Assembly: GCA_028821475.1 (NCBI GenBank)
Contig: JAPPGB010000171.1
Span: 12,727-76,726, forward strand
DNA from: Spirochaetaceae bacterium
GTDB lineage: Bacteria; Spirochaetota; Spirochaetia; SZUA-6; Bin103
Length of the DNA: 64,000 nucleotides
Direction: 5' to 3'
The translations under genes and the position numbers were made by a program. The notes below the pieces were generated by a model. The model was not told where the DNA came from and made no database searches. It saw only the letters and a program-made list of their open reading frames with translations. Numbering within the stretch: position 1 is the first letter of the stretch; the number at the start of each line of letters is the position of its first letter. Below, one piece after another: positions 1 through 64,000 of this stretch.

Positions 1-1605
1 CGTCGTCGTGGCGTGCGCCCGGGTCCGCCCCGCGATGAGGTGGTCGCCGATGCTGAGCACCGTGCCGGTGCCCGGAGCCCAGAACTCTCGTTCAGGCTTC
101 GGTGCCGTACGCACGGTTGCATTCAACACGTCGGCGACCCGGTACATCGCTATGTTGCCTAGGCCGTCGAGCAGCACCAACCGCTCATCGGCCAGGCTCA
201 CCTGGCTCAACGGCGCGGGCAAGCCGGAAATGCGCATTCGGTAGCGGCCGGTGCGTGGATCCAACGTGCCCAGGCGGCCGCTCTCTCCCTCGCGATTCCA
301 CACCAGGATGGCGCCGCTCTCGCGGTGCCGCTGGCCGGTGCCGGGCGAATGGGTTGAGGTCGGCGGCGGAGCCGACGATGCTGCCGCCGGCACTACCGTC
401 AGCCCCACCGCGGTTCCGAATGGATTGCGCAACACGCCCGTCGTGGCAAGCCGCGGCAGCGCGCCGACCGACCGCGGCGCGGAGTGCGGCACGGGGGTCG
501 CCTCCGACCGCTGCAGACGGGCAACGGCGATGCGGCGCCGGGTAGCGACCAGCAGCGTTGCGCCATCTGCCGCGAGTGCCTCCGCAACTACCAGTTCGTC
601 GCGCGCGAACGGGACGACTTCAGCCGGGAGCACCTCCCGAATGGTACCGCCCTCGGCGAAGAACAGGGTGCGGTGCGCGTATGCCGCCGCCGTCGGTGCC
701 GCGCCCAGAGGGAGGCGGCGCTCGAGCTGCGGGGTGAGTGCTCGATCGAGGGCCCGCTGTTGCAGCACGAACACGCCATCCTCACGGTCGTCCGGCTGCA
801 ATACGCTGACCTGGGCGAACTGATCGGCCACCACTACCTGTGCCTGCCGCGGTATCCGGAGTCGGCTTCGCACCGCTCCGGTGACCACGTCGATGGCAAC
901 CAGGTCTTCCCCGGAGCGTGCCACGAGGAGGTTCTTGTCTGCGCTGAGCGCGATCGACTCCAGCCCGGCCAGGGTCGGCACCGCCGCCTTCAGCGCGGAC
1001 GTTGCCGCGTCCCAGTAACGCACCTCGCCGGTTGGCTGATAGGTCATGATGGTGCGCTCGTTGGTAGACATCGCGACGTACGAAACGATGCCGAACGCGG
1101 CAGACAGACGGTCCTGACGTCTACCGGTTGCGGGTTCGAGGAACACCACGCTGTCGAACTGAGCCCGGCTGTACACCAGCGAGGAGCCGAGGCTGGTGAA
1201 TCCGAGGTGCAGCGGAGCTTCCTGCAGGCGGTGGCGGTACAGCCGGCGTTCGCTCCGCCAATCCCACACCTCGAGCAGGTCGTGGCCCGCGGTGGAGCGT
1301 GCTACGGCAGCGAGCAGCGGTCGATCGGGATGCAGGGCGATGCGCATGACGCGCACCGCGCCGAGCCGCAAGTGCCGGACAATCGCGCGCCGGTCGTGAC
1401 TCCATACCCGTACCGTGCCGTCCTCTCCCGCCGAGAACAGCATTCGCCGCGGCGCATCGTAGGCGAGATCGTTGATCGTGCCGCGGTGACTGGTATTCAC
1501 CAGGGGAAGCGGGCCGGCGGCGGCGGTCGCACCGACGCAGGCGAGCAGCGCGAGCGAGCACGCGCGTAACAGAGGCAGCGCTCTCCAGCGCAAGCCATGG
1601 CTCAT
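1..1605 (-). CDS. WD40/beta-propeller repeat protein with lipoprotein-like signal peptide; C-terminal end lies beyond window start (partial)
   Basis: Hand translation of the minus strand from the ATG (fwd 'cat' ~1603-1605, 1 nt after the rseP stop) gives MSHGLRWRALPLLRACSLALLACVGATAAAG... The frame is stop-free all the way to position 1. WD-like motifs are present (SHRGTINDLAYD...LFSAGEDGTVRVWSHD). It is not in the ORF track because it has no in-window stop. Confidence 0.65.
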   Translation of the reverse strand, partial: MSHGLRWRALPLLRACSLALLACVGATAAAGPLPLVNTSHRGTINDLAYDAPRRMLFSAGEDGTVRVWSHDRRAIVRHLRLGAVRVMRIALHPDRPLLAAVARSTAGHDLLEVWDWRSERRLYRHRLQEAPLHLGFTSLGSSLVYSRAQFDSVVFLEPATGRRQDRLSAAFGIVSYVAMSTNERTIMTYQPTGEVRYWDAATSALKAAVPTLAGLESIALSADKNLLVARSGEDLVAIDVVTGAVRSRLRIPRQAQVVVADQFAQVSVLQPDDREDGVFVLQQRALDRALTPQLERRLPLGAAPTAAAYAHRTLFFAEGGTIREVLPAEVVPFARDELVVAEALAADGATLLVATRRRIAVARLQRSEATPVPHSAPRSVGALPRLATTGVLRNPFGTAVGLTVVPAAASSAPPPTSTHSPGTGQRHRESGAILVWNREGESGRLGTLDPRTGRYRMRISGLPAPLSQVSLADERLVLLDGLGNIAMYRVADVLNATVRTAPKPEREFWAPGTGTVLSIGDHLIAGRTRAHATTT

Positions 1606-1606
1606 G

Positions 1607-2953
1607 TCATCTGCCGAAGAAGAACAGGATGTCGCTGAAGGTAACCGTGATGGCCAGCACCAGCAGCAGCGACATGCCGAGTGTCTGGATTCGGTATACG
1701 AGCGCCGGCCGTAGCGGCTTGCCGCGGATCAGCTCGGTGACGTAGAGCACCAGGTGCCCGCCGTCGAGCGCCGGCAAGGGCAGCAGGTTCATGATGAACA
1801 GGACGATGCTGATCAGGCACAACAGGCGGAAGAACCGTACCAGGCCGGCTCCGAAGCTGCGCTCGAAGCCGTCGGTGGCGGCGCGGCCGACGAAGTAGGT
1901 AATGCGCAGCGGTCCGGCCACGGCCTTCCGGGCGTTGCCGTCGAACAGCCGAGCGAAGCCGCCGAAGGTGAGGGCCACGGTGTTCCAGGTGTCGTCCACG
2001 CCGCGGGCCAACGCGCCGAACGGCGACAGGCGGGGCGAACGCGACTGTGGGAGCCGAAACCCCAGCCCCAAGTCCTCGCTTCGGTCGGCGAGCGCCACCG
2101 TGACGGTCAGTGTCTGCCCGTCACGCTCGACCGTGAAGTCGACCTCCGAAGCGCCGGCCCCGAGGCGCTGCACGATGTCGATCGAGTGGCGTACGTCGAC
2201 CGCATCGAGGGCCACGACACGGTCGCCGCTGCGCAGGCCGGCGATCGATGCGGCGCCTCCGAGGCGCACTTCGAGCACCGGGTCGATCCAGGGGTAGACC
2301 CAGATCCTTCCGCCGCCGGTTTCCGGATCGACTTCCGGCGTGATGACCGTGGACAGCAGCATACCGTCCCGCTCCACCGTCATCGCCAGTTCCTGTCGCG
2401 GTGCCGACGAGATGTGGCGCCGGATGTCCTGGAAATTGGCGACCACGTGGCCGGCGATCCGGGTGATGCGGTCGCCGCTGTGCAGGCCGGCCGCCTGCGC
2501 GGGGGTCGGTTCCGAGACCGCATCCAGAGAGAAGTCGGAGGCCAGCAGAATGCGGTTTCCCGGACTGTCGATACGGAACCCCGCCCACCAGATCATGCTG
2601 AGGACCACTATCGCGAATGCGAGATTGGCCACCGGGCCGGCGGCAATGATCGCGATGCGGCGCCACGGAGACGCCGCGAAAAACGATCCCGGTTCCGACG
2701 GAAAGTCCGCGTCGTCGTTGCGCCACGCCTCGCGCAGAGCGCTGTCGCCCTTCATCTTGCAGTAGCCGCCGAGCGGGAACCAGGAGATCTGATAGGTGGT
2801 GCCACCGCGCTGGAAGCCGACCATGCGGCGGCCCCAACCGATTGAGAGCACCTCCACTTCGACGCCGCACGCCTTCGCGGCCAGGAAGTGCCCGAGCTCA
2901 TGTATGAGCACCATGATTCCGAGGCCGAGAACGCCGAAGAAGATGGTGGCCAT
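1607..2953 (-). CDS. rseP: RIP metalloprotease RseP (site-2 protease, M50 family, PDZ domains)
   Basis: HELGH zinc motif (MATIFFGVLGLGIMVLIHELGHFLAAKACGV), PDZ-like middle region and a C-terminal membrane domain. The start was trimmed to MATIFF so that it abuts the cdsA stop; the track ORF extends to 3013. Confidence 0.88.
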   Translation of the reverse strand: MATIFFGVLGLGIMVLIHELGHFLAAKACGVEVEVLSIGWGRRMVGFQRGGTTYQISWFPLGGYCKMKGDSALREAWRNDDADFPSEPGSFFAASPWRRIAIIAAGPVANLAFAIVVLSMIWWAGFRIDSPGNRILLASDFSLDAVSEPTPAQAAGLHSGDRITRIAGHVVANFQDIRRHISSAPRQELAMTVERDGMLLSTVITPEVDPETGGGRIWVYPWIDPVLEVRLGGAASIAGLRSGDRVVALDAVDVRHSIDIVQRLGAGASEVDFTVERDGQTLTVTVALADRSEDLGLGFRLPQSRSPRLSPFGALARGVDDTWNTVALTFGGFARLFDGNARKAVAGPLRITYFVGRAATDGFERSFGAGLVRFFRLLCLISIVLFIMNLLPLPALDGGHLVLYVTELIRGKPLRPALVYRIQTLGMSLLLVLAITVTFSDILFFFGR

Positions 2954-2958
2954 GGAAG

Positions 2959-3843
2959 TCAAGTTGCTGTCCAGTGCACGCGCTGCATCCAGAAGTAGAA
3001 CAACGGCGCGCACAGCATCAAGGAATCTATCGAGTCCAGCAATCCGCCCCGTCCCGGAATGAGTTCGCCGGAGTCCTTGACCTGCGCGGCGCGCTTCAAG
3101 GCCGACTCCACCAGGTCGCCGACCGCGGCACAGATGCCCATGGCCGCCCCTCCCAGTGCTGCCTCAAAGGTACCGAACTGCGGGGCGCCGGGGAATACGC
3201 GCTGCGCGACGATCAACGCCGCCACCGACGCGGTGATGCCGGTGATGTAACCGATGGCGGTCTTGGTGGGACTCGCCGGCAGGCCGAGCGCCGTGCGTCC
3301 GCGGGCCAGCTTGCCTGCCACGTAGGCGATGGTGTCGTTGCTGAACACCGCCACGAAGAAGGTAAGGAGCAGCCACTGAGGCGTGCCGAAACCGGCGAGG
3401 CGCACGATGTAGCCGATGAACAGTCCGGGATAGAGGCTGGCGAACAGTGTCGCGCCGGCCTGACCGAGCCGATCGTCGTGCCGGCCGCGCACCGAGGTTC
3501 CGGGCAGCAGGGTGACCACGAGGACGAGCGCGACCACCGCCGCGGCCGCGCCGCCGAATGCGTGCCCGGATACCAGGCCCCAGTTCTCCAGGTAAGCCAC
3601 GGCCGGAAACAGCACCGAACAACCTGCCGCCAGATGCCAGCGGCCGGCAACGTCGCGCCGGGTAAACAGCGCCGCGACCTCGCGCGATCCGAGCACCGCC
3701 GCGACGGCGGCGCACAGGCTGAACAGGAGGTGGCGATAGGCAGGGACGGCAAAGATCAGGACGAAGAACGCGGGCACCGCCGCCACGAACAGCAAAAGGC
3801 GGGTCGAGAATCGATCGGCCGACAACACGGTCTGCGGCTTCAC
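2959..3843 (-). CDS. cdsA: phosphatidate cytidylyltransferase CdsA
   Basis: Multi-TM protein with a C-terminal CTP-transferase signature (SPTKTAIGYITGI, DLVESALKR), in the canonical position upstream of rseP. Confidence 0.82.
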   Translation of the reverse strand: MKPQTVLSADRFSTRLLLFVAAVPAFFVLIFAVPAYRHLLFSLCAAVAAVLGSREVAALFTRRDVAGRWHLAAGCSVLFPAVAYLENWGLVSGHAFGGAAAAVVALVLVVTLLPGTSVRGRHDDRLGQAGATLFASLYPGLFIGYIVRLAGFGTPQWLLLTFFVAVFSNDTIAYVAGKLARGRTALGLPASPTKTAIGYITGITASVAALIVAQRVFPGAPQFGTFEAALGGAAMGICAAVGDLVESALKRAAQVKDSGELIPGRGGLLDSIDSLMLCAPLFYFWMQRVHWTAT

Positions 3844-3885
3844 GATCGACGCAGGATCTCTGTACTCGGTGCCACCGCTAAACCG

Positions 3886-4437
3886 TCAGATCTCCATGAT
3901 CTCCTTTTCTTTCGCGGCGAGGAGGTCGTTGATCTCGGCGATACGCTCGTTGGTGGCGGTCTGGACCTGTTCCGACTCGCGCTTTGCTTCGTCTTCGCTG
4001 AGACCTTCCTTCTGGTCCTGCCTGATACCTTCATTGAGGTCGCGACGGATGTTGCGCACCGCAACCCGCGCCTGCTCGGCGGCGTTGCGCGCCTGCTTTA
4101 CAATCTCCTTGCGCCGCTCCTCGGTAAGGGGCGGAATCGCGATGCGGATTACCTTGCCGTCGTTGCTCGGATTGAGCGACAGGTCCGACTTCTGGATTGC
4201 CCGCTCGATTTCGCTCAGGGTGGATCGGTCCCACGGCTGGATAACGACCAGGCGCGCCTCGGGAATGGAGATTGTGGCGGTCTGGTTCAGCGGCATCTGC
4301 TGGCCATACGCCGCAACGCGTATCTTGTCGAACATGGCGGCGCTGGCGCGCCCGGTACGGATGGTCTTGAACTCGCTCGACAGCGCGTCAAGCGTTTTCT
4401 GCATGCGCTGTCGTGCCTCGCCGGCGAGATCGGCCAC
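3886..4437 (-). CDS. frr: ribosome recycling factor
   Basis: 183 aa with a full-length Frr signature (MFDKIRVAAYGQQMPLNQ...VIRIAIPPLTEERRKE...). Confidence 0.95.
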   Translation of the reverse strand: MADLAGEARQRMQKTLDALSSEFKTIRTGRASAAMFDKIRVAAYGQQMPLNQTATISIPEARLVVIQPWDRSTLSEIERAIQKSDLSLNPSNDGKVIRIAIPPLTEERRKEIVKQARNAAEQARVAVRNIRRDLNEGIRQDQKEGLSEDEAKRESEQVQTATNERIAEINDLLAAKEKEIMEI

Positions 4438-4463
4438 GGTTTCCTCTCCTCAGGTGGTGCGCC

Positions 4464-5315
4464 TCAGCCTGCCGCCGGGGCTTCCTCACCTACCTTGTAA
4501 TAGACGTAGTCCGCGATCTGCACCTCGGTGCCAAGCTCTTTTCCGAGCCCGGCCACGAGCTGCTTTACGCTCAGCTTCTGATCCTTTACGAATGCCTGCT
4601 CAAGCAGGCAGATCTCCTGCAGATGCTTGCGGAGCTTGCCTTTGACAATGCCTTCGACCACCTTGGCGGGCTTGTCGAGCAACTCCGCCTGCTTGCGGAA
4701 GATCGCCTCCTGCTCGGCCAGGTAATCGCCGGTCACGTTGTCCGGCGCGAGGAACGGCGGCGCATAGGCGGCTACGTGCAACGCCAGGTCGAAGGCGGTC
4801 TCGTTGATGCGCTCGTGGCCGGCGAAGGCGGCGTCTGACGCATGCAGCTTGACCAGCACGCCAATGGTGCCTTCGCCATGCAGGTAGTGGGCCACGGTGT
4901 CGCCGTCGCCGACGGCGACGCAGCGGAACCGGCGCAAGGCGATGTTCTCCTTGATGCGGCCGATGGCAGCGGTAATCAGTTGTTGCATCCTGTCGGTGGG
5001 AGCCTGCGGACTCTCGGCGGCCACTTCGGAGACGAGCTCCTCGCCAAGCGTCATGAACTGATCATTGCGGGCCACGAAGTCGGTTTCGCTCGACAGCTCC
5101 AGAATCGCCGCCGTGCCGTTGACGGTCGCGAACACGCGGCCCTCGTTGGTTGCGCGCCCGCTGCGCTTGGCGGCCGCCGAAAGGCCCATCTCCTTGAGCC
5201 GGCGTTCCGCGGCGGCCAGGTCGCCGCCACTCTCCACCAACGCGCGCTTGCAGTCCATCATGCCGGCTCCGGTCTGCTCCCGGAGCCGTTTTACATCTTG
5301 TGCGGAAATTGCCAA
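4464..5315 (-). CDS. tsf: elongation factor Ts
   Basis: N-terminal UBA-like EF-Ts motif (AISAQDVKRLREQTGAGMMDCKRALVESGGDLAAA), 283 aa. Confidence 0.95.
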   Translation of the reverse strand: MAISAQDVKRLREQTGAGMMDCKRALVESGGDLAAAERRLKEMGLSAAAKRSGRATNEGRVFATVNGTAAILELSSETDFVARNDQFMTLGEELVSEVAAESPQAPTDRMQQLITAAIGRIKENIALRRFRCVAVGDGDTVAHYLHGEGTIGVLVKLHASDAAFAGHERINETAFDLALHVAAYAPPFLAPDNVTGDYLAEQEAIFRKQAELLDKPAKVVEGIVKGKLRKHLQEICLLEQAFVKDQKLSVKQLVAGLGKELGTEVQIADYVYYKVGEEAPAAG

Positions 5316-5366
5316 TGCTAACTCCTGATTGTAGGGGCGCGCTCCGGCCGTGCCGGAACGCCGCCG

Positions 5367-6353
5367 TCAGCGGTCGTACAGCGTGTCTTCGTCGATCCCG
5401 GCTTTGTCGGTGACCGTTTCCTGTTCCGGCTGCGCTTGCTCGGGCTCATCTTGCGGCGTGTAGTTGGAATAGTCCTGGTCGGTGAATCCCTGCTGTCCCT
5501 GATCCTCGGCCAAGGCGGCGGCGCCGGCCATTTCACCGAGCGACACCGTCTCGAGCTCCGGCGCCGGTTCGGCGTCGTACTCCTCGCCGAATCGATCCTT
5601 GTCGATGATCTGGTCGTAGTCGTACTCGTCGGGGCCCTCGTCCTGCAACGTCTCGATAACCTCCAGGCCCACTTCGTTCTCCGCCTCGACGACGGCGTTG
5701 GCAACGATCTGGGTGAACAGGTTGATGGCCCGAATGGCGTCGTCGTTGCCCGGGATCGGCAGGTCGATGACGTCCGGGTTGCAGTTCGTATCGACAATGG
5801 CAACCACCGGAATCTTCATCTTGTTGGCCTCGGCGATCGCGATTGCCTCCTTGCGGGTGTCGACCACGAACATGACCCCGGGAAGGTCCTTCATTTCCTT
5901 GATGCCGCCCAGGTTGCGCTCAAGCCGCGCCTGCTCCTTCTGCATGCGCGAAATCTCTTTCTTGGTCATGTTCGAGAAGGTGCCGTCGACCTCCATCTTC
6001 TCGATCTTCTTGAGCTTGAGCAGTGAGCGCTTCATGGTCGAGAAGTTGGTGAGCATGCCGCCGAGCCAGCGATTGTTGACGTAGAACATGTTGCAGCGCC
6101 GGGCTTCCCGTTCGATCGACTGCTGCGCCTGTTTCTTGGTGCCGACGAACAGCACGTGCTTGCCGGCCAGAACACTCTGGCGGACGGTCTCGTACGCTTC
6201 CTTGATTGCGACGATGGTCTTCTGCAGGTCGATGATGTGGATGCCATTGCGCTCGGCGAATATGTACCGCTGCATACGCGGATCCCAGCGCTTGGTCTGG
6301 TGTCCGAAGTGCACTCCGGACTCCAGCAGGTTTTTCATGGTAACGACGGCCAA
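5367..6353 (-). CDS. rpsB: 30S ribosomal protein S2 with ~85-aa acidic C-terminal extension
   Basis: [27 protein letters not shown]... is the canonical S2 N-terminus. At 328 aa it is longer than the ~240-aa typical S2, ending in a D/E/Q-rich tail. Confidence 0.95.
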
Positions 6354-6380
6354 CTAGCTCCCCCTGTCATTGCAACCTGC

Positions 6381-6980
6381 TTATTGCGGGCTGCGAAACG
6401 GATAACCGCTTTGCGCCAACATACGATATATCGTTTCCAGCGGCAAGCCTACGACGTTGCTGTAGGAGCCGTCCAGGTGAGTGGCCAGGAGCGCGGCACG
6501 GCCCTGGATGCGGTACCCGCCGGCCGCGCCGCGCCACTCGCCGCTGTCCAGGTACCAGTCCATTTGCGCGGCGCTGAGCGGGGCGAAGGTGACGGCGGTA
6601 CGGGCCAGCGCCACCTCCAGCACGCGCTCCGGGGTAGCCAATGCAACGCCGGTCAGCACATGGTGGACGGTGCCGGCAAGCCGCCTCAGCATGGCGCGGG
6701 CACAGTCGCGGTCGGCGGGCTTGCCGACCAGGTCGGCGCCGATCAGGACGGCGGTGTCGGCCGCGATCAGCCAGCCCGGTTCCGGCACGCGGGCAAGCAC
6801 GGCGCGCGCCTTGCGGCGGGCGAGTTCGACCACCGCCCGCTCCGGGGGAACCTGCGCCGCCACCGTCTCGTCGGCGCCCGACGGCACCACGCGCACCACA
6901 AAGCCCGCCGCCCGCAGCAGGGCAAGGCGCTGCGGCGAGGCGGACGCCAGGGTAATGGCCGGCGGCGCGCAGGCGGTCAC
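6381..6980 (-). CDS. maf: Maf-like nucleoside triphosphate pyrophosphatase
   Basis: LASASPQRLALLRAAG...IGADLVGKP...GYRIQG...SNVVGLPLE motifs typical of Maf/YhdE. Confidence 0.85.
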   Translation of the reverse strand: MTACAPPAITLASASPQRLALLRAAGFVVRVVPSGADETVAAQVPPERAVVELARRKARAVLARVPEPGWLIAADTAVLIGADLVGKPADRDCARAMLRRLAGTVHHVLTGVALATPERVLEVALARTAVTFAPLSAAQMDWYLDSGEWRGAAGGYRIQGRAALLATHLDGSYSNVVGLPLETIYRMLAQSGYPFRSPQ

Positions 6981-6981
6981 G

Positions 6982-7945
6982 TCAGCGGTGCACCGCGTAG
7001 CGCTGCGCGGGCGCGGCGGCGCCCAGGGCAGCCGCTTCGCCGTCGCCGAGAGGAGTGCTCGCCGCGGCTGCCACGTTGTCCTGCAACTGCGCGAGGCTGC
7101 TCGCTCCGGGGATCACGGTGGCCACGGCCGGCGCCGCCAATGCAAACCGCAATGCGCTCTGCGCCGGCGTTCGCCCGGCCGCCGCGCTGACCTCCCCGAG
7201 CACCTGCTGGATTAGCGCTACCCGTTCCCGGTCATGGCCCAGTTCGGCACGCGCCGGCTTGCCGTACTCACCGCGTGGCGGCGAGCCGGACTCACCACGT
7301 GAGCCGTACCCACCGCGGAGCGGCGCGTCGGCAAGCAGCCCCTTGGCTACCGGTCCGCGTGCGATCACCGAGATGCCGCGGTCGCGCAGCAGCGGCAGCG
7401 CCTGCTCCTCGGGGCGGCGGTCCAACACGCTGTACTGCATCATCACGCTGGCGATCGACGAGCGCGCCGCGTATTCGCGGATCACGTTGGGACGGATCGA
7501 GGAGATGCCCCAGGCGCGGATCGTGCCGGCCTCGCGCAGCGCTTCGAAGGTGGCGATGACGTCGTCGATAGGGTCTTCAATGGTGCCGCCGTGCAACTGG
7601 TACAAGTCGATGTAGTCGGTGCTCAGGCGGCGCAGACTCGCCTCGACCGCGCGACGGATGTGGGCCGGTGACGGGTCCCAGTCCCAGCCGTCGCCGCCGG
7701 CGCGCCAGCGGTTGCCCACCTTGGTGGCGACGATCACCTCGCCGCGACGCCGCCCGAGCGCGCGCGAGCCGTTCCTCATTGGCGCCCCGCTCGTACAGGT
7801 CGGCGGTATCGAAGAAATTGACGCCCAGGTCAAGCGCACGATGGACGATCGCGTCGGCGGCATCGCCCGCCTTCGCCAGCGACATGCAGCCAAGGCCGAT
7901 CTCGCTGACCGTGAGGCCGCTCGACCCCAACCGGTTCAGTTTCAT
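6982..7945 (-). pseudogene. aldo/keto reductase, split into two frames by an indel in a (GC)n run near 7756-7770
   Basis: The N-terminus (7577..7945 frame) reads MKLNRLGSSGLTVSEIGLGCMSL...FFDTADLYERGANEERL. The remainder (6982..7893 frame) reads ALGRRRGEVIVATKVG...IDLYQLHG... and continues to the stop. The junction is at gagcgcgcgcgagcc. Confidence 0.7.
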
Positions 7946-8028
7946 GCCCGCAGTCTATCATCGAGGGGAGCCGGTCGTTTCCGGTCCGTTCTCCTCCGGA
8001 TTGACAGCTTCCCGGCAGATGCGCACGA

Positions 8029-8979
8029 TTGCCGCCGATGGAGCGCACCGCGGTAGAGCCCCTCAACGTGCGGAGTACGCCGATCGGCGTGCGCATCCTC
8101 CGTTCCTACCAGTTGTACCTGCTCCTGCTGCCCACCGTCGCGCTGGTGTTCGTCTTCCAGTACGTGCCGATGTACGGCGTCACCATCGCATTCAAGAACT
8201 TCAAGCCGCACCTCGGCATCATCGGCAGCGACTGGGTCGGGCTGCATCACTTCATCCGCTTCTTCGAGTCGCCCAGCTTCTGGCGCCTGATCCGCAACAC
8301 CATTTTCTTGAGCGGCTACGAGTTGCTGCTCGGCTTTCCAATTCCGATCGTCCTGGCGCTGATGATGAACATGGTAACCGGCGCCCGCTTCAAGCGCACG
8401 GTGCAGATGGTCACCTACGCGCCGCACTTCATCTCCACGGTGGTGATCGTGGGCATGCTGGGTGTGTTCCTGTCCAAGAACTTCGGCCTGACCAACCACC
8501 TGATCGACGTGCTCGGGGGAGAGCGGGTGTTCTTCCTCGGCAAGGAGCAATGGTTCCGGTCGCTGTACGTGTTCTCGGGGGTGTGGCAGAACGCCGGCTG
8601 GGGCACCATCATCTACCTGGCCGCGCTCAGCGCCATCGACCCCGAGTTGCACGAGGCGGCGATCGTGGACGGCGCCACCCTGTGGCAGCGCGTGTGGAAC
8701 ATCGACATTCCCGGCATCCTGCCCACCATCGTCATTCTGCTCATTCTCAACGTCGGACAGATCATGGGGGTCGGCTTCGAGAAGGCGTTCCTGATGCAGA
8801 ACGCGCTCAACCTGCAGGTGTCGGAGATCATTTCCACCTTCGTCTACAAGGTGGGGCTGCTCGATGCCCGGTTCAGCTTCTCGGCGGCGGTGGGCCTGTT
8901 CAACGCGGTGATCAACTTCGTGCTGCTGGTATCGGTGAACCGGTTCGCAAAGGTGCTCGGGCAGTCGGGGCTGTGGTAG
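8029..8979 (+). CDS. ABC transporter permease, LplB-like (polysaccharide/oligosaccharide CUT1-type)
   Basis: 6-TM permease with the LplB-type N-terminus (YQLYLLLLPTVALVFVFQYVPMYGVTIAFKNF) and an EAA-loop region. Confidence 0.8.
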   Translation: MPPMERTAVEPLNVRSTPIGVRILRSYQLYLLLLPTVALVFVFQYVPMYGVTIAFKNFKPHLGIIGSDWVGLHHFIRFFESPSFWRLIRNTIFLSGYELLLGFPIPIVLALMMNMVTGARFKRTVQMVTYAPHFISTVVIVGMLGVFLSKNFGLTNHLIDVLGGERVFFLGKEQWFRSLYVFSGVWQNAGWGTIIYLAALSAIDPELHEAAIVDGATLWQRVWNIDIPGILPTIVILLILNVGQIMGVGFEKAFLMQNALNLQVSEIISTFVYKVGLLDARFSFSAAVGLFNAVINFVLLVSVNRFAKVLGQSGLW

Positions 8980-8998
8980 CTCGGGTGGTGGCAGCGCA

Positions 8999-9910
8999 GT
9001 GGCCGTGACCGCGCTGTCGCGGCAGGACCGCATACTGAACGGCGTCCTGTACGGGCTGCTGTCGCTGATCCTGGCGGCGGTGGCCTACCCGCTGTTCTTC
9101 GTGCTGATCGCGTCGATCAGCGACCCGGTGCTGGTGAATACCGGCAAGGTGTGGATCGTCCCGCGCGGCCTGACCCTGGACGGCTACGCGCGCATCGTGC
9201 AGCACGAGGACCTGCTGCGCGGCTACCGCAACAGCCTGGCGTACGCCACGCTCGGTACGGCGCTCAACCTGGGTTTGACCCTGACCGCCGCCTATGCGCT
9301 GTCGCGCCGCGACCTGCCGGGCCGCAACGGGATCATGCTGTACCTCACCTTCACCATGTTCTTCTCCGGCGGCCTGATCCCGACCTTCCTGCTGATCCGC
9401 GACCTCGGGCTGTACAACTCGTTCTGGATCATGATCCTGCCCGCGGGCGGCAGCGCCCTGCACCTGGCGGTGAGCGTGTTCAACATCATCATCGCCCGTA
9501 CCTTCTTCATGAACACCATTCCGCAGGAGCTGCTCGACGCCGCGGTGATGGACGGCTGCAGCGACCTGCGCTTCTTCCGCTCGGTGGTGCTGCCGCTGTC
9601 GGGGGCGATCGTCGCGGTGTTGATGGTGTTCTACGCGGTCGGCCACTGGAACGGCTTCTTCCACGGGCTGATCTACCTGCGCGAACGGGAGCGGTTCCCG
9701 CTGCAGCTCATCCTGCGCGACATCCTGATTCAGAACACGTTCACGGAGGAGCTGGAGATCGACGACGAGAACGCGCTCGCGGCCATGATGCTGGCCGAGT
9801 CGATCAAGTACGGCATGATCATTGTGGCCAGCGTGCCGGTGCTGATCCTGTACCCGTTCGTGCAGAAGCACTACGTGCGCGGCGTGATGATCGGCGCGAT
9901 CAAGGGCTGA
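8999..9910 (+). CDS. ABC transporter permease, LplC/YtcP-like
   Basis: Sugar-permease fold (TFFMNTIPQELLDAAVMDGCSDLRFFRSVVLPL), directly downstream of the LplB-like gene. Confidence 0.8.
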   Translation: MAVTALSRQDRILNGVLYGLLSLILAAVAYPLFFVLIASISDPVLVNTGKVWIVPRGLTLDGYARIVQHEDLLRGYRNSLAYATLGTALNLGLTLTAAYALSRRDLPGRNGIMLYLTFTMFFSGGLIPTFLLIRDLGLYNSFWIMILPAGGSALHLAVSVFNIIIARTFFMNTIPQELLDAAVMDGCSDLRFFRSVVLPLSGAIVAVLMVFYAVGHWNGFFHGLIYLRERERFPLQLILRDILIQNTFTEELEIDDENALAAMMLAESIKYGMIIVASVPVLILYPFVQKHYVRGVMIGAIKG

Positions 9911-9962
9911 CCGGCGGTTGAATCATTCGTCCGGATTGGCGTAGAGTGGCGTCTCAAGGAGG

Positions 9963-11579
9963 ATGCTTGTGAAAAGAATGCATCGTTTCGCCGCTGCCCT
10001 GCTGGCAGCGTGCTTGGTTCCCGCCGGACTGTCGTTTGCCGCGGGAGAGGTGGAATCTGGCGCCGAGGGGACCGACCGGCTATCCGCGATCGGGTTTCAC
10101 AACGCCGGATATCCGATCGTCGACACTCCACTCACGGTGGAGGCGATGATCCGCGGGGCCGCCCACGTGCACTACGAGTTTGACGACATGACGCTGATCG
10201 CGGATCTGCAGGAGCGCTCCAACATCGACCTCGTGTTCGAAACGGTGCCGGGCGCGCAGGTCGCGGAGAAGCGCAACCTGATCTTCGCCAGCCGCGAATA
10301 CCCGGACCTGATGCTCAACATGGGCGTGAGCGACCGCAACCTCTGGGGCGCCGCCCAGGCGGGCGACGTGTATGCGCTCGATGAGTTGATCGACGCCTAC
10401 GCGCCGAGCTGGAAGCAGGCGTTCGCCGAGCGGCCGATCGTGCGCAAGGCGATCACCCAGCCGGACGGCAAGATCTACAGCCTGCCCTACTACCGCGAGA
10501 TCCTCAACGACTACGGCATCCGCGACACCATGGCGATCAACGTCGACTGGCTGAACAAGATGGGCATCGACAAGCTGCCCGACACAACGGAGGAGTTCTA
10601 CCAGGCGCTGAAGGCGTTCCGCACCGGCATCGACGACGGCACCCTGCCGGAGAACGGCGTGCCGTGGCTGGGGCGCTTCCATTCCTGGGCCAACGGCGGC
10701 GAGTGGGAGCTGTACAACGCCTTCGGCCTGTGGATGAAGGGCCAGGGCGTCGGCGCCGAGAAGTACCTGTCGGTCAGTGACGGCGTGGTGGAATTCGGGG
10801 CAACCGATCCCCTGCTGAAGGACGCCGTGAAGTTCCTGCATCGTCTCTACTCCGAGAGCCTGATCACCGAAGAGTTCTTTACCAACCAGGGCTCCGACTT
10901 CACCCCGCGATCGCGCTCGGTGCCGCCGATCTCCGGCTACTGGGGCTCCTACTTCATCACCTCGCCGGTGGAAGAGTTCTACGATCCCCTGCCGCCGCTG
11001 ATGGGACCCACCGGCGTGCGCCGCTACCGCTCGCAGCCGGTGCGCCTGCAGAAGAACCAGTTCACGATCTTCACCAAGTTCGACTACCCGGAGGCGCTGG
11101 TGCGCTTCATCGATCCGTGGGCCGACGACACGTTCAGCGTCGAGGCCTCCTACGGCGGGCCGCTGATCCGGCAGGAGTCCGACGGCACCCGCACCGTGAC
11201 CGGCCGCGGCGTGGACTGGTTCGAGCACGGCCCGCACAACTTCTTCCCGACCTACGTGTCGAAGCGCGCCGCGGACAAGGTGAACTGGACAGGTGAGCAG
11301 GGCAACCGTGACCGCTACATCCGGGAGTTCTACGAACCGTACCTGTGGCCTCAGGAGCGCCACTTCGCCTACATCACCTATACCGACGAGGAGCAGGAAG
11401 AGCTGGCGGTGAGCAGTACCGAAATCGCCAACTACATCCAGACCTCGATCGCCAGGTGGATGGTGGACGGAGGGGTCGACGACGGCTGGGACGAGTACCT
11501 GAACGAGCTCGACCGGCTCGGTCTGGACAAGGTGATGGAGATTTTCCAGACCGCGTACGACCGCTTCCACGGCAACTAG
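9963..11579 (+). CDS. extracellular solute-binding protein, LplA-like (large family-1 SBP), lipoprotein/signal peptide
   Basis: 538 aa with a signal peptide (AALLAACLVPAGLSFAAG). The size and arrangement match the LplA-type SBPs that partner LplB/LplC. An AAGGAGG SD lies upstream; the true start is possibly the GTG/ATG at 9969/9978. Confidence 0.75.
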   Translation: MLVKRMHRFAAALLAACLVPAGLSFAAGEVESGAEGTDRLSAIGFHNAGYPIVDTPLTVEAMIRGAAHVHYEFDDMTLIADLQERSNIDLVFETVPGAQVAEKRNLIFASREYPDLMLNMGVSDRNLWGAAQAGDVYALDELIDAYAPSWKQAFAERPIVRKAITQPDGKIYSLPYYREILNDYGIRDTMAINVDWLNKMGIDKLPDTTEEFYQALKAFRTGIDDGTLPENGVPWLGRFHSWANGGEWELYNAFGLWMKGQGVGAEKYLSVSDGVVEFGATDPLLKDAVKFLHRLYSESLITEEFFTNQGSDFTPRSRSVPPISGYWGSYFITSPVEEFYDPLPPLMGPTGVRRYRSQPVRLQKNQFTIFTKFDYPEALVRFIDPWADDTFSVEASYGGPLIRQESDGTRTVTGRGVDWFEHGPHNFFPTYVSKRAADKVNWTGEQGNRDRYIREFYEPYLWPQERHFAYITYTDEEQEELAVSSTEIANYIQTSIARWMVDGGVDDGWDEYLNELDRLGLDKVMEIFQTAYDRFHGN

Positions 11580-11628
11580 CGACCGGAATCGCCGCGTCCG
11601 GCGGCCTTCGGTCCAAACCGGCCTAGGC

Positions 11629-11661
11629 TCGGAGTCTGCCGCATCGCGGCAGGCTCCGAGT
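11629..11661 (+). terminator. 15-bp-stem hairpin immediately downstream of SBP gene (attenuator/terminator-like, no T-tract)
   Basis: ctcggagtctgccgc-atc-gcggcaggctccgag is a near-perfect inverted repeat (1 mismatch), ~50 nt after the SBP stop and ~100 nt before iolE. Confidence 0.45.
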
Positions 11662-11759
11662 CCCCAACCGAGTCCCCAAGTCTGCCACCCGCGTGGTCCG
11701 TTTCCGGCACCGCGGCAAGCTTGCAGCGTGCCGCGGGCGGCGGTGTATGCTCCGCATCG

Positions 11760-12656
11760 ATGGCAGTGCAGCTTGGTATCGCACCGATTGCCTGGAGCAA
11801 CGACGACCTGCCGCAGCTTGGCGGCGACACCCCCCTGGAGACCTGCCTGCGGGAGAGCCGCATGGCGGGCTTCACCGGTGTCGAATCGGGCGGCAAGTTT
11901 CCCATGGACGCCGCCGCGCTCGGGGCGCAGCTCCGGGCGCATGACCTGAAGCTGGTTTCGGGCTGGTTTTCCGGGCGGTTGCTGGATGGATCGGTGGCGC
12001 GCGAGCGGGAGCGCATTGAGCAGCAGCTCGCCACCTTCCACGCGCTCGGCGCCCCGGTCCTGGTGTACGCGGAAACCACCGGCAGCGTGCAGGCGCGGCG
12101 GGACGTGCCGGTGAGCCGGCGCCCTGCCCTCGCCGACAGCGACTTTCCCGACTACGGGCGCGAGTTGACCGAGCTGGCCGACTACTTGGCCGAGCGTGGC
12201 GTGCCGATGACCTACCATCACCACATGGGAACGGTGATCGAAACCGAGCGCGAGGTGGACCTGCTGATGGCCCATACCGGGCCGGCGGTGGGCCTGCTGG
12301 TGGACACCGGCCACATGGTGTTCGCCGGCGGCGACCCGCTGGCCATGGCGCGGCGCCACGCGGCGCGCGTGAATCACGTGCACTGCAAGGACATCCGCGC
12401 CGGGGTGCTGGCCCGGGTGCGGGCCGAGGACATGAGCTTCCTCGACGCGGTGCTGGCCGGCGTGTTCACCGTGCCCGGCGACGGCAGCATCGACTTCCGG
12501 GCGGTGGCACGGCTGCTGGCGGAGATCGGCTATGCCGGGTGGGCCGTGGTGGAGGCGGAGCAGGATCCGGCCAAGGCCAACCCGCTGACCTACGCGCGCA
12601 TCGGCTACGCCGAGCTGACTGCCGCCCTGGCAGTGGCCGGCGTCGAGGTGCAGTGA
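11760..12656 (+). CDS. iolE: inosose dehydratase IolE (xylose-isomerase-like TIM barrel)
   Basis: Strong motif agreement with B. subtilis IolE (LGIAPIAWSNDDLP, YHHHMGTVIETE, VFTVPGDGSIDF, GWAVVEAEQDPAKANPL). The start was trimmed to MAVQLGIAP. Confidence 0.85.
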   Translation: MAVQLGIAPIAWSNDDLPQLGGDTPLETCLRESRMAGFTGVESGGKFPMDAAALGAQLRAHDLKLVSGWFSGRLLDGSVARERERIEQQLATFHALGAPVLVYAETTGSVQARRDVPVSRRPALADSDFPDYGRELTELADYLAERGVPMTYHHHMGTVIETEREVDLLMAHTGPAVGLLVDTGHMVFAGGDPLAMARRHAARVNHVHCKDIRAGVLARVRAEDMSFLDAVLAGVFTVPGDGSIDFRAVARLLAEIGYAGWAVVEAEQDPAKANPLTYARIGYAELTAALAVAGVEVQ

Positions 12657-12876
12657 CCGTGGCCCTCGCTTCGGAGCAGCGGAGAGGGGCGATGCACGGG
12701 CGCCGCCGGCAGGCCGGAAGACTCGCAGTGGCGTACCGCACCGGCGGTTTTGCCGGCGGGTTCGACCGGCGAGATCGTGCCGGAGGCCGCGACGTCCGCC
12801 TTGCCGCGGGGCTTGTCGGCCGGATTGCGCACGGTGGCGGCAGTGAGGGACGCGACCGGTCGGCTCGGTCTCGCGG

Positions 12877-13749
12877 ATGCGCGCTGGGCGCGGGATTGGC
12901 GTCGTGAACCGCCGGCTGAGCGGCAAGGTGGCGTTGGTCACCGGCGGCGCCCGTGGCCTGGGGCGCGGCTATGCGCTACGGCTGGCGGAACTGGGTGCCG
13001 ACGTGGCGATTCTCGACCGCAATCTCGACGCCGCCGGGGTGTACGAGTTCGAGCGCAACCAGATGACCGCCGCCACCGTCGAAGAGGAATGCGCGGCGCA
13101 CAGGGTCCGGGCGCTGGCACGCGAGGTCGACCTGGCCGACCGAACCGCCGCCGAGCGGGCGGTCGCCGCGGTGGCCGGCGAGTTGGGCGGCATCGACATC
13201 GCGGTGTGCAACGCCGGCGGGGGCACCACCCGGTTCGCCGACGAAGCGCCCGGCACCGGGGATGCTGACGGAGAGGCCGCGCCGGGGCGCACCGACGTGA
13301 ACACGCAGGCGACCGCGAGCGACTGCCCGGAAGAGGTGTTGACGCGGGTGCTGGAGATCAACCTGATGACCTGCATGTACACCTGCATGGCCGTGGTGCC
13401 GCATCTGAAGCGCCGCGGCGGCGGCAAGATCGTCACGGTGTCCAGCACCGCGGGGCTGGTGGCTTCAGGTGGCTACCATCCCTACGGCACCGCCAAGGCC
13501 GCCATTGTGCACTATACGCGGGCCCTGGCCCAGGAACTTGGCCCGCACGGCATCAACGTCAACTGCATTGCGCCCGGCATCATTCGCACCGGACGCCTTG
13601 GCGACCGGGCCCACCTCGCCCCGCGCATCCCGCTGCGCCGCGAAGGCACCATCGCGGATTGCGTGAAGGTGGTGGAGTTCCTGGTTACCGACCTGTCCGA
13701 CTACGTGACCGGTTGCACCATCCCGATCGATGGCGGCCTGTACCACTGA
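12877..13749 (+). CDS. SDR family NAD(P)-dependent oxidoreductase
   Basis: GKVALVTGGARGLGRGYALRLAELGADV cofactor motif, and VCNAGGG in place of the usual NNAG. Confidence 0.8.
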   Translation: MRAGRGIGVVNRRLSGKVALVTGGARGLGRGYALRLAELGADVAILDRNLDAAGVYEFERNQMTAATVEEECAAHRVRALAREVDLADRTAAERAVAAVAGELGGIDIAVCNAGGGTTRFADEAPGTGDADGEAAPGRTDVNTQATASDCPEEVLTRVLEINLMTCMYTCMAVVPHLKRRGGGKIVTVSSTAGLVASGGYHPYGTAKAAIVHYTRALAQELGPHGINVNCIAPGIIRTGRLGDRAHLAPRIPLRREGTIADCVKVVEFLVTDLSDYVTGCTIPIDGGLYH

Positions 13750-13824
13750 CGCCGCGGAGTGGCGGTTGGGCACTGACGCCGCGGAGTGGCGGTTGGGCAC
13801 TGACGCCGCGGAGTGGCGGTTGGG
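13744..13824. repeat. perfect 27-bp x3 tandem repeat (cactgacgccgcggagtggcggttggg) filling the convergent intergenic gap
   Basis: Three identical head-to-tail copies read directly from the sequence. Copy 1 contains the SDR stop codon. The TPP-enzyme stop lies 4 nt after copy 3. Confidence 0.9.
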
Positions 13825-13827
13825 CAG

Positions 13828-15570
13828 CTAACCAAGGGTCAGTGGGCTGGTCACGTCGCGGAAGGTGACGCGGCGAGACGTGACCACGTCGATGACCGTG
13901 GCGACCGGTGCGGCGAGCGCCTCCGCGAATGCGTCCGGCAGGTCGCCGGGAGACTCCACGCGTATTCCGTTGCAGCCCATCGCGCGCGCCACGTCGGCAA
14001 AGTTGGTGGGCGCGAACTCGCTGGCGATCACGCGCTCCTGCTGGCCGTGCTTGACCCAGCCGAGGGCGCTGTTGTTGAGCACCACCACCACGATCGGGAT
14101 GTTCTCGTCGCGCGCGGTCAGCAGGCCGTTCATCGCCATGCCGAAGCCGCCGTCGCCGGTCACCGCCAGCACCTGGCGGTCGGGGTACACCAGCTTGGCG
14201 GCCAGCGCGGCCGGGATGGCGTAACCCATCGCCCCGATGCCCGGCATGATCAGCGAGCCGGCGCTGCGGGTCTGGAAGAAGTGGGTCATGAACAGGCGGT
14301 TCTCGCCGGCGTCGCAGGTGATGAACGCGTCCTCGGCGGTGGCGTTGCAGATCTCCGTGAACAGACGCGGCGGCATCACCGGGCTCTCGTCGGAGTGGTA
14401 GTCGGGACCGCTGAAGAACGCCTGCTCGCGCCGGGTGGCGTCCAGTTCCGCCTTGCGTCGGGAGCGTGCCTCCTCCGACGGGGCGCCGGCCTCGGTGACC
14501 GCGTCGTGCAGTTGCGCCAGCACCAGGGCGGCGTCGCCGACGACGGTGTGATCGCAGGGGAACGACCAGGAGGCGTTCTTCGGCTCCACGTCCACCTGGA
14601 TGAGGGTCTGGCGGCGCGGATCGATCAGCTTCGGGTTCTCGTTGGCGGTGTCGGACGGGTTCAGGCGGGTGCCGACCGCCAAGACCAGGTCGGCCTCGCC
14701 CACGGTGACGTTGGCGGTGGCCTGCCCGAAGCTGCCCAGTACGCCGAGCGCAAGCTCGTGCGTCTCCGCGAACACGCTCTTGCCGGAGGCGGTGGTCGCG
14801 ACGGGAGCCGCCAGCAACTCGGCAAGGGCGGCCAGCTCGGCGTAGGCGCCGGCGATGCGCACGCCGTTGCCGGCCACGATCACGGGCCGCCGTGCGCCCA
14901 CCAGAGCCGCGGCCGCGGCCCGCACCTGCGCGTCGCCGCCGTGGGCCTTGGCCGGGAGATAGCGCCCGGTCGGGTACAGCGCCGGGCGGCTGTCCGGTCC
15001 TACCGTGCCGCCCAGGGCAGCGCTGTGGTAGATCACCCCTACCGGGCCGCGCTCGCCGCTGAGCGCGTGCTTGATGGCGAGTTGGGTGTTCTGCACCGCC
15101 TGCACGGCGTGGTAGGCCACCGTCGTGTACTTGGTGACCGCGGCGAGTGCGTTGCGCGTGTCGAACGAGCCGTAGTCGCCAGTGCCGCTCTGATACGGCG
15201 CGTGCTGCGAATAGGGCGCTTGGTCGGACAGGTCGGTCAACAACAGCATGGGGGAGCTGCCCATGTGTGCTTCGAGCGTGCCGAGCAGGGCGTTGGCGAG
15301 CATGAAGGCGCCCTGGCCGATGGCAACGCCCGGCTTGCCGGTCAGCCGGCCGTACACCTCGGCCATTACGCTCGCGAGCTGCTCGTGGCGCACCAGGACG
15401 GCGCGGATCGCCTCCTGGCGGTCGTACAGGGCATCGTACAGCCGCCCCATGTTGCCGCCGATGATGCCGAACACCATGTCGATTCCGGCGCTCTCGAGTG
15501 CGCGTACGATCCCCGCGCTCGCCGGTCCCTGTGCCGCCAGCAGCGGCTCCGTGGTTGCCATGGCGTACAT
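13828..15570 (-). CDS. thiamine-pyrophosphate-dependent enzyme (acetolactate synthase / IolD-like family)
   Basis: 580 aa with an N-terminal Pyr domain and a C-terminal TPP motif (VTGDGGFGMAMNGLLTARDENIPIVVVVLNNSALGW). It is adjacent to iolE. Confidence 0.75.
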   Translation of the reverse strand: MYAMATTEPLLAAQGPASAGIVRALESAGIDMVFGIIGGNMGRLYDALYDRQEAIRAVLVRHEQLASVMAEVYGRLTGKPGVAIGQGAFMLANALLGTLEAHMGSSPMLLLTDLSDQAPYSQHAPYQSGTGDYGSFDTRNALAAVTKYTTVAYHAVQAVQNTQLAIKHALSGERGPVGVIYHSAALGGTVGPDSRPALYPTGRYLPAKAHGGDAQVRAAAAALVGARRPVIVAGNGVRIAGAYAELAALAELLAAPVATTASGKSVFAETHELALGVLGSFGQATANVTVGEADLVLAVGTRLNPSDTANENPKLIDPRRQTLIQVDVEPKNASWSFPCDHTVVGDAALVLAQLHDAVTEAGAPSEEARSRRKAELDATRREQAFFSGPDYHSDESPVMPPRLFTEICNATAEDAFITCDAGENRLFMTHFFQTRSAGSLIMPGIGAMGYAIPAALAAKLVYPDRQVLAVTGDGGFGMAMNGLLTARDENIPIVVVVLNNSALGWVKHGQQERVIASEFAPTNFADVARAMGCNGIRVESPGDLPDAFAEALAAPVATVIDVVTSRRVTFRDVTSPLTLG

Positions 15571-15661
15571 CCTACAACAAACGCGCCGGTAGTTCCGGTT
15601 TGTTTCGCAGGTCGTTGCGGTGGACGCACGGCGGGACAGCGATTAGGATGCGCGTCCAGAT

Positions 15662-16642
15662 ATGAACGAAAAACCACGAATCGTCACCACGCTGCAGTTG
15701 GAGCCCGAGTTCGAGGCGCGGCTTGCCGCCGCCGGGGAGATCGTGTCGCTCGTGGGGGCGCCCCGCGAGCAGGTGCTGGAGGCGCTTCCGTCGGCGCAGG
15801 CGTTTCTCGGCTATTTCCGGGTCGATGACGAGTTTCTCGACGCCGGGCCGGATTTGCGCGTGGTCGCTACGTCGAGCGTGGGCTACGACTTCATCGACGT
15901 GGCGGCGGCGACCGCGCGTGGGGTCGCGGTATGCAACACGCCCGGCGTGCTGACGGCCGCCGTCGCGGATCTGACCGTAGCGCTGATCCTTATCCTGGCG
16001 CGCCGCCTGCTGGAGTTCGAGCGGTTCGCACGCAGCGGCGCCTGGGGCCGCCGCGAGCCGATGCCCGACCTGGCCCACGACATTGCCGGCAAGACGCTCG
16101 GCGTGGTCGGCTTCGGACGCATCGGGCGCGAGGTGACGCGGCGCATGCTGGCGCTGGGCATGAAGGCGGTGTGGTACGACATATTCGACAACCCGCCGGC
16201 CGACGCCCCGGTGGCGCCGCGCCGGCCACTCGACGACCTGCTGCGCGAGGCGGACTTCGTTTCGATCCACATGGACCTGAACGATTCGTCACGCCACCTG
16301 ATCGGGGCGCGCGAACTGTCCCTGATGCGGCGCGACGCCTACCTAGTCAACACGGCGCGCGGCGGCGTGGTGGACCAGGCGGCCCTGACGACGGCGCTGC
16401 AGGAGAACCGCATCGCCGGCGCCGGCCTCGACGTGCTGGCCCCGGAGCCGCCGGACCCGGACGATCCGATTCTCACGCTGCCCAACGTGGTGATCTTTCC
16501 GCACATGGCCACCGCGACCCACGAGACCCGCAAGGCGATGCGCGGCCTCGCCGTGGACAACGTGATCGCGGTGCTGGCCGGGCAGCGGCCCCAGGCCATC
16601 GTCAACCCGGAAGTGCTCAACCCGGAAGTGCTGGAGTCGTAG
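15662..16642 (+). CDS. D-isomer-specific 2-hydroxyacid dehydrogenase (glyoxylate/hydroxypyruvate reductase-like)
   Basis: GKTLGVVGFGRIGREV NAD motif, a catalytic region (NTARGGVVD...HMATAT), and C-terminal ...VLNPEVLNPEVLES. Confidence 0.85.
   Translation: MNEKPRIVTTLQLEPEFEARLAAAGEIVSLVGAPREQVLEALPSAQAFLGYFRVDDEFLDAGPDLRVVATSSVGYDFIDVAAATARGVAVCNTPGVLTAAVADLTVALILILARRLLEFERFARSGAWGRREPMPDLAHDIAGKTLGVVGFGRIGREVTRRMLALGMKAVWYDIFDNPPADAPVAPRRPLDDLLREADFVSIHMDLNDSSRHLIGARELSLMRRDAYLVNTARGGVVDQAALTTALQENRIAGAGLDVLAPEPPDPDDPILTLPNVVIFPHMATATHETRKAMRGLAVDNVIAVLAGQRPQAIVNPEVLNPEVLES
16603..16632 (+). repeat. in-frame 15-bp tandem duplication (aacccggaagtgctc x2) at 3' end of dehydrogenase gene
   Basis: Seen directly in the sequence; it encodes NPEVL-NPEVL. 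Confidence 0.85.
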
Positions 16643-16872
16643 GCCGCCCGAGCCGCAAGCGGCGCCGCCGGCGGGCCGTTGCGCGGCCGCAGCTGCGCTC
16701 CACGGGCGTCACCGCTGCCGCGCAAGGCGCGGGGCGTCCGCGATTGCCGGCGGGCGTGACGGCTTGTCGCCGGGCTTCCGAGCGCCGGGCGGCCTGTTCC
16801 GGCTGCTCAGCCTTTGCCGGGCACGCATAGGGGGCCTACTGCGGAGGCAGCGCGGTGCGTCGGGTCCCGCTA

Positions 16873-17664
16873 TCAGACCGGGACGCCGAGAACGTTGCGC
16901 AGTTGTGCGCCGGTGGTGCTCCAGTAGCCGCCGAGGATGCTGACGTCGGCGCCAATGGAGAAGTGGCGAACGCCCAGATCCAGGTACTTCTGCGCCAGGT
17001 CGGGGCTGCCGATCTCGGCGCGCGGGTGCACGCCGCACTCCAGCGAGCGCCGGAACACGAGGTCGTGGGCTTCCCGCACCTCGGGGTGGTCGCGCTCGCC
17101 GATGTGGCCGGTGTTCATCGAGTAGTCGGTGGCACCCCACTGCACCATGTCGAGGCCGGGAATGGCCAGAATCTCCTCCAGCTCGTCGACGGCGCCCTTC
17201 TTCTCGATCATCACCGCCACCACGATGTCGCGAATCGCCTGCACGTAGGCCGGGCTGCCGCCCGACCCCATCGGCACGTTGCGGCGCGCCGCCGCGCCGT
17301 ACAGGCCGCTGTCCTCCGGAGTGTCCGGACGGGCGACGCGCACGCACTCGCGCACGTCCTCGGCGGAACGGCAGTCGGTGAACAGCACCGCTTCGAAACC
17401 GGCGCCGATGCCGCGCTGGGCGAGGAACGCCTGGTGGCTCTGGTCGATCTTGATCATCGAGCCGAGTCCATACAGCTCGGCGGTGCGGCACACGTTGTCC
17501 AGGTCGTGCAGGTCGAACGAGCCGTACTCGGCGACGAACTCGACGTAGTCGAACTGGCGCGTCTGGCCGAGCACTTCCACACTCACCGGATCGGGGTTGA
17601 AGATGCGCGTACACACCGAAATCTCGTTGGTGTTCAGCTTGTTGCGCAGCGAATTGGTTCTCAC
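16873..17664 (-). CDS. HpcH/HpaI family 2-keto-3-deoxy-acid aldolase
   Basis: 263 aa. Motifs match class II HpcH/HpaI aldolases (VCTRIFNPDP..., SMIKIDQ, MIEKKGAVDELEEILAIPGLDMVQWG). Confidence 0.8.
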   Translation of the reverse strand: MRTNSLRNKLNTNEISVCTRIFNPDPVSVEVLGQTRQFDYVEFVAEYGSFDLHDLDNVCRTAELYGLGSMIKIDQSHQAFLAQRGIGAGFEAVLFTDCRSAEDVRECVRVARPDTPEDSGLYGAAARRNVPMGSGGSPAYVQAIRDIVVAVMIEKKGAVDELEEILAIPGLDMVQWGATDYSMNTGHIGERDHPEVREAHDLVFRRSLECGVHPRAEIGSPDLAQKYLDLGVRHFSIGADVSILGGYWSTTGAQLRNVLGVPV

Positions 17665-17735
17665 TCGAATCTCCTTGTCGAGGCGTAATCGATATCGAGG
17701 CCGCAGTGTAGCACGATTGGCCGCAGGCCGGCGGG

Positions 17736-18197
17736 CTAACCGTGCCGATAGTCCATCCCGTTGGTCCGGCGCTGGAATCCAAGCCCTTCGTAGAACGGCA
17801 CCACGTCGTCGGCGCAGTCGAGGATGGTCTTGTAGCAGCCCGCTTCCCGAGCCCGCTCCAGGAGATAGCGAACCAGCGCGCGTCCGATCCCCCTCCCCTG
17901 CTGTTCGACCGCCACCGCGACATCCTCGATGTGCCCCGCCCTGCCCGCCTGGTTGATGAACTTGTGCTCGACCAGCAGGGTTGCCGCGCCCACCACGCGG
18001 CCGCCGACCTCCGCCACCGCCACCACACAGTCCTGGTTGCGGTCCAGGCGCCGGAACACCTCCAGCGCCCGCTCCGGCGCCAGGTCGCTGGCCGGCCGCA
18101 ACGCATCCAGCGCCTCCAGGAACCCATTCCCCAGATCGTCCTCCCGCAACGTCCGCACCCTCACCGAAACTACGTCACGGGAGCTTGTATCCAACAT
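17736..18197 (-). CDS. GNAT family N-acetyltransferase (glucosamine-6-P N-acetyltransferase-like)
   Basis: Acetyl-CoA motif VAVAVEQQGRGIGRALVRYLLERAREAGCYKTILDC. The start was trimmed to MLDTSS. Confidence 0.75.
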   Translation of the reverse strand: MLDTSSRDVVSVRVRTLREDDLGNGFLEALDALRPASDLAPERALEVFRRLDRNQDCVVAVAEVGGRVVGAATLLVEHKFINQAGRAGHIEDVAVAVEQQGRGIGRALVRYLLERAREAGCYKTILDCADDVVPFYEGLGFQRRTNGMDYRHG

Positions 18198-18277
18198 CGC
18201 CTCCGGACATAATGACTGACACGGTTGAGTTGTACCACCACCGATGCCCCGCAGCATCGTCGAGCGAGTAGCGCCAC

Positions 18278-19063
18278 ATGAAAACTGTTGCCGGTGACGC
18301 CTCCCCCATAGTTGGCGTTGTCTCCCTGTCGGAGGCTGTTGGCAAAGTCACGGCACGTGCCGGTAAGAGCCTACCCGCTGGCGACAAGCTCGCCGAGTTC
18401 GTACGATGGTCGCAGGACCATCCAGCAAACGAGTGGGTGTTTCGAGGCCAGCGCAACAAGGAATGGCGGCTGCAACCGTCGGTCGGTAGGGACGGTTCGT
18501 ACAGCCTGGACTGGGAGCGCCTGCTGCTGGAGCAGTTTCGGAGACTGGCGGAGCCATACGTAAACTCAGCAGGAATGACCGACTGGGACTGGCTCGCGCT
18601 GGCGCAGCATCACGGCCTGCCCACGCGGCTTCTGGATTGGACGTCAAACTCGCTAGTAGCATGCTTCTTCGCGTGTCAGACGGCTCATTCGCAAGCGTGC
18701 GAGATGGATGGTCAGGTAATCGCGATTGAGACACGGTCGGTCGGCTTCTACGAGTCGAACGATCAGCAAGATATCGATCCACTCGAGATTGAAACCGCCA
18801 AGATGATCAGGCCGCGCGCACTCGCCGGGAGAATCGTCAACCAAAGAGGGTTGTTCAGCATCCACGCGCACCCCGATCGGTCCTGGGGAGTGCAGACGAA
18901 GGAGATCGACCTCGCACACTTCGATATCCCTAAGGAATTGAAGAAGTTACTGTTGCGCGGGCTCCACAACCTCGGGATTGATGACGCTCATGTGATGCCA
19001 GACCTGGACGGGCTGGCACGGACGTTGAAGTGGCAGTACGAGACTGGTACCCTACCTGGGTGA
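18278..19063 (+). CDS. FRG-domain protein (Pfam FRG-like; function unknown)
   Basis: Eponymous motifs are present (WVFRGQRNKEWRLQPSVGR and QHHGLPTRLLDWTSNSLVACFFA). 261 aa. The G+C is visibly lower than in flanking genes. Confidence 0.8.
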   Translation: MKTVAGDASPIVGVVSLSEAVGKVTARAGKSLPAGDKLAEFVRWSQDHPANEWVFRGQRNKEWRLQPSVGRDGSYSLDWERLLLEQFRRLAEPYVNSAGMTDWDWLALAQHHGLPTRLLDWTSNSLVACFFACQTAHSQACEMDGQVIAIETRSVGFYESNDQQDIDPLEIETAKMIRPRALAGRIVNQRGLFSIHAHPDRSWGVQTKEIDLAHFDIPKELKKLLLRGLHNLGIDDAHVMPDLDGLARTLKWQYETGTLPG

Positions 19064-19067
19064 AGCC

Positions 19068-19433
19068 ATGAAGATCGAGTCTGCACCCGTCTGGTTCGCG
19101 GAACTCCCACGTAAGCTGTATGACGCCGCTCGGGACTATGCGCTGGATGAGAAGCCCGAATGGGACGAACTCGGGCCTTTGGCAGATATTATCAAGTTCG
19201 AGGGAGTTACGGCATACTCGGAAAGCGCCGTAGTGGATAACGGCGAGTGTGTCGTTGCCGGGCGCGTGGCGGTCACGTTGATCTACGATCCCAATAAGGA
19301 TCCAGATCCCAAGCCCGACGCGAAGTGTGGAGCAGTCCGCGACAGCCTTCCCGCGAGCATCTTCTTCGAGGTCGCCGACCAGGAAGTGCGGATCAAACGG
19401 ATCCAGGTGGACCTGTCGCCGTTGCTGCGGTAG
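19068..19433 (+). CDS. hypothetical 121-aa protein, co-oriented 4 nt downstream of FRG gene
   Basis: ORF MKIESAPVWFAELPRKLYDAARDYALDEKPEWDELG... with no recognisable domain. It has the same lower-G+C character as the FRG gene, and its 3' end overlaps the convergent monooxygenase gene by ~41 nt. Confidence 0.45.
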   Translation: MKIESAPVWFAELPRKLYDAARDYALDEKPEWDELGPLADIIKFEGVTAYSESAVVDNGECVVAGRVAVTLIYDPNKDPDPKPDAKCGAVRDSLPASIFFEVADQEVRIKRIQVDLSPLLR

Positions 19434-20943
19434 CAGGAGTCGCCGATGTCGACGGTGGATGCGGGTTCAGCGGGAGTTCATTGACCAGGGTATCCAGTGC
19501 CGCGGGATCGTTGGCCGTGCCGTGGAGATATCTGTCAGGGCGGATGGCTACGGCACTTGCTCCGAGTTCAGCGAGGTACTCGGTGGCTCCGTCCAGTTCG
19601 CCGAGGGTCCAGACGTGGATCCCCTCCTCTACGGCGCTCGCTCCTCCTTTCCACTGCGCCAGCAGCGAGCTGTCGGCGAGGAGGGCCGGGCCGTATCCTA
19701 CGAATTCGTCCGACAGGTTGCCGGCGGGTGTGCGTAGCTGCCGGGAGATGTAGCCGGCCGCATCGGAACTGGCGTGCCACAGGCCTGGGCCGAGGCGGGG
19801 TGAGATGGTGGTCATCCTGTACGAACCGTCCGGTTGCCGGAAGGCTGACTTGAGGGCCGCCTCGCTGTCAGACGCATTGACCAGCCGGCCGAGGGCGACG
19901 GCGCCCTCGATGAAGGCCCGGACGTGCGGATGGCGTTCGCTCTGGTAGCTGTCGAGCAGGGCGTCGTCGTGCCTTTGTCGGATGCAGAGGGCGAGCTTCC
20001 AGGCCAGGTTCGCGGCGTCGCGGATTCCGGCACACATGCCCTGGCCCATGAACGGCGGGCTCTGGTGAGCGGCGTCGCCGGCGATCAGCAGCCGGCCCCG
20101 GCGCCAGCGCGACGAAATGACCGAGTGGAACGTATACACCGCCGCCCGCTCGATTACGGCGTCGGAGGGTGTCAGCCAGCGCGCCAGGCGGCGCCAGACG
20201 TGCTCCGGCGCGAGCGCTTGTGCGTCTGGGAGGTCGGCGATGAAAATCTCCCAGCGGCGCCGCCGGCCCGGACCCCGGACGTAGGTCGCGGGAGCCCCGG
20301 GATGGCAGTACTGGATCGTGAAATCGCCCAGGTCCGGCCGCTCGCCGCTCAGCAACAGGTCGACCACGAGCCAGCGCTCGTGGAACCCCAGGTCTTCGGC
20401 ACGGTCGGTGATCCGCTCGCGGACCAGCGACCGCGCGCCGTCGCAACCCACCACGTAACTCGCCGCCAGCGTATGCCGCCGCTCGTCTTCGCGGTAGGTG
20501 ACCGCGGCGAGTCGCTCACCCGGATCGATCGACATCACCTCCGTACCCAGGAGCACGTCGACGTTCGGCATGCTGCGCAGGTGGTCACGCAGAATCGCCT
20601 CCAGGTCGGGCTGGTGGAAGCGGTAGCTGGGGTGCCAGCCCTGGGGCCCGACCTGCTGCGGACGGGGCCAGTCGAGTATCAGCCTGCCGTCGGGATCGAC
20701 GAACCGCATGCCGGCATTGACCCGGGACACCGCGGCGACCCGATCCGCGACGCCGATGGTCTGGAAGATGCGCATCACTTCGCCGTCGAAGTGGACGGCA
20801 CGAGGCAGGCGGTAGATCTCCGCCTCTCGTTCCAGGACCACGACCCGTAACCCGCACAGCCCCAGCAGGTTGGCGAGCACCGCTCCGGTGGGCCCGAAGC
20901 CGACGACGGCGGCGTCGTAGGGCCCCCGACGCTCGCGTGGCAC
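19393..20943 (-). CDS. FAD-dependent aromatic monooxygenase (MhpA/3-(3-hydroxyphenyl)propionate hydroxylase-like)
   Basis: Rossmann motif YDAAVVGFGPTGAVLANLL, VVGCDGARSLVRERI, and the GD motif LIAGDAAHQSPPFMGQGMCAGIRDAANLAWKL. GTG start ~20943. The last ~25 aa (PHPPSTSATPATAATATGPPGSV) are low-complexity. Confidence 0.85.
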   Translation of the reverse strand: MPRERRGPYDAAVVGFGPTGAVLANLLGLCGLRVVVLEREAEIYRLPRAVHFDGEVMRIFQTIGVADRVAAVSRVNAGMRFVDPDGRLILDWPRPQQVGPQGWHPSYRFHQPDLEAILRDHLRSMPNVDVLLGTEVMSIDPGERLAAVTYREDERRHTLAASYVVGCDGARSLVRERITDRAEDLGFHERWLVVDLLLSGERPDLGDFTIQYCHPGAPATYVRGPGRRRRWEIFIADLPDAQALAPEHVWRRLARWLTPSDAVIERAAVYTFHSVISSRWRRGRLLIAGDAAHQSPPFMGQGMCAGIRDAANLAWKLALCIRQRHDDALLDSYQSERHPHVRAFIEGAVALGRLVNASDSEAALKSAFRQPDGSYRMTTISPRLGPGLWHASSDAAGYISRQLRTPAGNLSDEFVGYGPALLADSSLLAQWKGGASAVEEGIHVWTLGELDGATEYLAELGASAVAIRPDRYLHGTANDPAALDTLVNELPLNPHPPSTSATPATAATATGPPGSV

Positions 20944-20951
20944 GGGCGTGT

Positions 20952-21929
20952 TCAGACCAGCCGGTTTCCGCTGAGCGCGCCCCACAGCCACGGGCAGTCG
21001 GTGGGCGGCGGTGCCTGCATGCCTCCTCTGGCTATACCGAGCCTCAGCTCGCGGTACGCCCGGCGCTCCTCCTCCGGCAGATGGGCGCGGTCGTGGCCCC
21101 AGAAGCTCGGTCCGTGCTCCATCACCTGGACCTGCCACCTGTCCGGCTCGATGATCCGCCCGCCCCACCCGGTCTCGACGAAGAAGCCGGATGGCGTGTG
21201 CGTGTAGAATGACGTCATCCAGTCGTTGGTGTGGCGGCCGAGCGTGTACGCTACGGTGCCCTCGGACTGCTGGGCGAGGTCGTAGCCCTGACCGACGTCG
21301 TCGAGATTCATGTACTCCACCATGAAGTGGTGGAAGCCGCTCTGCCCGGTGCCCAGTACCGCGAAGCTGTGGTGGCGGCCGTTCACGTGAAAGAAGTAGA
21401 GCGGAATCGGCTCCAGCCCGTAGTCACTGAGCCGGAAACCGAGCGTATCGCGATAGAACGGCAGTAATGTGTCGATGTCGTCGGTGTGCAGGACCGCGTG
21501 GCCCATGCCGAGGGGTCCGGTCTTGAAGCCCGAGATGTGCCGGCCCGGTATGAAGGGATCTTCGGTCAGCATCGGGCCATGGAAGAACTCGAGGCGATTG
21601 CCGGCAGGGTCGTGCGCGATTGCCAGGCCGGTCACGAAGCGTCGGTCGGCAAGAGCACGGGTGCCCTGACTGACCTCTGTGCCGGCATCGGAGAGACGTG
21701 CGCACAGTCGGTCCAGAGATGCGCCGTCCGCGACTTCCCAGCCCATGCACGCCAGGAGGTCGCCGGGTTCCGCGGTCACGATCAGGCGCTGCTTCCGGTC
21801 GTCCATGCGAAAGGCCGCCTGGCCGGCGCCGCGGTCGACCGCCTGCATTCCCAACTGGCGGCTCGCATAGTCCGACCAGTCCGACAGCCGGTCGGTGCGG
21901 ACCCCGAGGTAGCCAAGTGCGGTGATCAT
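20952..21929 (-). CDS. type I extradiol ring-cleavage dioxygenase (BphC/catechol-2,3-dioxygenase-like, VOC superfamily)
   Basis: MITALGYLGVRTDRL..., GMGHAVLHT, HHFMVEY and LGRHTNDWMTSFY match the BphC family. The track ORF (703 aa) is over-extended upstream, through the antisense of the next gene. Confidence 0.85.
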   Translation of the reverse strand: MITALGYLGVRTDRLSDWSDYASRQLGMQAVDRGAGQAAFRMDDRKQRLIVTAEPGDLLACMGWEVADGASLDRLCARLSDAGTEVSQGTRALADRRFVTGLAIAHDPAGNRLEFFHGPMLTEDPFIPGRHISGFKTGPLGMGHAVLHTDDIDTLLPFYRDTLGFRLSDYGLEPIPLYFFHVNGRHHSFAVLGTGQSGFHHFMVEYMNLDDVGQGYDLAQQSEGTVAYTLGRHTNDWMTSFYTHTPSGFFVETGWGGRIIEPDRWQVQVMEHGPSFWGHDRAHLPEEERRAYRELRLGIARGGMQAPPPTDCPWLWGALSGNRLV

Positions 21930-22118
21930 GAGCCCGAGCCTGCCGGTTTGCCGGGGCGCGTGTCCACCTGTCTCGTTGGCGTTCGTGCCTGGTGCCGAAA
22001 GTGAGTGACACGCGTTCCCGGAGGTGCCGGCGCGGCCGTATGCTATGTCCGCGGCAGCACGGCTGCCGCTCGCTCGCGGTACGGATCTCCCGCATCCAAA
22101 CCAGCCACGGAGAAGCAC

Positions 22119-22925
22119 ATGATTTCCCTCGCCGTCAATTCGGTTCTGTTCGATGCGTTCGACTTCGCCACCGCCGCCCGTCATATCGCCGCCGCCGGCT
22201 ACGACGGCATCGAGATTGCCGCGATTCCGGGGATGTGCGAGCACCTGCAGGTGGACCGCTGGCGCGAGCAGGCCGCGGACGTGCGGTCTGTTCTGGCCGA
22301 TACCGGGCTGAAGCCGGTGTCGATGGAGACCGCCGACCGCGGCGACGACCGCTGCCTGCGCGCCTTTGAGGCGGGCGCGGAGCTGGGCATCCCGGTGGTT
22401 GCGGTAGGATCCGGCGGCACCAGCGGCGACCCCGACGACCTGCGCGAGCGTATCGGGCGCCTGGCGGAGCTGGCCGAGGCGGCGGCGCAGTTCGGCGTGA
22501 CCGTGGTGTGCAAGGCGCACGTGGGCAGCGCGGTGTACGACACGCCCACAACGCTGGCGGCGATGGATGCCATCCCGTCGCCGGGGTTCGGCGTCAACAT
22601 GGACCCGAGCCACATCCACCGCGCCGGCGAGGTGCCCAAGGAGGCGCTGCAGCAAGTGGTGTCGCGGGTACGCCACAGCCACATCCGCGACTGCAAGGGA
22701 CGCCAGCAGGGCCCGGGCGCGCCGCCGCTGCAGGCGTGTGGCCGCGGCGACATCGACCTGTTCGGCTACTGCAAGGTGCTCGCCGACGCCGGCTATGAGG
22801 GCGCCGCCAGCCTGGAGGTGATCGGCGCCGCAAAGGCGGGGCTGAGCCTGGCCGAGGTGGCGATCATCGCGGCGGAGAGCTACGGCTACCTGAACGCCTG
22901 CCTCAAGCAGCTCGGCGCGCGCTAG
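22119..22925 (+). CDS. sugar phosphate isomerase/epimerase (xylose-isomerase-like TIM barrel)
   Basis: MISLAVNSVLFDAFDF...GYDGIEI... has a GGAGAAG SD 6 nt upstream. The length and composition fit the AP-endonuclease-2/TIM family. Confidence 0.7.
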   Translation: MISLAVNSVLFDAFDFATAARHIAAAGYDGIEIAAIPGMCEHLQVDRWREQAADVRSVLADTGLKPVSMETADRGDDRCLRAFEAGAELGIPVVAVGSGGTSGDPDDLRERIGRLAELAEAAAQFGVTVVCKAHVGSAVYDTPTTLAAMDAIPSPGFGVNMDPSHIHRAGEVPKEALQQVVSRVRHSHIRDCKGRQQGPGAPPLQACGRGDIDLFGYCKVLADAGYEGAASLEVIGAAKAGLSLAEVAIIAAESYGYLNACLKQLGAR

Positions 22926-22929
22926 CGGC

Positions 22930-23958
22930 ATGGAGGCGCGCTCGAGCGGGGACGGACCTGTCCCGGCTGCCACCGTCGAATTGAGCCCCGGCATCAAGCT
23001 GTGCATGCTCATCCCGCCGCGCCCGGACGATGACATTCTGCGCTTCGCCAACGAACTCGGCATAGCCCACGTCTACACCTGGGTGCCGGACGAGTTGAGC
23101 GGCGCGGCGGAGTTGACGGCCCTGCGCCGACGGGTGGAGAGCGCCGGCCTGACACTATTCAACGCCGGCCACCGCACCCTGGCCAAGTGCGACCTGATCC
23201 ACCTGGCACTGCCGGGGCGCGACGAAGCGATCGACCGGTTTGCAGTATACCTGCGCAACCTGAGCGCTGCCGAAATCCATACCACCACCTTCACCTTCGA
23301 GCCGGACGGCGTGTGGAGCAGCACCCCGTCGGTGGCGCGTGGCGGCGCTCCGGCGCGCGCGGTGGACGGCTCCGAGTTGGCCGGACAGCCGTTCAGCCAT
23401 GGCCGCGCGTACGACGAGGAGACGATCTGGGACAATTTCGCGTACTTCATGGAACGCATCATCCCGGTGGCGGAGCAGACCGGCGTGCGGCTGGCGCTGC
23501 ACCCCAATGACCCGCCGCTGCCGGAGGTCGCCGGCATCCCATGCATCATCCGTTCCCGGGAGAGCTACGAGCGGGCGTTCGAGATCGCCGATTCCGCCCA
23601 TCTCGGGATGGTGTTCTGCACCGGCTGCTGGCTGGAGGGCGGCACCGCATTCGGCGACATCGAGGCCGCGATCGGCGATTTCCTGGCCCGTGACAAGATC
23701 TTCATCGTCCACTTCCGCAACGTGAGCGCGCCGCTGCCGCGCTTCCACGAGACTTTCGTCGACGAGGGTTACCAGGACATGAACGTCCTGATGCGGCTGT
23801 TCCGCCACGGTGGCTACAACGGCTCCATGATTCTCGACCACACCCCGCCGATGGCGACCGACCCGACCGATACGATGGCCCTGCCCACCGACAAGCCGGT
23901 GGCCACCGCCTACGCACTCGGCTACATGAAGGCGCTGCTGGCTGCGGCCGGCGGCTGA
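22930..23958 (+). CDS. uxuA: mannonate dehydratase UxuA-like
   Basis: DNFAYFMERIIPVAEQTGVRLALHPNDPPLPEVAGIPCII aligns with E. coli UxuA [39 protein letters not shown]. Confidence 0.8.
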   Translation: MEARSSGDGPVPAATVELSPGIKLCMLIPPRPDDDILRFANELGIAHVYTWVPDELSGAAELTALRRRVESAGLTLFNAGHRTLAKCDLIHLALPGRDEAIDRFAVYLRNLSAAEIHTTTFTFEPDGVWSSTPSVARGGAPARAVDGSELAGQPFSHGRAYDEETIWDNFAYFMERIIPVAEQTGVRLALHPNDPPLPEVAGIPCIIRSRESYERAFEIADSAHLGMVFCTGCWLEGGTAFGDIEAAIGDFLARDKIFIVHFRNVSAPLPRFHETFVDEGYQDMNVLMRLFRHGGYNGSMILDHTPPMATDPTDTMALPTDKPVATAYALGYMKALLAAAGG

Positions 23959-23987
23959 GTCACGGCGCGACACGATTGGGAGACGGG

Positions 23988-25052
23988 ATGAAGCTGCTGG
24001 TACTGCCCGGCGACGGGGTCGGTCCCGAGGTCACCGAGGCCGCCGTGGCGGTGCTGGATGCGGTCGCCGACCGCTGGCCCCTGGACCTGGAGCGGGAAAC
24101 GGCCGAGATCGGCCTTGCCGCCCTGGCGGTGCACGGTACCACCTTGCCCGAGGAAACACTGGAGAGGGCGCGTGCGGCCGACGGCGTAATCCTCGGCCCG
24201 ATCGACCACATGCGCTACCCCGCGCGCGATCAGGGCGGCGTCAACGTGTCCGCCACGCTGCGCACCGGCCTCGACCTGTACGCCAACATCCGCCCGGCAC
24301 GCACCCGGCCCGGGCTCAGCGGTCCGGTCGGCGACTTCGACTTGGTGATCGTGCGCGAGAACACGGAGGGGTTCTACCCCGACCGCAACATGTACGCCGG
24401 CAGCGGCGAGTTCATGCCGGACGCGGACACCGCGCTGTCGGTGCGCAAGATCAGCGCGGCCGCGTGCCGCCGCATCGCGCGCCGCTCGTTCGCCTTGGCG
24501 CGCCGCCGGCGGCGCAAGGTGACGGCTATCCACAAGGCCAACAACTTCGTCCTCAGCGACGGCCTGTTCCTGCGCGTGGTGCGCGCGGTTGCGGAACACT
24601 ACCCCGACGTGGAGCTTGACGAGGTGCTGGTGGATGCCGCCGCCGCGCTCCTGGTACGCGAACCGGCGCGCTTCGACGTGCTGTGCACCACCAACTTCCA
24701 CGGCGACATCCTCTCCGACCTGGCATCGGAACTGTCCGGCAGCCTGGGGCTGGCCGGCTCGCTGAACGCGGGCGACCAGCACGCCTGCGCCCAGGCGCAG
24801 CACGGCTCCGCGCCCGACATCGCCGGCCGGGACCGGGTCAACCCGACCGCGATGCTGCTGTCGCTGGCCATGCTCCTGGAGTGGCTGGCCGAGCGGCATG
24901 AGCGAGCCGACCTGGCTGGTACAGCGGCCCGCATCACCGCCGCGCTGGACCGCACGCTCGCCAACCCGGCCACGCGCACCGCCGACCTGGGCGGCTCCCT
25001 CGGCACCCGCGCCTTCACCGCCGCCGTCATTTCTTCTTTGGATAAGGAATAG
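23988..25052 (+). CDS. isocitrate/isopropylmalate dehydrogenase family oxidative decarboxylase (tartrate dehydrogenase-like)
   Basis: GLDLYANIRPA and NFHGDILSDLAS family motifs, N-terminal KLLVLPGDGVGPEV. Confidence 0.75.
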   Translation: MKLLVLPGDGVGPEVTEAAVAVLDAVADRWPLDLERETAEIGLAALAVHGTTLPEETLERARAADGVILGPIDHMRYPARDQGGVNVSATLRTGLDLYANIRPARTRPGLSGPVGDFDLVIVRENTEGFYPDRNMYAGSGEFMPDADTALSVRKISAAACRRIARRSFALARRRRRKVTAIHKANNFVLSDGLFLRVVRAVAEHYPDVELDEVLVDAAAALLVREPARFDVLCTTNFHGDILSDLASELSGSLGLAGSLNAGDQHACAQAQHGSAPDIAGRDRVNPTAMLLSLAMLLEWLAERHERADLAGTAARITAALDRTLANPATRTADLGGSLGTRAFTAAVISSLDKE

Positions 25053-25063
25053 TCGGCAAGTAC

Positions 25064-26524
25064 ATGACGCAACCGATCACCTACTACCGGGAGAAGTTCC
25101 GGCCGCAGTACCACTTTTCGCCGGAGCGGAACTTCACCAACGATCCGTGCGGACTGGTGTACTTCGACGGCGAGTACCACCTGTTCTACCAGTACAACCC
25201 GTTCGACCTCGACCAGGATCCCAATCTGCTCTACTGGGGTCACGCGATCAGTACCGACCTGCTGCACTGGCGCCACATGCCGCTGCAACTCGGCCCTGAC
25301 GACCTGGGGGGTATTTCGACCGGATGCGGCGTGGTGGACTGGCACGACACGTCAGGACTGTTCGGCGGCCGGCCGGGGCTGGTGCTGATCTACGTGTACG
25401 TGCGCTACGATGTGTGGGAAGCACCGGCCCTGGCGTACAGCAGCGACCGCGGGCGCACGTGGCACAAGCTGCACGACCGCAACCCGCTGCTCGATCCCGG
25501 CGAGCCGGGCCAGCTCAAGGACGCCAAGGTGTTCTGGCATGCGCCGACCGGGCGCTGGGTGATGGTGCTGACCAGCGACCAGTTGTGCCTGTATTCCTCC
25601 CCCAACCTGCTTGATTGGCGATTTGAGAGCGCCGTCGAAGGAGTGCGCAGCGAGTGTCCCGACCTGTTCGAGCTATCGGTCGATGGTGACACGAAGCCGT
25701 CAAAGTGGGTGCTCACTCTAGCGGGAAGATACTATCACCTCGGTTCGTTCGACGGGCGGACCTTCACGCCGGAGACGGAAGCGATCCCGATGAACTTCGG
25801 TCCCGATGCTTACGCTTCCCAGACCTGGAGCGACGCGCCCGGCGGGCGCCGAATCATGATCGACTGGATGATGGCGTGGCGCTACGCCCGCCGCCTCGAC
25901 ATCGTTCCCACGCGCCCCTGGAACGGCTCGATGTCACTGCCGCGCGAGCTGACGCTGCGGACCACCGCCCACGGCGTACGTCTGTTTCAGAATCCGATTG
26001 CGGTGGCCGCGCTGCGCGAGCAAAGTTGCCTGCACGAGGGGATCACCGTTCGTGAGGGCACGCCGTTCAAGCCGGACCTGGACGGAACGTGCGTCGAGAT
26101 CGAGGCCGAGTTTCGAGTCGGCAGCGCCACACGCTTCGGCCTTGAGGTGATGGCCAGCGAGCGCACCATCTACGTGTTCGCGCATCGCAGTCACCGCATC
26201 GCCGGCGAGCGCACGCGGATCACCTACGACGTGGCGGCGGCGGAACTGGCGGTCGATCGGCGCACCGCCGGCACCGTGTACGACGAGGAGTTCGCTCAGG
26301 AATACCGGGCGCCGCTGGCGCCGTCCGACGGCCGCATCGTCCTGCGCGTGCTGACCGATTGGTCGTCGGTGGAGACGATCGCCAACGGCGGTGAGGTGGT
26401 GATCTCGACGCTGGTCTTCCCCACCCCGTTCGGCGGCGGGATCCGCGTGTTTGCCAGCGGCGGTTCGGTGACTCTCGAGCGGCTGCGCATTCACCGGCTT
26501 CGTTCAGTCTGGAACGACGCATAA
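25064..26524 (+). CDS. glycoside hydrolase family 32 (beta-fructofuranosidase/fructanase-like), divergent catalytic motifs
   Basis: YHFSPERNFTNDPCGLVYFDGEYHLFYQYNP, ECPDLF; the NDPNG box is NDPCG and the RDP box is KDA. Confidence 0.82.
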   Translation: MTQPITYYREKFRPQYHFSPERNFTNDPCGLVYFDGEYHLFYQYNPFDLDQDPNLLYWGHAISTDLLHWRHMPLQLGPDDLGGISTGCGVVDWHDTSGLFGGRPGLVLIYVYVRYDVWEAPALAYSSDRGRTWHKLHDRNPLLDPGEPGQLKDAKVFWHAPTGRWVMVLTSDQLCLYSSPNLLDWRFESAVEGVRSECPDLFELSVDGDTKPSKWVLTLAGRYYHLGSFDGRTFTPETEAIPMNFGPDAYASQTWSDAPGGRRIMIDWMMAWRYARRLDIVPTRPWNGSMSLPRELTLRTTAHGVRLFQNPIAVAALREQSCLHEGITVREGTPFKPDLDGTCVEIEAEFRVGSATRFGLEVMASERTIYVFAHRSHRIAGERTRITYDVAAAELAVDRRTAGTVYDEEFAQEYRAPLAPSDGRIVLRVLTDWSSVETIANGGEVVISTLVFPTPFGGGIRVFASGGSVTLERLRIHRLRSVWNDA

Positions 26525-26551
26525 AGCGAGAGAACCTGAGGACCGGCCCGG

Positions 26552-27865
26552 ATGACCAATCTGCGCAGCGCATTGCACCAGTTCCATGCCGACGTGTACC
26601 GGCACCTGGTCGCTTCCACCCTGGTGGGATTCAGCTACTTCGGGTTCGTGACGGTGCTGCTCAACCTGTACCTGTTGCGCCTGGGCTACGGCACCGACTT
26701 CATCGGCCTGGTGAATGGCAGCACGGCGATCGCCTTCGCCGCCTCCTCGCTTCCGGCCGGTGCGTTCGGCAGCCGCTTCGGGATGCGGCGCGCGGTGGTC
26801 GGAGGGATGGGATTCCTGGCCGCCGGCGTGACGCTGGTGCCGATCGTGGCGCTGCTGCCGGCGGGTGGCACGCGCGACGTCGCCATCATCGCCATGCGGC
26901 TGCTGTCGGGGATCGGGTTTTCCCTCTACATGGTCAACTCCTACCCGTACCTGGTGGCGGCGACCGACGTCCGTGACCGTCCCTACGCGTTCGCTTTGCT
27001 GGCCGCGATACCGCCGGTGGCCGGCTTTGCCGGGAGTATCATCTCGGGTGCCTTGCCCGGGTGGATCGCGAACGGCTTGCGGCTGGACAGCGCGGATCCT
27101 CTGCCGTTCGCTCTCATCCTGGTATTTTCCGGGGTGATCCTGGTGCCCAACCTGTGGATCGTGGCCCGCACGCGCGACCTGGACCCGCCGAAGCGGCGCC
27201 GCACCGGCACCGCGCGGCGCCGTACCGCCCGCGAGGTGCGCCGCGCCGACGGTGCCTTCTTTCTGCTGGTCTTCTTCCTGGGCATCACCGCGCTGCTGCG
27301 CATGGCGGGCGAGAGCGCCGCCCGGTCGTTTTTCAACGTCTACCTGGAACTGGATCTGGGTGCGTCGACGTCGCGCATCGGCCTGCTGCTGGCGTTCGGG
27401 CAACTGGCGGCGGGGCCGGCGGCGCTGTGCGCCCCGGCGATTGCGGCGCGCGCGGGCAAGGTGCCGGTCATCGTCGTCACCACCGCGATCACCGCCGCCA
27501 GCTTGGTGATCATGGCGCTGGTGCCGCATTGGTTGGCGGCGGGCATCGGCTTTACCCTGGTGGTCGGCATGCGCTCGGTCACCCAGTCGGTTACCAGCCT
27601 GGTACACATGGAGATCGTGCCGGCGAGCCGGCGCGGGCTCACCTCGGGGGTGACGTCGATGTCGATGGGGCTGGGGTTCAGCTCGATGGCACTCGGCGGC
27701 GGCTACCTGATCCCGGCACTGGGATTCCCGGGTCTCTACCTGCTGGGCGCCCTCATTACCGCGCTTAGCGCACTGATCTTCTGGCAGTACTTCCGCGTGC
27801 CGCAGGGCGAGTACCGGCTGACCGCCGAACAGCCGGCCGCCACCGTTCCGGCGCAGCGCTCGTGA
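26552..27865 (+). CDS. MFS transporter (paralog 1)
   Basis: 12-TM prediction by eye. Shares about two-thirds identity with the next gene. Confidence 0.8.
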   Translation: MTNLRSALHQFHADVYRHLVASTLVGFSYFGFVTVLLNLYLLRLGYGTDFIGLVNGSTAIAFAASSLPAGAFGSRFGMRRAVVGGMGFLAAGVTLVPIVALLPAGGTRDVAIIAMRLLSGIGFSLYMVNSYPYLVAATDVRDRPYAFALLAAIPPVAGFAGSIISGALPGWIANGLRLDSADPLPFALILVFSGVILVPNLWIVARTRDLDPPKRRRTGTARRRTAREVRRADGAFFLLVFFLGITALLRMAGESAARSFFNVYLELDLGASTSRIGLLLAFGQLAAGPAALCAPAIAARAGKVPVIVVTTAITAASLVIMALVPHWLAAGIGFTLVVGMRSVTQSVTSLVHMEIVPASRRGLTSGVTSMSMGLGFSSMALGGGYLIPALGFPGLYLLGALITALSALIFWQYFRVPQGEYRLTAEQPAATVPAQRS

Positions 27866-27983
27866 GCCATGGCAGTCCGACGAACACCGGCTGCATGCGA
27901 GCATGCGACGCCGGGTTCCGTCACGGGCTGCCGGAAGTTGACCGCCGCACGGTAGCAGCCGGTCAGCCGGAGTCGAGCGGACC

Positions 27984-29261
27984 ATGACCAACCTGCGCCA
28001 GGCACTGCGCACCCTCCACCCCGACGTGTACCGGTACCTGTTCGCCATGGGCATCGTGGGGTTCAGCTACTTCGGCTTCGTTTCGGTGCTGCTCAACCTG
28101 TACCTGCTGCGGCTCGGCTACGGCACCGACTACATCGGCCTGGTCAACGGCGGCATTGCCCTTGCCTTCGCGGCGTGCTCCCTGCCGGCGGGCGCAATCG
28201 GAGGGCGCCTCGGGATGCGCCGTACCGCGGCGATCGGCATGGCCCTGGTGGCGGCGGGAATGACACTCGTCCCGGTGGCCGGCACCATCCTGTCCGGCAC
28301 GCCGCGCGACGTGGGCATCATCGCCATGCGCGTGCTCTCCGGAATGGGGTTTGCCTGCTACATCGTGAATGCCTATCCCTACATGGTGGCGGCCACCGGC
28401 CCCCGGGAGCGGACCTACGCGTTCGCATTCATGTCCGCGCTGCCGCCGCTCACCGGCTTCGCCGGCAGCATCGTCTCCGGCGTGCTGCCGGGCTGGATCG
28501 CGCCCCTGCTCGGGCGGGATCTGAGCCACCCGGAGCCGTTCGCGGTCGCCCTGATCCTGGCGGGGGTGGTCCTGCTGCCGACCGTTCCCGCGGTGGCGCG
28601 CACCAGCGACCGCGAGCCGGCAAAGCGCGGCCCGCCGCAGGCGGAGGATATCGGTCCGTCGCCCGGCGGGCGGAGCGCGGAAGGCGCCCTGTACGCGTTG
28701 ATCTTCGTGCTTGCGTTCACCGCCCTGCTGCGCTCCGCCGGCGAAGGGGCGGCGCGCACGTTCATCAACGTCTACCTGGAGGTGGACCTCGCGGCTTCGC
28801 CGGCGCGCATCGGGGTGCTGCTTGCAATCGGAACGGTGGCCGCGGGACCGGCTGCACTGATCGCACCGGCACTGGCCGCGCGCGCCGGCAAGGTACCGGT
28901 GATCGTGGTCACCGGCCTGCTTACCGCTGCCGGCATGGTGATCCTGGCAACCGTCCCGCACTGGGCCGCGGCGGGACTCGGCTTCACGCTGGTGGTCGGA
29001 CTGCGGTCGATCACCCAGTCGGTGTCCGCGGTACTGCACATGGAGATCGTGCCGGCGAGTCGGCGCACGGTTACCTCGGGAGTGATGGCGATGGCGATGG
29101 GCATGGGCTTCATGTCGATCTCGTTCGCCGGCGGCTACCTGATCCCGGCCCTCGGCTTCCCGGGCTTCTATCACCTGGCCACGGCCACCACCGTCGTCAG
29201 CGCACTGATCTTCTGGCTCTACTTCCGCATCCCCCGCGGCGAGTACCAGGCCCGCCCTTGA
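27984..29261 (+). CDS. MFS transporter (paralog 2, tandem duplicate)
   Basis: MTNLRQALRTLHPDVYRYLF...GFSYFGFVSVLLNLYLLRLGYGTDYIGLVNG is nearly identical to the N-terminus of paralog 1. Confidence 0.8.
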   Translation: MTNLRQALRTLHPDVYRYLFAMGIVGFSYFGFVSVLLNLYLLRLGYGTDYIGLVNGGIALAFAACSLPAGAIGGRLGMRRTAAIGMALVAAGMTLVPVAGTILSGTPRDVGIIAMRVLSGMGFACYIVNAYPYMVAATGPRERTYAFAFMSALPPLTGFAGSIVSGVLPGWIAPLLGRDLSHPEPFAVALILAGVVLLPTVPAVARTSDREPAKRGPPQAEDIGPSPGGRSAEGALYALIFVLAFTALLRSAGEGAARTFINVYLEVDLAASPARIGVLLAIGTVAAGPAALIAPALAARAGKVPVIVVTGLLTAAGMVILATVPHWAAAGLGFTLVVGLRSITQSVSAVLHMEIVPASRRTVTSGVMAMAMGMGFMSISFAGGYLIPALGFPGFYHLATATTVVSALIFWLYFRIPRGEYQARP

Positions 29262-29319
29262 CCCCCGAAAGTGAAGATCGACATCGAGAGCATGAGCTAT
29301 CGCATCGACAGTTCAGTTC

Positions 29320-29736
29320 TCATAACGTGCCTCGCGGGGCGATCCACTCTGCGGGCTGGCCAGTGACCTCCGCGATACGGTCGAAGTCTTCGTCGTAGTG
29401 CCACAGTGTTGCACCCGCCGTCTCGGCACAGGCGGCGATTATCAGATCCGCTATCTTCACGCTGCGGTGGTGCAGACCGCCTCGTCCGGCTAGCAGGTGT
29501 TGGACTTCGAGTGCCCGCTCGAAGTGTTCCGCTGTACACGGGAGTTGATGGAGCGCAAGCAATTCCGCGCTGAGCTTCTCGTAGTCGTCGGCGCTGCGAG
29601 CCGAATAGAGCACTTCAAGCCTGATTTGAGCACAGGTAGCGAGGGTGTCCGTCATCAACTGCCGTTCCCACGCGACGGAGACCGTGGGTTTCGTCGCACG
29701 GTGCCACGCGCTGGTGTCGGCCAGGTACAGCCTCAA
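29320..29736 (-). CDS. vapC: type II toxin VapC (PIN-domain ribonuclease)
   Basis: PIN acidic residues (LYLADTSAW..., ...HYDEDFDRI). Overlaps the upstream antitoxin gene by 4 nt. Confidence 0.8.
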   Translation of the reverse strand: MRLYLADTSAWHRATKPTVSVAWERQLMTDTLATCAQIRLEVLYSARSADDYEKLSAELLALHQLPCTAEHFERALEVQHLLAGRGGLHHRSVKIADLIIAACAETAGATLWHYDEDFDRIAEVTGQPAEWIAPRGTL

Positions 29737-29945
29737 CGGTGCCAGCTTCGGCTCGCTTCGAACATCTGCTCGCCACGGTCGATCCCTTCGCCTGATCGGA
29801 TGCGAGCAGCTAGCCGTCGTCGGAGAGCCGCACGGATCACCTCTTGCAGCGCCAACTCAACCGTGTCCTTGACTCCTGATGTACCGAGTACCTGCTGAGC
29901 CCGAGCAAGCTGTTGTTCGTCGACTTCCAGCGATGTGCGTCTCAT
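29733..29945 (-). CDS. vapB: antitoxin VapB (Rv0623-like/PSK transcription-factor family)
   Basis: MRRTSLEVDEQQLARAQQVLGTSGVKDTVELALQEVI is typical of this antitoxin family. ATGA overlap with vapC. Confidence 0.7.
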   Translation of the reverse strand: MRRTSLEVDEQQLARAQQVLGTSGVKDTVELALQEVIRAALRRRLAARIRSGEGIDRGEQMFEASRSWHR

Positions 29946-30070
29946 GGCACTACGGTAGCACAAGAGCCCAGGCAATTCAAGCATTCAAACGTCGGTTCTA
30001 TACATGCTTCAGCAAGGTCATTTTTCGTGCGCATCTGCTTCCGACTACACCACATCGGTCACTCGAAGGG

Positions 30071-30481
30071 TCACGGAGCAAGCCAGTTTTCGAGAGTGAG
30101 GCCGGTGATGCGGTTGAAGTGGCGGGTGTTGGCGGTAACCAGGGTCAGGGAACGGGTCAGCGAGATTGCAGCTATGCGCAGGTCGGGCTCAGCAAGTGGC
30201 ATGCCGTCCGCCTCAAGCTCCGCCCGGAGGTGACCGTAGCGCTCTGCTGCCGCGACGTCGAACGGTACTACCGTGACTAGATGGTGGAGCAAGGCGCGAA
30301 CGCGGTCCGCGAGAGCATCGGAACCGCGCTTGGCGGCGCCGTAGACCATTTCGCCGTAGGTGATGGAGGTGGTGAACTGCTGCGACGGCGGCGTAACGGC
30401 GAGCCGGCGAACGAGATGTAGCGGTGGATGCCGGCGCAGAACGGCCGACAAGATGTCGGTATCGAAGCAATACACCGTCAA
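30071..30481 (-). CDS. vapC: type II toxin VapC (PIN domain), second copy
   Basis: MTVYCFDTDILSAVLRR...VTANTRHFNRI. Overlaps the upstream phd by 4 nt. Confidence 0.8.
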   Translation of the reverse strand: MTVYCFDTDILSAVLRRHPPLHLVRRLAVTPPSQQFTTSITYGEMVYGAAKRGSDALADRVRALLHHLVTVVPFDVAAAERYGHLRAELEADGMPLAEPDLRIAAISLTRSLTLVTANTRHFNRITGLTLENWLAP

Positions 30482-30753
30482 TCGAAACGCGGAACGGCAC
30501 GGTCGGTGGCCTGATCACGCGCGGCGTAGATCTCGCTGACCAGGTCGTCGAGACCCTGCCAATCGGAGAGTGCGCCGGCCGCGGCCGCCAGTCCAACGGG
30601 ACGGGAGGGACGTGCCGGACTCACTTCGTCCGGCGGAACCAATGCCATCACGGGCGTGCCACGACGAGCGATGAGGATTCGCTCGCCGTCGGATACCCGA
30701 TCAATGAGTTCGCTGAAGTGCCGCTTGGCTTCGGCGACGTTGTAGCTCGCCAT
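30478..30753 (-). CDS. Phd/YefM family antitoxin
   Basis: MASYNVAEAKRHFSELIDRVSDGERILIARRGTPVMALVP is the classic Phd/YefM fold signature. Confidence 0.8.
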   Translation of the reverse strand: MASYNVAEAKRHFSELIDRVSDGERILIARRGTPVMALVPPDEVSPARPSRPVGLAAAAGALSDWQGLDDLVSEIYAARDQATDRAVPRFD

Positions 30754-30802
30754 GCTCAGTGTCATACATGACATATAAACTGCCAGATGACATTATGTCA
30801 AC

Positions 30803-32210
30803 TCACCGGTTTGGGAGAAGAGTGTCGGAAGCATGCTGCTTGGTGCGGAGGTGGTCGATGAGGCGTGGCAGGGATTGCACGGCGTAGAGCGGCAGGGAGA
30901 GCAATTGCAGGGTGACGGGTTGCAGGGCGTTGGCGGTGCGGATGGTGTGGCGGATGGTTTGCAGGCTCGGCGGGTTGGCGTCGAAGCGGACGGCCAGCGG
31001 CGGCGGTTTCTCGTGCGCGAACTGCAGCAGGGACTTCATGGAGCCGCTGCGGCCTGCCTTTACCTCGATGGGGAGGATCCAATCTCCCCGTGAGATGACG
31101 TAGTCCACCTCGGCGTTGCCCTTGCGTCCCTGACGCAGCCAGTAGTGCAGTTCAGGGCGCCGCTCACCGCCTCCGAACGACGCCAGTTCCTGGCCAACAT
31201 ACTGTTCGGCGATACTGCCTTCGTTCACCAGGCGGGTGTCGTCCATGGCATCGACGGCCGGTGCATCGACGCCGCAGACGTGGTTCATCAATCCGACGTC
31301 CAAGAACAGCAGTTTGTAGGTGCGGTGGTCGATGCCGGCGCCGAGGGGCAGGCCGGAGCAGTGGCTGTGGACGACGCGGTTGCAGATCCGCGCCTTCACC
31401 AGCAGTTCGATCGCATCGCGCACCTCGCCCGAGCGCGAGTCCGCGTCCAGGGTGTGGTAGGCGACCTTGCGCCCGACCGATCCCGGTATGCTGCGAAACA
31501 GGCGCTGCAGGCGGACAAGTTGAGAGCCTCTGGCGTACTTCGCGAAATCGTCCTGGTAAGTCTCCGCGATCGACCGGTGCACGGCGGCCACCTCGAGGGG
31601 CGAACCTGCCGTCTCCCTGTGCGCCAGCACGGCTTCCGGCAGGCCGCCGACCAGCAGGTATTCCCTGCAACGCCGGAGCTGGCGGCGGTGGGCCGCTTCC
31701 GCCAGCGGCGTGTCCAGGTCCAGTGCAGCGAGTTGCTCGGCCGCCCCTGGATCGGTAGCGTTCAGGAACTCGAAGTACGACATTGGGCCCAGGTGCAGGT
31801 ACTCGATGCGCCCCACGGGCATGGGGAACGGGTGATCGGCAAGGGTGAACTCCAACAACGAACCCGCCGCCAGCACCGGCAGCTCCGGGCGGTCCTCGTA
31901 GAGATAGCGTAGCGCTTGCAGCGCATGCGGGGCCGCCTGCACCTCGTCGAGAAACAGGATTGACCCTGCCAGCCGGACCCCCGACCGCTTCCAACTCGCG
32001 CGTGATGCGGCCGGTGTCCAGGGTCTCGAACACCCGGTCGAGGTAGAGGTTGCGTTCCAGGTTCACTTCGCACAGGCCCATCCCGGAGGCGGCCGCGAAT
32101 TGGCGTACGAGCGTCGTCTTGCCCACCTGCCGCGCGCCGCGAAGCACCAGCGGCTTGCGGCGGCGCCGATCAAGCCACCGGTGCAGGACCTGTTCGGCGA
32201 GTCTTTCCAT
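30803..32210 (-). pseudogene. DUF4143-type AAA+ ATPase, frameshifted near a G5 run (~31963-31972)
   Basis: The N-terminal frame reads MERLAEQVLHRWLDRRRRKPLVLRGARQVGKTTLVRQF... (Walker A). The rest continues in another frame as ...ILFLDEVQAAPHALQALRYLYEDRPELPVLAAGSLLEF.... Confidence 0.7.
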
Positions 32211-32390
32211 AATACACCCCTATTAGATCATAACCACTGACAATATAGGGGTCTATAATGGACATTGCCCATGGTCCGGCGGCGGTGGGTGGATGCGGCG
32301 GGAACAAGGCAGCGGCCGCCGGATGGGCAGCCGCTGCCGATTGCTTCGCGCTGCTTCCGGGAGGAAGCGGCCCGGTTGTTGTAGGAGGCC

Positions 32391-34358
32391 CTACTTGTAG
32401 AAGAACTGCGCGGCGAAGTAGTTGAGGTTCAGGGTTTCCTCGAACCAGGGGTGCGGGATCTCGGGCGTGTTGCCGATGTTGGGGCGCGCGATGAACACCA
32501 TCGGCGACATGCCGACCGTGCCGATCGTGAACAGATTGTCGGACAACCAACTCAGGTATTCCGTGCTGGCATCGAAGTACTCGTCGCTGTTGTAGACGAG
32601 GTTGATGCGGTTGCGGCCCATTGCGACCATTTCCTTGACCTCATCCGGCGGCTCTTCGCCGGGCAGCACGCCGCCCTCGAAGTCGTCGAGGCTCGCCAGT
32701 CCCGATGCCACCCGGTCGTTGGCATCGAGCCACAGCCACCACAGCGGCGCACGGATGGCGAAGCCGAACGTATAGCGCGACAGGAACGTGTACATCTCGA
32801 TGCCATGCACCGGTCCGCTGATCACGTCGGTATCCGGCGACCGCCGGCGCTCGCCCCAAATGTTGCCGCCCACTTCCTTGACCTGCACCTCGAATCCCAG
32901 GTCTTCCCAGAATTCCTTGACCAGCTCATGGGCGAGTGCAATGCCCTGGTGGATGATCGACGAATACTCGATGGTGAGCAGCATCGTGCGGCCCTCGGAG
33001 TCACGCCGCAGGCCGTCCGAGCCGCGCGCCAATCCGAGCTCGTCGAGCATGCGGTTGGCCTCGTCCGGAGCGTAGCGGGCATACGGGTTGTTCTCCGCCC
33101 ACTCCGCCTGGTAGTAGCTGGTGCCGGGAAGCACCGACGCCTGACGCGGCGTTGCGAAGCCGGAGAAAGCCACTCGGTTGATCTCGTCGCGATCGATTCC
33201 GAGCGACATCGCCTGCCGGAACTTGATGTTGTTGTACAGCTCGCGGCGCACCGGATCGGGGTGGTTGAGGTTGAAGCCGTACGACGCCTCGTTGCCCTCG
33301 ACGCCCGGGATCAGCTTGACCACGTAGTTGCCGGCGGCCTCGTTCTGCTTGTACAGGGTGTAGTTGTCCAGCGTGGCGGAGAGGAAGGCGACGTCGGCCT
33401 CGCCGGCGATGATCTTCAGGTCGTAGGTCTCCTTCTCGACCAGCTCGGAGACGATCCTGTCCGCGTAGGGAAGCTGGTTGCCGGCCTGGTCCACCTGGTG
33501 GAAGAACGGGTTGCGCACGAACGCGCGGATCGTGGTGGTCTGCTCGGTGAACATCCACGGGTCGACGCGCGGGCGGTTTATGTCATGGGTGGGCCGGAAG
33601 CTGGCGTGATTGTTGAACGCCTCGCCCCAGTTCTCGAAGCCCTCCTCCTTGGCAACCGCGTTGGCATCTTCGTTGTACGCGATGTGCCACTTGCTCAGGT
33701 AGTGCTTGGGGCTGTACAGCATCCAGTCGGTGGAGCGCCAGTGCACCATGTCGAGCAGGAACGCCGGGAACGGGCGGTTGAACTCGTAGCGCACCGTGTA
33801 GTCGTCCACCGCCACCACGTTGTCGATCTGCGAGCGGATGCCCCAGGTCTCCACCTCTTCCTGCTTGAACATGTCGTAGAACTTGAACGTGAAGTCATGC
33901 GCGGTGTACGGCGCGCCGTCCGACCACTTCATGCCCTCCCGCAAGAACAGGGTGAGGCTCATGTTGTCCGGAGAAAGCAGGTAGTCCTTGGCCACGTCCG
34001 GGCCGATCTTGCCGTCCGCGCCCATGCGCAACAGCGTCGGGCCGCGGCTCGGTTCCTCGGTCAGGTCGTTCCAGGGCGAGTTGTTGGTGGCGAACACGAA
34101 GAACGTACCGCCGTAGTTGCCTATCTCGGCCACCTCCAGCACCATCGGCTCGACCGGCAGCCGCTCGTCGACCGGCGGCAGTTCGCCACTCGACACCATC
34201 TTCGCGAGCATCGGCGCCTCGTTGTAGGTGCCGCTCGCCACCGTGGCCGTGGCCGTGGCCGTGACGCCACCGCCCTCCTCCTGGCCGCCGGCCCACGCCG
34301 TGCCAGTCATCAACAGCGCCGCCGTCACCAGCGACGCCAGGAACAATCGCTTCTTCAT
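32391..34358 (-). CDS. ABC transporter substrate-binding protein, family 5 (Opp/Dpp-like), large (~655 aa) with signal peptide
   Basis: MKKRLFLASLVTAALLMTGTAWAGG signal peptide, with SBP-5 fold features throughout. Confidence 0.85.
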   Translation of the reverse strand: MKKRLFLASLVTAALLMTGTAWAGGQEEGGGVTATATATVASGTYNEAPMLAKMVSSGELPPVDERLPVEPMVLEVAEIGNYGGTFFVFATNNSPWNDLTEEPSRGPTLLRMGADGKIGPDVAKDYLLSPDNMSLTLFLREGMKWSDGAPYTAHDFTFKFYDMFKQEEVETWGIRSQIDNVVAVDDYTVRYEFNRPFPAFLLDMVHWRSTDWMLYSPKHYLSKWHIAYNEDANAVAKEEGFENWGEAFNNHASFRPTHDINRPRVDPWMFTEQTTTIRAFVRNPFFHQVDQAGNQLPYADRIVSELVEKETYDLKIIAGEADVAFLSATLDNYTLYKQNEAAGNYVVKLIPGVEGNEASYGFNLNHPDPVRRELYNNIKFRQAMSLGIDRDEINRVAFSGFATPRQASVLPGTSYYQAEWAENNPYARYAPDEANRMLDELGLARGSDGLRRDSEGRTMLLTIEYSSIIHQGIALAHELVKEFWEDLGFEVQVKEVGGNIWGERRRSPDTDVISGPVHGIEMYTFLSRYTFGFAIRAPLWWLWLDANDRVASGLASLDDFEGGVLPGEEPPDEVKEMVAMGRNRINLVYNSDEYFDASTEYLSWLSDNLFTIGTVGMSPMVFIARPNIGNTPEIPHPWFEETLNLNYFAAQFFYK

Positions 34359-34440
34359 CACGATGTTTCTCCTTGTAGTAGATCCGGAAGATCTGCGGGC
34401 GCCCACCGCCCGCAGCCGCCGCATACCGTAACGGCCTTAC

Positions 34441-35613
34441 TCACATGTGTCGAGTCGCATAGGGATCGGCCACGTCGCGCAGGCCGTCGCCGACCACGTT
34501 GAAGCACAGCACCGTGAATACCACGAACAGCGCCGGAATCAGCAGCCACTCGTTGAGCGCCACGGTGCGGATGTTCTGCGCCTGCTGCAGCATCACGCCC
34601 CAACTGATTACCGGGGGTCGCAGCCCGATGCCGAGGAAGCTGAGCGTGGTTTCACCCAGGATCATATACGGAATCGCCAGCGTCAGGTGAACGATCAGGT
34701 AGCTCATGAAGCCGGGCAGCAGATGGCGGAGGATGATCGTGAACTCCTTGGCCCCGGCGATCCCGGCCGCCATCACGAAGTCCTCGACCCTGAGTTGCAG
34801 GATCTTGCCGCGCACCACGCGCGCCAGCTCGGTCCAGCCCACGATGGACAGGATCAGGGTGATCATGAAGTAGGTGCGCAGCACCGGCCACTCGGTCGGC
34901 ACCGCCGCGGCCAGCGCCATCCACAGCGGGATCGACGGCAGCGACTGCAGGAATTCGATGATCCGCTGCACGATCATGTCCGTCGTTCCGCCGAAGAACC
35001 CGGAGGCGCCGCCGAGCAGGCAGCCGAGCACGAAGCTGATCGCCACCCCGACCAGGCCGATAGAGAGGGACACGCGGGCGCCCTGCAGCACGCGCGAGTA
35101 CATGTCGCGGCCGAGCCGGTCGGTGCCGAGCGGAAAGAAGGCACCCGGCTCGTCCACGCCCATCAGGTGCAGCCGGCTCGGGAACACTCCGATGAAGCGG
35201 TACTCATGGCCCTGCACGAAGAACCTGATCGGATACCGTTGCGTGCGATCGACGACGTAATTCTTGGCGAGCGTCTCGCGGTCCACTTCCTGGCGGAGAC
35301 CGTACACGAACGGGCGTTGCAGGCGGCCGTCATGAAAGAACCGCACTCGTGTCGGCGGCGTGAACTCATAGTCGGTGTTGCGTTCGTGCGTGTCGGCCAG
35401 CGCAAAGAAGCCGGCGAAGGCTGCCAACAGGTAGATCACGAGCAGTATGACGGTGCCAATCACGGCCAGCTTGTGCTTCAGGAACCGGCGCCGCATCAGC
35501 GTCCAGCTCGAGGCCAGGAAGTAGCGCTCCTCTTCGGCGGTCTCTGCGACGCCCGAGGAGTCGTCGAGACCGCGCGGCAAGGGCGTATCCTCGGGGCTGG
35601 AGCGGGTGCTCAC
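34441..35613 (-). CDS. ABC transporter permease (OppC/DppC-like with N-terminal extension)
   Basis: ...GTDRLGRDMYSRVLQGARVSLSIGLVGV... EAA region and ...GDGLRDVADPY C-terminus. Confidence 0.85.
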   Translation of the reverse strand: MSTRSSPEDTPLPRGLDDSSGVAETAEEERYFLASSWTLMRRRFLKHKLAVIGTVILLVIYLLAAFAGFFALADTHERNTDYEFTPPTRVRFFHDGRLQRPFVYGLRQEVDRETLAKNYVVDRTQRYPIRFFVQGHEYRFIGVFPSRLHLMGVDEPGAFFPLGTDRLGRDMYSRVLQGARVSLSIGLVGVAISFVLGCLLGGASGFFGGTTDMIVQRIIEFLQSLPSIPLWMALAAAVPTEWPVLRTYFMITLILSIVGWTELARVVRGKILQLRVEDFVMAAGIAGAKEFTIILRHLLPGFMSYLIVHLTLAIPYMILGETTLSFLGIGLRPPVISWGVMLQQAQNIRTVALNEWLLIPALFVVFTVLCFNVVGDGLRDVADPYATRHM

Positions 35614-35623
35614 TTGGGACTCC

Positions 35624-36622
35624 TCACGCGCGTGCCTCCGCGCCGAAGCGGATACGGGGGTCGATGGTCACCAGCAGGAGATCGGAGATCAGGGTGCCGA
35701 TCATGGCCAGGCCGCCGAGCATCATCACCATGCTGCCGGCCAGGTACATGTCCTGATCGGTGAGCGCGAGTATGAGCAGCGGGCCAATGGTCGGCAGGCC
35801 GAGCACGATGGAGACCAGCACCTCGCCGGACACGATGAACGGCAGCAGTCCGCCGATGGAACTGATGATCGGATTGATGGCGATGCGCACCGGATACTTG
35901 AACAGGATGCGCTGCTCGCGCACGCCCTTGGAACGCGCGGTCACCACGTACTGCTTGGCCAGCTCGTCGAGCAGCGAGCCGCGCAGGATCCGGATGATCG
36001 CCGCAGTGCCGGCCGTGCTGATCACGATCAGCGGCACGGGCAGGTGCTTCAAGAGGTCGATGACCTTGCCGAGGCTCCAATCCGCCATGATGTACTCGCG
36101 CGAAAACAGGCCGCCGGGACTCCACCCGAACAGCTTGACGGTGAGGAACATCAGGATCAGCGCAAGCAGGAAGTTGGGCGTGGCCAGACCGATGAATCCG
36201 AACACCGTGAACGTGTAGTCGGCGAACGAGTACTGGTGGGTAGCCGAGTAGATGCCGATCGGCACGGCGATCAGGTACACCAGGATCAGGCTGGAGATGG
36301 CGAGCGTGGTGGTAAGCAGCAGGCGTTCGCCGATCAGCCTGGTCACCTCCTCGTCCCACTGGAACGACCTCCCCATGTCGCCCTGCAGCAGGTTGAACAG
36401 CCAGGTCAGGTACTGTCCCATGAAGGGTTTGTCGAGGCCGTAGCGCTTCTTGAGGTCGGCGATGGTGTCGGCGTCGATGGTCATGCCGCGGTTCTCCATG
36501 TTGATGACCAGGGTGGACAGGAAGTCGCCCGGAGGGAGCTGGATGATCACGAACGACACGAACGACAGGATGAGCAGCAGCACGAACATGTAGAAGATGC
36601 GGCGTACGATGTAGCTGGCCAT
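35624..36622 (-). CDS. ABC transporter permease (OppB/DppB-like)
   Basis: MASYIVRRIFYMFVLLLILSFVSFVIIQLPPGD...VTARSKGVREQRILFKYPVRIAINP. Confidence 0.85.
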   Translation of the reverse strand: MASYIVRRIFYMFVLLLILSFVSFVIIQLPPGDFLSTLVINMENRGMTIDADTIADLKKRYGLDKPFMGQYLTWLFNLLQGDMGRSFQWDEEVTRLIGERLLLTTTLAISSLILVYLIAVPIGIYSATHQYSFADYTFTVFGFIGLATPNFLLALILMFLTVKLFGWSPGGLFSREYIMADWSLGKVIDLLKHLPVPLIVISTAGTAAIIRILRGSLLDELAKQYVVTARSKGVREQRILFKYPVRIAINPIISSIGGLLPFIVSGEVLVSIVLGLPTIGPLLILALTDQDMYLAGSMVMMLGGLAMIGTLISDLLLVTIDPRIRFGAEARA

Positions 36623-36750
36623 TTTTTGTCGGGCGCAGTGTACGCGGCCGCCGAGAATGATGCCAGTGGCGGCGCTGTCCGCCGTGGCCGCCGGGCGCGC
36701 GCCCCGGGACCGGGTTACCGCGCGCCCGGATGCGCGGTAAGGTTCAGCCC

Positions 36751-37659
36751 ATGACGCGCATGATCATCGACTGCGATCCGGGCCTGGACGACGCCATTGC
36801 CCTGATCCTGGCCCACCACTGCGCCGAGGTGGTCGGGATCACGACCGTGAGCGGCAACGTGCCGCTGGCGGCCACCACCGCCAACGCGCTGATGCTGACC
36901 GCTCTCCTGGACGTCGATACGCCGGTATACAGCGGGGCCGCGCAGCCGCTCGTCGCCGAGCCCACCTATGCGCCGCACGTGCACGGCGAGTCGGGCATGG
37001 GCGACTTCGAGCCGCCTGCCCACGACCGCACCGCCGCCGGCGATGACGCCGTCTCCTACCTGTTGGACGCGGCCGCGCCGGACGTGTGGGTGGTCGCCGT
37101 GGGGCCGCTGACCAACCTGGCGCTGGCCATCGAGCGCGATCCGGAGTGGGTGAAGCGCATCGCCGGCATCTCGGTCATGGGCGGCAGCACCGCCGGCGGC
37201 AACGTGACCGCGGCGGCCGAATTCAACATCTACGCCGATCCGGAAGCGGCGGCACGGGTGTTCGCCTCCGGCGCCGACATCGTCATGTGCGGGCTGAACC
37301 TGACCCACCAGGTGATGACCAGCGACGCGCTGGTCGCCGAGCTGCGCGCCGGCGGCGCACCGCTGGAACGGTTCGCCGCCGGGGTGTTCGACTTCCTGCA
37401 CGGGGTAATGGCGGATCTGCTCGGCGAACGCGCCACGGCGCTGCACGACCCGTGCGCGGTGCTTGCGGCCACCCACCCCGAGCTGTTCGAGCTGACGCCG
37501 CGGGCGGTCGGCGTAGAGGTGGCCGGCGCCCTGACCCGCGGCATGACCGTGGTGGACGAGCGCCCGAGCCACCTGGGCCCGCCGGCCAACGCCCGGGTGG
37601 CCTACCGCATCGACGCGCCGCGCACGATGGCCCTGGTACGGGAGTCCCTGCGCGCCTGA
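36751..37659 (+). CDS. nucleoside hydrolase (IU-NH family)
   Basis: DCDPGLDDAIAL aspartate-cluster motif, ~300 aa. Confidence 0.85.
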   Translation: MTRMIIDCDPGLDDAIALILAHHCAEVVGITTVSGNVPLAATTANALMLTALLDVDTPVYSGAAQPLVAEPTYAPHVHGESGMGDFEPPAHDRTAAGDDAVSYLLDAAAPDVWVVAVGPLTNLALAIERDPEWVKRIAGISVMGGSTAGGNVTAAAEFNIYADPEAAARVFASGADIVMCGLNLTHQVMTSDALVAELRAGGAPLERFAAGVFDFLHGVMADLLGERATALHDPCAVLAATHPELFELTPRAVGVEVAGALTRGMTVVDERPSHLGPPANARVAYRIDAPRTMALVRESLRA

Positions 37660-37672
37660 GGGGCTTCGGCCG

Positions 37673-39634
37673 CTACTGGTCCTTCAGGTAGAGCTGGTCG
37701 GCGAACTCGCTGAGGCCGCCGGTCCACACGTGGCGCGGCACGAACGAGGTCATCACGTTGCCGACCCGGTTCTTGGCCACCACCGGCACCGGCACCTGGC
37801 CCACGGTGCCGATCCAGAACAGGTTGTCGGCCTGCGCCTCGGCGATCTGGTAGATCAGGTCGCGGTACTCCTCGCTCTGCTCCGGGGTCTGCTGCGCCTT
37901 GTAGATGCGCCGGTCATGCTCCTCAATCCACTGTGGCGGCTGCTCGCCCGGCAGGTCGCCCTCCGAACCGCCGCCCGCCTCGCGGGCGTACACTTCGCTC
38001 AGCCACTGGTCCCACAGCGGCGCCCAGTTGGACTCGGTGCTCGCCGCCAGGTGCTGGATCAGCTTCTCGAAGGCGCGCACGGCGATGTCGAACTGGTCGG
38101 TGTCGGTCAGCTCCCAGAAGAAAGAGGGTTCATGGCCGCGCAACTCGATGCGGATGCCGACGTCCTGCCAGTATTCCTTGATCAGCTCCAGCAGCTCGCC
38201 GCGCGAGGAGCCGATCTCGATCACCTGGTGGTGAATGGTGAACTGCAGCGGGCTGCCGTCCGGGGCCAGCCGGAAACCGTCGCGGTCGCGCGCGGTCAGG
38301 CCGATGCCGTCGAGCAGCTCGTTGGCCATCTCCGGGTCGTACTGGGCGTACGCCTGCGCCCAGGCGTCGTCGTACACGGAAAAGCTCTCCGGCACGGTAG
38401 CCTGGCGCGGCGTGCCCTGGCCGAAGTAGATCACCTCGTTGATCTCGTCGCGGTTGATCGCCACCGACAGCGCGACGCGGAAGTCGCGGTTCTGGATCAG
38501 CTCGCGCTTGACCGGGTCGCCCACGTTCCAGTTCGGCTGCAGTCCCATCTCGGAGCCGAACAGCCCGGGCACCAGGTGCACGGTGTAGTCGCCCGACTCT
38601 TCGTTCTGCTTGTACAGGGAGAAGTTCTCGAAGGTGGTGAACAGGTAGGCGATGTCGGCTTCGCCGGAGACGATCTTGAGATCGTAGGTCTCGGCGTTGA
38701 CGATCTCGCCGATCACCTGGTCGATATAGGGAAGCTGGTTGCCGGCCGAGTCGGCTACCATGTAGTAGGGATTGCGGTCCATCACCTTGCGTACCGTGTC
38801 GGACGAGGTGAGCACCCAGGGGTGGATCGTGGGCCGGGCCAGGTCCTCGGAGGGATTCCACCAGTAGTGGGAGCGGAACGCGTCCTCCCAGGTGTCGAAC
38901 CCCTCCTCCTTGGCCAGCGCCTCGGCGTCGTCGCCATAGTCGATGTGCCACTTCTTCAGGTAGTGGGCGGGCTGCAGGCCGACCCAGGCACCGCCGGCGG
39001 GTCCGGCGAAGTCGGTCACAATGTTGGGTACCGGCTCGGTCCAGGTTATCGAGAAGCTGTACTCGCTGATCTGCTGCGAATCCTTCAACGGCGCCCCCAT
39101 GAAGTTCCACATCTCCACCCCGTCCTTCAGGTGCATGTCCTTGAAGGCGAACACGAAGTCCTCGGCATCGAGCGGGTCGCCGTCCGACCAGCGCATGCCG
39201 GGCCGCACGTGCAGAGTGAGGTTCGTATAGTCGGGCGATTGCTCGTAATCGACGATCAGGCCGCTGTCGAAGGTGCCGTCGAAGTTCTGGCGGAAGAAGC
39301 GGGGCGAGATCTCGGTCATGTCGCCCACGTCCTGCCACGGGCTCGGATCGCGGTGGTACACGAACAGCGTACCGCCGTAGGTGCCGATCTCGTCGAACAC
39401 CGGCCGCACCATCGGCTCGGCAGGCATGCGCTCGTCGACCGGCGGCAACTCTCCGTTCGCCACCATCTCGGCGAGCATCGGCGCCTCGTTGAATCGGGTC
39501 GGCATGGCGCCGGTAGCGCTGCCGGAGGAGCCTCCCGACTCCTCCCCTTCAGCGGCGGCGAATGCGGACGTGCCGGTCAGGGCGAGCGCCGCGGCGGCGG
39601 CTATCGCCAAACAGTTCTTGAACATTCTGAACAT
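37673..39634 (-). CDS. ABC transporter substrate-binding protein, family 5 (paralog of 32391..34358)
   Basis: MFRMFKNCLAIAAAAALALTGTSAFAA signal peptide. Collinear similarity to SBP-1 (…APMLAEMVANGELPPVDERMPAEPMV…). Confidence 0.85.
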   Translation of the reverse strand: MFRMFKNCLAIAAAAALALTGTSAFAAAEGEESGGSSGSATGAMPTRFNEAPMLAEMVANGELPPVDERMPAEPMVRPVFDEIGTYGGTLFVYHRDPSPWQDVGDMTEISPRFFRQNFDGTFDSGLIVDYEQSPDYTNLTLHVRPGMRWSDGDPLDAEDFVFAFKDMHLKDGVEMWNFMGAPLKDSQQISEYSFSITWTEPVPNIVTDFAGPAGGAWVGLQPAHYLKKWHIDYGDDAEALAKEEGFDTWEDAFRSHYWWNPSEDLARPTIHPWVLTSSDTVRKVMDRNPYYMVADSAGNQLPYIDQVIGEIVNAETYDLKIVSGEADIAYLFTTFENFSLYKQNEESGDYTVHLVPGLFGSEMGLQPNWNVGDPVKRELIQNRDFRVALSVAINRDEINEVIYFGQGTPRQATVPESFSVYDDAWAQAYAQYDPEMANELLDGIGLTARDRDGFRLAPDGSPLQFTIHHQVIEIGSSRGELLELIKEYWQDVGIRIELRGHEPSFFWELTDTDQFDIAVRAFEKLIQHLAASTESNWAPLWDQWLSEVYAREAGGGSEGDLPGEQPPQWIEEHDRRIYKAQQTPEQSEEYRDLIYQIAEAQADNLFWIGTVGQVPVPVVAKNRVGNVMTSFVPRHVWTGGLSEFADQLYLKDQ

Positions 39635-39745
39635 GGAGACCTCCCTGGTTTGATTGCCGCGATCATAGTTGAGTGTGGCGTCCCTTGTACACCTCTACCG
39701 CCGTGCGGCCGTGTGGCCTCTGGTGGCCACTCACTATAGAATGAG

Positions 39746-40925
39746 CTATTGCTTGTAGGGGTCGGCGACGTCGCGCAGGCCGTCGCCGGCGAAGTTGAAG
39801 CACAGCACGGTGAATACCACGAACAGCGCCGGAATCAGCAGCCACGGGTGCAGCGCCACGGTGCGCACGTTCTGCGCCTGCTGCAGCATCACCCCCCAGC
39901 TCACCACCGGCGGGCGCAGCCCGATGCCGATGAAGCTCAGCGCGGTCTCGCCCAGGATCATGTAGGGCACCGCAAGGGTGATGTGGACCACCAGGTAGCT
40001 CATGAACCCCGGCAGCAGGTGGCGGAAGATGATCGACCGCTCCGGTGCGCCGGCCACCGACGCGGCCATGACGTAGTCTTCCACCCGCAACTGCAGGATC
40101 TTGCCGCGCACCACCCGCGCCAGCCCGGTCCAGCCGACCAACGACAGGATCACCGTAATCATGAAGTAGATGCGCAGCGGCGGCCAGTTCAGCGGCACCG
40201 CGGCCGCCAGCGCCATCCACAACGGGATCGTGGGCAGCGACTGCAGGAACTCGATGATGCGTTGCACGATCATGTCGGCGGCGCCGCCGAAATATCCCGA
40301 GATGCCGCCGAGCAGGCAGCCGAGCACGAAGCTGATGGTCACGCCGAGCAGCCCGATGGACAGCGAGATGCGCGCCCCGGCCAGCACCCGCGAGAACATG
40401 TCGCGGCCCAGGCTGTCGGTGCCGAACAGGAACATGTAACCGGGCCGGTCGACGCCCAGCAGGTGCAGCGTGCTCGGGAACAGGCCGATCACCCGGTACT
40501 CGTGGCCGCGCACCAGGAACCGCACCGGAAAGATCTGCTCGCGGTCGTCCTCGTACACGGGGGCCAGCGTCTCGGGGTGGCGGCCCACGATCAGGCCATA
40601 CACGAACGGGCGATGCAGCCGGCCGTCGTGGAACAGGCGCACCCTCGTGGGCGGCGCGAACAGGTGGTCGGGATGCCGCTGGTAGGTGTCCGCGACCGCG
40701 AAGAATCCGGCGAACGCCGCCAGCAGGTAGATGACCAGCAGGATGACGCTGCCGATCACCGCCAGGCGATGTTTCAGGAACCGACGCCGGATCAGGGTCC
40801 AACTCGACGCCACGTAGTAGCGCTCGCTGCGCTCGTCGGTGGCGGTCTCGGCCGGCTCCTCGATCCGGTAGCGGGCGACGCCGGTGGGCGCGGGGGCCTC
40901 GTCCCGCGGTCGGCTCGAACTCATG
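39746..40925 (-). CDS. ABC transporter permease OppC-like (paralog)
   Basis: MSSSRPRDE...YYVASSWTLIRRRFLKHRLAVIG... is near-identical in organisation to 34441..35613. The track ORF is over-extended upstream. Confidence 0.85.
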
Positions 40926-41919
40926 CCCGTGCCTCGTTCTCGAAGCGGATGCGGGGATCGATGCTTACCAGCATCAGGTCGGACACCAGCGTGCCCATCA
41001 TCGCCAACCCGCTGAGCAGCATCACCATGCTGCCGGCCAGGTACATGTCCTGCGCCTGCAGGGCGCGCAGCAGCAGCGGGCCGACGGTGGGCAGGCTGAG
41101 CACGATGGACACCAGGGTCTCGCCCGCCACGATCGCCGGCAGCAGGTAGCCGATGGTGCTGATGATCGGATTGAGGGCCAGCCGTACCGGGTACTTGAAC
41201 AGGATGATGCCCTCGCGCAGTCCCTTGGCGCGCGCCGTAATCACGTACTGCTTGGACAACTCGTCGAGTAGCGAGCCGCGCAGGATGCGGATGATCTCCG
41301 CGGTGCCGGCGGTGCCGATCACGATCAGCGGGATCGGCAGGTGCTTGAGCAGGTCGATCACCTTGCCGATGCTCCACGGCTCCAGCACGTACTCGCGCGA
41401 GAACAGTCCGCCCACGCTCCAGCCCAGGTGGGTGAACGTCAGGTACATCAGGATCAGCGCGAGCAGGAAGTTGGGGGTAGCCAGGCCGATGAAGCCGGCC
41501 ACCGTGAACGCGTAATCGCCTACCGAATAGGGCCGCGTAGCCGAATAGATGCCGATCGGCACCGCGATGACGTACACGAAAATCAGCGACGCGACCGAGA
41601 TGGTGACGGTCAGCGCAAGCCGCTCCAGGATCAGGTCGGTGACCTCCTCGTTCCACTGGAAGGAGCGCCCCATGTCACCCTGCAGCAGGTTGCCGAACCA
41701 CTTCAGGTACTGCAGCATCACCGGCTGGTCGAGGCCGTAGCGATCCTCCAGGGCGCGGATCATCTCGTCGTCCACCGTCATCCCCAGGTTGCGCATGTTC
41801 TGGATCATGGTGCTGAGGTAGTCGCCGGGCGGAAGCTGGATGATCAGGAACGACACCAGCGACAGCACCAGCAGCAGGATGATCATGTAGATGACACGGC
41901 GCACGAGGTAGTGAACCAT
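40921..41919 (-). CDS. ABC transporter permease OppB-like (paralog)
   Basis: MVHYLVRRVIYMIILLLVLSLVSFLIIQLPPGDYLST... Confidence 0.85.
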   Translation of the reverse strand: MVHYLVRRVIYMIILLLVLSLVSFLIIQLPPGDYLSTMIQNMRNLGMTVDDEMIRALEDRYGLDQPVMLQYLKWFGNLLQGDMGRSFQWNEEVTDLILERLALTVTISVASLIFVYVIAVPIGIYSATRPYSVGDYAFTVAGFIGLATPNFLLALILMYLTFTHLGWSVGGLFSREYVLEPWSIGKVIDLLKHLPIPLIVIGTAGTAEIIRILRGSLLDELSKQYVITARAKGLREGIILFKYPVRLALNPIISTIGYLLPAIVAGETLVSIVLSLPTVGPLLLRALQAQDMYLAGSMVMLLSGLAMMGTLVSDLMLVSIDPRIRFENEARA

Positions 41920-42001
41920 CAGGCTCAGGCCTCCGGCGCCGAACGCGTGTTCGGCGAAGCGCACCGGTCCCGGCGGCGGGAGTCGAGCGGGCGCCGCATG
42001 G

Positions 42002-43207
42002 TCAGTCGGCGATCACCGCTGGCGCCAAGTCTCCGATCGACGCCCCCAGGCGATCGGCGTTGCCGTGGCCGTTCGACTTCTCCGCCGGTCGTTGCGCCGT
42101 GGCCGGCAGCGGCACGTCGTACTGGTAGCCGGGCTCGACCTGCTGCCGGCGCCAAGTGGCGCGCATCTCCCGCCAGGCGGCGAATACCCACTTGGGCTCG
42201 GGGGTGTCCGCCGCGATCGCCTTGCCGAGGCGGCGCAGGTTGTAGCACGGCACGCCGGCGTACATGTGATGCTCCATGTGCCAGTTCATGCGCCAGTACA
42301 GGAACGTGCTGAGCGGGTCGAGCTTGATGGAGCGCACGCACTTGCGGAAGTCGGCCACGTTGGTGCGCAGCCCGCAATGCATCGGCAGGTGGGTGACGTA
42401 GCGCCAGAAGTTGGCGATGAATATCGGCAGGCTGACCAGCACCGGCAGCAGCCAGAGCTGAAACACGATTGCCGCGGCCAGCACCAGGGCGTGGAACAGC
42501 AGGATCAGGCGCGCCCAGCGTACCGACTTGCGCAGCTCCTCGGGGTGGCCGGCGTAGACCGCTGTCAGCCACTCCGCCTTGGGGGATGCGAGGCCGCCCC
42601 GATCGCCGGTACCCGTTCTGTTCAGTGCCCTCTTGACGGTGTACCCGATGACCGGAATCAACCCGGCGGTATGGGGGCCGCCGGTGAAGTTGAGGGTAAG
42701 GATCTGCACCAGGAAGAAGAAGCGGAACGTGGGCGAGCGCGGCAACACCTCCTCGCGGTCGCCGTTCGGGTGCAGCGTGTAGCGATGGTGATAGGTGTGG
42801 CTCATCGCGTAGTCGTAGAAGTTGAACCAGGTGAGCAGCGCGTAGAAGCGCTTGAAGAACTGGTTGAGCGCCTTGGTACGAAACACGGTGCCGTGGGTCA
42901 GCTCGTGGTTGGCCGCCGCGTAGATGCTGCCCATGGTGCCGTGCAGGAACAGCGCCGCCGCGAACCCGACCCACATCTGCCGGGCAAACAGGTGCCAGGT
43001 CAGCAGTCCGCTCGCCGCCAGCAGGACCAGCGGCCCCACCGACTGGAACCAGCCCTTCAGGTCGCTGCGCTGCATCAGGCCGCGCAGCACGCGTGGATCG
43101 ATCGGACTCCGGTACCACCGGACTCGCATCGTACGCCGAACCTCGTCCAGTGGTGGGTAGGCCGCGGGAGTGCCGTTTGCCGGCGCCGTGGTTGCCGCCT
43201 GTGCCAT
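42002..43207 (-). CDS. membrane fatty-acid desaturase family protein (di-iron, three His boxes)
   Basis: His boxes HELTHG, HTYHH and HMEHH. Multiple TM segments. Confidence 0.85.
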   Translation of the reverse strand: MAQAATTAPANGTPAAYPPLDEVRRTMRVRWYRSPIDPRVLRGLMQRSDLKGWFQSVGPLVLLAASGLLTWHLFARQMWVGFAAALFLHGTMGSIYAAANHELTHGTVFRTKALNQFFKRFYALLTWFNFYDYAMSHTYHHRYTLHPNGDREEVLPRSPTFRFFFLVQILTLNFTGGPHTAGLIPVIGYTVKRALNRTGTGDRGGLASPKAEWLTAVYAGHPEELRKSVRWARLILLFHALVLAAAIVFQLWLLPVLVSLPIFIANFWRYVTHLPMHCGLRTNVADFRKCVRSIKLDPLSTFLYWRMNWHMEHHMYAGVPCYNLRRLGKAIAADTPEPKWVFAAWREMRATWRRQQVEPGYQYDVPLPATAQRPAEKSNGHGNADRLGASIGDLAPAVIAD

Positions 43208-43318
43208 GTTGAGTCACCTCCTCGTTGCAGGGCAGCATATCACGATCCGCCGGATTGTCACCGGCCCCGCGCAGCCGTTCCATGACGTTCGGGAGCCCGA
43301 TCCGTCAGGCCCGCAGCC

Positions 43319-43337
43319 GGGTGGCCAGTTTGGCCAC
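43319..43337. promoter_or_regulatory. perfect 8-bp inverted repeat GGTGGCCA-gt-TTGGCCACC in the 268-nt divergent region between the desaturase-like gene and GH32
   Basis: Palindrome read directly. It lies ~140 nt upstream of the GH32-2 start and ~110 nt upstream of the desaturase-like gene's start. Confidence 0.5.
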
Positions 43338-43475
43338 CGTGCGTTGACGCGGCGCGCGGACAGTGCGAATCTGCCCAGTGTGCTGAAGCGCGAGTTACGA
43401 ATAAACCACCGCTACCTGATCCTTCCGGTGCGCCGGCGAACAGCCGCCGAGGCAAGAGGTCAGTGGGGCGGAAAC

Positions 43476-44999
43476 ATGCGCCTGTGCCGCGACGGGCAGG
43501 TGCTGCGACACTTCGACATCGACTTGGCGGACGGCAGCGGCGACTACCAGGTGTTCAGCGACCTGCAGCCGTTTCTCGGGCAGCGGCTGCAGGTGGAGTT
43601 CGAGGGTACCGGAGCGGCGTCGCTCGACGGCCTGCGGCTGGCGGCCGAGCCGGTGCCGCCGGAGTCGCTGTACCGAGAGCGGCTGCGGCCGCAGTTCCAC
43701 TTCTCTTCGCGGAGAGGCTGGAACAACGACCCCAACGGCCTGTTCTGCTTCGGCGGCGAGTATCACCTGCTGTATCAGCACAATCCGTACAGCGTCGAAT
43801 GGGGCAACCTGCACTGGGGGCACGCGGTGAGCCGCGACCTGGTGCACTGGAGCGAGCGGCCTGTGGCCCTGTACCCGGATGCGCTGGGCGCCATGTCCAC
43901 CGGCAGCACCGTGGTGGATTACGCCAACACCTCCGGCCTGGGCAGCCCGGGCGCACCGGCGATCGTCGCCGTCTACACCGCCGGCCACGCTTCCTGGACG
44001 CCGGGCTTCGTGCAGTGCCTGGCCATTTCCACCGACGGCGGAACTACCTGGAGCAAGTACGACGGCAACCCGGTGATCGAGCACATCGTGCACCGCAATC
44101 GCGATCCCAAGGTGATCTGGCATCCCGAGACCGGGCGCTGGGTGATGGTGCTGTACATGGACCGTTTCGACTATGCGATCTTCACCTCGCCCAATCTGCT
44201 GCAGTGGGAGCGCGTCAGCGACCTGGAGCTGCCGCGTTGCACCGAGTGCCCGGAGCTGTTTCCACTCGCCCTGGACGGGGAGCAGAAGTGGGTGTTCTGG
44301 GGAGCCAACACGACCTACCTGGTGGGCTCCTTCGACGGGCGCACCTTCCACCCGGAGCAGGGGCCGCGCAAGCTGCAGCCGGACGGCAACGGCTATGCCG
44401 CGCAGACCTGGAGCGACGTGCCGCCGGAGGATGGCCGCCGGATCCAGATGGCGTGGCTGCGGCAGCAGATGCCGGGCATGCCGTGGGGCCAGTGCATGAC
44501 CGTTGCGCACAGCCTGGGGCTGCAGCGCCGCGGCGATCAGGTGGTGCTCACCGCGGACCCGGTGCGGGAGTTGGAGAGCTTGCGGGCGGAGCGCTGGCAG
44601 GTTGCCGATACCGAGATTGCGCCGGCGCGGCCGCTGGAGGCCGAGGTGAGCGGCGAGCTGCTGGACGTGGAGGCGGAGTTGGAACTGGGCTCTTCCGACT
44701 GCGTGGGCGTGGTGGTGCGCGGCGTACCGGTGTTCTACGATCGGCGCCTCGGTGCGCTGTGCTGCGGCGAGTACACGGTGCCGATGCCGGAGCCGGACGG
44801 GCCGTTCGCCTGGCGCATCCTGGCCGACCGCGCATCGTTGGAGCTGTACGCGGACGGCGGCGCGGTGAACATCGCGGCCGGCGTCATCCTGCCCGAGTGG
44901 GAGCGCTCGGTGCGGCTGGTGGCGGCCGGAGGCAGCGCGGTGGCGAAGCGGGTGACGGTGGCGCGGTTGCGGTCGGCGTGGCCGTTGGTGGAGGTTTGA
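43476..44999 (+). CDS. glycoside hydrolase family 32 (canonical motifs)
   Basis: WNNDPNGLFCFGGEYHLLYQHNP, RDPKVIWH and ECPELF catalytic triad boxes. The start was trimmed to MRLCRDG because the upstream gene ends at 43207. Confidence 0.85.
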   Translation: MRLCRDGQVLRHFDIDLADGSGDYQVFSDLQPFLGQRLQVEFEGTGAASLDGLRLAAEPVPPESLYRERLRPQFHFSSRRGWNNDPNGLFCFGGEYHLLYQHNPYSVEWGNLHWGHAVSRDLVHWSERPVALYPDALGAMSTGSTVVDYANTSGLGSPGAPAIVAVYTAGHASWTPGFVQCLAISTDGGTTWSKYDGNPVIEHIVHRNRDPKVIWHPETGRWVMVLYMDRFDYAIFTSPNLLQWERVSDLELPRCTECPELFPLALDGEQKWVFWGANTTYLVGSFDGRTFHPEQGPRKLQPDGNGYAAQTWSDVPPEDGRRIQMAWLRQQMPGMPWGQCMTVAHSLGLQRRGDQVVLTADPVRELESLRAERWQVADTEIAPARPLEAEVSGELLDVEAELELGSSDCVGVVVRGVPVFYDRRLGALCCGEYTVPMPEPDGPFAWRILADRASLELYADGGAVNIAAGVILPEWERSVRLVAAGGSAVAKRVTVARLRSAWPLVEV

Positions 45000-45004
45000 G
45001 AACG

Positions 45005-45832
45005 ATGTCCGAGCTTGATGTAACTCCGATTGCGGGCGCCCTGGGAGCCGAGGTGCGCGGCGTGGACCTCGGCGGCTCGCTGGACGCCGCCACCGTGGCC
45101 GAGATCCGGCAGGCGCTCCTGGACCACTTGGTGATTTCTTTCCCGGCGCAGGAGTTGACGCCGAAGTCGCTGCTCGCGTTCGCACGCTGCCTCGGCGATC
45201 CGCTCGAGTATCCGCAGTTGCAGGGCCTGCCGGAGGCGCCGCTGGTGACCGCGGTTACCAAGCTGGAGCACGAGCGGGTGGCCTTCGGCGGCGTGTGGCA
45301 CACCGACACCAGCTACCTGGAGCAACCGCCGCTCGGCAGCCTGCTGTACGCGGTGGAGCTGCCGCCATACGGCGGCGACACCCTGTTCGCCAACCAGTAC
45401 CTGGCCTACGAGCGCCTGTCCGAGGGGTTGCGCGAGGCCCTTGCCGGCATGACCGCCATCTACACGTCGACCAAGCCGGCGGTGGCGGCCACGCGCGAGG
45501 ACCGCTTGCGCGAGCGCGGCGTGCAGGCCAAGGTGCTCACCAGCGAACACCCGGTGGTGCGCACCCACCCGGAGACGGGGCGCAAGGCGCTGTACGTCAA
45601 CTGCGGGCACACGTCGCACTTCAAGGGCTGGAGCGAGGCGGAGAGCCAGCCGCTGCTGGAGTACCTGTTTCAGCACCAGGTGCAGCCGCAGTTCACCTGC
45701 CGCCTGCGCTGGCAGCCCGGCACCCTGGCGATCTGGGACAACCGCTGCACCCAGCACCTGCCGATCAACGACTACGACGGCTTCCGCCGCGTCATGCACC
45801 GCGTCACCCTGGCCGGCGACCAGCCGGCGTAA
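45005..45832 (+). CDS. TauD/TfdA family Fe(II)/2-oxoglutarate-dependent dioxygenase
   Basis: WHTDTSYLEQPP (HxD) and C-terminal ...QHLPINDYDGFRRVMHRVTL resemble taurine dioxygenase / alkylsulfatase AtsK-type enzymes. Confidence 0.85.
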   Translation: MSELDVTPIAGALGAEVRGVDLGGSLDAATVAEIRQALLDHLVISFPAQELTPKSLLAFARCLGDPLEYPQLQGLPEAPLVTAVTKLEHERVAFGGVWHTDTSYLEQPPLGSLLYAVELPPYGGDTLFANQYLAYERLSEGLREALAGMTAIYTSTKPAVAATREDRLRERGVQAKVLTSEHPVVRTHPETGRKALYVNCGHTSHFKGWSEAESQPLLEYLFQHQVQPQFTCRLRWQPGTLAIWDNRCTQHLPINDYDGFRRVMHRVTLAGDQPA

Positions 45833-45856
45833 CCTCGCGGCGGCGAGCCGCCGGTG

Positions 45857-46189
45857 TCACTCCTTGAGAGCGAGGTGGACGATGACCGGGACGGCCACAC
45901 CCGCGGGCAGCGAGCCGGTCAGGCGCAGCCAGCCGCCGAAGTGGCGGACGCGTGCGAAGGTAGTCGGCCCCGGCGTGCTCGGGAGCGCGATCTCGGTTCC
46001 CTCGTCGGTCCAGTGGATGCCGTCGGGAGCGATCTGCACACGGGCGGCGGTGCCGGCAGGCAGTTCGCCGTCGATCAGCCGGATGAAGAAGATCGCCTCG
46101 CGTGCCCAGGCGGACTCGTACGGCTCGGTGGCGTACTCGCCCTCCCAGGTGGTGCCCAACTCGATAGTCGCGGTGTGACTCTGTCTCAC
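45857..46189 (-). CDS. hypothetical protein (110 aa), last gene of GH32-3 operon
   Basis: ORF abutting the upstream gene (10-nt gap); no recognisable motif. Confidence 0.5.
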   Translation of the reverse strand: MRQSHTATIELGTTWEGEYATEPYESAWAREAIFFIRLIDGELPAGTAARVQIAPDGIHWTDEGTEIALPSTPGPTTFARVRHFGGWLRLTGSLPAGVAVPVIVHLALKE

Positions 46190-46199
46190 TGATTATTCC

Positions 46200-47054
46200 T
46201 TACGGGGCGGTGGAGACCGCAACGCTGTCCAGGTAGAGGAACGCGCGCGTGGCGGCGTCGCTCTCCACGAAGAATACGACGTTCAGCATCGACCACAGGT
46301 TGGGCATCGCCGGCAGCCGCATCGGTTCGATGCCGGCCACGTCCAGGTCGCGCTCGTTGCAGCGGAAGCCCAGAAACCGCATGCCGGCCAAGTCGAAGTC
46401 CAGCCGCAGGTAGTACCAGTTGTGCTTGGTGGCGATCTCGTTGTAGCAGAGGCGCTGGCCGCCACCGGGAATGTCGACCCAGTTGCTCGACTTCAAGTGG
46501 AAGTGCGACCAGGTCTTGCCGTGGGTACCGATGTCGACCAGCGGCTCGCGCTCGTTCTTGTACTGCCAGCGCTCCACGCGCCGGCCCTCGAAGGCGTTGA
46601 GGTAGCGGATGTGCGGCATCACCCGCAACGGCTCGGCCGCCTGGCCGTCGGCGTGCTGCAGGTCGAGCACCACCCCGAACGCGCGCACCGCCGTCTCGCC
46701 GAGTTCGAGTTCGCTCGCCTCCGGCTTGAAGGTCACGATCGCCTCCACCCGCACTGGTCCGGCGGTGCGAAACGTGGAGCGCTTGATCGCGGTGCAGAAG
46801 GTGCCCGGCTTGGCGCGCGTGGCCAGCTTCAGCGCGTAGGCGCCGCCGATCGCCCCGGAGGTGCCGGCGTCCCACATGGTCAGGTTGCTCAACATCGGCG
46901 GGCGCATGTCCATGTACTCCGGCAGCATCGCGTCGATCCGGTCCTCGTAGTTGCCGATCAGCGCCCCCCAGCCGTTCACCCCGTCGTTGAAGTCGTCAAA
47001 GAACAGCAACCGCTGCAACGGTTCGAACAACTGCAGCATCGTGTATGCCTGCAT
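46200..47054 (-). CDS. hypothetical protein (284 aa), possibly lectin/jelly-roll-like, in GH32-3 operon
   Basis: Long ORF (MQAYTMLQLFEPLQRLLFFDDFNDGVNGWG...NWYYLRLDFDLAG...) 78 nt downstream of GH32-3; no recognisable catalytic motif. Confidence 0.55.
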   Translation of the reverse strand: MQAYTMLQLFEPLQRLLFFDDFNDGVNGWGALIGNYEDRIDAMLPEYMDMRPPMLSNLTMWDAGTSGAIGGAYALKLATRAKPGTFCTAIKRSTFRTAGPVRVEAIVTFKPEASELELGETAVRAFGVVLDLQHADGQAAEPLRVMPHIRYLNAFEGRRVERWQYKNEREPLVDIGTHGKTWSHFHLKSSNWVDIPGGGQRLCYNEIATKHNWYYLRLDFDLAGMRFLGFRCNERDLDVAGIEPMRLPAMPNLWSMLNVVFFVESDAATRAFLYLDSVAVSTAP

Positions 47055-47132
47055 GCCCCGGACTATCGCACACCGCCCCGGTGCCTACAACGTGGGTGGG
47101 AACGCTTGCAGTCCCCGAACAGGGAGCCGCGA

Positions 47133-48731
47133 CTACCAGGCGCCGCGCAGCGGCCACGCGGAAACGGTCTTGACGCTGGCGACTCCGCCCTCGGCGAAGA
47201 GGTCGAGGCCGGTGGCGGAGGGGTCGGGATAGAGGCGGTCGGTGAGCGCGGCGCCGCCGCAGTACACCTCCAGGACGGAACGGTCCACGAAGATGCGCAG
47301 GGTCACGGTGCCTGACGCTCCGTGAACGGTCCCGGCGGGCGCGGTGACCCGCGGCGCCTGCATTTTGTCAGCGGCTCCCTGCAACTCGCGTCGCTCGTTG
47401 GCGGCGGGGTTGGCGTAGACCTGCTCCGGGCCGAGCAGGCGGTCGATGCCGATGCGGTTGCTTGCCGGCTCGTACCAGACCCGCGCGGCCCGGCCGTCCG
47501 GTGACAGTCGCACCGCGGCGCCGAAGCGGTGAGCGGAGGTGCGGGACAGGTCGGCGGTCAACTCCAGTTCCAGGGCATCGCCGGACACTTGGTCCAGGTA
47601 GCCGCGGGTGCCGGGGGCGATGGCGAGGTCCCGTTGCCGCTCGGACGGCCCGCGCAGGGATTCGAGTTCAGGTATCGGGCGCTGGATGAGCTCGTCGCCG
47701 GACAGCTCCAGGACGCGGGGGATGCTGTGGGCGCCGATCCAGTACGGAACCGTGTCTACCGGCGAGCGGGCGCCGATCACCCAGCCGTGCAGCAGGCGGC
47801 GCGGTGCACCGCCCGGGCCCTTGTCGTCGACCATGTGCGGATTGACGCAGTAGAAGAAGCCCTGGTCGATGAAGCGCGGTTCGCGCCGGTCGGGATGGAA
47901 ACGGCGCGCCGCACGGTCGTAGGTGCCGGTCCAGTAGGGGTTGCCGGCGGCGCCGACCATCAGGACGGCACGGTCGTTGCTCGGTACGCTGTCGGGTGCA
48001 CCGAACGGGACCAGGTAGGGGAGTTCCCAGTAGCGGCGTCGGGGGTCGTGGTCCTCGGCGATGGTGCCGCGGTGGGTCCAGTACTCCAGGTCGGGCGAGG
48101 TCCACAGGTGGGCGGCGCCGCGCCGGGCGGTGCCCTCCCCCACCGCGCCGCCGATGAGCTGTTGCCACAACTCGCCTTCCTTCCACACCTGGGCGTCCCA
48201 GTGCACGGGCGAGGCGGCGTTGGGGCGCTGCTCGTTGCCCATCACCTTGTGCTTGTGCCAGGTCAGCCAGCCGTCGGTGCTGCGCGCCAGGATGCCGTAG
48301 GTCTCCTCGTGGCCACCGACGTTGCCGGTGTACAGCGCGCAGGGAAACCCGTCGTCGTCGATGAACGTGTTGCCGGAGTAGACGCCGGCCACGTCGTAGC
48401 GGCTGTCGGGCCACATCGCCACCGGCCAGTCTTCCCAGTGCAGCAGGTCGGCGGAGCTGGCGTGTCCCCAGCAGATTCCGCTCTCGCTGCCGTTCGCGTA
48501 CACCGGGCGATACTGGTAGAACAGGTGGTAGACGCCGTCGTGGTAGATGGGGCCGTTGGGATCGTTGATCCAACCCTCCGGCGCCGTGAAGTGGTAGATC
48601 GGCCGGTGCGGGTCGCCTGCCGCCATCCAGCGGCGCAGTTCCCGGGCGGCGCCGCCAAAGAGCGCACGATCCTTGCTGGTAACCGCGACGCGAAAGTCGC
48701 GCACCTCCCGGGGCCACTGGTCCGCGTTCAT
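47133..48731 (-). CDS. glycoside hydrolase family 32 (third copy)
   Basis: WINDPNGPIYHDGVYHLFYQYRP. ATG at ~48731 with an AGGG SD. Overlaps the upstream oxidoreductase stop by 4 nt. Confidence 0.85.
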   Translation of the reverse strand: MNADQWPREVRDFRVAVTSKDRALFGGAARELRRWMAAGDPHRPIYHFTAPEGWINDPNGPIYHDGVYHLFYQYRPVYANGSESGICWGHASSADLLHWEDWPVAMWPDSRYDVAGVYSGNTFIDDDGFPCALYTGNVGGHEETYGILARSTDGWLTWHKHKVMGNEQRPNAASPVHWDAQVWKEGELWQQLIGGAVGEGTARRGAAHLWTSPDLEYWTHRGTIAEDHDPRRRYWELPYLVPFGAPDSVPSNDRAVLMVGAAGNPYWTGTYDRAARRFHPDRREPRFIDQGFFYCVNPHMVDDKGPGGAPRRLLHGWVIGARSPVDTVPYWIGAHSIPRVLELSGDELIQRPIPELESLRGPSERQRDLAIAPGTRGYLDQVSGDALELELTADLSRTSAHRFGAAVRLSPDGRAARVWYEPASNRIGIDRLLGPEQVYANPAANERRELQGAADKMQAPRVTAPAGTVHGASGTVTLRIFVDRSVLEVYCGGAALTDRLYPDPSATGLDLFAEGGVASVKTVSAWPLRGAW

Positions 48732-49798
48732 CCCTGGTACCTCTTGACGATGTCGATGATCAGGCCAATGTCGTCGCGGGCGGCGGCCAGCGGCGTGCGA
48801 CACGGTACGCGCGCCACGATGCAGTCGTGGAAGTGGCGCAGCTCGCGCAGGAAAGGGCTCTCCCAGTCGACCGCCGGCTCGGTGCGGTAGGCGGTGCCGT
48901 GCTCGTCGGTGCCCTGAACTACCACCTGCGACAGAATGCCGCGCGCGAAGCCGGTCGGATAGGAAAGCAGCACGCGCCGCCGGTCGCCGTACACCTCCAG
49001 CGTCTCCCGGAAGTCCCACAGGTCGGGCAGATCGATCCAGGTGGCGACGCAGCGCGCGCCGTCCGGGTACTGCAGCGTGAAGGTAACGGCGCGGCCGTCG
49101 CGCCAGATCTCGGTGCTGACCACGGCGCTCGGCACGCCCAGCAGAACCCGCAGACCGTACAGGTCGTGGATCGCGCTGCCGGACAGCAGGTTGAACGTGC
49201 GCTGCACCATGGGCGAGACGTCGCCGATCGCTCTGCGGACCGCCGCGCTGCGCTCAGTCCGGGTCTGCTCCACCAGGCCCGCGGGGTGGTCGTCGAAGCG
49301 GCGAATGTCGAACTGCCGCAGGTGAAGCGCGTTGTCGGGGTGCAGGTGATTCACCTGCACGAGGCGCACCCGGTCGATGTCGCGCACCGCCTGTTGCGCC
49401 AGCTCGAAGGCCGGGTCGTATACCTTCATGTAGCCGGCCTGGGCGACCGTGCCGGCGGCCGCCTGCGCGGCGATCAGGGCGTCGATCTCGTCGAGCGAGA
49501 AGCACAGCGGTTTCTCGATGAACAGGTGCTTGCCCGCCTGCAGGACGGCGATGGCCGCCTCGGTCTTGGGATCGGTGTGGCACAGCAGCACCGCATCCAG
49601 GTCGGTCGCCAGCAGGTCGCGCCAGTCGGTGACGTGGCGCGGCACGTGAAACCGGCGCGCTGCATCGGCCGCCGCCCGTGGCGAGACGTCGCACACGATC
49701 GCTACATCGAACTGCTCGTCGAGCGCCGCAAGGTTGGGCAGATGGTGCACCTGGGCGATGGCGCCGCAGCCGACGACTCCGATCCTGACCCGCTTCAT
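48728..49798 (-). CDS. Gfo/Idh/MocA family oxidoreductase
   Basis: MKRVRIGVVGCGAIAQVHHLPNLAAL Rossmann N-terminus and a ...EKPLCFSLDEIDALIAA core. Confidence 0.8.
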   Translation of the reverse strand: MKRVRIGVVGCGAIAQVHHLPNLAALDEQFDVAIVCDVSPRAAADAARRFHVPRHVTDWRDLLATDLDAVLLCHTDPKTEAAIAVLQAGKHLFIEKPLCFSLDEIDALIAAQAAAGTVAQAGYMKVYDPAFELAQQAVRDIDRVRLVQVNHLHPDNALHLRQFDIRRFDDHPAGLVEQTRTERSAAVRRAIGDVSPMVQRTFNLLSGSAIHDLYGLRVLLGVPSAVVSTEIWRDGRAVTFTLQYPDGARCVATWIDLPDLWDFRETLEVYGDRRRVLLSYPTGFARGILSQVVVQGTDEHGTAYRTEPAVDWESPFLRELRHFHDCIVARVPCRTPLAAARDDIGLIIDIVKRYQG

Positions 49799-49874
49799 GA
49801 CGTGAGCCGCGGCTTTGCCACCCTGGACGATCCGCTGCGCGGTCGCCACCGGCTCGTCTCGGTCGGGAGCCGAT

Positions 49875-50579
49875 TCATGGCGCGGCCCCGCCCGGCTGCG
49901 CGCTCCCCGCGGGTAAATCCGCCTCGTGCGGGTCCACGCTGCGCGCCGCGAAGTCATTCCAGGCGGCGGCCAGCTCCATGGTGCGGCCGAACAGCTCCGA
50001 CAGTGCCTCCCACGTTGCATTGCGCGCCGCGTGCGCGGCGGCCTCGTCGCCCGCATCCACGGCCCGCCGGTAGCCGGTGAGCTGCTCCCGTTGCACTTGT
50101 TCGGCCGCGGCAGCCGCCCGCGTCACGGCGGCGGCCGCCGCCGATTGCCGCGCCGCCAGCTCCCCGGTAGGAGTGGTGCAGTCCGGCTGCCGGTCGTACG
50201 CCGTTGCCGCCGCGAAGCGCGGCGGCTTCCTGCTGCCGTCTTCGTTCCAGAAGGTGTGCGTGGGCTGGACATGCGGCGTGACCGACAGGAACATCACCAC
50301 CTCCTCGTCGCCGACGTTGCGCACGGTGTGATACTGGTCGGTCAGCGCGATGCACAACTCGCCCGGACCGAGCACCGCCCGCTCGCCGTCGATGTCGAAC
50401 TCCGCGCGCCCCTGCAGGATGAGGAAGATCTCGTGGCCGAGGTCGTGGGTGTGGCCGGCGTTGAACTGGCCGACCGCCATCTTCAGGAAGCGGCAGCGAA
50501 TCTGCGGCGTCACCAGGAGGTTCGCGATGTCGCTACGGTAGTCGTAGACTTTCAGAGCCATGATTTCGATGCCGATCAT
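49875..50579 (-). CDS. cupin-domain protein
   Basis: Cupin-like core (GHTHDLGHEIFLILQGRAEFDIDGERAVLGPGELCIALTDQYHTVRNVGDEEVVM) with an Ala-rich C-terminus. The start is uncertain (MIGIEI vs MALKVY). Confidence 0.6.
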   Translation of the reverse strand: MIGIEIMALKVYDYRSDIANLLVTPQIRCRFLKMAVGQFNAGHTHDLGHEIFLILQGRAEFDIDGERAVLGPGELCIALTDQYHTVRNVGDEEVVMFLSVTPHVQPTHTFWNEDGSRKPPRFAAATAYDRQPDCTTPTGELAARQSAAAAAVTRAAAAAEQVQREQLTGYRRAVDAGDEAAAHAARNATWEALSELFGRTMELAAAWNDFAARSVDPHEADLPAGSAQPGGAAP

Positions 50580-50676
50580 GCTCCCGGTTGCCGGCACGCG
50601 CAAGCCCGGCCCGGCGGGTCCCGGACGCGCCGCCGATCGGGGTATGCATGGCATGGCGGCGGGAGTATCGTGCGGC

Positions 50677-51567
50677 ATGGTGCGCTATCCCGACCACACC
50701 CGGCCACCGGTGCCGATGACCGATGAGCAGAAGTTCTTCTTCGACCTGCGCGGCTGGCTGGTGCTGCCGGCGGTGCTCTCGGACGCCGAGCTGGAGGCGA
50801 TGCGCGCCGAGTGCTACGCCGGGGTAGACCGGCTGGCCGAGCGTGCCGGCGGCGTGAAGGATGGCCACTCGGGCGTGCTGCAGACGCTGCTCGACCATCC
50901 GGCGGTGGCCGGCGTGCTGGCGGAGATCCTGTCCGAGGAGCCGTACGACCTGGACGAGTGCTACGGGTTCCGGTGCGAAGACTCGCACGTGATCATGCGG
51001 CCGCCCGGCTGGCGCAAGACCCGGCGCGGCGACCAGGGGATGCCGCACGTGGTGCGCCCGCCGCAGATGGCCAACGCGATGCGCTACCAGGTGGCGGGCA
51101 ACCGGATCTTCTCCGGCCTGACCCGCGTGGTGTGGGAGCTGGAAGAGGTCCGGGAGGGCCAGGGCGGCACGTCGTTCCTGAGCGGCTCGCACAAGGCGCA
51201 CTTCGGTTACGGCGGCCGCGACCGGTTCGCATCCGACGCCGGGGGCTCGCCGTGGCTGGAGCGCATCCACGACGCCATGGACACCTACGGCTGCCCGGCC
51301 GGCTCGGTGGTGATCTTCACCGAGAGCCTGCTGCACGCCGCCAACGACTGGACCAACCCCGACAACGGTCGCTGCGCCATCTTCCAGTGCTACAACTCGC
51401 TGTGGGCGCAGTGGCACCGCCCCAACGTCACCCACGAGCAGGTGGAAGCGATGCCGCCGAAGCGGCGCACGCTGTTCCGGGGCGTCTGGCAGCTCGGCGG
51501 CAACACCGCCTACTCGGCCGACAACCGCACGCTGATGCGCCCGTCGCCGCACGTGCCCACCGGCTGA
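50677..51567 (+). CDS. phytanoyl-CoA dioxygenase (PhyH) family Fe(II)/2OG oxygenase, copy 1
   Basis: N-terminal MTDEQKFFFDLRGWLVLPAVLSDAELEAM, ...GTSFLSGSHK... and ...VVIFTESLLHAANDWTNP are typical of the PhyH family. Confidence 0.8.
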   Translation: MVRYPDHTRPPVPMTDEQKFFFDLRGWLVLPAVLSDAELEAMRAECYAGVDRLAERAGGVKDGHSGVLQTLLDHPAVAGVLAEILSEEPYDLDECYGFRCEDSHVIMRPPGWRKTRRGDQGMPHVVRPPQMANAMRYQVAGNRIFSGLTRVVWELEEVREGQGGTSFLSGSHKAHFGYGGRDRFASDAGGSPWLERIHDAMDTYGCPAGSVVIFTESLLHAANDWTNPDNGRCAIFQCYNSLWAQWHRPNVTHEQVEAMPPKRRTLFRGVWQLGGNTAYSADNRTLMRPSPHVPTG

Positions 51568-51572
51568 CTGGC

Positions 51573-52184
51573 GTGGGCGACGAGCGAGGCCATTCTCCGA
51601 TCGGGGTTCGCATCCAGGTTTCCGGCAACAGTGGATCCGGCAAGACGACGGTCGCGGCGTTGCTGGCGAAGGCGCTGGACGCGGATTTCGTCGATCTTGA
51701 CGCCCTCAACTGGCAACCGGGCTGGCGGGCGCTCAACGACTCCGATCCCGCGGAGCTGGAACGCCGATTCCTCGCGGCGACCGCCGGCGAGCGCTGGGTC
51801 GCCTCCGGCTCGTACACGCGCCACTGCCAGCGCACCTTCTGGACCCGCCTTGAAACCATCGTCTGGCTCGATCTGCCGCTGCGGCTGTGTGTCTGGCGGA
51901 TCATCCGGCGCACCTGGCAGCGTTGGCGAACGCGTGAGTTGCTGTGGGGAACGAACTACGAGCGCCTATGGCCCAACTTCATGGTCTGGCGGAAGGACAG
52001 CCTGCTGAACTGGTCCGTGACCCAACACCGGCGCAAGCGGAGTGCCATGCTCGCCTACCAGACCGACCCGCGCTGGTCCCACATCCGTTTTCTCCGTCTC
52101 ACGTCGCCCCGCGAAGTGGACACATTCCTCGCCGCCGTCTCCGAGCGCGCCGCGCCGGTCCGACAGCGGCAGGAGCGTGCATGA
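51573..52184 (+). CDS. P-loop NTPase, topology-modulation protein FlaR / adenylate-kinase-like
   Basis: IQVSGNSGSGKTTVAALLAKAL...FVDLDALNW...IVWLDLPLRLCVWRIIRRT is collinear with B. subtilis FlaR-type proteins. A GTG start lies 6 nt after the PhyH-1 stop. Confidence 0.7.
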   Translation: MGDERGHSPIGVRIQVSGNSGSGKTTVAALLAKALDADFVDLDALNWQPGWRALNDSDPAELERRFLAATAGERWVASGSYTRHCQRTFWTRLETIVWLDLPLRLCVWRIIRRTWQRWRTRELLWGTNYERLWPNFMVWRKDSLLNWSVTQHRRKRSAMLAYQTDPRWSHIRFLRLTSPREVDTFLAAVSERAAPVRQRQERA

Positions 52185-52239
52185 TGCGTTCCGCGACACA
52201 CACCACGGTTCTCGTGCTCTACGCCACGGGCGTGATGTA

Positions 52240-52455
52240 TCAAGCTGGTGCGACTACCCTCAAGACTTTCTCAATCGACAACGACCGCGTGGTAGGCTTG
52301 TCAACGATGTAGCCGCTGACCTCGGGCGTCAGGAGCACGACCACGTGGCGACGTTCAGGCTGACCATAGACCTCATGCACCGTGGCACGGACAGTGTCCG
52401 TCGGGCCCCAGGGAATCTCGACTATCTCACCGTACCGTGGCTCAGCGGTTCCCAT
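52240..52455 (-). CDS. hypothetical small protein (71 aa)
   Basis: Strong SD (GAAGGAGGA) 7 nt upstream of the ATG. Third-position G+C is lower than in neighbouring genes. No recognisable motif. Confidence 0.4.
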   Translation of the reverse strand: MGTAEPRYGEIVEIPWGPTDTVRATVHEVYGQPERRHVVVLLTPEVSGYIVDKPTTRSLSIEKVLRVVAPA

Positions 52456-52666
52456 GACGGTAGTCCTCCTTCACCAGGGTGGTTGAATCTGTGCTGGCAG
52501 TGTTTTCCGACTCGTCGTGCAGGTGCTGGGTGAACTCCTGGCCGGGCTCGTGCAGGCCGTGGTTGGGAGGTGAGCCGGCGTGCGCCCATGTCGGGGTGCA
52601 CGATGCGCCAGTTGCTGCCTCTGCCCATGCGGAACGCGTGGCCCGCGAACAGGTCAACGAACTGCA

Positions 52667-53494
52667 TCAGGCCGGATTGGATTCGGTTTCCGGGAACAGC
52701 GAGGTGGTCCAGGTGCCGGGGTTGGCCGGCTCCTGGAACAGGATCTGCTGGCGCGGCGTGAGCGGCACCGAGGCCGGCGGGCGCACGCGGCGCGCCGACC
52801 AGGCGAGGTGCGACTGGCAGTACTTGTAGAGCAGCGTGCGGCGTTGGTGGGGACCCGTCCAGGGTGCCGTGCCATGCGTCAACGCTTCCGAGAACAGCAC
52901 CACCGATCCCGCCGGCGCCTCCGGAATCACGACGCCCGGCGCAAGGGAGTCTCCTTCCAACATCTCCCAGCGTCCCTGGTTTACCGTCGGGATGGGGTCC
53001 GGGCGCACGAAGTTGCTCTTGTGGCTGCCCGGCACGCAGCAGAAGCCGCCGTGGCCCGGGCCGGTGTCCACCAGGTTCCACGACACCACGGTGAACGCAT
53101 TGTGAATCCTGCCGTTGCGCACGTGGTAGTACTCCGCCGGCGAGTATGGTGCGTTGCCGCCGTGCAACTGGTGGGCGCCCATGCCCGTCTCCATGTTGAT
53201 GCCGTACAGGCGGTCGAGCCGAAACCAGTCACCGAGCGTGAGCTGCAGCAGCGGCATGATCCGGGGATGGTCGAGCAGATCGCAGAACGGCTTGCCCCAG
53301 TCCAGAAACCCCGGACACTCCGGCGCTCCCCCGGCCGCTGCGCCGAAGCGGATCTTCTCGTGCGGCGGCGGCAACCCCTGGGCGTCGATGAGCCGGTTCA
53401 GCTCATCGATTTCAGCCCGTTCGAGGACATCGGGAATCACCATGTAACCCGCCAGGTCGAACAGGTAGCGCCGCATCTCCAGGTCATGGTCCAT
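52667..53494 (-). CDS. PhyH family Fe(II)/2OG oxygenase, copy 2
   Basis: MDHDLEMRRYLFDLAGYMVIPDVLERAEIDEL..., ...GGFCCVPGSHKSNF... and ...VVLFSEALTHGTAPWTGP. The track ORF has a non-homologous N-terminal extension, so it was trimmed. Confidence 0.75.
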   Translation of the reverse strand: MDHDLEMRRYLFDLAGYMVIPDVLERAEIDELNRLIDAQGLPPPHEKIRFGAAAGGAPECPGFLDWGKPFCDLLDHPRIMPLLQLTLGDWFRLDRLYGINMETGMGAHQLHGGNAPYSPAEYYHVRNGRIHNAFTVVSWNLVDTGPGHGGFCCVPGSHKSNFVRPDPIPTVNQGRWEMLEGDSLAPGVVIPEAPAGSVVLFSEALTHGTAPWTGPHQRRTLLYKYCQSHLAWSARRVRPPASVPLTPRQQILFQEPANPGTWTTSLFPETESNPA

Positions 53495-53834
53495 CGTCCA
53501 GCCACTATGCGGACCGAGCGAGCCGGGCGTCAATCCGCCGCGGCAGGCACCAGCAGGCACCCGAGCGATGGCGATGATCTCCGGGCTTGAGGCAGCGACC
53601 GGGACCTTGCTCACGGTGCTCTCAGACTGCGATCTCAAGTAGCCACGGAGAAACAACCCGCTCAGCTCAGGCGCGGTTGCCGCGGGCGAGGCGCGACTAG
53701 TGGGTGGGCGACCTGGATGGCTCAGTGGCAACCCCAGGTGGAGCAGGCCACCGGCTTGCCGGGCGAAGGCCGGCATGTCGCACGACCTCCACCCGGCTCT
53801 CGTTCAAACCGGCCCGCCGACCGGCGATGGGCTG

Positions 53835-55568
53835 CTAGAATCCCATCTGTGACTTCAGGTTCTGGTCGATCCAGATATCGGCCTCGAACCGGCCACTGGT
53901 GCGGTCCGCGGTGTGCAGCTCTCCGTAGTAGTTCCTGACCCACGGCCACCAGTACTGCAGCTCGCGCCCGGTGCCGATGGGAATATAGGCCACCGAGTCC
54001 AGGGCCATCATGCTGAGATCCCGGATTATGCTGTTGCGCTCATCGGTGTCGAGCGCGGCCACCGCGTCGTGCCACATCTGGTTGAACTGGGGGTTGTCCC
54101 ACTTGGTCCAGTTCCAGTTGTGCCCGCCGAGGTACATCTGCATGGCGTCCAGGGCGTCGGCCTGCCCCATGCCGCGGTAACCGACCTGGTAGTCGTTGTC
54201 CTCTCCGGCCCAGAACATCCGTCCCATGATGGCGTTTTCGACAACGTCGATATTGACCTCGACACCGATCTGCTCCCAGTAACCCTTGGCAGCAACCAGA
54301 ACCTCCGAATTCGATCCCTGAGCGACGCCGCTCAAGGTCATGCCGTCCGGGTAGCCCTGCTCGGCCAGGATTTGCTTGGCCCGCTCGGGGTCGAAGTCCC
54401 ACAGTTCCCTGGTCTGCGCCGGGAGGTCCTCCAGCGCAACGTGCGTATAGGGAATGATGGAATGCACCGGGTATGAGTGGTAGTCGCCCCCCTCGCCAAA
54501 GACCACCGCCTTGTTGATGGCCGGGATGTCCAGCGCCATCATCAGAGCGCGCCGAATCTCCTTGTTGTTCAGGGGTGCCACGTCGGTCCTCAGCGCGAGC
54601 TGATACCCCCAGTCCCACGGATTGCTGACCTTGTTGAGATCCGGATTCGTCTTGCTCAGCGTCTCTTCGAACTTCGACGACATGCGATAGAACATATCGA
54701 GCTTGCCGGTTCGCAGCGCCGCCAATTGCGTGGACTGGTCGTCGATGGTGGCGTACACGAGCCGGTCGATGAACGGCACTTCGTACTCGGTGCCGTTGAT
54801 GATCGTCGTATCCCAGTAGTCAGGATTCCTGACGTACGATATGTGCGATCCCTCGACACGTTCTTCGAAGATAAAGGGCCCGGTTCCCACCATGTTTTCC
54901 CAGTCGCCTATGCCGGCCTCGACGGTCTCGGGCGCGTATATCGCGTTCATCCAGCCGGCGCCGATGACGTACGGCCAAGTGCTGCTGAACTGGCTCAACT
55001 CGAACACCACCGAGTCGCCCGAGGCGTACACCTCACGCACCCAGCCGCCGTTGTCAGTCCACTGGATCAGCGCAACTCCGGAGTCGAGGATGCGCGTGAA
55101 GCTGGCCACGATGTCGTCAGCAGTAAGCTCCCTGCTTTCCATGACGTGTTCCTTGCCCATCGCCTGCCAGAAGACGCCCGGCCGGATATTGAAGGTGAGC
55201 CGGTTGGGCTCGGCCGTCCAACTCTCGGCGAGGTTCCCGGTCATCACCCACTCCGGGCACACCACCCAGGTGTTGGACCACTCGCCGCTGCCGCGCGGTC
55301 CGACTCGCCAGTAGTCCACACGCGTCAGGTGCTCCAGGACCGGCCCGGCCGCATGCATGGCGGGGCTCCTGCTCACCGTGGCGTCCGCATTGACCGGCGT
55401 CGAGTCGATGCGTCGCAAGGTGAGCGTGCCACCGTATTGGGGCTCCTCCGTGTCCGCCGACGCCGCCGGCTCCGCGGTCGCTGCGTCCTCCTGGCCGGCA
55501 GCGCCAAGGGGCAGGCCAAGGACGGCGAACGCGACTCCCAAAAGGGCTACGATGTGTAGCTTCTTCAT
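53835..55568 (-). CDS. ABC transporter substrate-binding protein, family 5 (DppA/OppA-like), third cassette
   Basis: MKKLHIVALLGVAFAVLGLPLGAAG signal peptide, ~577 aa with the SBP-5 fold. Confidence 0.85.
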   Translation of the reverse strand: MKKLHIVALLGVAFAVLGLPLGAAGQEDAATAEPAASADTEEPQYGGTLTLRRIDSTPVNADATVSRSPAMHAAGPVLEHLTRVDYWRVGPRGSGEWSNTWVVCPEWVMTGNLAESWTAEPNRLTFNIRPGVFWQAMGKEHVMESRELTADDIVASFTRILDSGVALIQWTDNGGWVREVYASGDSVVFELSQFSSTWPYVIGAGWMNAIYAPETVEAGIGDWENMVGTGPFIFEERVEGSHISYVRNPDYWDTTIINGTEYEVPFIDRLVYATIDDQSTQLAALRTGKLDMFYRMSSKFEETLSKTNPDLNKVSNPWDWGYQLALRTDVAPLNNKEIRRALMMALDIPAINKAVVFGEGGDYHSYPVHSIIPYTHVALEDLPAQTRELWDFDPERAKQILAEQGYPDGMTLSGVAQGSNSEVLVAAKGYWEQIGVEVNIDVVENAIMGRMFWAGEDNDYQVGYRGMGQADALDAMQMYLGGHNWNWTKWDNPQFNQMWHDAVAALDTDERNSIIRDLSMMALDSVAYIPIGTGRELQYWWPWVRNYYGELHTADRTSGRFEADIWIDQNLKSQMGF

Positions 55569-55632
55569 CTCTCTCAATCCTCCTCGAATTGAATCCCTTG
55601 AATTGATACGCGACAACGTCGCGCTGATCCGC

Positions 55633-56598
55633 TCAAATACTTCGCACCTGTTCATCCTCGGTCGCACGCACAGTCGCGGCCTTCCGGTCCGACATCATTC
55701 GGAAGCTTCCGACGCCGCCCTTGAGCCTCGGATCCAACAGGTCTCTGACGGCGTCGCCGAACATGCTGATGCCGTAGACCGCAACGCTCAGCGCAAGTCC
55801 GGGCCATATTGCCATCCATGGTGCCAGGAACATGTTGTCGCGGCCCGGCCCGCTGAGCATGCCTCCCCAGCTCGGAGCAGGCGGCGGAACGCCGAATCCC
55901 AGGAAGCTCAGAGCCGCTTCGGATATGATGACTCCCGGCAACACCACCGCGTAACCGGTGATGATGAACGGCATCACGTTCGGCAGAAGATGCCGCGTCA
56001 GCACCTTGCGAAACGGGCATCCGACCGCCACTGCCGCTTGTATGTACACGTTTTCCTTGTAGCTCAGGATGATGCCGCGCATGTTTCTGGATCCTGCGAC
56101 CCCGGTCAGCACGCCAAGCGACACAATCAGCGTCAGCATGCCCGGCCCCGCAAGATCGGCGATCGTGAGCATGATGGGGAGCAGCGGCAGAGACATTACC
56201 GTGTCGACAAACCTCTGCAGTATCAGGTCGAAGGTGCGGCCGATATAGCCGCTCACCATGCCGACCACCGTGCCGATGCCCACGCTCACGGCGGCGCCGC
56301 CCAATCCCACGATCATCGAAATGCGCGCGCCGTAGATGACGCGGCTGAGCATGTCTCTTCCCAGGTTGTCGGTACCGAGCAGGAACGCGGCCGAGGGCGG
56401 TTCGAGCGTGTGCGCCATGTGCAGCTCGTTCATCCCGTACGGCGCCAGGAGATCGGCAAACACGCCGGTAAAAAGCATCAGCAGCGTGATGGCTCCGCCA
56501 AATGCGCCGAGCGGCTTCTCCTTCACGAGCCTGATGAGAAACTCCAGGAATCGAGACTGCCGTGGCGCGGTACCGTTTGCTGCGCGTGGCGGCTTCAT
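55633..56598 (-). CDS. ABC transporter permease DppC-like
   Basis: MKPPRAANG...LGTDNLGRDMLSRVIYGARISMIVGL...VRDLLDPRL. Start ATG at ~56598. Confidence 0.85.
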   Translation of the reverse strand: MKPPRAANGTAPRQSRFLEFLIRLVKEKPLGAFGGAITLLMLFTGVFADLLAPYGMNELHMAHTLEPPSAAFLLGTDNLGRDMLSRVIYGARISMIVGLGGAAVSVGIGTVVGMVSGYIGRTFDLILQRFVDTVMSLPLLPIMLTIADLAGPGMLTLIVSLGVLTGVAGSRNMRGIILSYKENVYIQAAVAVGCPFRKVLTRHLLPNVMPFIITGYAVVLPGVIISEAALSFLGFGVPPPAPSWGGMLSGPGRDNMFLAPWMAIWPGLALSVAVYGISMFGDAVRDLLDPRLKGGVGSFRMMSDRKAATVRATEDEQVRSI

Positions 56599-57596
56599 TG
56601 ATACCGAATCCGGGGATCGACCACACCGTAGGCCAGGTCGGCGGCCACGTTGGCGAGCACCACCGCGATCGAGCTGATCAGCAACAGTGCGCTGACCACC
56701 GTGTAGTCTCTCTGCAAGATGGCAGACAGGAGGAGCTGCCCCATCCCCGGCAGTTGGAAGATACTCTCCACGATGACCGCGCCCCCGATCAGCAGCGGTA
56801 GTTGAATGCCGAGTGCCGTGACGATCGGAATGAGCGTGTTCTTGAACGCATGCCGCACCAGCACCGCCCGCTCCCTGAGGCCCTTCGACCAGGCCGTCCT
56901 GATGTAGTCCTGCCGCAGTACCTCCAGCATCCAGGTGCGCGTCGATCGCATCGTGCCGCCGGAGGAAGCCAGACCCATGATGAAGGCCGGCAACAGGAAC
57001 ATCCCGATATTGCCGAGCGGATCCTCCTTGAACCGGATGAGGAATATGGGCGGCGACCAACCCCACCACAGGGCCGGGAACACCATCACCATGGTCGCCA
57101 CCCAGAAAGCCGGGACGGCGAGCCAGAGAATGGCGAAGCTGCGGGTTGCGTAGTCGCCCAACGTGTCCTGCCTCACCGCCGCGTAGATGCCTATGGGAAC
57201 CGCCACCGCGTACGTGATTGCCAGGCTCATCAAACTGAGCTGAATCGTTACCGGCAATCGCGGTGCGATCAGCTCGACCACCGGCTTGCGGCTTCGCAGG
57301 GAGAGCCCGAGATGCGCCTGCAGGATTCCTTGCACCTCGCCGTCCGCGCGGGGCGCAATGCCCAGCCAGCGCGCGTACTGGGTGAGTATGGGGACGTCGA
57401 GGCCGAGCTCCCGCTCGATGAGCGCTCTGCTTTCCTCGACCGCGTCCGCGCCGCCGCCGCCCTCCGCGGCCAACTCTATGACGATGGCGTCGACGATATC
57501 TCCCGGCATGAGCCGGATCAGCAGGAAGATGACGATCGTCGTGAGCGCCAGCGTGGGGACTGCCAGCACCAGCCGCCGGATCGCATAGGATCCCAT
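56595..57596 (-). CDS. ABC transporter permease DppB-like
   Basis: MGSYAIRRLVLAVPTLALTTIVIFLLIRLMPGD...YIRTAWSKGLRERAVLVRHAFKN. Confidence 0.85.
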   Translation of the reverse strand: MGSYAIRRLVLAVPTLALTTIVIFLLIRLMPGDIVDAIVIELAAEGGGGADAVEESRALIERELGLDVPILTQYARWLGIAPRADGEVQGILQAHLGLSLRSRKPVVELIAPRLPVTIQLSLMSLAITYAVAVPIGIYAAVRQDTLGDYATRSFAILWLAVPAFWVATMVMVFPALWWGWSPPIFLIRFKEDPLGNIGMFLLPAFIMGLASSGGTMRSTRTWMLEVLRQDYIRTAWSKGLRERAVLVRHAFKNTLIPIVTALGIQLPLLIGGAVIVESIFQLPGMGQLLLSAILQRDYTVVSALLLISSIAVVLANVAADLAYGVVDPRIRYQ

Positions 57597-57606
57597 CTGC
57601 TCTTCC

Positions 57607-59109
57607 TCAACCGCGGGCCAGCCGGAAGGCGTGCTCCTCGGCGCGCATCGTGGCCTCGCCGTTGCCGTCGCCGGTGCGCAGTTGCTCAACGTTGCGCACT
57701 TCCAGGCGGGCGGCACCTTCCCACTCACGCGTGGGCAGCCGGTCGGAGCTGCTCAGCCGTTCCTGCGCGGCTGCGATCGCCGCCCCGTACTGCGGCAGCC
57801 ACTGCCGCTGCGCCAGCAGCATGTCGTCGACGAGCTGCCACACCTCGGGCGGCGAAGCCACGGCGCCGACCAGCGGATCGAGCAGCATCGCCTGCCGCAG
57901 CAGGGCGTCGTCGCCGGCTACCGCGGCGTGCACGGCCAGCCGCTGCACCGAGATGCTCGCGTTGCACACGGCCGCACAGCCGAGCGGCAGGTCGCCGACC
58001 AGCGGGATGCCTATGCCGTTGCCGTCCACGTAGCCCGGCACCTCGACCACGGCATCGTGTGGCAGGTTGGCGATGGCGCCGTTGTTCTTGACGTTGAAGT
58101 GGCCGCGGTAGGTGCGCCCGGTCTCCAGACCCTCGACGATGTAGGAGCCGTGCTCGGAGGAACGCTCGGCGGGCGTGAACTGCATCGGCGGCTCCGCCAT
58201 CCAGCGCGGAAAATCCTCCTCGAACCAGTTGCGCTTCTCGGTGCACACGCGCAGGTAGCCGCCGGTTTCGCCGTGGATCCAGGTATCGAGGCTGATCCAG
58301 TCGCGGATCTCGCCCGGCCGCTTGCGGTACCACGGGACGTACTCGCTCAGGTGGCCATTGGACTCGGTGGAGTAGTAGCCGAAGCGGCGCAGCATGTCGA
58401 TGCGCACCTTCTCCGTCTCCCGGTACTTGGGATGGCGCTCGTAGGCGGCCAGCAGCTCGCCGGTCATGTCCTTGCCGTGGTGGCGGAGCTGCACGTACCA
58501 GGTCTGGTGATTGATGCCGGCGGCGATGATGTCCAGCTCCTGCCGCGGCACGCCGAGCACCTCGGCGATCTGCCGATGCCCGCCCTGCACGCCATGGCAC
58601 AAGCCGATCGTCTCCACCCCGCCGTGGTCGTTGGCGGCCCAGGTGAGCATCGCCATCGGGTTGGCATAGTTGAACAGCCGGCAGCCGGGCTCCGCCACCT
58701 CGCGGATGTCGCGGCAGATGCCCAGGATCACCGGGATGCCGCGCTGGCCGTACATCACGCCGCCGGCCGACAGCGTATCGCCGACGCATTGGTCGATGCC
58801 GTAGCGCAGCGGCACGTCGATGTCGGTAGCGAACGCCTCGATGCCGCCGACGCGCACCGTGCAGAACACGTAGCGAGCGCCCGCTATGGCCTCGCGGCGA
58901 TCGGTGGTTGCGCTCAGTTTCACCCGGTCAAGGCCGTTGGCGCGAATGTCCCGCTCCGCCAACTGGCGGATCATGTCCAGGTTCTGCTCGCTGATGTCGG
59001 ACAATGCCACTTCAAGCGCGCCGAATTCCGGGACGGTGAGAAGATCGCCGAGCAGCTTGCGGGTGAAGCCGATACTGCCGGCGCCGATGAACGCGATCTT
59101 GAATGGCAT
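57607..59109 (-). CDS. glycoside hydrolase family 4 (NAD+/Mn2+-dependent alpha-glucosidase/galactosidase-like) with ~50-aa C-terminal extension
   Basis: MPFKIAFIGAGSIGFTRKLL Rossmann N-terminus and a GLCHGV catalytic Cys-His motif. 500 aa. Confidence 0.85.
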   Translation of the reverse strand: MPFKIAFIGAGSIGFTRKLLGDLLTVPEFGALEVALSDISEQNLDMIRQLAERDIRANGLDRVKLSATTDRREAIAGARYVFCTVRVGGIEAFATDIDVPLRYGIDQCVGDTLSAGGVMYGQRGIPVILGICRDIREVAEPGCRLFNYANPMAMLTWAANDHGGVETIGLCHGVQGGHRQIAEVLGVPRQELDIIAAGINHQTWYVQLRHHGKDMTGELLAAYERHPKYRETEKVRIDMLRRFGYYSTESNGHLSEYVPWYRKRPGEIRDWISLDTWIHGETGGYLRVCTEKRNWFEEDFPRWMAEPPMQFTPAERSSEHGSYIVEGLETGRTYRGHFNVKNNGAIANLPHDAVVEVPGYVDGNGIGIPLVGDLPLGCAAVCNASISVQRLAVHAAVAGDDALLRQAMLLDPLVGAVASPPEVWQLVDDMLLAQRQWLPQYGAAIAAAQERLSSSDRLPTREWEGAARLEVRNVEQLRTGDGNGEATMRAEEHAFRLARG

Positions 59110-59161
59110 GCTGTGCTCCCGCGCGTACCGTAGGCGATGCCGCCGTCCGGGACAAGACGGT

Positions 59162-60007
59162 TCAGATCACGTCCCGCTGCGTCTCGGTCACCTTGCCGGG
59201 AAACGTCGAGCCCCGCACCCACATGATCTGCCGGGCCTGCGCGGCGCGCTCCGGACTCACCCACTCCGCTTGCGCACTCAGGTAGTGGGACACGAAGCTG
59301 CGCCGGAAGCGGCCGCTGTGATTGTCGGTGCTCTTGTGCAGCAGATGGCTGTGAAACCAGATCACCGCCCCCGGTTCCACCTCCAGGGCGACGCCGTCTT
59401 CGTTGCGTGCGTTGCGCGCCAGCTTGAACTCGCTCTGTTGCGAACCCTCGAGTTCGTCGTGCTCCACCACCGGCCCGAGGTGGCTGCCGGGAATGACGTA
59501 CAGGCACCCGTTGCCGCGGTCGGCGGCATCGACGGCGGTCCAGGTTCCCACGGTGGTTTCGGTGACGAAGCGCTGGCGGAAGTAGAACTTGTCCTGGTGC
59601 CACGGAAAGCCCAGCCCGATCTCGGGCGCCTTCCAGATGAACAGGTTGTTGATGCCGAGAATGTCCGGTCCGAGCAGGTCGACGACGGGATCGGTCAGCC
59701 GGCGATCGCGCACGCGCTCCAGGAACTCGGGGACATGGCAGCTGGGAAAGTGCAGCTTGTGCATGGCATGGATTCCGGCTCGCTGCTCCCTGCCGTCACG
59801 GACCAGTGCGTTGCGATCGACATGTTCTGAGGGAAATGGGCGTGTCCCGGCCACGACCTCCTCCGCGGCAATGTTCAGGACCTCATTCTCCTTGCGGGTA
59901 AAGACGTGCTCGCGAACGAAGAACCCGTCGCGCTGCCATCGCTCGCGCTCGGCGCGGGTCAGTCGATAGGACCGGTCGGTCGCAGCTTCGGATTTGGCGC
60001 TATACAT
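59162..60007 (-). CDS. PhyH family Fe(II)/2OG oxygenase, copy 3
   Basis: ...FPWHQDKFYFRQ... and ...YVIPGSHLGPVVEHDE...WFHSHLLHKSTDN (HxD...H). Start taken at MYSAK. Confidence 0.75.
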   Translation of the reverse strand: MYSAKSEAATDRSYRLTRAERERWQRDGFFVREHVFTRKENEVLNIAAEEVVAGTRPFPSEHVDRNALVRDGREQRAGIHAMHKLHFPSCHVPEFLERVRDRRLTDPVVDLLGPDILGINNLFIWKAPEIGLGFPWHQDKFYFRQRFVTETTVGTWTAVDAADRGNGCLYVIPGSHLGPVVEHDELEGSQQSEFKLARNARNEDGVALEVEPGAVIWFHSHLLHKSTDNHSGRFRRSFVSHYLSAQAEWVSPERAAQARQIMWVRGSTFPGKVTETQRDVI

Positions 60008-60008
60008 A

Positions 60009-60027
60009 CTATATTGACTGATATAGC
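60009..60027. promoter_or_regulatory. inverted repeat CTATAT-tgactg-ATATAG in the 71-nt divergent region between PhyH-3 and the IclR regulator gene
   Basis: Palindrome read directly. The segment is AT-rich relative to the genome. Coordinates are approximate to +/-1. Confidence 0.5.
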
Positions 60028-60078
60028 AGAACCGTGCTAGTGTCAAGACCTGCGGATGGCAACCATCCATAACTCACC

Positions 60079-60861
60079 ATGACCGAGACCTCTCCCAACC
60101 CGACTCCCAAACGGCGCCAGATCAGTTCACTCGTCAAGGGTATTCGCATTCTTGAGGCTATCGTTGCCGCCGGCAACGGCATCAAGGTATCCGAGATCGC
60201 CCGCAGTTTCGACATGCCGGCATCCAACCTCAGCCTGTTTCTCAACTCACTGGTGGATACCGGTTACGTGATCCGCAATCCGGTGGATGGCAAATACTAT
60301 GCGTCGGAGAAGATAGTCCACATAGCGGCGGCTATCGACACGCGCTACAAGCGGCTGGAGATCTGTGCGCAGGACGCGATGCGGCGACTGCATGGCGGTC
60401 ATGACGAGAACGTCCTGGTCGCCGTGCTCAACCACAACCGCCTGCAGTTCATCTCGACGGTGCAGTCAAGCCGCAACATCCAGATCCTCAACAACGACAA
60501 CCGCTCGTTCATTCCCCACGTCACGGCGGCCGGCAAGGCGATTCTGGCGTTCCTGCCCCATAACCTGCTGGAGGCATATCTCGCACGCATCCAGCTCGAA
60601 CGCTTCACCAGCAAGACCGTCACCGACCTGGCGGTGATCCGCCGCGAATTGGACACGGTGCGCAGTCGCGGCTACGCCATCAACCGTGGCGAATATGAAG
60701 CGGAGGTGATGGCGGTGGCGGCACCGATATTCGTCGGAGCATCGATCGAAGGATCGCTGGTGGTTCAGTTTCCGACGTTCCGGCACGCAGAACGGGATCT
60801 GGAGGGACACGCCGGGCCGATCGTCGATGCGGCGCGCCGGATCAGCCGCCTGCTCAACTGA
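60079..60861 (+). CDS. IclR family transcriptional regulator
   Basis: N-terminal wHTH (SLVKGIRILEAIVAAGNGIKVSEIARSFDMPASNLSLFLNSLVDTGYV) plus a C-terminal IclR effector domain. Confidence 0.85.
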   Translation: MTETSPNPTPKRRQISSLVKGIRILEAIVAAGNGIKVSEIARSFDMPASNLSLFLNSLVDTGYVIRNPVDGKYYASEKIVHIAAAIDTRYKRLEICAQDAMRRLHGGHDENVLVAVLNHNRLQFISTVQSSRNIQILNNDNRSFIPHVTAAGKAILAFLPHNLLEAYLARIQLERFTSKTVTDLAVIRRELDTVRSRGYAINRGEYEAEVMAVAAPIFVGASIEGSLVVQFPTFRHAERDLEGHAGPIVDAARRISRLLN

Positions 60862-60917
60862 ATCGCGCCGTCGGGACGGAACAGCCGCCGCAACCACCGA
60901 GCGCAGATGCGTTGTCG

Positions 60918-62054
60918 CTATCGTGCGTAGGGATCGGCCGCGTCGCGCAGGCCGTCGCCGACGAAGTTGAACGCGAGCACCGTGACAATCACGAACAGTC
61001 CGGGAATCAGCAGCCACGGCGACAGGGCGATCGTCTGCACGTTCTGGGCCTCGCTGAGCAACACGCCCCAACTGACCACCGGCGGGCGCAACCCCAGCCC
61101 CAGGTAGCTGAGCGCCGTCTCCGCGAGGATCATCTGAGGCACGGCCAGCGTCAGCGAAACGATCACGAAGCTCATGAACGACGGGATCAGGTGGCGGGCG
61201 ATGATCGCACTGTCACGCGCGCCGGCCACCCGCGCCGCCATCACGAAGTCCTCCTCGCGTAGCGACAGCAGCTTGCCGCGCACCACGCGCGCCAGCCCGG
61301 TCCACCCGATCAGCGACAGGATCACGGTGATGCCGAAGTACACCTTCATTACCGGCCAGTGCGGTGGCAGCGCGGCGGCCAGCGCCATCCACAGCGGAAT
61401 GGTGGGTATGGAGCGCAGGAACTCGATCAGACGCTGCACGAACACGTCGGTCGAACCGCCGAAGTATCCCGAGATGCCGCCGATGGTCAGCCCCACCACG
61501 AAGCTCAGCGCCACGCCGATCAGGCCGATCGACAACGATATGCGGGCGCCGTAGAGGACGCGCGAGAGCATGTCGCGCCCCAGGCGGTCGGTCCCGAACA
61601 GGTAGATGGTGCCTTCCTCGACGCCGAACAGGTGCACGCGTGACGGAATGAACCCCCACATGCGGTACTCCGTGCCTTCGGTGAACAGCCGGATCGGATG
61701 CACCGCGCTCTTGTCCGGGGTGAACACCTTGCGCCAGGTGACCGGGTCCTCCTCCAGCGCCAGTCCGTACACGAACGGGCGATGCAGCCGCCCCTCGTGG
61801 AAGATCCGGATGCGCTGCAGCGGCGCATACAGCGCGTCGGAGTTGCGCTCCAGCGGCGAATAGGGGCTGAGGAACTCGCAGAACGCCCCGAACAGGTAGA
61901 ACACGCCGAGGACGGCAAAGCCCAGCAGAGCGATACGGTGCTTCTTCAGTTTCCACCACGCCAACTGCCACTGCGAGGCCACGTACATCCGTTCCGCCGC
62001 ATCCTCGCGCTCCACGGCCGCGCGCGGCAACGCCCTGGCGGTCGTGGTGCTCAT
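60918..62054 (-). CDS. ABC transporter permease OppC-like (fourth cassette)
   Basis: MSTTTARALPRAAVEREDAAERMYVASQWQLAWWKLKKHRIALLG...GTDRLGRDMLSRVLYGARISLSIGL. Confidence 0.85.
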   Translation of the reverse strand: MSTTTARALPRAAVEREDAAERMYVASQWQLAWWKLKKHRIALLGFAVLGVFYLFGAFCEFLSPYSPLERNSDALYAPLQRIRIFHEGRLHRPFVYGLALEEDPVTWRKVFTPDKSAVHPIRLFTEGTEYRMWGFIPSRVHLFGVEEGTIYLFGTDRLGRDMLSRVLYGARISLSIGLIGVALSFVVGLTIGGISGYFGGSTDVFVQRLIEFLRSIPTIPLWMALAAALPPHWPVMKVYFGITVILSLIGWTGLARVVRGKLLSLREEDFVMAARVAGARDSAIIARHLIPSFMSFVIVSLTLAVPQMILAETALSYLGLGLRPPVVSWGVLLSEAQNVQTIALSPWLLIPGLFVIVTVLAFNFVGDGLRDAADPYAR

Positions 62055-62088
62055 GGACGGCCGATGCCTCTTGCGGCGCCGGGCGCCA

Positions 62089-63078
62089 TCAGTCGGCCAT
62101 CCTGATGCGCGGGTCGATTGCCGCCAGCAGCACGTCGGAGATGAAGGTGCCGAGCACCGTGAGCACTGACAGCAGCAGCAGAAACGCCCCCGCCAGGTAC
62201 ATGTCCTGGCTCAGCAGCGCGCGCAGCAGCACGGGGCCGGTCGTGGGCAGGCTCAGCACCACGGCCACGATCGGCGCGCCCGATATGATCTCGGTCAGTC
62301 GCCAGCCGATGGTGCTGGCCACCGGGTTCAGGGCGATCCGCACCGGATACTTGAAGATCAGCCGCGACTCGCGCACCCCCTTGGAACGTGCGGTCACGAC
62401 GTAAGCCTTCTGCAGCTCGTCCATCAGCATGGCGCGCGTGACGCGGATCAGGCCCGCGGTGCCCGCCGTGCCGAGCACCACCACCGGTACCCAGAGGTGG
62501 ACGAGCAGGTCCGCCACCTTGGCCAGGCTCCACGCCTCCTCCTGGAACCGCGGCGAGAACAGTCCGCCCACGCTGTGCCCGAAGTAGCGGAAGCCGATCC
62601 ACATCAACACCAGCGCCAGCATGAAGTTGGGCGTGGCCAAGCCGACGTAGCCGACCACCGTAAAGGTAAAGTCGCCCGGGGTGTACTTGTTGAGCGCCGA
62701 GTAGATGCCGATCGGCACCCCCACCACGAAGGTGAACACCATTGAGGCCATGGCGACCATCGCCGTCAGCGCGATGCGGTCCCAGATCAGGTCCTTGACC
62801 GGCTTGTTCCACTGGAACGACTGGCCGAAGTCGCCGCGGCTGACGATGCCCCAGATCCACTTCAGGTACTGGACGTGCATGGGGCGGCCGAGGCCGTACT
62901 GCTGCCGCAGCGCGGCCAGCTCCGACTCGGTCACCTCGGTGTTGGCTTCCTCGAGCTGGGCGATGTAGGTGGACAGGTAGTCGCCGGGCGGGAGCTGGAT
63001 CAGGATGAATGCGACCACCGAGATCACGGCGATCGTAATCAGCATGAACACGAAACGCCGGACCAGATAGTCAACCAT
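62089..63078 (-). CDS. ABC transporter permease OppB-like (fourth cassette)
   Basis: MVDYLVRRFVFMLITIAVISVVAFILIQLPPGDYLST...VTARSKGVRESRLIFKYPVRIALNP. Confidence 0.85.
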   Translation of the reverse strand: MVDYLVRRFVFMLITIAVISVVAFILIQLPPGDYLSTYIAQLEEANTEVTESELAALRQQYGLGRPMHVQYLKWIWGIVSRGDFGQSFQWNKPVKDLIWDRIALTAMVAMASMVFTFVVGVPIGIYSALNKYTPGDFTFTVVGYVGLATPNFMLALVLMWIGFRYFGHSVGGLFSPRFQEEAWSLAKVADLLVHLWVPVVVLGTAGTAGLIRVTRAMLMDELQKAYVVTARSKGVRESRLIFKYPVRIALNPVASTIGWRLTEIISGAPIVAVVLSLPTTGPVLLRALLSQDMYLAGAFLLLLSVLTVLGTFISDVLLAAIDPRIRMAD

Positions 63079-63298
63079 GGGTTCGGCTCCTACGTGGCCT
63101 GCATCCAGACGGTCATGTGCGCCCGGCCGTCCCGCGTGCCCCGGCAAGGCCGACGCTGCGCACCGTCCGATGGGGGCTGCGCCGCGTGTCGATCAAAGGA
63201 GGACTCTCGGCCATGATTGTCCGCCCGGCTCGCCAACAGCCGGGGGCGGCGTGACCCCCGACTACGGACGGCCGGGCCTCCTTCCCTTCAGAGAAACG

Positions 63299-64000
63299 TC
63301 AGTTGGCCCAGTACCACTGTTCCGCCTGGTACGGGCTGAACATGAAGGGGCCTCCCTGCCACAGGCCCTCGGTGGGCGTGTTGGCCAGACCGCTCTTGAA
63401 CACGATCGGAATCGGCGGCATGCCGATGATGCCGATCGTGCGCAGGTTGTTGGCGAAGATCTCCAGCATCTCGGCGCCCAGGGCGAGGTACCCATCGGAT
63501 CCCGGCTCGGTCTGCTGCCAGCGGCTGGCCACGTCGTAGAGCTGCTTGACGTCTTCCGGCGGCTCGATGCCCTCGGCACCGCCGCTGGTGAGCCAGCTTT
63601 CCCAGTCGTTGCCGATCTTGCGGGTAGCCCACTTCTTCTGAATCTTGAACGCGCCGGGGTTCTGGAACATCAGCGCTTCCATCGACTCGCCGAGGTAGTA
63701 CACCGCCACCTCGATCTCGCCGGCGTTGCGCCGCGCCACGCCCAGGTTCGGCTCCAGCTTCTTCACCGCGACCTGCACGCCGACTGCCTCCCAGTACTCC
63801 TTGACCAGCTCCGAGTAGTCCACGAACACCTGGTGCACCGTCTCGATGGTGACCTGCAGCGGCTCGCCATCGGGGCGCAGCCGCACGCGTCGTGCGTCGT
63901 CCCATGCCAGGCCCATCTCGTCGAGCAGCGCGTTGGCCCGCTCGGGGTCGTACTCCGCGAAGTGCTCGGCGGTCCACGGGCGGAAGAAGGAGGTATTGGG
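63299..64000 (-). CDS. ABC transporter substrate-binding protein family 5, C-terminal portion (N-terminus beyond window end)
   Basis: C-terminal SBP-5 sequence ...VHQVFVDYSELVKEYWEAVGVQVAVKKLEPNLG...QAEQWYWAN ending at 63299. The frame is open to 64000. Confidence 0.8.
   Translation of the reverse strand, partial: PNTSFFRPWTAEHFAEYDPERANALLDEMGLAWDDARRVRLRPDGEPLQVTIETVHQVFVDYSELVKEYWEAVGVQVAVKKLEPNLGVARRNAGEIEVAVYYLGESMEALMFQNPGAFKIQKKWATRKIGNDWESWLTSGGAEGIEPPEDVKQLYDVASRWQQTEPGSDGYLALGAEMLEIFANNLRTIGIIGMPPIPIVFKSGLANTPTEGLWQGGPFMFSPYQAEQWYWAN

Follow-up and report, generated by a model that had tools for sequence, protein, structure and literature searches.

An FRG-domain gene and its co-evolving downstream partner: a candidate two-gene conflict module in a Spirochaetaceae bacterium

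What is the function, and what has been the history, of two short genes of low G+C content that stand side by side between metabolic genes in a spirochaete genome? The window, i.e., the whole stretch of 64,000 nucleotides analysed here, contains on its plus strand a gene for an FRG-domain protein (18278-19063, 261 aa, ATG start) and, directly after it, a gene for a small protein, here called the partner (19068-19433, 121 aa, ATG start). The 4-nt spacer AGCC (19064-19067, plus strand) lies between the stop codon of the first and the start codon of the second, so that the junction reads TGA-AGCC-ATG. This short gap points to an operon, in which translational coupling is probable. According to Pfam, the flanking genes are a GNAT acetyltransferase gene, divergent from the pair, and an FAD_binding_3 monooxygenase gene, convergent with it. 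Since the GNAT orthologues have lengths of 153-158 aa, the GNAT gene should start near 18210 on the minus strand, and the divergent intergenic stretch that remains (18211-18277) is the presumed promoter of the pair. Neither a sigma-70-like consensus promoter nor an intrinsic terminator was found at the locus of the pair. A preliminary description had drawn the same picture, with two co-oriented ORFs 4 nt apart, FRG motifs in the first of them and a divergent GNAT gene and a monooxygenase gene as flanks, and all of these elements are present.

It had also judged the pair, by eye, to be poorer in G+C than its surroundings, and the numbers bear this out. The G+C contents of the FRG and partner genes are 0.591 and 0.592 and their GC3 values 0.705 and 0.719, respectively, while the means for the genes of the window are 0.666 ± 0.036 for G+C and 0.864 ± 0.060 for GC3 (n = 51, crude gene calls). 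This corresponds to z values of about -2.1 for the G+C of both genes, and of about -2.6 (FRG) and -2.4 (partner) for GC3; in both measures they are the two lowest of the 51 genes. Next in order of GC3 come two PIN-domain (VapC-like) genes of the window, at 29320-30481, so that the low-GC3 company of the pair consists of PIN toxin genes only, an observation that speaks for a conflict module.

The FRG protein matches the Pfam family FRG (PF08867) over residues 52-138 with 99.9 bits, where the cutoff is 25 (E = 1.6e-28). The FRGQ and QHHGLPTRLLDWT motifs are present in its translation, the FRG and HHG-PTRLLDW motifs are visible in it, and it keeps every invariant column of an alignment of 58 FRG sequences. 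The PADLOC model PDLC04938 of the candidate family PDC-S15 covers nearly its whole length (residues 36-255, E = 4e-72, 241 bits) and 13 further PDC-S15 models match as well; PADLOC would thus annotate the gene as PDC-S15. A weak match to MntR, obtained with the C-terminal part of the FRG profile (E about 0.01), and hits to the Pfam families DUF4031/DUF2811 were dismissed as chance. FRG proteins are numerous, with over 6400 homologue clusters, and their genes also occur on more than 200 viral contigs.

When the FRG protein is modelled, it shows the fold of the ADP-ribosyltransferase (ART) toxins, with a split beta-sheet, and the structural neighbours of the model are ART-fold toxins that include TreX, Tre1, RES, MbcT, DarT and ParT. 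Two earlier papers from the Aravind laboratory reportedly introduced Frg as an ART. The predicted fold agrees with an independent published assignment, in which the same laboratory counts Frg as a member of the ADP-ribosyltransferase superfamily and predicts it to be an antiviral effector/NADase (PMC9503650). With this prediction in print and with PDC-S15 covering the FRG gene, the preliminary statement that no described system matches the pair was too strong. When FRG residues are assigned to ART strands by the order of secondary structure, without superposition, the invariant Arg R56 falls on the first strand, the invariant residues T116, R117 and D120 around the second, and the invariant R185 and Q189 ahead of strand 191-195. 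No Glu is invariant at the place expected for an ART triad, and the signature residues of FRG are unlike the classical triads, R-S-E and H-Y-E. A sequence search of the PDB with the FRG and partner family profiles gave nothing significant. The domain had been called biochemically uncharacterised, and rightly so: no biochemical or phage-challenge study of any FRG protein was found in the searchable literature, nor any experimental report of phage protection by PDC-S15, which is mentioned there in annotation outputs only.

Full-length homologues of the small ORF form 20 clusters, with identities of 75-92%, with indels of whole codons only and dN/dS values of 0.12-0.22; from this follows that it is coding, as had been supposed. 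That it has no recognisable domain turns out to be wrong. The window partner itself matches no Pfam or PADLOC HMM, PF18166 and Aga_Nuclease included, at E ≤ 1. A profile built from the partners of the window's lineage recovers the wider partner family, and, when iterated, matches PF18166-annotated proteins at 1e-27 to 1e-31. Among the 52 members of the partner family, 37 match PF18166 (pP_pnuc_2, "Predicted pPIWI-associating nuclease") and 30 match the PADLOC model Aga_Nuclease. By its sequence, and through these intermediates, the partner is a divergent member of PF18166/Aga_Nuclease. Its model has an N-terminal helix on a four-stranded antiparallel sheet, a fold with a weak resemblance to NTF2 and cystatin and tentatively classed with them.

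If the predicted-nuclease label of Pfam and PADLOC is taken literally, the partner would be the effector and not the regulator. The roles would then be reversed, with the partner as a small nuclease and the FRG protein either sensing infection or making an NAD+-derived signal or modification that activates the nuclease. The matches of the 37 and 30 family members speak for this, as do two acidic residues of the partner, D92 and D115 (window numbering), which few of its polar residues match in conservation, and the mention of Frg as one of the ART-superfamily domains by which ADP-ribose-derived signals are made (PMC9503650). The label of the family is, however, itself a prediction, and no experiment on any PF18166 protein was found in the searchable literature. 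No column of the family alignment is invariant, and D115 is its sole polar residue conserved at 90% or more, so that conservation lends a catalytic site little support. The folds that the model weakly resembles are binding or scaffold folds, not a known nuclease fold. In the decay events described below, moreover, it is always the FRG gene that is disabled and the partner survives intact in two lineages, which is unexpected for the dangerous component. We consider this reversal of roles unlikely.

To see how tightly the two genes are associated, consider the 80 FRG-seeded genome loci in which pairing was counted by six-frame translation (the window's own clade is absent among the 600 matches listed in the FRG search of genome contigs). 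The partner is found directly downstream of the FRG gene and co-oriented with it in 30 of the 80, and the partner family occurs in no other placement in these loci. In these 30 distant loci the partner mostly begins between -3 and +12 nt from the FRG stop codon. A neighbour-joining tree joins the 30 partner-linked FRG proteins and that of the window in a single clade, and none of the 80 loci that falls outside this clade has a partner. The pairwise distances of FRG and partner are correlated with a Mantel r of 0.72, a value reached by none of 5000 permutations, and the partner evolves faster, with a mean pairwise distance of 0.74 versus 0.59 for FRG. FRG and partner are thus inherited, transferred and evolving as one unit, and the preliminary proposal of a conserved two-gene cassette stands. 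Apparent N-terminal extensions or fusions of the partner at four loci (L035, L051, L052, L066) are artefacts of stop-to-stop read-through; the real partner genes begin there 170-550 nt past FRG. A metagenome scan with the close partner alignment (A1) gave three loci. Three loci of Methylobacterium/Methylorubrum (L014-L016) have an apparently intact FRG gene and no partner, which argues against strict dependence of the toxin-antitoxin kind.

How the pair arrived in the lineage of the window is a separate matter. At synonymous sites the pair has diverged as much as the genes that flank it, and many related genomes carry it at that very position; it is therefore not a recent insertion and, judged from sequence, is old and vertically inherited there. 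Of the horizontal acquisition suggested earlier, the foreign G+C remains, and the pair is deemed a mobile unit, while the recent insertion falls away. Where the pair is intact, both genes are under purifying selection, with dN/dS of about 0.2. The locus has nevertheless been inactivated at least five independent times, with the FRG gene disrupted every time: at L007 and L094-96 the FRG core is deleted and the partner intact, while at L089, L090 and L177 the FRG gene is deleted and the partner degraded. No locus in the lineage combines a broken partner with an FRG gene that is still intact. Gene size alone could produce this asymmetry by chance, because FRG makes up 68% of the combined coding length and the probability that four first hits all fall in FRG is about 0.21; against such a null expectation it is not significant. 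Truncated FRG calls of 197 aa at L001-L004 and L006 reflect a late start chosen by the gene caller, since the reading frame continues uninterrupted across the FRG motif, and at L005, where the call is missing, the frame is open and the stop codon lost; among L001-L007 only L007 is a true FRG pseudogene. The pair is dispensable and has repeatedly been lost.

The pair occurs in three settings: it stands by itself between housekeeping genes, is embedded in a Type III restriction operon, or closes a QueC/deoxyribosyltransferase operon. The 24 stand-alone pairs have 133 neighbours, which are mostly housekeeping genes, and the neighbours of the window pair are metabolic genes; this prevalence of ordinary metabolic neighbours counts against a conflict module. 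At one locus (L008) the pair has the gene of a Type III Res subunit on one side and that of a methylase on the other; at two others (L051, L091) it is found beside Type ISP enzymes, in one case (L091) with nSTAND3 and AAA_13 genes close by. Restriction-modification, SspH or mads matches occur among the neighbours at few loci, and Argonaute/PIWI is absent from the 25 families that the scan of neighbours lists. The defence-island linkage of the partner-bearing sub-clade thus appears weak. The defence association named for FRG in the preliminary description is borne out in so far as FRG is catalogued, as PDC-S15, among candidate defence genes. In one sub-branch (M. loti, Bosea, Roseibium, Methylobacterium and a viral contig) the pair ends the QueC operon, the eight genes of which include those for an Ogg-like glycosylase, a QueC-like enzyme, two PfkB/nucleoside-deoxyribosyltransferase-like enzymes, each with a small partner protein, and the terminal FRG-partner pair. 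One copy of the pair lies on a predicted viral contig. In 17 of 17 alphaproteobacterial loci the G+C of the pair is below that of its flanks, by 10.4 points on average, and among the matches listed the distribution is sporadic, with the cassette at differing sites in differing genomes.

These contexts bear on whether the pair belongs to conflict at all. The genes could instead serve NAD+/ADP-ribose or nucleoside metabolism, or an RNA 2'-phosphate processing of the Tpt1/KptA kind, with the partner as accessory subunit. Such a role fits poorly with the sporadic distribution, the varying sites and the consistently foreign G+C among the matches listed, with repeated loss within a single lineage, and with copies on viral contigs and in restriction operons; furthermore, no NCBIfam housekeeping model matches FRG or partner. 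We regard it as very improbable.

The reading that we put forward, with about even confidence, is that the two genes make up a conflict module, self-contained and horizontally mobile, for defence or of a toxin-antitoxin-like kind, in which an FRG effector is controlled by the partner. The partner would be made from the same transcript as FRG and would bind and control it, either by holding it inactive, as an immunity protein or antitoxin does, or by acting as the sensor of the trigger. The ART-fold catalytic domain of FRG would consume NAD+ or ADP-ribosylate a target, and FRG would in this way be a growth-arresting effector. In favour of this reading stand the behaviour of the genes as one unit, the ART-toxin fold of the FRG model, the PADLOC candidates PDC-S15 and Aga_Nuclease for the two families, the restriction enzymes beside the pair at L008, L051 and L091, the copy on a viral contig and the many viral FRG genes, the low G+C, and the repeated losses that all strike FRG; the partner's lack of the DNA-binding domain usual in type II antitoxins stands against it. 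A more specific version, possible though doubtful, is that the pair is a portable immune output module, composed of a sensor or regulator and an ART-fold NAD+-consuming effector, which bacteria would use by itself, within operons for restriction-modification, and at the end of the so far undescribed eight-gene operon as its terminal effector.

Known ART toxins with immunity protein or antitoxin, i.e., TreX-TriX, Tre1-Tri1, RES-Xre, MbcT-MbcA, DarT-DarG and ParT-ParS, are likewise encoded by two adjacent genes, and the likeness is that of an ART-fold protein (here predicted) with a smaller neighbour protein. FRG and partner have no detectable sequence homology to such pairs, and the partner model, tentatively NTF2-like, is unlike Xre, macrodomain or DraG-type antitoxins. 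As in type II toxin-antitoxin systems, the two genes of the window pair are small, neighbouring and oriented alike, with little DNA (4 nt) between them.

Could the pair then be a selfish addiction cassette without any part in phage defence, with FRG as ART-type toxin and the partner as antitoxin, that persists by post-segregational killing and horizontal transfer? The solitary two-gene unit scattered among the housekeeping genes of many genomes, the tight coupling, the low G+C everywhere, the fast evolution of the partner and the hit to FRG in every loss would all be expected, and the model neighbours RES, MbcT, DarT and ParT from toxin-antitoxin systems and the PIN toxins as the other low-GC3 genes of the window point the same way. 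However, type II antitoxins typically have a DNA-binding domain, and none (HTH, RHH or AbrB) is found in the partner by Pfam matches; this, together with the toxin-first order, is atypical of type II. The intact FRG genes without partner at L014-L016 do not fit. The positions in restriction operons and at the end of the larger QueC operon suggest a working output module and not a free-standing addiction element, and long vertical chromosomal persistence under purifying selection requires a benefit to the host. An addiction cassette is hence a poor prospect, if not so poor as a purely metabolic role.

Three further known systems stand close to the pair. PDC-S15 is defined as a single-gene candidate, whereas one FRG clade here has an obligate, co-evolving downstream partner, the family of which PADLOC models separately as Aga_Nuclease, without a link to PDC-S15. 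PF18166/Aga_Nuclease, with which the partner family overlaps, is a predicted nuclease tied to prokaryotic Argonaute/PIWI genes; unlike in that association, FRG adjoins the partner in all 30+ FRG-seeded loci examined. Finally, the sub-branch pairs end operons like the QueC-like "cluster 4" operons with PfkB/nucleoside 2-deoxyribosyltransferase (PMC13329287), a paper that makes no mention of FRG or PF18166, and defence systems that contain QueC, type IV CBASS with Cap9 among them, offer a further comparison for these pairs. The window pair stands alone, without the upstream genes of the QueC operon.

The cassette thus belongs to the catalogued candidate phage-defence family PDC-S15, and the obligate partner is a new detail relative to the single-gene definition of PADLOC. 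For the source genome the finding is an ordinary one: an accessory cassette of long standing, from a candidate family already catalogued, that is intact between metabolic genes. For the family it means more, as FRG proteins are widespread and flagged by defence-prediction software, with a function so far only predicted. For one large FRG clade the unit to clone is two genes, not one, and FRG tested alone could mislead, by toxicity or by giving no phenotype. The partner is linked to a domain family seen beside prokaryotic Argonautes, and a larger QueC-type operon is indicated that has the same pair as its end module. If the pair is indeed a portable output module, the partner-bearing clade of PDC-S15 would really be a two-gene system, and PF18166 would be an effector-control domain common to Argonaute systems, and not a nuclease.

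The two open reading frames of the preliminary description lie where it placed them, one of 261 aa (18278-19063, + strand) and, four bases (AGCC) downstream, a partner of 121 aa (19068-19433, + strand). The former carries the FRGQ and QHHGLPTRLLDWT motifs and matches the Pfam FRG model (PF08867) at 99.9 bits, and Pfam matches agree with a position between a divergent GNAT acetyltransferase upstream and a convergent FAD-dependent monooxygenase downstream. The longest monooxygenase frame (stop codon 19393-19395) shares 41 nt (19393-19433) with the 3' end of the partner; the same overlap is called in the related locus L007, while other relatives have about 120 nt between these genes. The smaller frame is protein-coding, as had been supposed: among its 20 full-length homologue clusters (75-92% identity) every length difference is a whole number of codons, and dN/dS against orthologous copies from related genomes is 0.12-0.22 for the partner, 0.18-0.22 for FRG, 0.20-0.26 for the flanking GNAT gene and 0.11-0.27 for the flanking HpcH aldolase gene. 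Both frames are genuine genes kept under selection.

FRG and partner are an evolutionary unit. When six-frame translations of 80 FRG-seeded reference-genome loci, sampled from among the matches listed, are searched with an iterated partner profile, the partner is found in 30, always co-oriented and immediately 3' of FRG, with start codons mostly from -3 to +12 nt relative to the FRG stop. In a neighbour-joining tree of FRG proteins these 30 loci and the window form one clade, whose only partner-less members are three near-identical Methylobacterium/Methylorubrum copies, and from all of the 80 loci that fall outside this clade the partner is absent. Among 80 viral FRG loci it occurs only in the viral contig L097, whose FRG is closest to that of the window. 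The pairwise distances of FRG and partner correlate (Mantel r = 0.72, 0 of 5000 permutations), the partner diverging faster. The pair is thus conserved as a two-gene cassette, and the possibility that it might not recur in other genomes is clearly contradicted.

The FRG protein matches 14 HMMs of PDC-S15, a PADLOC single-gene phage defence candidate, the best over nearly its whole length (E = 4e-72), which makes it a member of an already catalogued candidate defence family; it also matches phrog_4962, a phage family without an assigned function. An AlphaFold2 model from 58 homologues (pLDDT 81.7), confident except in the disordered N-terminal 30 residues, predicts an ADP-ribosyltransferase (ART) fold. 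Family-invariant residues include R56-G57, G70-R71, E80, Q110-H111, G113, P115-T116-R117, D120-W121, N124, R185 and Q189. When mapped by the order of secondary-structure elements, R56 falls within the first strand, and Q189 just precedes the strand that bears the catalytic Glu in classical ARTs. A Gln at that position is known from NAD+-glycohydrolase toxins such as TNT. The FRG domain had been called biochemically uncharacterised, and our literature search turned up no study of an FRG protein by biochemistry, structure determination or phage challenge.

The window partner has no match when scanned directly against four libraries. An exhaustive profile search of 1.8 billion representative proteins gives 49 relatives, almost all of 115-140 aa, and Pfam PF18166 (pP_pnuc_2, "Predicted pPIWI-associating nuclease") is matched by 37 and PADLOC Aga_Nuclease by 30 of the 52 members of the partner-family alignment. 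These matches make the partner a divergent member of a family already defined, computationally only, which corrects the description "without recognisable domain". Since the alignment has no invariant column and a single polar residue conserved at 90% or more, conservation lends little support to the label "nuclease". The family name would fit a reversal of roles, in which the partner would act as nuclease effector and FRG as signal or regulatory enzyme, and with conservation so sparse we regard this as rather unlikely.

FRG and partner have a G+C of 0.591 and 0.592 and a GC3 of 0.705 and 0.719, the two lowest values among 51 crudely called window genes (means 0.666 and 0.864 ± 0.060), which bears out the lower G+C first noted by eye. 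Next in GC3 (0.72 and 0.75) come two PIN-domain (VapC-type toxin) genes at 29320-30481 (29320-29736 and 30071-30481, both - strand; E values 1.6e-14 and 1.3e-13 between them). Because these toxin genes, an internal control, rank directly after the pair, low GC3 in the window genome marks mobile toxin-type accessory genes. At 17 of 17 stand-alone alphaproteobacterial loci the pair is poorer in G+C than the flanking sequence, the mean difference being 10.4 points. The low G+C thus belongs to the cassette wherever it occurs and does not mark a late arrival in the window genome. Horizontal acquisition, as originally proposed, thus stands as a mobility signature but not as a recent event, since relatives have the pair at the same site and its synonymous divergence from them, 0.34-0.67, is about equal to that of the flanks, 0.26-0.62.

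At this identical site, related genomes have the order HpcH aldolase, GNAT, FRG, partner, FAD monooxygenase. Both genes are intact in the window, L001-L004, L006 and L088. The partner is intact also where FRG has an open frame without its stop codon (L005), an internal deletion of the domain core (L007), or a different core deletion and a premature stop (L094-L096), and it is frameshifted where FRG is wholly deleted (L089) or lacks its first 184 codons (L090). L177 retains a faint trace of FRG and the first ~27 partner codons, and L180 has cleanly lost a 3.9-kb block (L180:4390-4459 versus window 18199-22067) with both genes, the FAD monooxygenase and a BphC-type extradiol dioxygenase. From these states follows that the cassette is ancestral to the window's lineage, dispensable and repeatedly lost, with intact copies under purifying selection; the window itself holds an unremarkable copy, old and intact.

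On the far side of HpcH, L180 carries three transposase genes, all different. The site of the decayed pair in L090 is occupied by a gene of the PDDEXK_9 nuclease family and one for a 124-aa protein without Pfam match (L090:5460-6261), which may mean that another accessory cassette has replaced the pair. L002 has a second, partial partner copy (3' half, L002:11824-12081) beside a second FAD monooxygenase copy, and an 85-aa protein (P0029) on the L088 contig is likewise a partial copy; because the L002 copies bracket an inserted sugar-ABC-transporter/short-chain dehydrogenase block, the junction was duplicated during insertion or rearrangement. The "Spirochaetaceae bacterium" label of several NCBI MAG records may deserve a check, because the nearest named HpcH homologues outside the close lineage are from Chloroflexota (Dehalococcoidia, SAR202), alongside a genome of 67% G+C and related contigs reaching 5-7.8 Mb.

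At least five inactivations in the lineage all disable FRG, and no lineage locus surveyed has an intact FRG with a broken partner. This asymmetry fits an FRG that is harmful without its partner, but is suggestive only, because FRG is the larger mutational target, so that four independent first hits all in FRG have p ~0.21 by chance, and because an intact FRG without partner occurs in L014-L016. The asymmetry and the GC3 rank beside VapC-type genes would also suit a purely selfish toxin-antitoxin element, which, given those partner-less copies and the place of the pair in restriction and QueC operons elsewhere, is unlikely.

In other genomes the cassette occurs alone, in or beside restriction systems, or at the end of an eight-gene operon. 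The window pair is of the stand-alone type, and most of 133 genes that flank 24 pairs of this type are ordinary metabolic ones, including glycine-cleavage proteins, aminotransferases, transporters and ribonucleotide reductase. In L008, which at 50% identity is the nearest relative not belonging to the window's lineage, the pair has a Type III Res subunit on one side and a DNA methylase on the other; in L051 and L091 it is beside Type ISP enzymes, with Mrr-nSTAND3 and AAA_13 genes near the latter pair, and SspH or mads matches are near a few others. The suggested defence-island link is weak for this clade, with a few restriction contexts beside mostly metabolic stand-alone neighbours. A non-conflict metabolic role appears, in view of the restriction contexts, quite improbable. 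In L060 an RHS-repeat protein of polymorphic-toxin type (L060:2378-5992) lies ~1.9 kb upstream of the pair, a single case with no link established.

The conserved eight-gene operon encodes, in this order, an Ogg-like (Ogg-HhH) glycosylase, a ~120-aa protein, a PfkB/nucleoside 2-deoxyribosyltransferase (NDT) fusion, a QueC-like protein, paralogous ~115-aa and ~390-aa NDT-like proteins, FRG and the PF18166 partner. It is present in Mesorhizobium, Bosea, Roseibium, Methylobacterium and a predicted viral contig (L091:4460-10004, L092:4498-10045, L093:4585-10114, L097:426-6014; also L022, L012, L025, L027), often with a divergent HTH_3 regulator 5' of it, and in M. loti within a defence island. A 2026 QueC survey noted the QueC-PfkB/NDT link, assigned no function and left FRG unmentioned (PMC13329287). 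The operon has the appearance of a multi-gene conflict system not yet described, with the FRG pair as end module. Three species, Methylobacterium gregans, M. hispanicum and Methylorubrum rhodesianum, have a near-identical copy (L014-L016, about 3300-8900) that ends with an apparently intact FRG, no partner, and then a putative tRNA-like sequence, an arrangement that points to a recent transfer by an integrative element, at whose edge the partner was lost.

We hold, with about even confidence, that the cassette is a self-contained conflict module of an ART-fold FRG effector and a small cognate protein. Direct support comes from the predicted fold, the unit character, the mobility signature, the dispensability and the immune-context links of both families. 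FRG would consume NAD+ or ADP-ribosylate a target, and the partner, co-translated with it, would interact with it and restrain or trigger it; toxicity and anti-phage activity we infer. The fold class of FRG was already predicted in print and the partner's Pfam family exists, so the preliminary statement that no described system matches must yield for the single genes (PDC-S15, PF18166). It may stand for the way in which FRG and an obligate partner co-evolve as two genes in this clade, and for the use of the pair as a module by itself, within restriction operons and at the QueC operon end, of which we found no description in an incomplete literature that may hold an earlier one. The finding is of use chiefly in fixing the proper unit for experiments, which is two genes.

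What the first reader, a model, noticed from the sequence alone, without database searches (positions are those of the whole stretch)
42002..60070. Glycan-processing island unusually rich in Fe(II)/2-oxoglutarate dioxygenases (3x PhyH, 1x TauD/AtsK-like) together with GH32 x2, GH4, Gfo/Idh/MocA, cupin and ATPase-less Opp-like importers
Within ~18 kb there are three PhyH-family oxygenases (50677-51567, 52667-53494, 59162-60007). A TauD/TfdA-family oxygenase (45005-45832) sits immediately after a GH32. A third GH32 is fused in an operon with a Gfo/Idh/MocA oxidoreductase. The island also carries a GH4, a membrane di-iron desaturase-like protein, a cupin, two hypothetical proteins, a FlaR-like NTPase, an IclR regulator and two peptide/oligosaccharide-type ABC importers. 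2OG oxygenases are not standard components of fructan or alpha-glycoside utilisation loci. The TauD family includes oxidative sulfate-ester and sulfonate-cleaving enzymes (TauD, AtsK). Together this suggests a pathway for oxidative de-modification (for example desulfation, dealkylation or hydroxylation) of decorated oligosaccharides or glycosides before hydrolysis. I do not recognise this combination as a described polysaccharide utilisation system.
Basis: partly seen in the sequence, partly recalled or inferred. Interest (0 to 1): 0.7.

Follow-up and report, generated by a model that had tools for sequence, protein, structure and literature searches.

The report
Sugar-splitting operon with embedded iron oxygenases
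A probably sponge-associated spirochaete keeps seven genes together: three sugar-splitting enzymes, two iron/2-oxoglutarate oxygenases, a dehydrogenase and a cupin. This suggests an untested oxidative step in breaking down small imported glycosides, while the rest of the 18-kb "island" is later insertions.

Summary
The gene content is as described: two GH32, one GH4, Gfo/Idh/MocA, a cupin, a TauD-family oxygenase and three PhyH-family oxygenases. There are also a FA-desaturase-like protein, DUF6772, a P-loop protein, IclR and SBP5-type importers. No ABC ATPase occurs anywhere in the 64 kb.

The 18 kb is not one unit. Five genomes of the same Spirochaetia clade share only a core: GH4 / PhyH2-cupin-Gfo-GH32b, with convergent GH32a-TauD. 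L002 has lost cupin and Gfo. In the most compact genome the core is one tight operon with overlapping stop and start codons.

These parts are lineage-specific insertions:
- DUF6772-hyp110
- PhyH1 with the P-loop gene
- one transporter
- PhyH3 and IclR
- the desaturase

Outside the clade, the closest TauD and GH32b relatives have no such neighbours.

PhyH2 and PhyH1 carry the rare HygX-type iron site (H-x-G/A/V ... E-x3-H). HygX is the top structural match for PhyH2. PhyH2 relatives in other phyla sit directly after NAD-dependent sugar dehydrogenases.

All enzymes lack signal peptides, so the substrates are small imported glycosides, not polysaccharides. GH4 plus GH32 is the classical raffinose-type pair.

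A functional link between oxygenases and glycosidases is supported. The desulfation reading is weak, and the chemistry is untested.

The parts
57607..59109 (-). GH4 family glycosidase, MelA-type alpha-galactosidase-like. Core gene, first gene of the ancestral operon.
   Evidence: Pfam Glyco_hydro_4 and 4C. The NCBIfam alpha-galactosidase subfamily scores 574 bits against a cut-off of 486. It is 62% identical to the MelA of the R. leguminosarum melA-agp operon. It is 91-96% identical in L002, L166, L170 and L171.
52667..53494 (-). PhyH2: HygX-type Fe(II)/2OG oxygenase. Core gene.
   Evidence: Pfam PhyH 46 bits. The best PDB sequence hit is HygX, with LHGGN aligned to LHGGN. In 120 homologues H111-G112-[A/G]113 and E203-x3-H207 are invariant. 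For the AF2 model the top 15 Foldseek PDB hits are all HygX chains. It is present in all 5 clade loci. Homologues are about 265-275 aa, so the start is at 53494, not 53776.
52499..52667 (-). Frameshifted remnant of a second cupin gene (cupinA), immediately after PhyH2.
   Evidence: tblastn of the intact cupinA of L166 and L171 matches its first ~56 codons in two frames, at 73-91% identity.
49875..50561 (-). CupinB (metal-binding cupin). Core gene in 4 of 5 genomes.
   Evidence: Pfam Cupin_2 47 bits. Motifs HTHDLGHE and PGE..YHTVRN were read in the sequence. It is 77-86% identical in L166, L170 and L171, with the start at 50561. It is absent from L002.
48728..49798 (-). Gfo/Idh/MocA NAD(P)-dependent oxidoreductase, translationally coupled to GH32b.
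   Evidence: Pfam GFO_IDH_MocA 74 bits. ATGA overlap with the GH32b start. Best PDB hits are DgpA (C-glycoside 3-dehydrogenase), inositol dehydrogenases and GFOR, matching the N-terminal domain only. It is 77-86% identical in L166, L170 and L171.
47133..48731 (-). GH32b, invertase / sucrose-6-phosphate-hydrolase-like beta-fructofuranosidase. Core gene.
   Evidence: Pfam GH32 N and C domains. The best PDB hit is a sucrose-6-P hydrolase, 164 bits. D57 (WINDPNG), D179 (HWD[AG] instead of RDP) and E236 (WELP) are invariant in 95 sequences. It has no signal peptide.
43476..44999 (+). GH32a, exo-inulinase-like beta-fructofuranosidase with an extra N-terminal segment. Core gene, co-transcribed with TauD. 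The real start may lie upstream, up to 43170.
   Evidence: Pfam GH32N 207 bits. The best PDB hit is an exo-inulinase, 201 bits. WNNDPNG, RDPKV and ECPE were read in the sequence. It is 85-96% identical in the four other clade loci.
45005..45832 (+). TauD/TfdA-family Fe(II)/2OG dioxygenase. Core gene, always directly downstream of GH32a in the clade.
   Evidence: Pfam TauD 212 bits. The NCBIfam taurine dioxygenase model scores 245 bits against a cut-off of 313. Best PDB hits are RdpA, PlaO1, TauD, Rv3406 and AtsK. H99, D101, H251, T126, R262 and R266 are kept, but taurine-binding N95 and S158 are not. It is 83-97% identical in the clade.
45857..47039 (-). DUF6772 (46200-47039) plus the 110-aa hypothetical protein (45857-46189). 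This two-gene module is inserted between GH32b and TauD, and is not part of the core.
50677..52184 (+). PhyH1 (50677-51567, HygX-type variant) plus a P-loop NTPase/kinase-like protein (51573-52184). Inserted module.
   Evidence: Pfam PhyH 34 bits. The best PDB hit is HygX. The family has P-H124-x-[G/V/A] and E216-x3-H220. The P-loop protein gives weak FlaR/kinase hits. The module is present in the window, L002 and L171 only.
53835..57728 (-). SBP5 binding protein (53835-55568) and two Opp-type permeases without an ATPase. Inserted between GH4 and PhyH2 in this genome only.
   Evidence: Pfam. Block 53544-57610 is absent from L002, L166, L170 and L171. The binding protein has a signal peptide.
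59162..60861 (.). PhyH3 (59162-60007/60070, minus strand; canonical HxD PhyH oxygenase) and the divergent IclR regulator (60079-60861, plus strand). Accessory, seen only in this genome.
   Evidence: Pfam PhyH 108 bits, and IclR. Best PDB hits are PHYH, EvdO2 and PHYHD1. PhyH3 is 24% identical (59 bits) to a Poribacteria PhyH enzyme shown to demethylate 2'-O-methyl nucleosides. There is no homology to L002 beyond 59173.
37673..43207 (-). FA_desaturase-like membrane di-iron protein (42002-43207), followed by two Opp-type permeases and an SBP5 protein (37673-41919). Accessory unit shared only with L002.
   Evidence: Pfam. It is 96-99% identical in L002 and absent next to the core in L166, L170 and L171. 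AgpB and AgpC are 35-38% identical to the permeases, and AgpA is 28% identical to the binding protein.

Best explanation
The window comes from a high-GC Spirochaetia genome, probably a sponge symbiont. The real unit inside the finding is a clade-specific, cytoplasmic catabolic locus for small imported glycosides.

Its ancestral form is one operon, GH4 - PhyH2 - cupin(s) - Gfo/Idh/MocA - GH32b, with a convergent pair GH32a - TauD-like.

Inferred mechanism:
1. SBP5-type ABC importers bring in oligosaccharides or glycosides. The importers use ATPases encoded elsewhere in the genome.
2. GH4 removes an alpha-galactosyl-type residue, and the two GH32 enzymes remove beta-fructofuranosyl residues. This is the raffinose/sucrose/fructo-oligosaccharide type of chemistry.
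3. An oxidative branch handles a part of the substrate that hydrolases cannot. That part could be an O-alkyl or anionic substituent, or the released sugar or aglycone. The branch consists of the HygX-type oxygenase PhyH2, the TauD-like oxygenase, the cupin(s) and the NAD(P) oxidoreductase.

What is shown: family assignments, intact catalytic residues, operon junctions, conservation of the core, and the mosaic nature of the rest.

What is inferred: the substrate class, the order of steps, and what the oxygenases oxidise.

The other genes of the 18 kb are later insertions. They may extend substrate range but are not needed to explain the core. They are DUF6772-hyp110, PhyH1 with the P-loop gene, one transporter, PhyH3-IclR, and the desaturase with its transporter.
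For: Core conservation:
- The core is conserved in five genomes at 76-96% protein identity, despite at least six independent insertions or deletions at its junctions.
- In L170 the six-gene strand has overlaps or gaps of 50 nt or less, and GH32a-TauD abuts its 3' end.
- In the window, Gfo and GH32b share an ATGA overlap, and GH32a and TauD are 5 nt apart.

Enzymes look active:
- Catalytic residues are intact in GH32a and GH32b, in the TauD-like protein, and in PhyH2.
- GH4 is above NCBIfam's alpha-galactosidase cut-off. It is 62% identical to the MelA of a rhizobial operon, where the next gene is annotated as an SBP5-type periplasmic alpha-galactoside-binding protein.
- GH32a resembles exo-inulinases, and GH32b resembles invertases and sucrose-6-P hydrolases.

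Localisation:
- No enzyme has a signal peptide, while all binding proteins do.

Oxygenases and sugars:
- PhyH2 matches HygX, an oxygenase acting on a glycoside, in motif and in fold.
- In four unrelated genomes a PhyH2 homologue directly follows an NAD-dependent dehydrogenase: Gfo/Idh/MocA twice, Ldh_2 once, and an SDR epimerase once.
- PhyH-family enzymes O-demethylate ribose in nucleosides (PMC12709175).
- A TauD-family enzyme cleaves a sulfosugar, followed by an NAD(P)H reductase (PMC10507154).

Local enrichment of these oxygenases over background is shown.
Against: - All evidence is genomic context within one clade. At 76-96% identity some synteny is expected by descent alone.
- Outside the clade, the nearest GH32b relatives (55% identity or less) and TauD relatives (70% or less) lack these neighbours. 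There is therefore no cross-phylum co-conservation of the whole set.
- L002 has lost cupin and Gfo but keeps the rest, so the oxidative branch is at least partly dispensable.
- The close TauD homologues sit in organic-acid-type contexts.
- Similarity of PhyH2 to HygX is low (about 20% identity, 27-30 bits, TM about 0.6), and HygX Lys137 is not conserved.
- No known raffinose-type pathway needs an oxygenase.
- No expression or activity data exist.
Confidence: 0.5

Rival explanations
1. Neighbours without a shared pathway. The region is a variable catabolic 'parking lot'. An ordinary raffinose/sucrose set (GH4, two GH32 enzymes, Opp-like importers) lies next to unrelated small-molecule oxygenases. 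In this reading the TauD-like enzyme acts on a sulfonate or carboxylate, and the PhyH enzymes act on, for example, methylated nucleosides or other host-derived compounds. The genes stay linked in the clade only by descent.
For: - Gene content varies widely between close relatives.
- PIN toxin, DUF4143 ATPase and transposon-like AAA_22/AAA_25 genes lie nearby or inside the locus.
- TauD homologues elsewhere sit with Bug/TctC, TRAP and CoA-transferase genes.
- A nucleoside hydrolase lies at 36751-37659, and PhyH-family nucleoside demethylases are known.
- L002 lost cupin and Gfo without losing the glycosidases.
Against: - Stop and start codons overlap across PhyH2-cupin and cupin-Gfo-GH32b in L166 and L170.
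- GH32a-TauD has a 4-8 nt spacing in three of the four genomes where it was measured (window, L170, L171) and 81 nt in L166.
- The core stayed together through several independent insertions.
- PhyH2 relatives in other phyla also sit in sugar-dehydrogenase contexts.
Confidence: 0.27
2. The TauD-like enzyme, and perhaps the PhyH enzymes, oxidatively remove sulfate esters or sulfonates from decorated glycans or glycosides, in the manner of AtsK, Rv3406 or SqoD. The GH32 and GH4 enzymes then hydrolyse the product.
For: - AtsK and Rv3406 are among the best PDB hits, at 185-188 bits.
- The Arg that binds the anionic group in TauD is conserved.
- Sulfatase genes lie next to the core in L166 and L170, and in the Poribacteria PhyH/DUF6772 operon. 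An arylsulfotransferase is inserted in L171.
- A sulfosugar-cleaving member of the TauD family exists.
Against: - RdpA (ether cleavage next to a carboxylate) and TauD itself score as high or higher than the sulfatases.
- The closest homologues are in carboxylate-type contexts and have no glycosidases nearby.
- SqoD is only 18% identical to TauD, whereas this protein is about 42% identical, so it is not an SqoD orthologue.
- No sulfoquinovosidase or SquF-like reductase is present.
- Everything is cytoplasmic, and GH32 enzymes are fructoside-specific. Sulfated fructosides are not a known substrate class.
Confidence: 0.1
3. Biosynthesis rather than catabolism. The HygX-like oxygenases build an orthoester or otherwise oxidised glycoside natural product.
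For: HygX, EvdO2 and AviO1 are biosynthetic enzymes and are the closest solved relatives of PhyH1, PhyH2 and PhyH3.
Against: - No glycosyltransferase, NDP-sugar enzyme, PKS/NRPS or exporter is present.
- The neighbours are hydrolases, importers with binding proteins, and catabolic dehydrogenases.
- The PhyH2 family is large and spread over many uncultivated lineages.
Confidence: 0.03

Closest known systems
Alpha-galactoside / raffinose utilisation systems: the rhizobial melA-agp operon (example L174, R. leguminosarum plasmid CP007069) and the E. coli raf operon (own knowledge)
   Same: A GH4 MelA-type enzyme (62% identical) lies next to an Opp/Dpp-like importer of the SBP5 type, whose binding protein takes sugars instead of peptides. 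A GH32 invertase accompanies an alpha-galactosidase, as in raf (own knowledge).
   Different: - No ATPase and no AraC regulator are present here.
- The importer is not part of the conserved core.
- AgpA is only 28% identical to two of the binding proteins and does not match the one next to GH4.
- Those systems contain no 2OG oxygenase, cupin or Gfo gene.
HygX and the orthosomycin oxygenases (EvdO1/2, AviO1), PhyH-family Fe/2OG enzymes acting on oligosaccharide antibiotics
   Same: PhyH2 (and PhyH1) share the unusual H-x-G/A ... E-x3-H iron site, in which the carboxylate is relocated. HygX is the top hit by both sequence and fold. The HygX substrate is a glycoside.
   Different: - Identity is about 20%.
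- HygX Lys137 is replaced.
- The context here is catabolic (hydrolases, importers), not a biosynthetic cluster.
- Orthoester formation is not implied.
TauD / AtsK / Rv3406 / RdpA group of TauD-family dioxygenases, and the SqoD sulfoquinovose dioxygenase pathway (PMC10507154)
   Same: The fold family, the Fe and 2OG ligands, and the anion-binding Arg are shared. All these enzymes hydroxylate the carbon next to a leaving group. In the SqoD pathway a TauD-family enzyme acts on a sugar and is followed by an NAD(P)H oxidoreductase.
   Different: - The protein is below the TauD equivalog cut-off (245 against 313 bits).
- The taurine amine-binding residues are changed.
- It is not close to SqoD.
- No sulfoquinovosidase, SquF or TRAP transporter is present.
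- Its nearest homologues have no sugar genes nearby.
PHYHD1/FJS-type 2'-O-methyl-nucleoside demethylases (PMC12709175) and the unexplained PhyH expansion of Poribacteria (PMC3909097)
   Same: These are PhyH-family 2OG enzymes that remove an O-methyl group from a sugar ring, and one active enzyme is from Poribacteria. PhyH3 has the canonical HxD site and aligns full-length with that enzyme. PhyH2-like genes are common in Poribacteria.
   Different: PhyH3 is only 24% identical. PhyH1 and PhyH2 belong to a different subfamily (HxG/A). No activity is known for any of them.
Oxidative glycoside-processing pathways with Gfo/Idh/MocA enzymes (DgpA C-glycoside 3-dehydrogenase, glycoside 3-dehydrogenases, GFOR) and the rhizopine moc genes (MocA; MocD as a desaturase-like oxygenase is own knowledge; mocDEF in PMC10107442)
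   Same: A Gfo/Idh/MocA oxidoreductase sits in a glycoside operon, and its best PDB hit is DgpA. A FA_desaturase-like oxygenase lies next to a binding-protein importer, as in moc.
   Different: - Only the NAD-binding domain matches, at 56 bits or less.
- No sugar-isomerase-type lyase partner is in the core.
- No Rieske or reductase partner accompanies the desaturase.

Membership tests
GH32 beta-fructofuranosidases (GH32a, GH32b) | GH32 N-terminal five-bladed propeller and C-terminal beta-sandwich domains | tested here: met
   Pfam PF00251 scores 207 and 198 bits. PF08244 scores 25 and 86 bits. All are above the cut-offs.
GH32 beta-fructofuranosidases (GH32a, GH32b) | Catalytic triad: nucleophile Asp in W[MI]NDPNG, Asp of RDP, and acid/base Glu of the EC motif | tested here: met
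   GH32a has WNNDPNG, RDPKV and ECPE. GH32b has WINDPNG, HWDA (Asp kept, Arg replaced) and WELP. D57, D179 and E236 are conserved in 93-95 of 95 sequences.
GH32 beta-fructofuranosidases (GH32a, GH32b) | Hydrolysis of beta-fructofuranosides | not testable with these tools
   Enzyme assays are needed.
GH4 alpha-galactosidase (MelA type) | Score above the curated family cut-off, with both GH4 domains | tested here: met
   NCBIfam NF011657 scores 574 bits against a cut-off of 486. Pfam GH4 scores 154 bits and GH4C 171 bits. It is 62% identical to rhizobial MelA.
GH4 alpha-galactosidase (MelA type) | NAD+ and Mn2+ dependent redox-elimination mechanism; alpha-galactoside specificity | not tested
   Only the N-terminal GAGS motif was seen by eye. 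GH4 also contains alpha-glucosidases and glucuronidases.
Taurine dioxygenase TauD (equivalog) | Score above the curated equivalog cut-off | tested here: not met
   NF007104 scores 245 bits against a cut-off of 313.
Taurine dioxygenase TauD (equivalog) | Taurine-binding residues (H70, Y73, N95, S158, R270 of E. coli TauD; residue roles and the E. coli sequence are from own knowledge) | tested here: not met
   Y73 and R270 are kept. N95 is Gly, S158 is Pro, and the H70 loop is deleted.
TauD/TfdA family Fe(II)/2OG dioxygenases (PF02668) | Family domain, HxD...H iron ligands, and Thr/Arg for 2OG binding | tested here: met
   Pfam scores 212 bits. H99, D101, H251, T126 and R262 are present.
AtsK/Rv3406 sulfate-ester dioxygenases | Closer to AtsK/Rv3406 than to other subgroups; sulfate-ester cleavage | tested here: inconclusive
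   AtsK and Rv3406 score 185-188 bits. RdpA scores 224 bits, and PlaO1 and P. putida TauD score 216 bits. No subgroup is clearly nearest, and activity is not testable.
SqoD sulfoquinovose dioxygenase pathway | SqoD orthologue together with a SquF reductase and a sulfoquinovoside transporter or sulfoquinovosidase | tested here: not met
   SqoD is 18% identical to TauD, whereas this protein is about 42% identical. No aldo-keto-reductase-type SquF, GH31 or TRAP genes are in the locus.
PhyH family (PF05721) Fe(II)/2OG oxygenases | Family domain above the gathering score | tested here: met
   PhyH1 scores 34, PhyH2 46 and PhyH3 108 bits, against a cut-off of 22.
HygX-type PhyH oxygenases (relocated carboxylate) | H-x-G/A in place of HxD/E, plus E-x3-H supplying the carboxylate and the distal His | tested here: met
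   PhyH2 has H111-G-G and E203-x3-H207, and these columns are invariant in 120 homologues (A or G at position +2). PhyH1 has H124-V-V. Its family has G 29, V 8 and A 2 at position +2, together with E216-x3-H220. The motif definition is from PMC13374393.
HygX-type PhyH oxygenases (relocated carboxylate) | HygX is the nearest solved structure | tested here: met
   By phmmer the best hits are 4xc9 and 4xcb. By Foldseek the top 15 hits are HygX chains, E 9e-14, TM 0.55-0.63, on a model of mean pLDDT 77.
HygX-type PhyH oxygenases (relocated carboxylate) | Lys137 filling the vacated ligand position; orthoester-forming activity; biosynthetic cluster context | tested here: not met
   The aligned residue in PhyH2 is Val. 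The context is catabolic. Activity is not testable.
PHYHD1/FJS 2'-O-methyl-nucleoside demethylases | Close sequence relationship to an enzyme with shown activity | tested here: inconclusive
   PhyH3 is 24% identical (59 bits) over the full length of the active Poribacteria enzyme. Human PHYHD1 scores 58 bits.
melA-agp type alpha-galactoside uptake system | MelA plus an AgpA-like SBP5 protein, two permeases and an ATPase in one operon | tested here: inconclusive
   MelA is 62% identical and the permeases are 29-40% identical. AgpA is 28% identical to SBP_A and SBP_B, with no hit to SBP_C next to GH4. There is no ATPase in 64 kb.
Bacteroidota-type polysaccharide utilisation locus | SusC/SusD pair and secreted or periplasmic glycanases | tested here: not met
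   No TonB-dependent or SusD genes are present. All enzymes lack signal peptides.

The most novel reading that the evidence does not exclude
The HygX-type (H-x-G/A ... E-x3-H) branch of the PhyH family is a catabolic class of Fe(II)/2OG oxygenases that work directly on sugars or glycosides. This branch is abundant in sponge symbionts and almost absent from cultivated bacteria.

In the boldest form, these enzymes hydroxylate the anomeric or an O-alkyl carbon, so that a glycosidic or ether bond collapses. That would be an oxidative, LPMO-like cleavage of small soluble glycosides inside the cell. The Gfo oxidoreductase and the cupin would then process the lactone or keto-sugar formed.

This would also explain the decade-old puzzle of why PhyH is the most abundant protein family in Poribacteria.
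Probability: 0.15. Interest if true: 0.85.

Novelty: new variant of a known kind. Interest (0 to 1): 0.5.

Why it matters
Fe(II)/2OG oxygenases are not part of any textbook route for fructoside or alpha-galactoside use. Yet here one HygX-type enzyme and one TauD-type enzyme are built into such an operon and kept there. If they act on the sugar substrate, this would be a new accessory chemistry for glycoside catabolism, such as O-dealkylation, removal of an anionic group, or oxidative bond cleavage.

It would also give a concrete, testable function for the very large and unexplained PhyH expansion in sponge symbionts (Poribacteria and others; PMC3909097). The compact seven- to eight-gene form in L170 is small enough to express and test directly.

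Tried and rejected
- **Gene calling.** Longest-ORF and GC3-based calling in this 67% GC DNA produced shadow ORFs and fused frames. Coordinates were fixed with the collection's own gene calls and with homologue lengths.
- **Unbiased clustering of neighbours around DUF6772 in 80 loci.** This was noisy. It gave only Gfo, sulfatase and PhyH as recurrent neighbours.
- **Promoter and terminator scan of 41900-61000.** Counts were at the level of shuffled sequence.
- **Repeats and tRNAs at the insertion borders.** Nothing beyond chance was found, and there are no tRNA genes in the window. The mechanism of the insertions is therefore unknown.
- **Literature.** There are no papers on DUF6772 or 'ROBB21'.
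- **Look-up of the third GH32 (25046-26524).** It failed because the product as I delimited it is not on record.
- **SBP_C against plasmids.** Only generic 'ABC transporter substrate-binding protein' hits at 32% identity or less.
- **PhyH2 against 72,556 plasmids.** Three weak hits, so no annotated contexts were available.
- **PDB search for DUF6772 by sequence.** Nothing was found. The cupin gave only generic weak hits.
- **Considered and rejected.** A true taurine dioxygenase, an SqoD orthologue, a Bacteroidota-type PUL, and a biosynthetic cluster.

Full report
**Origin and gene map**

The window is part of a 201-kb metagenome scaffold (ENA ERZ23495471, ROBB21-1 scaffold_109). It is about 67% G+C. 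Over 12.6 kb it is 92.7% identical at the DNA level to a MAG deposited as 'Spirochaetia bacterium' (L002). The sample label probably refers to the sponge-microbiome MAG study of Robbins et al. 2021 (PMC8163846). That link is my inference, not a look-up.

The left end of the window carries housekeeping genes (rseP, cdsA, frr, tsf, rpsB), so this is chromosomal DNA. Because longest-ORF calling fails at this G+C, I fixed gene coordinates with the collection's own gene calls and with the lengths of homologues.

**The observation**

The coordinates are in the parts list. Two junctions were read directly:
- The Gfo stop codon overlaps the GH32b start as ATGA.
- TauD starts 5 nt after the GH32a stop, behind a GGAGG.

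There is no ABC ATPase in the whole 64 kb, although five importer permease sets are present.

The oxygenase density is local, not a genome-wide background effect. Profile scans find four PhyH/TauD ORFs between 45005 and 60070. They find none in window 1-42000 and none in about 290 kb of loci from related Spirochaetia MAGs.
- Only one importer lies inside the stated coordinates.
- The third GH32 is at 25046-26524.
- A decayed second cupin lies at 52499-52667.

**Is it one island?**

No. I fetched 80 genome loci around DUF6772 homologues and asked which island proteins recur. Only the 110-aa neighbour does, in 77 of 80 loci. Other Spirochaetia MAGs with 93-95% identical DUF6772 carry it among housekeeping genes. 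So DUF6772-hyp110 is a self-contained two-gene module.

Against L002, the window has two extra blocks: 48767-50434 (Gfo and cupin) and 53544-57610 (binding protein and two permeases). Homology to L002 ends at 59173.

Three further genomes of the same clade were found through PhyH2 and GH32b homologues (L166, L170, L171).

Shared by all five genomes, at 76-96% protein identity:
- GH4
- PhyH2
- GH32b
- the GH32a-TauD pair

CupinB and Gfo are present in four of the five.

L170 shows the compact form. GH4, PhyH2, a 47-codon cupin remnant, cupinB, Gfo and GH32b lie on one strand with overlaps or gaps of 50 nt or less. GH32a-TauD converges on its 3' end.

Everything else is variable:

| Element | Genomes carrying it |
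|---|---|
| DUF6772-hyp110 | window, L002 |
| PhyH1 with the P-loop gene | window, L002, L171 |
| Importer C | window only |
| PhyH3 and IclR | window only |
| Desaturase with importer B | window, L002 |
| Sulfatase | L166 |
| Dienelactone-hydrolase-like gene | L171 |
| 7.8-kb block with AAA_22/AAA_25/HTH genes and an arylsulfotransferase | L171 |

The core has therefore stayed together through at least six independent insertions or deletions at its junctions.

**Outside the clade**

The 80 closest metagenome homologues of the TauD-like protein (48-70% identity) have no GH32 or any other island gene within 8 kb. Their recurrent neighbours are Bug/TctC binding proteins, SDRs, family III CoA-transferases, TRAP permeases and aldehyde dehydrogenases.

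GH32b identity drops from 75% or more inside the clade to 55% or less outside it. A 54% relative has unrelated neighbours. The combination is therefore a clade-specific assembly, not a widely conserved system.

**The parts: glycosidases**

- GH32a has all three GH32 catalytic motifs and is nearest to exo-inulinases.
- GH32b belongs to a subfamily with HWD[AG] instead of RDP. Its Asp/Asp/Glu residues are conserved, and it is nearest to sucrose-6-phosphate hydrolases and invertases.
- GH4 passes NCBIfam's alpha-galactosidase cut-off.
- GH4 is also 62% identical to the MelA of a Rhizobium leguminosarum plasmid operon. There the next gene is annotated as a 'periplasmic alpha-galactoside-binding protein' of the SBP5 type, followed by two permeases and a 'peptide ABC transporter ATPase'.

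Opp-like importers next to GH4 thus have a known precedent in sugar uptake. An alpha-galactosidase with an invertase is the classical raffinose combination (own knowledge of the E. coli raf operon).

None of the enzymes has a signal peptide, while the binding proteins do. Substrates must be small enough to be imported, so this is not a polysaccharide system.

**The parts: oxygenases**

The TauD-like protein is nearest to RdpA, PlaO1, TauD, Rv3406 and AtsK. All of these hydroxylate a carbon next to a leaving group.
- It misses the TauD equivalog cut-off (245 against 313 bits).
- It keeps the iron and 2OG ligands and the Arg that binds the anionic group.
- It has lost the residues that hold the taurine amine. 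That comparison uses the E. coli sequence and residue roles from my own knowledge.

PhyH2 and PhyH1 are the more unusual proteins. Their best solved relative is HygX, the oxygenase that closes the orthoester of hygromycin B. HygX has an H-x-G ... E-x3-H iron site in which the carboxylate is relocated (PMC13374393).
- In PhyH2 the LHGGN motif aligns with the same motif of HygX.
- In 120 homologues (53-92% identity) the His, the following Gly, an Ala or Gly at the position of the usual Asp, and E203-x3-H207 are invariant or nearly so.
- The PhyH1 family shows P-H-x-[G/V/A] and E-x3-H.
- An AlphaFold model of PhyH2 (mean pLDDT 77) has HygX chains as its top 15 Foldseek hits in the PDB.
- The similarity is nevertheless low (about 20% identity), and HygX Lys137 is not conserved.

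PhyH3 has the canonical HxD site. It is a distant relative (24% identity, 59 bits) of a Poribacteria PhyH enzyme shown to demethylate 2'-O-methyl nucleosides (PMC12709175).

**Context of PhyH2 relatives elsewhere**

In four unrelated genomes the PhyH2 homologue directly follows an NAD-dependent dehydrogenase, in neighbourhoods rich in sugar genes:

| Genome | Locus | Gene directly upstream |
|---|---|---|
| Poribacteria | L082 | Gfo/Idh/MocA |
| Gemmatimonadaceae | L169 | Gfo/Idh/MocA |
| related Spirochaetia genome | L167 | Ldh_2 |
| unassigned | L168 | SDR epimerase |

In the clade itself PhyH2 follows GH4. GH4 is also an NAD-dependent sugar-oxidising enzyme (own knowledge of the GH4 mechanism).

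The PhyH2 family is common in metagenomes but nearly absent from 72,556 plasmids of cultivated bacteria. PhyH is known to be the most abundant Pfam family in Poribacteria, with unknown function (PMC3909097).

**Most likely mechanism**

The core is a cytoplasmic operon for small imported glycosides.
- Shown: families, intact active sites, operon junctions, and conservation of the core.
- Inferred: GH4 and the two GH32 enzymes remove alpha-galactosyl-type and beta-fructofuranosyl residues. The oxidative set (PhyH2, TauD-like, cupins, Gfo) deals with a substituent or residue that hydrolases cannot handle, or with the released sugar.

I put this at about 0.5. The main rival is mere neighbourhood without a shared pathway, at about 0.27. 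It is favoured by the fluid gene content, by the organic-acid contexts of TauD homologues, and by the loss of cupin and Gfo in L002. The tight coupling and persistent linkage argue against it. The specific desulfation idea gets about 0.1, and a biosynthetic role about 0.03.

**Comparison with known systems and novelty**

The glycosidase and importer part resembles melA-agp and raf systems. The oxygenases resemble HygX, the TauD/AtsK/RdpA group and, distantly, PHYHD1-type demethylases. I found no description of an operon that joins them. I rate it a new variant of a known kind, namely a glycoside utilisation locus with embedded 2OG oxygenases.

The most novel reading not excluded is that HygX-type PhyH enzymes are a catabolic class acting directly on glycosides, possibly cleaving glycosidic or ether bonds oxidatively. 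That would also explain the PhyH expansion in sponge symbionts (probability about 0.15).

**Limits**

- All evidence is comparative sequence analysis.
- The clade sample is five loci.
- The background for the density estimate is small and was chosen around DUF6772.
- The host and sample attribution is inferred.
- No expression or activity data exist.

Noticed in passing
[not shown]
   Followed up: partly
whole window (importers at 8005-11579, 32391-36763, 37673-41919, 53835-57728, 60918 to beyond 64000): The window has five binding-protein-dependent importers, four of the Opp/Dpp (SBP5) type and one of the sugar (CUT1-like) type. There is not one ABC ATPase gene in 64 kb. The ATPases must be encoded elsewhere and probably shared. 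Sharing is well known for CUT1 sugar importers but unusual for Opp-type systems (own knowledge).
   Followed up: partly
window 36751-37659: A RihC/RihA-like nucleoside hydrolase (Pfam 300 bits) sits between two SBP5 importers, 22 kb from PhyH3. PhyH-family enzymes and nucleoside hydrolases were recently linked in the catabolism of 2'-O-methyl nucleosides (PMC12709175). Whether these importers carry nucleosides was not tested.
   Followed up: no
window 52499-52667 (minus strand): A frameshifted remnant covers the first ~56 codons of a second cupin gene. That gene is intact directly after PhyH2 in L166 and L171, and is reduced to a 47-codon ORF in L170.
   Followed up: yes
window 22005-29261: A separate sugar locus lies here. 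It has two xylose-isomerase-like TIM barrel proteins (one with a UxuA-like part), an isocitrate/isopropylmalate-dehydrogenase-family protein, a third GH32 (25046-26524; KDA instead of RDP) and two MFS transporters.
   Followed up: no
window 8005-16642: This is a possible inositol or sugar-acid catabolic set. It has a CUT1-type importer without an ATPase, a sugar-isomerase-type TIM barrel, an SDR, a TPP enzyme (IolD-like by architecture) and a D-2-hydroxyacid dehydrogenase.
   Followed up: no
window 18278-19063 and 30071-32062; L002 3448-3954; L171 12009-15132: Mobile- or defence-type genes lie close to the sugar loci. They include an FRG-domain protein, a PIN-domain toxin next to a DUF4143/AAA_14 ATPase, another PIN gene directly upstream of GH4 in L002, and AAA_25/AAA_22/HTH genes inserted inside the core in L171. 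This fits the high turnover of gene content in this region.
   Followed up: no
L167 (a 6,155,028-bp contig, the same length as OZ253561, the genome of L003): A second oxygenase-rich sugar locus occurs in a related genome. It has an apiosidase-like GH, a 353-aa TauD-family protein, a PhyH-HEAT fusion, Ldh_2 overlapping a PhyH2 homologue (77% identical), two GH109-like Gfo proteins, an aldehyde dehydrogenase and an ADH. The pairing of 2OG oxygenases with glycan genes is therefore not unique to the window.
   Followed up: partly

What the first reader, a model, noticed from the sequence alone, without database searches (positions are those of the whole stretch)
45857..47054. Two uncharacterised proteins co-transcribed with GH32 and Gfo/Idh/MocA oxidoreductase
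Operon order on the minus strand is Gfo/Idh/MocA (4-nt overlap) -> GH32-3 -> 284-aa hypothetical (78-nt gap) -> 110-aa hypothetical (10-nt gap). Neither hypothetical protein has motifs I can place. The larger one has a jelly-roll/lectin-like composition. Tight coupling to a GH32 suggests carbohydrate-binding or auxiliary roles in fructan-like substrate processing.
Basis: inference. Interest (0 to 1): 0.55.

Follow-up and report, generated by a model that had tools for sequence, protein, structure and literature searches.

The report
Conserved DUF6772 plus small-partner gene pair
The two "hypothetical" genes are a real, strongly conserved two-gene cassette (a lectin-fold DUF6772 protein plus a 110-residue beta-sandwich partner) that always travel together and usually sit in sugar-uptake and sugar-oxidation gene clusters, but their link to the GH32 fructosidase is peculiar to this one lineage.

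Summary
Both ORFs are real genes. They show a strong codon-position GC signal, mostly synonymous substitutions against relatives, and hundreds of homologues. The 284-aa protein is not motif-less: it is a full-length member of Pfam DUF6772 (E 1e-111). The 110-aa protein is a distant, sub-threshold relative of DUF6385.

The only conserved linkage is between the two genes themselves. They are adjacent and co-oriented in every intact copy with enough flank, about 65 loci across six or more phyla. GH32 lies next to the pair only in this window and one 92%-identical sister genome. In twelve Spirochaetia MAGs carrying a cassette that is 87-89% identical in DNA in the three aligned, homology stops at the cassette's edges.

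Elsewhere the pair is embedded in sugar ABC or MFS transporter operons with GntR/LacI regulators. The accompanying enzymes are SDR, Gfo/Idh/MocA, FAD or ADH oxidoreductases and acid-sugar dehydratases.

My best reading is a cytoplasmic two-subunit carbohydrate-active enzyme of oxidative sugar catabolism, with the reaction still unknown. It is not a GH32 accessory. The family has no literature and no solved structure. Interest is moderate.

The parts
46200..47054 (-). DUF6772 family gene (284 aa), predicted ConA-like lectin/glucanase beta-sandwich. This is the large subunit of the cassette.
   Evidence: Pfam PF20562 E 1e-111, full length. 767 homologues. AF2 pLDDT 80, pTM 0.84, all-beta. Foldseek matches L-type lectins, GH16 and calreticulin at probability 1.0, TM 0.35-0.45. 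Family-wide invariant residues listed.
45857..46189 (-). 110-aa partner gene (GTG start), a small 8-strand beta-sandwich and distant relative of DUF6385.
   Evidence: 1136 homologues. Adjacent to DUF6772 in all intact loci. AF2 pLDDT 96. All 27 of 27 family members hit PF19912 weakly, best E 1e-5. Foldseek gives weak matches to GOLD, CBM32, CBM35 and F5/8C domains.
46190..46202 (-). Junction between the two genes: TAA stop of DUF6772 overlapped by an AAGGA ribosome-binding site, 7 nt before the GTG of the partner gene.
   Evidence: Read directly from the sequence.
45852..47078 (-). Exact block of DNA homology (89%) shared with Spirochaetia MAG L002, whose flanks are unrelated. This marks the cassette as a unit of relocation.
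   Evidence: blastn of window 44000-50000 against L002, L007, L010 and L013.
47133..48731 (-). GH32-3 (cytoplasmic, divergent; RDP motif replaced by WDA). It is an upstream co-oriented neighbour specific to this lineage, not part of the conserved cassette.
   Evidence: Pfam Glyco_hydro_32N and 32C. Motifs. Adjacent to the pair only here and in L001.
48728..49801 (-). Gfo/Idh/MocA oxidoreductase, overlapping the GH32-3 start by ATGA. It is absent from the sister genome L001.
   Evidence: Pfam PF01408. Overlap shown. No tblastn match in L001, and L001 homology to the window ends at 48766, just upstream of the GH32-3 start. Not orthologous to the Gfo genes near the pair in other phyla, 24-33% identity.

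Best explanation
The two genes form an autonomous, vertically and horizontally propagated two-gene cassette. It encodes a cytoplasmic two-protein unit: a ConA-like DUF6772 protein carrying the conserved polar site, and a 110-aa beta-sandwich partner. The unit most likely works as a heteromeric carbohydrate-active enzyme in the catabolism of imported sugars or sugar derivatives. It most likely performs a non-redox step, such as cleavage, elimination/hydration, or ring or anomer conversion. That step would sit next to NAD(P)- or FAD-dependent oxidation and acid-sugar dehydration. In this window the cassette has landed downstream of a GH32 gene and is probably co-transcribed with it, but that association is a lineage-specific rearrangement and not the cassette's defining partnership.

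Shown: the genes are real; the pairing is conserved; the folds are as stated; the proteins lack signal peptides; the neighbourhood statistics are as reported.

Inferred: physical complex formation; enzymatic rather than binding function; the type of reaction.
For: Pairing:
- DUF6772 and the partner are adjacent and co-oriented in 45 of 47 genome loci.
- The two exceptions are a 5'-truncated pseudogene and a copy cut by a contig end.
- The pair is also adjacent in all the divergent-branch and plasmid loci examined, with DUF6772 34-53% identical to the window protein in the six loci compared (L056-L061), including an uncalled ORF in L057 and Nonomuraea.
- Both gene orders occur, and in Litorilinea and in L050 one or two genes are inserted between them. 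Linkage itself is therefore what is conserved.

Unit of relocation: homology to L002 ends at the cassette borders.

Context:
- Alphaproteobacterial plasmids carry a FadR/GntR regulator, an MR_MLE protein, CUT1 sugar ABC permeases and binding proteins, then DUF6772, the partner and an SDR, sometimes with an SMP-30 lactonase. Intergenic gaps within the operons are 0-4 nt.
- The MR_MLE neighbour is closest to acid-sugar dehydratases and cycloisomerases, and the SDR to gluconate-5-dehydrogenase and KduD-like enzymes.
- In other lineages the pair follows the two ABC permeases directly: L058 (with FAD oxidoreductase, SDR and sulfatase), L060 (LacI, Fe-ADH, AFOR) and L042.
- An MFS sugar transporter plus LacI flanks the pair in Nonomuraea, and an MFS transporter flanks it in Caldilineaceae.
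- Gfo/Idh/MocA genes lie nearby in the window, Poribacteria, Caldilineae and a second Spirochaetia clade.

Enzyme-like conservation: about 25 residues are at least 95% conserved over 99 sequences, including K76, K91, R92, E104, D131, R144, R150, Q164, Q200, N205, E206, K210, N212, N258 and D276.

Location: no signal peptide.

Precedent: DUF1080 proteins have a GH16-like fold and act as 3-keto-glucoside lyases/hydratases alongside Gfo/Idh/MocA oxidoreductases (bioRxiv 10.1101/2024.03.25.586180).
Against: - No biochemical or genetic data exist, and no paper mentions either DUF.
- In several lineages the pair sits among housekeeping genes: YceI, citrate synthase and NAD synthase in L002; an amino-acid permease and PdxST in L055; MetRS in L052 and L054. 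No third partner is obligatory.
- Oxidoreductases, ABC transporters, PhyH and sulfatases are very abundant in these genomes, so part of the co-occurrence may be background. The neighbouring Gfo genes are not orthologous to one another.
- Fold matches are only at superfamily level (TM 0.35-0.45), and the top hits are non-catalytic lectins.
- There is no GH16 ExDxxE motif and no DUF1080 Pfam hit.
- Complex formation was not modelled.
Confidence: 0.5

Rival explanations
1. Non-catalytic lectin-like pair. The two beta-sandwich proteins bind a sugar or another protein in the cytoplasm and act as a sensor, chaperone or regulator of the neighbouring transporter or pathway.
For: The best structural matches of DUF6772 are cargo and legume lectins and calreticulin. 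The partner resembles CBM32, CBM35 and discoidin modules and shares an 'SxDGxxW' motif with them. No recognised catalytic motif is present.
Against: Cytoplasmic non-enzymatic lectins inside bacterial catabolic operons are unusual. Identity of about 60% between phyla and a large set of invariant charged residues are more typical of enzymes. The position directly after the ABC permease genes is where the first cytoplasmic catabolic enzyme usually lies (established operon logic, an inference).
Confidence: 0.2
2. One reading: carbohydrate-binding or auxiliary proteins dedicated to GH32 and to fructan-like substrate processing.
For: In this window and in L001 the pair lies 78 nt downstream of GH32-3 on the same strand with no terminator consensus between them. 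The fold is lectin-like.
Against: GH32 is absent from the +/-7 to 10 kb neighbourhood of the pair in every other locus examined, about 65 loci across six or more phyla. That includes twelve Spirochaetia MAGs carrying a cassette that is 87-89% identical in DNA in the three aligned. The other two GH32 genes of the window have no such partners.
Confidence: 0.07
3. The pair has a function unrelated to carbohydrates, for example stress or envelope housekeeping, or it is a selfish or defence-type mobile cassette. It would then lie in catabolic islands only because those regions are plastic.
For: Flanks are variable and sometimes housekeeping. The cassette relocates as a unit, and a remnant second copy exists in L002. 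It is located on plasmids in Alphaproteobacteria.
Against: There are no PADLOC, PHROG or NCBIfam hits, and the relocated homology block ends at the cassette borders with no extra sequence alongside it. The pair is inserted in frame with operon structure, with 0-4 nt gaps between the permeases and the SDR, in at least five lineages. Both genes are under strong purifying selection.
Confidence: 0.13

Closest known systems
Pfam DUF6772 (PF20562)
   Same: The 284-aa protein matches the model end to end (positions 9-282 of 284) at E 1e-111, and all homologues carry the same single-domain architecture.
   Different: The family has no assigned function, no literature and no solved structure. Its obligatory pairing with a 110-aa partner is not part of the family description available here.
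Pfam DUF6385 (PF19912)
   Same: Every one of 27 partner-protein homologues gives a weak hit centred on the 'vqISpDGihW' region, best E 1e-5. A few database homologues are pre-annotated with PF19912.
   Different: The window protein scores 15.2 bits against a cut-off of 26.8, and only 24 of its residues align. It is at best a divergent sister group.
DUF1080 3-keto-glycoside lyases/hydratases working with Gfo/Idh/MocA oxidoreductases (bioRxiv 10.1101/2024.03.25.586180)
   Same: Both have a ConA/GH16-like beta-sandwich without the Koshland glycosidase machinery, are encoded beside sugar oxidoreductases and sugar transport genes, and have a plausible non-hydrolytic role.
   Different: No DUF1080 Pfam hit appears in 28 members even at E up to 10, and no DUF1080 structure is among the top 50 fold matches. 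DUF1080 enzymes are single-chain and often periplasmic, whereas this unit has two proteins and is cytoplasmic. The resemblance is functional analogy only, and untested.
L-type lectins (Emp46/47, VIP36, ERGIC-53, legume lectins) and GH16 glucanases, within the ConA-like lectin/glucanase superfamily
   Same: These are the best structural matches, Foldseek probability 1.0.
   Different: TM-scores are only 0.32-0.41 with 7-12% identity. There is no GH16 ExDxxE motif. About 70 N-terminal residues are conserved but modelled with low confidence and have no counterpart in these families.

Membership tests
Pfam DUF6772 (PF20562) | Full-length match to the family HMM above the gathering score (27 bits) | tested here: met
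   373 bits, E 1e-111, residues 5-282 on profile positions 9-282 of 284.
Pfam DUF6385 (PF19912), for the 110-aa protein | Match above the gathering score (26.8 bits) | tested here: not met
   15.2 bits, E 0.023, 24 residues aligned. All 27 of 27 homologues nevertheless hit weakly, best E 1e-5, so a distant relationship is likely.
ConA-like lectin/glucanase superfamily | Two-sheet jelly-roll beta-sandwich detectable by structure comparison | tested here: met
   AF2 model pTM 0.84, all-beta. 58 PDB matches at E <= 1e-3, all of the 50 listed being lectin, GH16, calreticulin or GH32-C type, TM 0.25-0.41. This is fold-level evidence only.
GH16 glycoside hydrolases | Catalytic ExDxxE motif on a central strand | tested here: not met
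   The motif is absent from the window protein and from 34 of 35 diverse members.
DUF1080 / 3-keto-glycoside lyase-hydratase | Sequence membership in PF06439 | tested here: not met
   No hit in any of 28 members at E <= 10 (HMMER filters apply).
DUF1080 / 3-keto-glycoside lyase-hydratase | Activity on 3-keto-glycosides produced by a partner oxidoreductase | not testable with these tools
   Requires an enzyme assay.
   GH32 lies within 7 kb of the pair only in the window and in L001, out of about 65 loci.
Two-gene DUF6772 plus partner cassette (defined here) | Adjacent, co-oriented genes for a DUF6772 protein and a protein of about 110 aa with the motif SxTxxxxxxxxWxGxxxxEPxExxWAxEAxxFxR...DGxxWxxEG...FGxWLR...LK | tested here: met
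   Window 45857-47054. Seen in 45 of 47 genome loci and in all further loci.

The most novel reading that the evidence does not exclude
DUF6772 and its 110-aa partner form a previously unrecognised heterodimeric carbohydrate-active enzyme family on a ConA-like scaffold. It would catalyse a non-Koshland step, for example beta-elimination or hydration of an oxidised glycoside, or conversion of a lactone, ring form or anomer. That step would feed imported sugars into oxidative, non-phosphorylative catabolism in Alphaproteobacteria, Chloroflexota, Actinomycetota, Poribacteria and Spirochaetota. This would fill a missing step in operons of the type transporter, SDR, lactonase, MR_MLE.
Probability: 0.3. 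Interest if true: 0.7.

Novelty: new variant of a known kind. Interest (0 to 1): 0.5.

Why it matters
If the cassette is an enzyme, it would define a new two-subunit carbohydrate-active family with no solved structure and no literature. It is present in culturable soil Alphaproteobacteria and is common in sponge-symbiont-like MAGs. It would assign a function to a gene that is annotated only as "DUF6772 family protein/hypothetical protein" in sugar-acid operons. It also shows why a single-genome operon reading (GH32 coupling) can mislead: the informative linkage is pair-internal and to transporter and oxidoreductase genes.

Tried and rejected
- NCBIfam, PADLOC and PHROGs gave no hits for either protein.
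- PDB sequence searches found nothing credible. I used profiles of the close family (A1), the partner (A2) and the wide family (A5). The only result was an 'SxDGxxW' motif-level similarity of the partner to CBM/F5-8C-type domains.
- Literature searches for DUF6772, DUF6385 and their Pfam accessions found nothing relevant. A search for PF12831 was uninformative.
- I looked for fusion proteins in the exhaustive representative search. The longer hits (P0248, P0250, P0337, P0373) are frameshifted read-throughs with low-complexity tails, not true fusions.
- I tested whether a specific Gfo/Idh/MocA subfamily travels with the pair. It does not: the neighbouring Gfo genes share only 24-33% identity over partial lengths.
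- I considered PhyH and sulfatase as conserved partners. A PhyH subfamily at about 42% identity recurs within 7 kb in the window, L001, Poribacteria and four Caldilineaceae loci. It is absent from most lineages, and these families are expanded in such genomes, so I left this as a weak association.
- The binding proteins of the linked ABC systems resemble di- and oligosaccharide or polyol binders only distantly, so the substrate could not be named.

Full report
**Observation**

The two ORFs exist as described: 46200-47054 (-, 284 aa) and 45857-46189 (-, 110 aa, GTG start).

  - GH32 to the 284-aa gene: 78 nt.
  - The 284-aa gene to the 110-aa gene: 10 nt, with an AAGGA ribosome-binding site overlapping the TAA stop.
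  - The Gfo/Idh/MocA stop and the GH32 start share ATGA.
- Pfam confirms the neighbours: GH32 N+C domains, GFO_IDH_MocA, a cupin, and PhyH and TauD dioxygenases.
- Both ORFs carry the codon-position GC signature of real genes in this 68% GC genome: 0.61/0.43/0.94 and 0.66/0.55/0.87.
- Against relatives, synonymous codon changes outnumber non-synonymous ones until identity falls to about 80%.
- Each protein has many homologues in public metagenomes: 767 and 1136 clusters.

**What the proteins are**

The 284-aa protein is a full-length member of Pfam DUF6772 (E 1e-111), so it is not without a recognisable signature.

- The 110-aa protein has only a sub-threshold hit to DUF6385 (15 bits against a cut-off of 26.8).
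- All 27 sampled homologues give the same weak hit, best E 1e-5. It is probably a divergent relative of DUF6385.
- Neither DUF appears in the searchable literature.
- Neither has a relative detectable by sequence in the PDB.

AlphaFold models from family alignments give the folds:

| Protein | Model quality | Fold | Structural matches |
|---|---|---|---|
| 110 aa | pLDDT 96 | 8-strand beta-sandwich | Diffuse matches to GOLD, CBM32, CBM35, F5/8C and capsid jelly-rolls |
| 284 aa (DUF6772) | pLDDT 80, pTM 0.84 | All-beta | L-type lectins (Emp46/47, VIP36, ERGIC-53, legume lectins), GH16 enzymes, calreticulin; probability 1.0 but TM only 0.32-0.41 |

- Neither protein has a signal peptide.
- DUF6772 lacks the GH16 ExDxxE motif and shows no DUF1080 signal.

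**Conserved linkage**

I fetched 47 genome loci and compared every window neighbour against them.

- DUF6772 and the 110-aa gene are adjacent and co-oriented in 45 of 47 loci.
- The two exceptions are a 5'-truncated pseudogene (L043) and a copy cut by a contig end (L044).
- The order is DUF6772 then partner in Spirochaetia, Poribacteria, Anaerolineae and Geminicoccus. It is reversed in Caldilineaceae.
- In Litorilinea aerophila and in L050, one or two unrelated genes are inserted between the two.

An exhaustive representative search showed a small family of 322 representatives (50% clusters). It includes divergent full-length members and no genuine fusions.

A profile of the divergent members recovered copies in culturable bacteria, including Agrobacterium sp. 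Azo12, Rhizobium sp. CG4 and Maritimibacter. Plasmid searches added Rhizobium sp. Q54, Terrarubrum, Chelatococcus, Roseomonas and Nonomuraea. In every one of these loci examined the partner gene is again adjacent. This includes an ORF that the gene caller missed in L057. The robust, phylum-spanning association is therefore internal to the pair.

**GH32 linkage**

GH32 is next to the pair only in the window and in L001, which is 92% identical in DNA over window 44000-48766.

- Twelve other Spirochaetia MAGs carry the cassette with unrelated flanks.
  - In the three aligned at DNA level it is 87-89% identical.
  - In L002 homology begins 24 nt upstream of the DUF6772 start and ends 5 nt after the partner's stop (window 47078-45852).
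  - The L002 neighbours are an arylsulfotransferase, YceI, citrate synthase and NAD synthase.
- The cassette has therefore been moved as a unit. Its position behind GH32-3 is a recent, lineage-specific juxtaposition.

**Recurrent neighbours elsewhere**

| Lineage / locus | Neighbourhood of the pair |
|---|---|
| Alphaproteobacterial plasmids and Maritimibacter | Divergent FadR/GntR regulator; then an MR_MLE-family gene, two CUT1 sugar ABC permeases, DUF6772, partner and an SDR, with 0-4 nt gaps within the operons. One or two SBP_bac_1 binding proteins, sometimes an SMP-30/gluconolactonase |
| Agrobacterium sp. Azo12 and metagenomic lineage L058 | FAD-dependent oxidoreductase (PF12831) plus SDR flank the pair; L058 adds a sulfatase |
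| A Chloroflexota MAG (L060) | LacI, SBP, two permeases, the pair, Fe-ADH, AFOR |
| L059 | The pair followed by a Zn-ADH |
| Nonomuraea and Caldilineaceae | Beta-lactamase-fold hydrolase(s) and an MFS transporter (a sugar-type one plus LacI in Nonomuraea) |
| Litorilinea and L050 | HpcH aldolase, Gfo/Idh/MocA, Ldh_2 and Opp-type ABC genes |
| Poribacteria | Sulfatase, Gfo, two PhyH genes, a Kelch protein, Gfo, then the pair |
| Three lineages (L002; L055; L052 and L054) | Housekeeping genes |

- The MR_MLE neighbour is most similar to acid-sugar dehydratases and cycloisomerases. The SDR is most similar to gluconate-5-dehydrogenase and KduD-like enzymes.
- The Gfo genes near the pair in different phyla are not orthologous, at 24-33% identity.

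**Interpretation**

- Strict pairing, relocation as a unit, tight operon embedding and about 60% identity between phyla point to a two-protein functional unit.
- About 25 positions are at least 95% conserved across 99 diverse DUF6772 sequences. Many are charged or polar: K76, K91, R92, E104, D131, R144, R150, Q164, Q200, N205, E206, K210, N212, N258 and D276.
- Together these features suggest an enzyme rather than a passive binding module.
- The pair recurs directly after sugar-transporter permease genes, while the downstream oxidoreductase or dehydratase set varies. This suggests it acts early on an imported sugar derivative, in pathways that proceed by oxidation. That step is inference.
- One published precedent exists for a ConA/GH16-like protein doing non-hydrolytic chemistry beside Gfo/Idh/MocA oxidoreductases: the DUF1080 3-keto-glucoside lyase/hydratase (bioRxiv 10.1101/2024.03.25.586180). 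DUF6772 is not a member of that family by sequence, so this is analogy only.
- Alternative steps cannot be excluded: lactone, anomer or ring conversion, or a substitute for a later C-C cleaving enzyme.
- I put about 0.5 on "heteromeric carbohydrate-active enzyme of sugar catabolism". I put about 0.7 on the weaker claim that the pair is functionally tied to sugar or sugar-acid utilisation rather than to GH32.

**Verdict**

The finding is real, and more interesting as a conserved two-gene cassette than as a GH32 accessory.

- Lectin-like fold and carbohydrate theme: supported.
- Coupling to GH32 or fructan: not supported.

It is a member of an already catalogued but wholly uncharacterised family. 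The obligatory partner and the operon pattern do not appear to have been described. Culturable, genetically tractable carriers make the function testable.

Noticed in passing
window 45852-47078 versus L002:9977-11203: DNA homology (89%) with related Spirochaetia MAGs is confined to the two-gene cassette and the flanks are unrelated, so the cassette has been relocated as a unit within this clade.
   Followed up: yes
L002:13381-13572: A 64-codon fragment of DUF6772 (residues 166-227, 84% aa identity) lies about 2.5 kb downstream of the intact pair. It looks like the remnant of a second copy and was seen only in L002 among nine related loci.
   Followed up: partly
window 48728-50678 versus L001: The sister genome L001 (92% DNA identity over 44000-48766) lacks the Gfo/Idh/MocA and cupin genes that precede GH32-3 in the window. 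In L001 a PhyH gene lies about 200 nt upstream of GH32-3.
   Followed up: partly
window 25064-26524 (+), 43689-44999 (+), 47133-48731 (-): There are three GH32 paralogues, only 32-34% identical to GH32-3. GH32-3 has WDA and GH32-1 has KDA in place of the canonical RDP motif, and GH32-3 has WELP in place of ECP. The catalytic Asp/Asp/Glu are retained. None has an obvious signal peptide. GH32-1 is followed by two paralogous ORFs (26552-29261) whose N-termini are hydrophobic; I did not check their family.
   Followed up: partly
L043:10001-10576: A MAG labelled Firmicutes carries only a 5'-truncated DUF6772 (from about residue 88, preceded by stop codons) and no partner gene. It is probably a pseudogene.
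   Followed up: yes
window 42002-43207, 44999-45832, 50560-51567, 52667-53776: The region holds a dense set of oxygenase-type genes around the cassette: a membrane FA_desaturase-like protein, one TauD and two PhyH Fe(II)/2OG dioxygenases. A PhyH subfamily about 42% identical to 52667-53776 recurs within 7 kb of the pair in Poribacteria and four Caldilineaceae loci.
   Followed up: partly
L016:11491-12366 (Poribacteria): The gene downstream of the pair in Poribacteria encodes another ConA-like protein (Pfam Laminin_G_3).
   Followed up: no
window 45833-45856: The partner gene and the convergent TauD gene end only 24 nt apart with no terminator-like hairpin detected.
   Followed up: no
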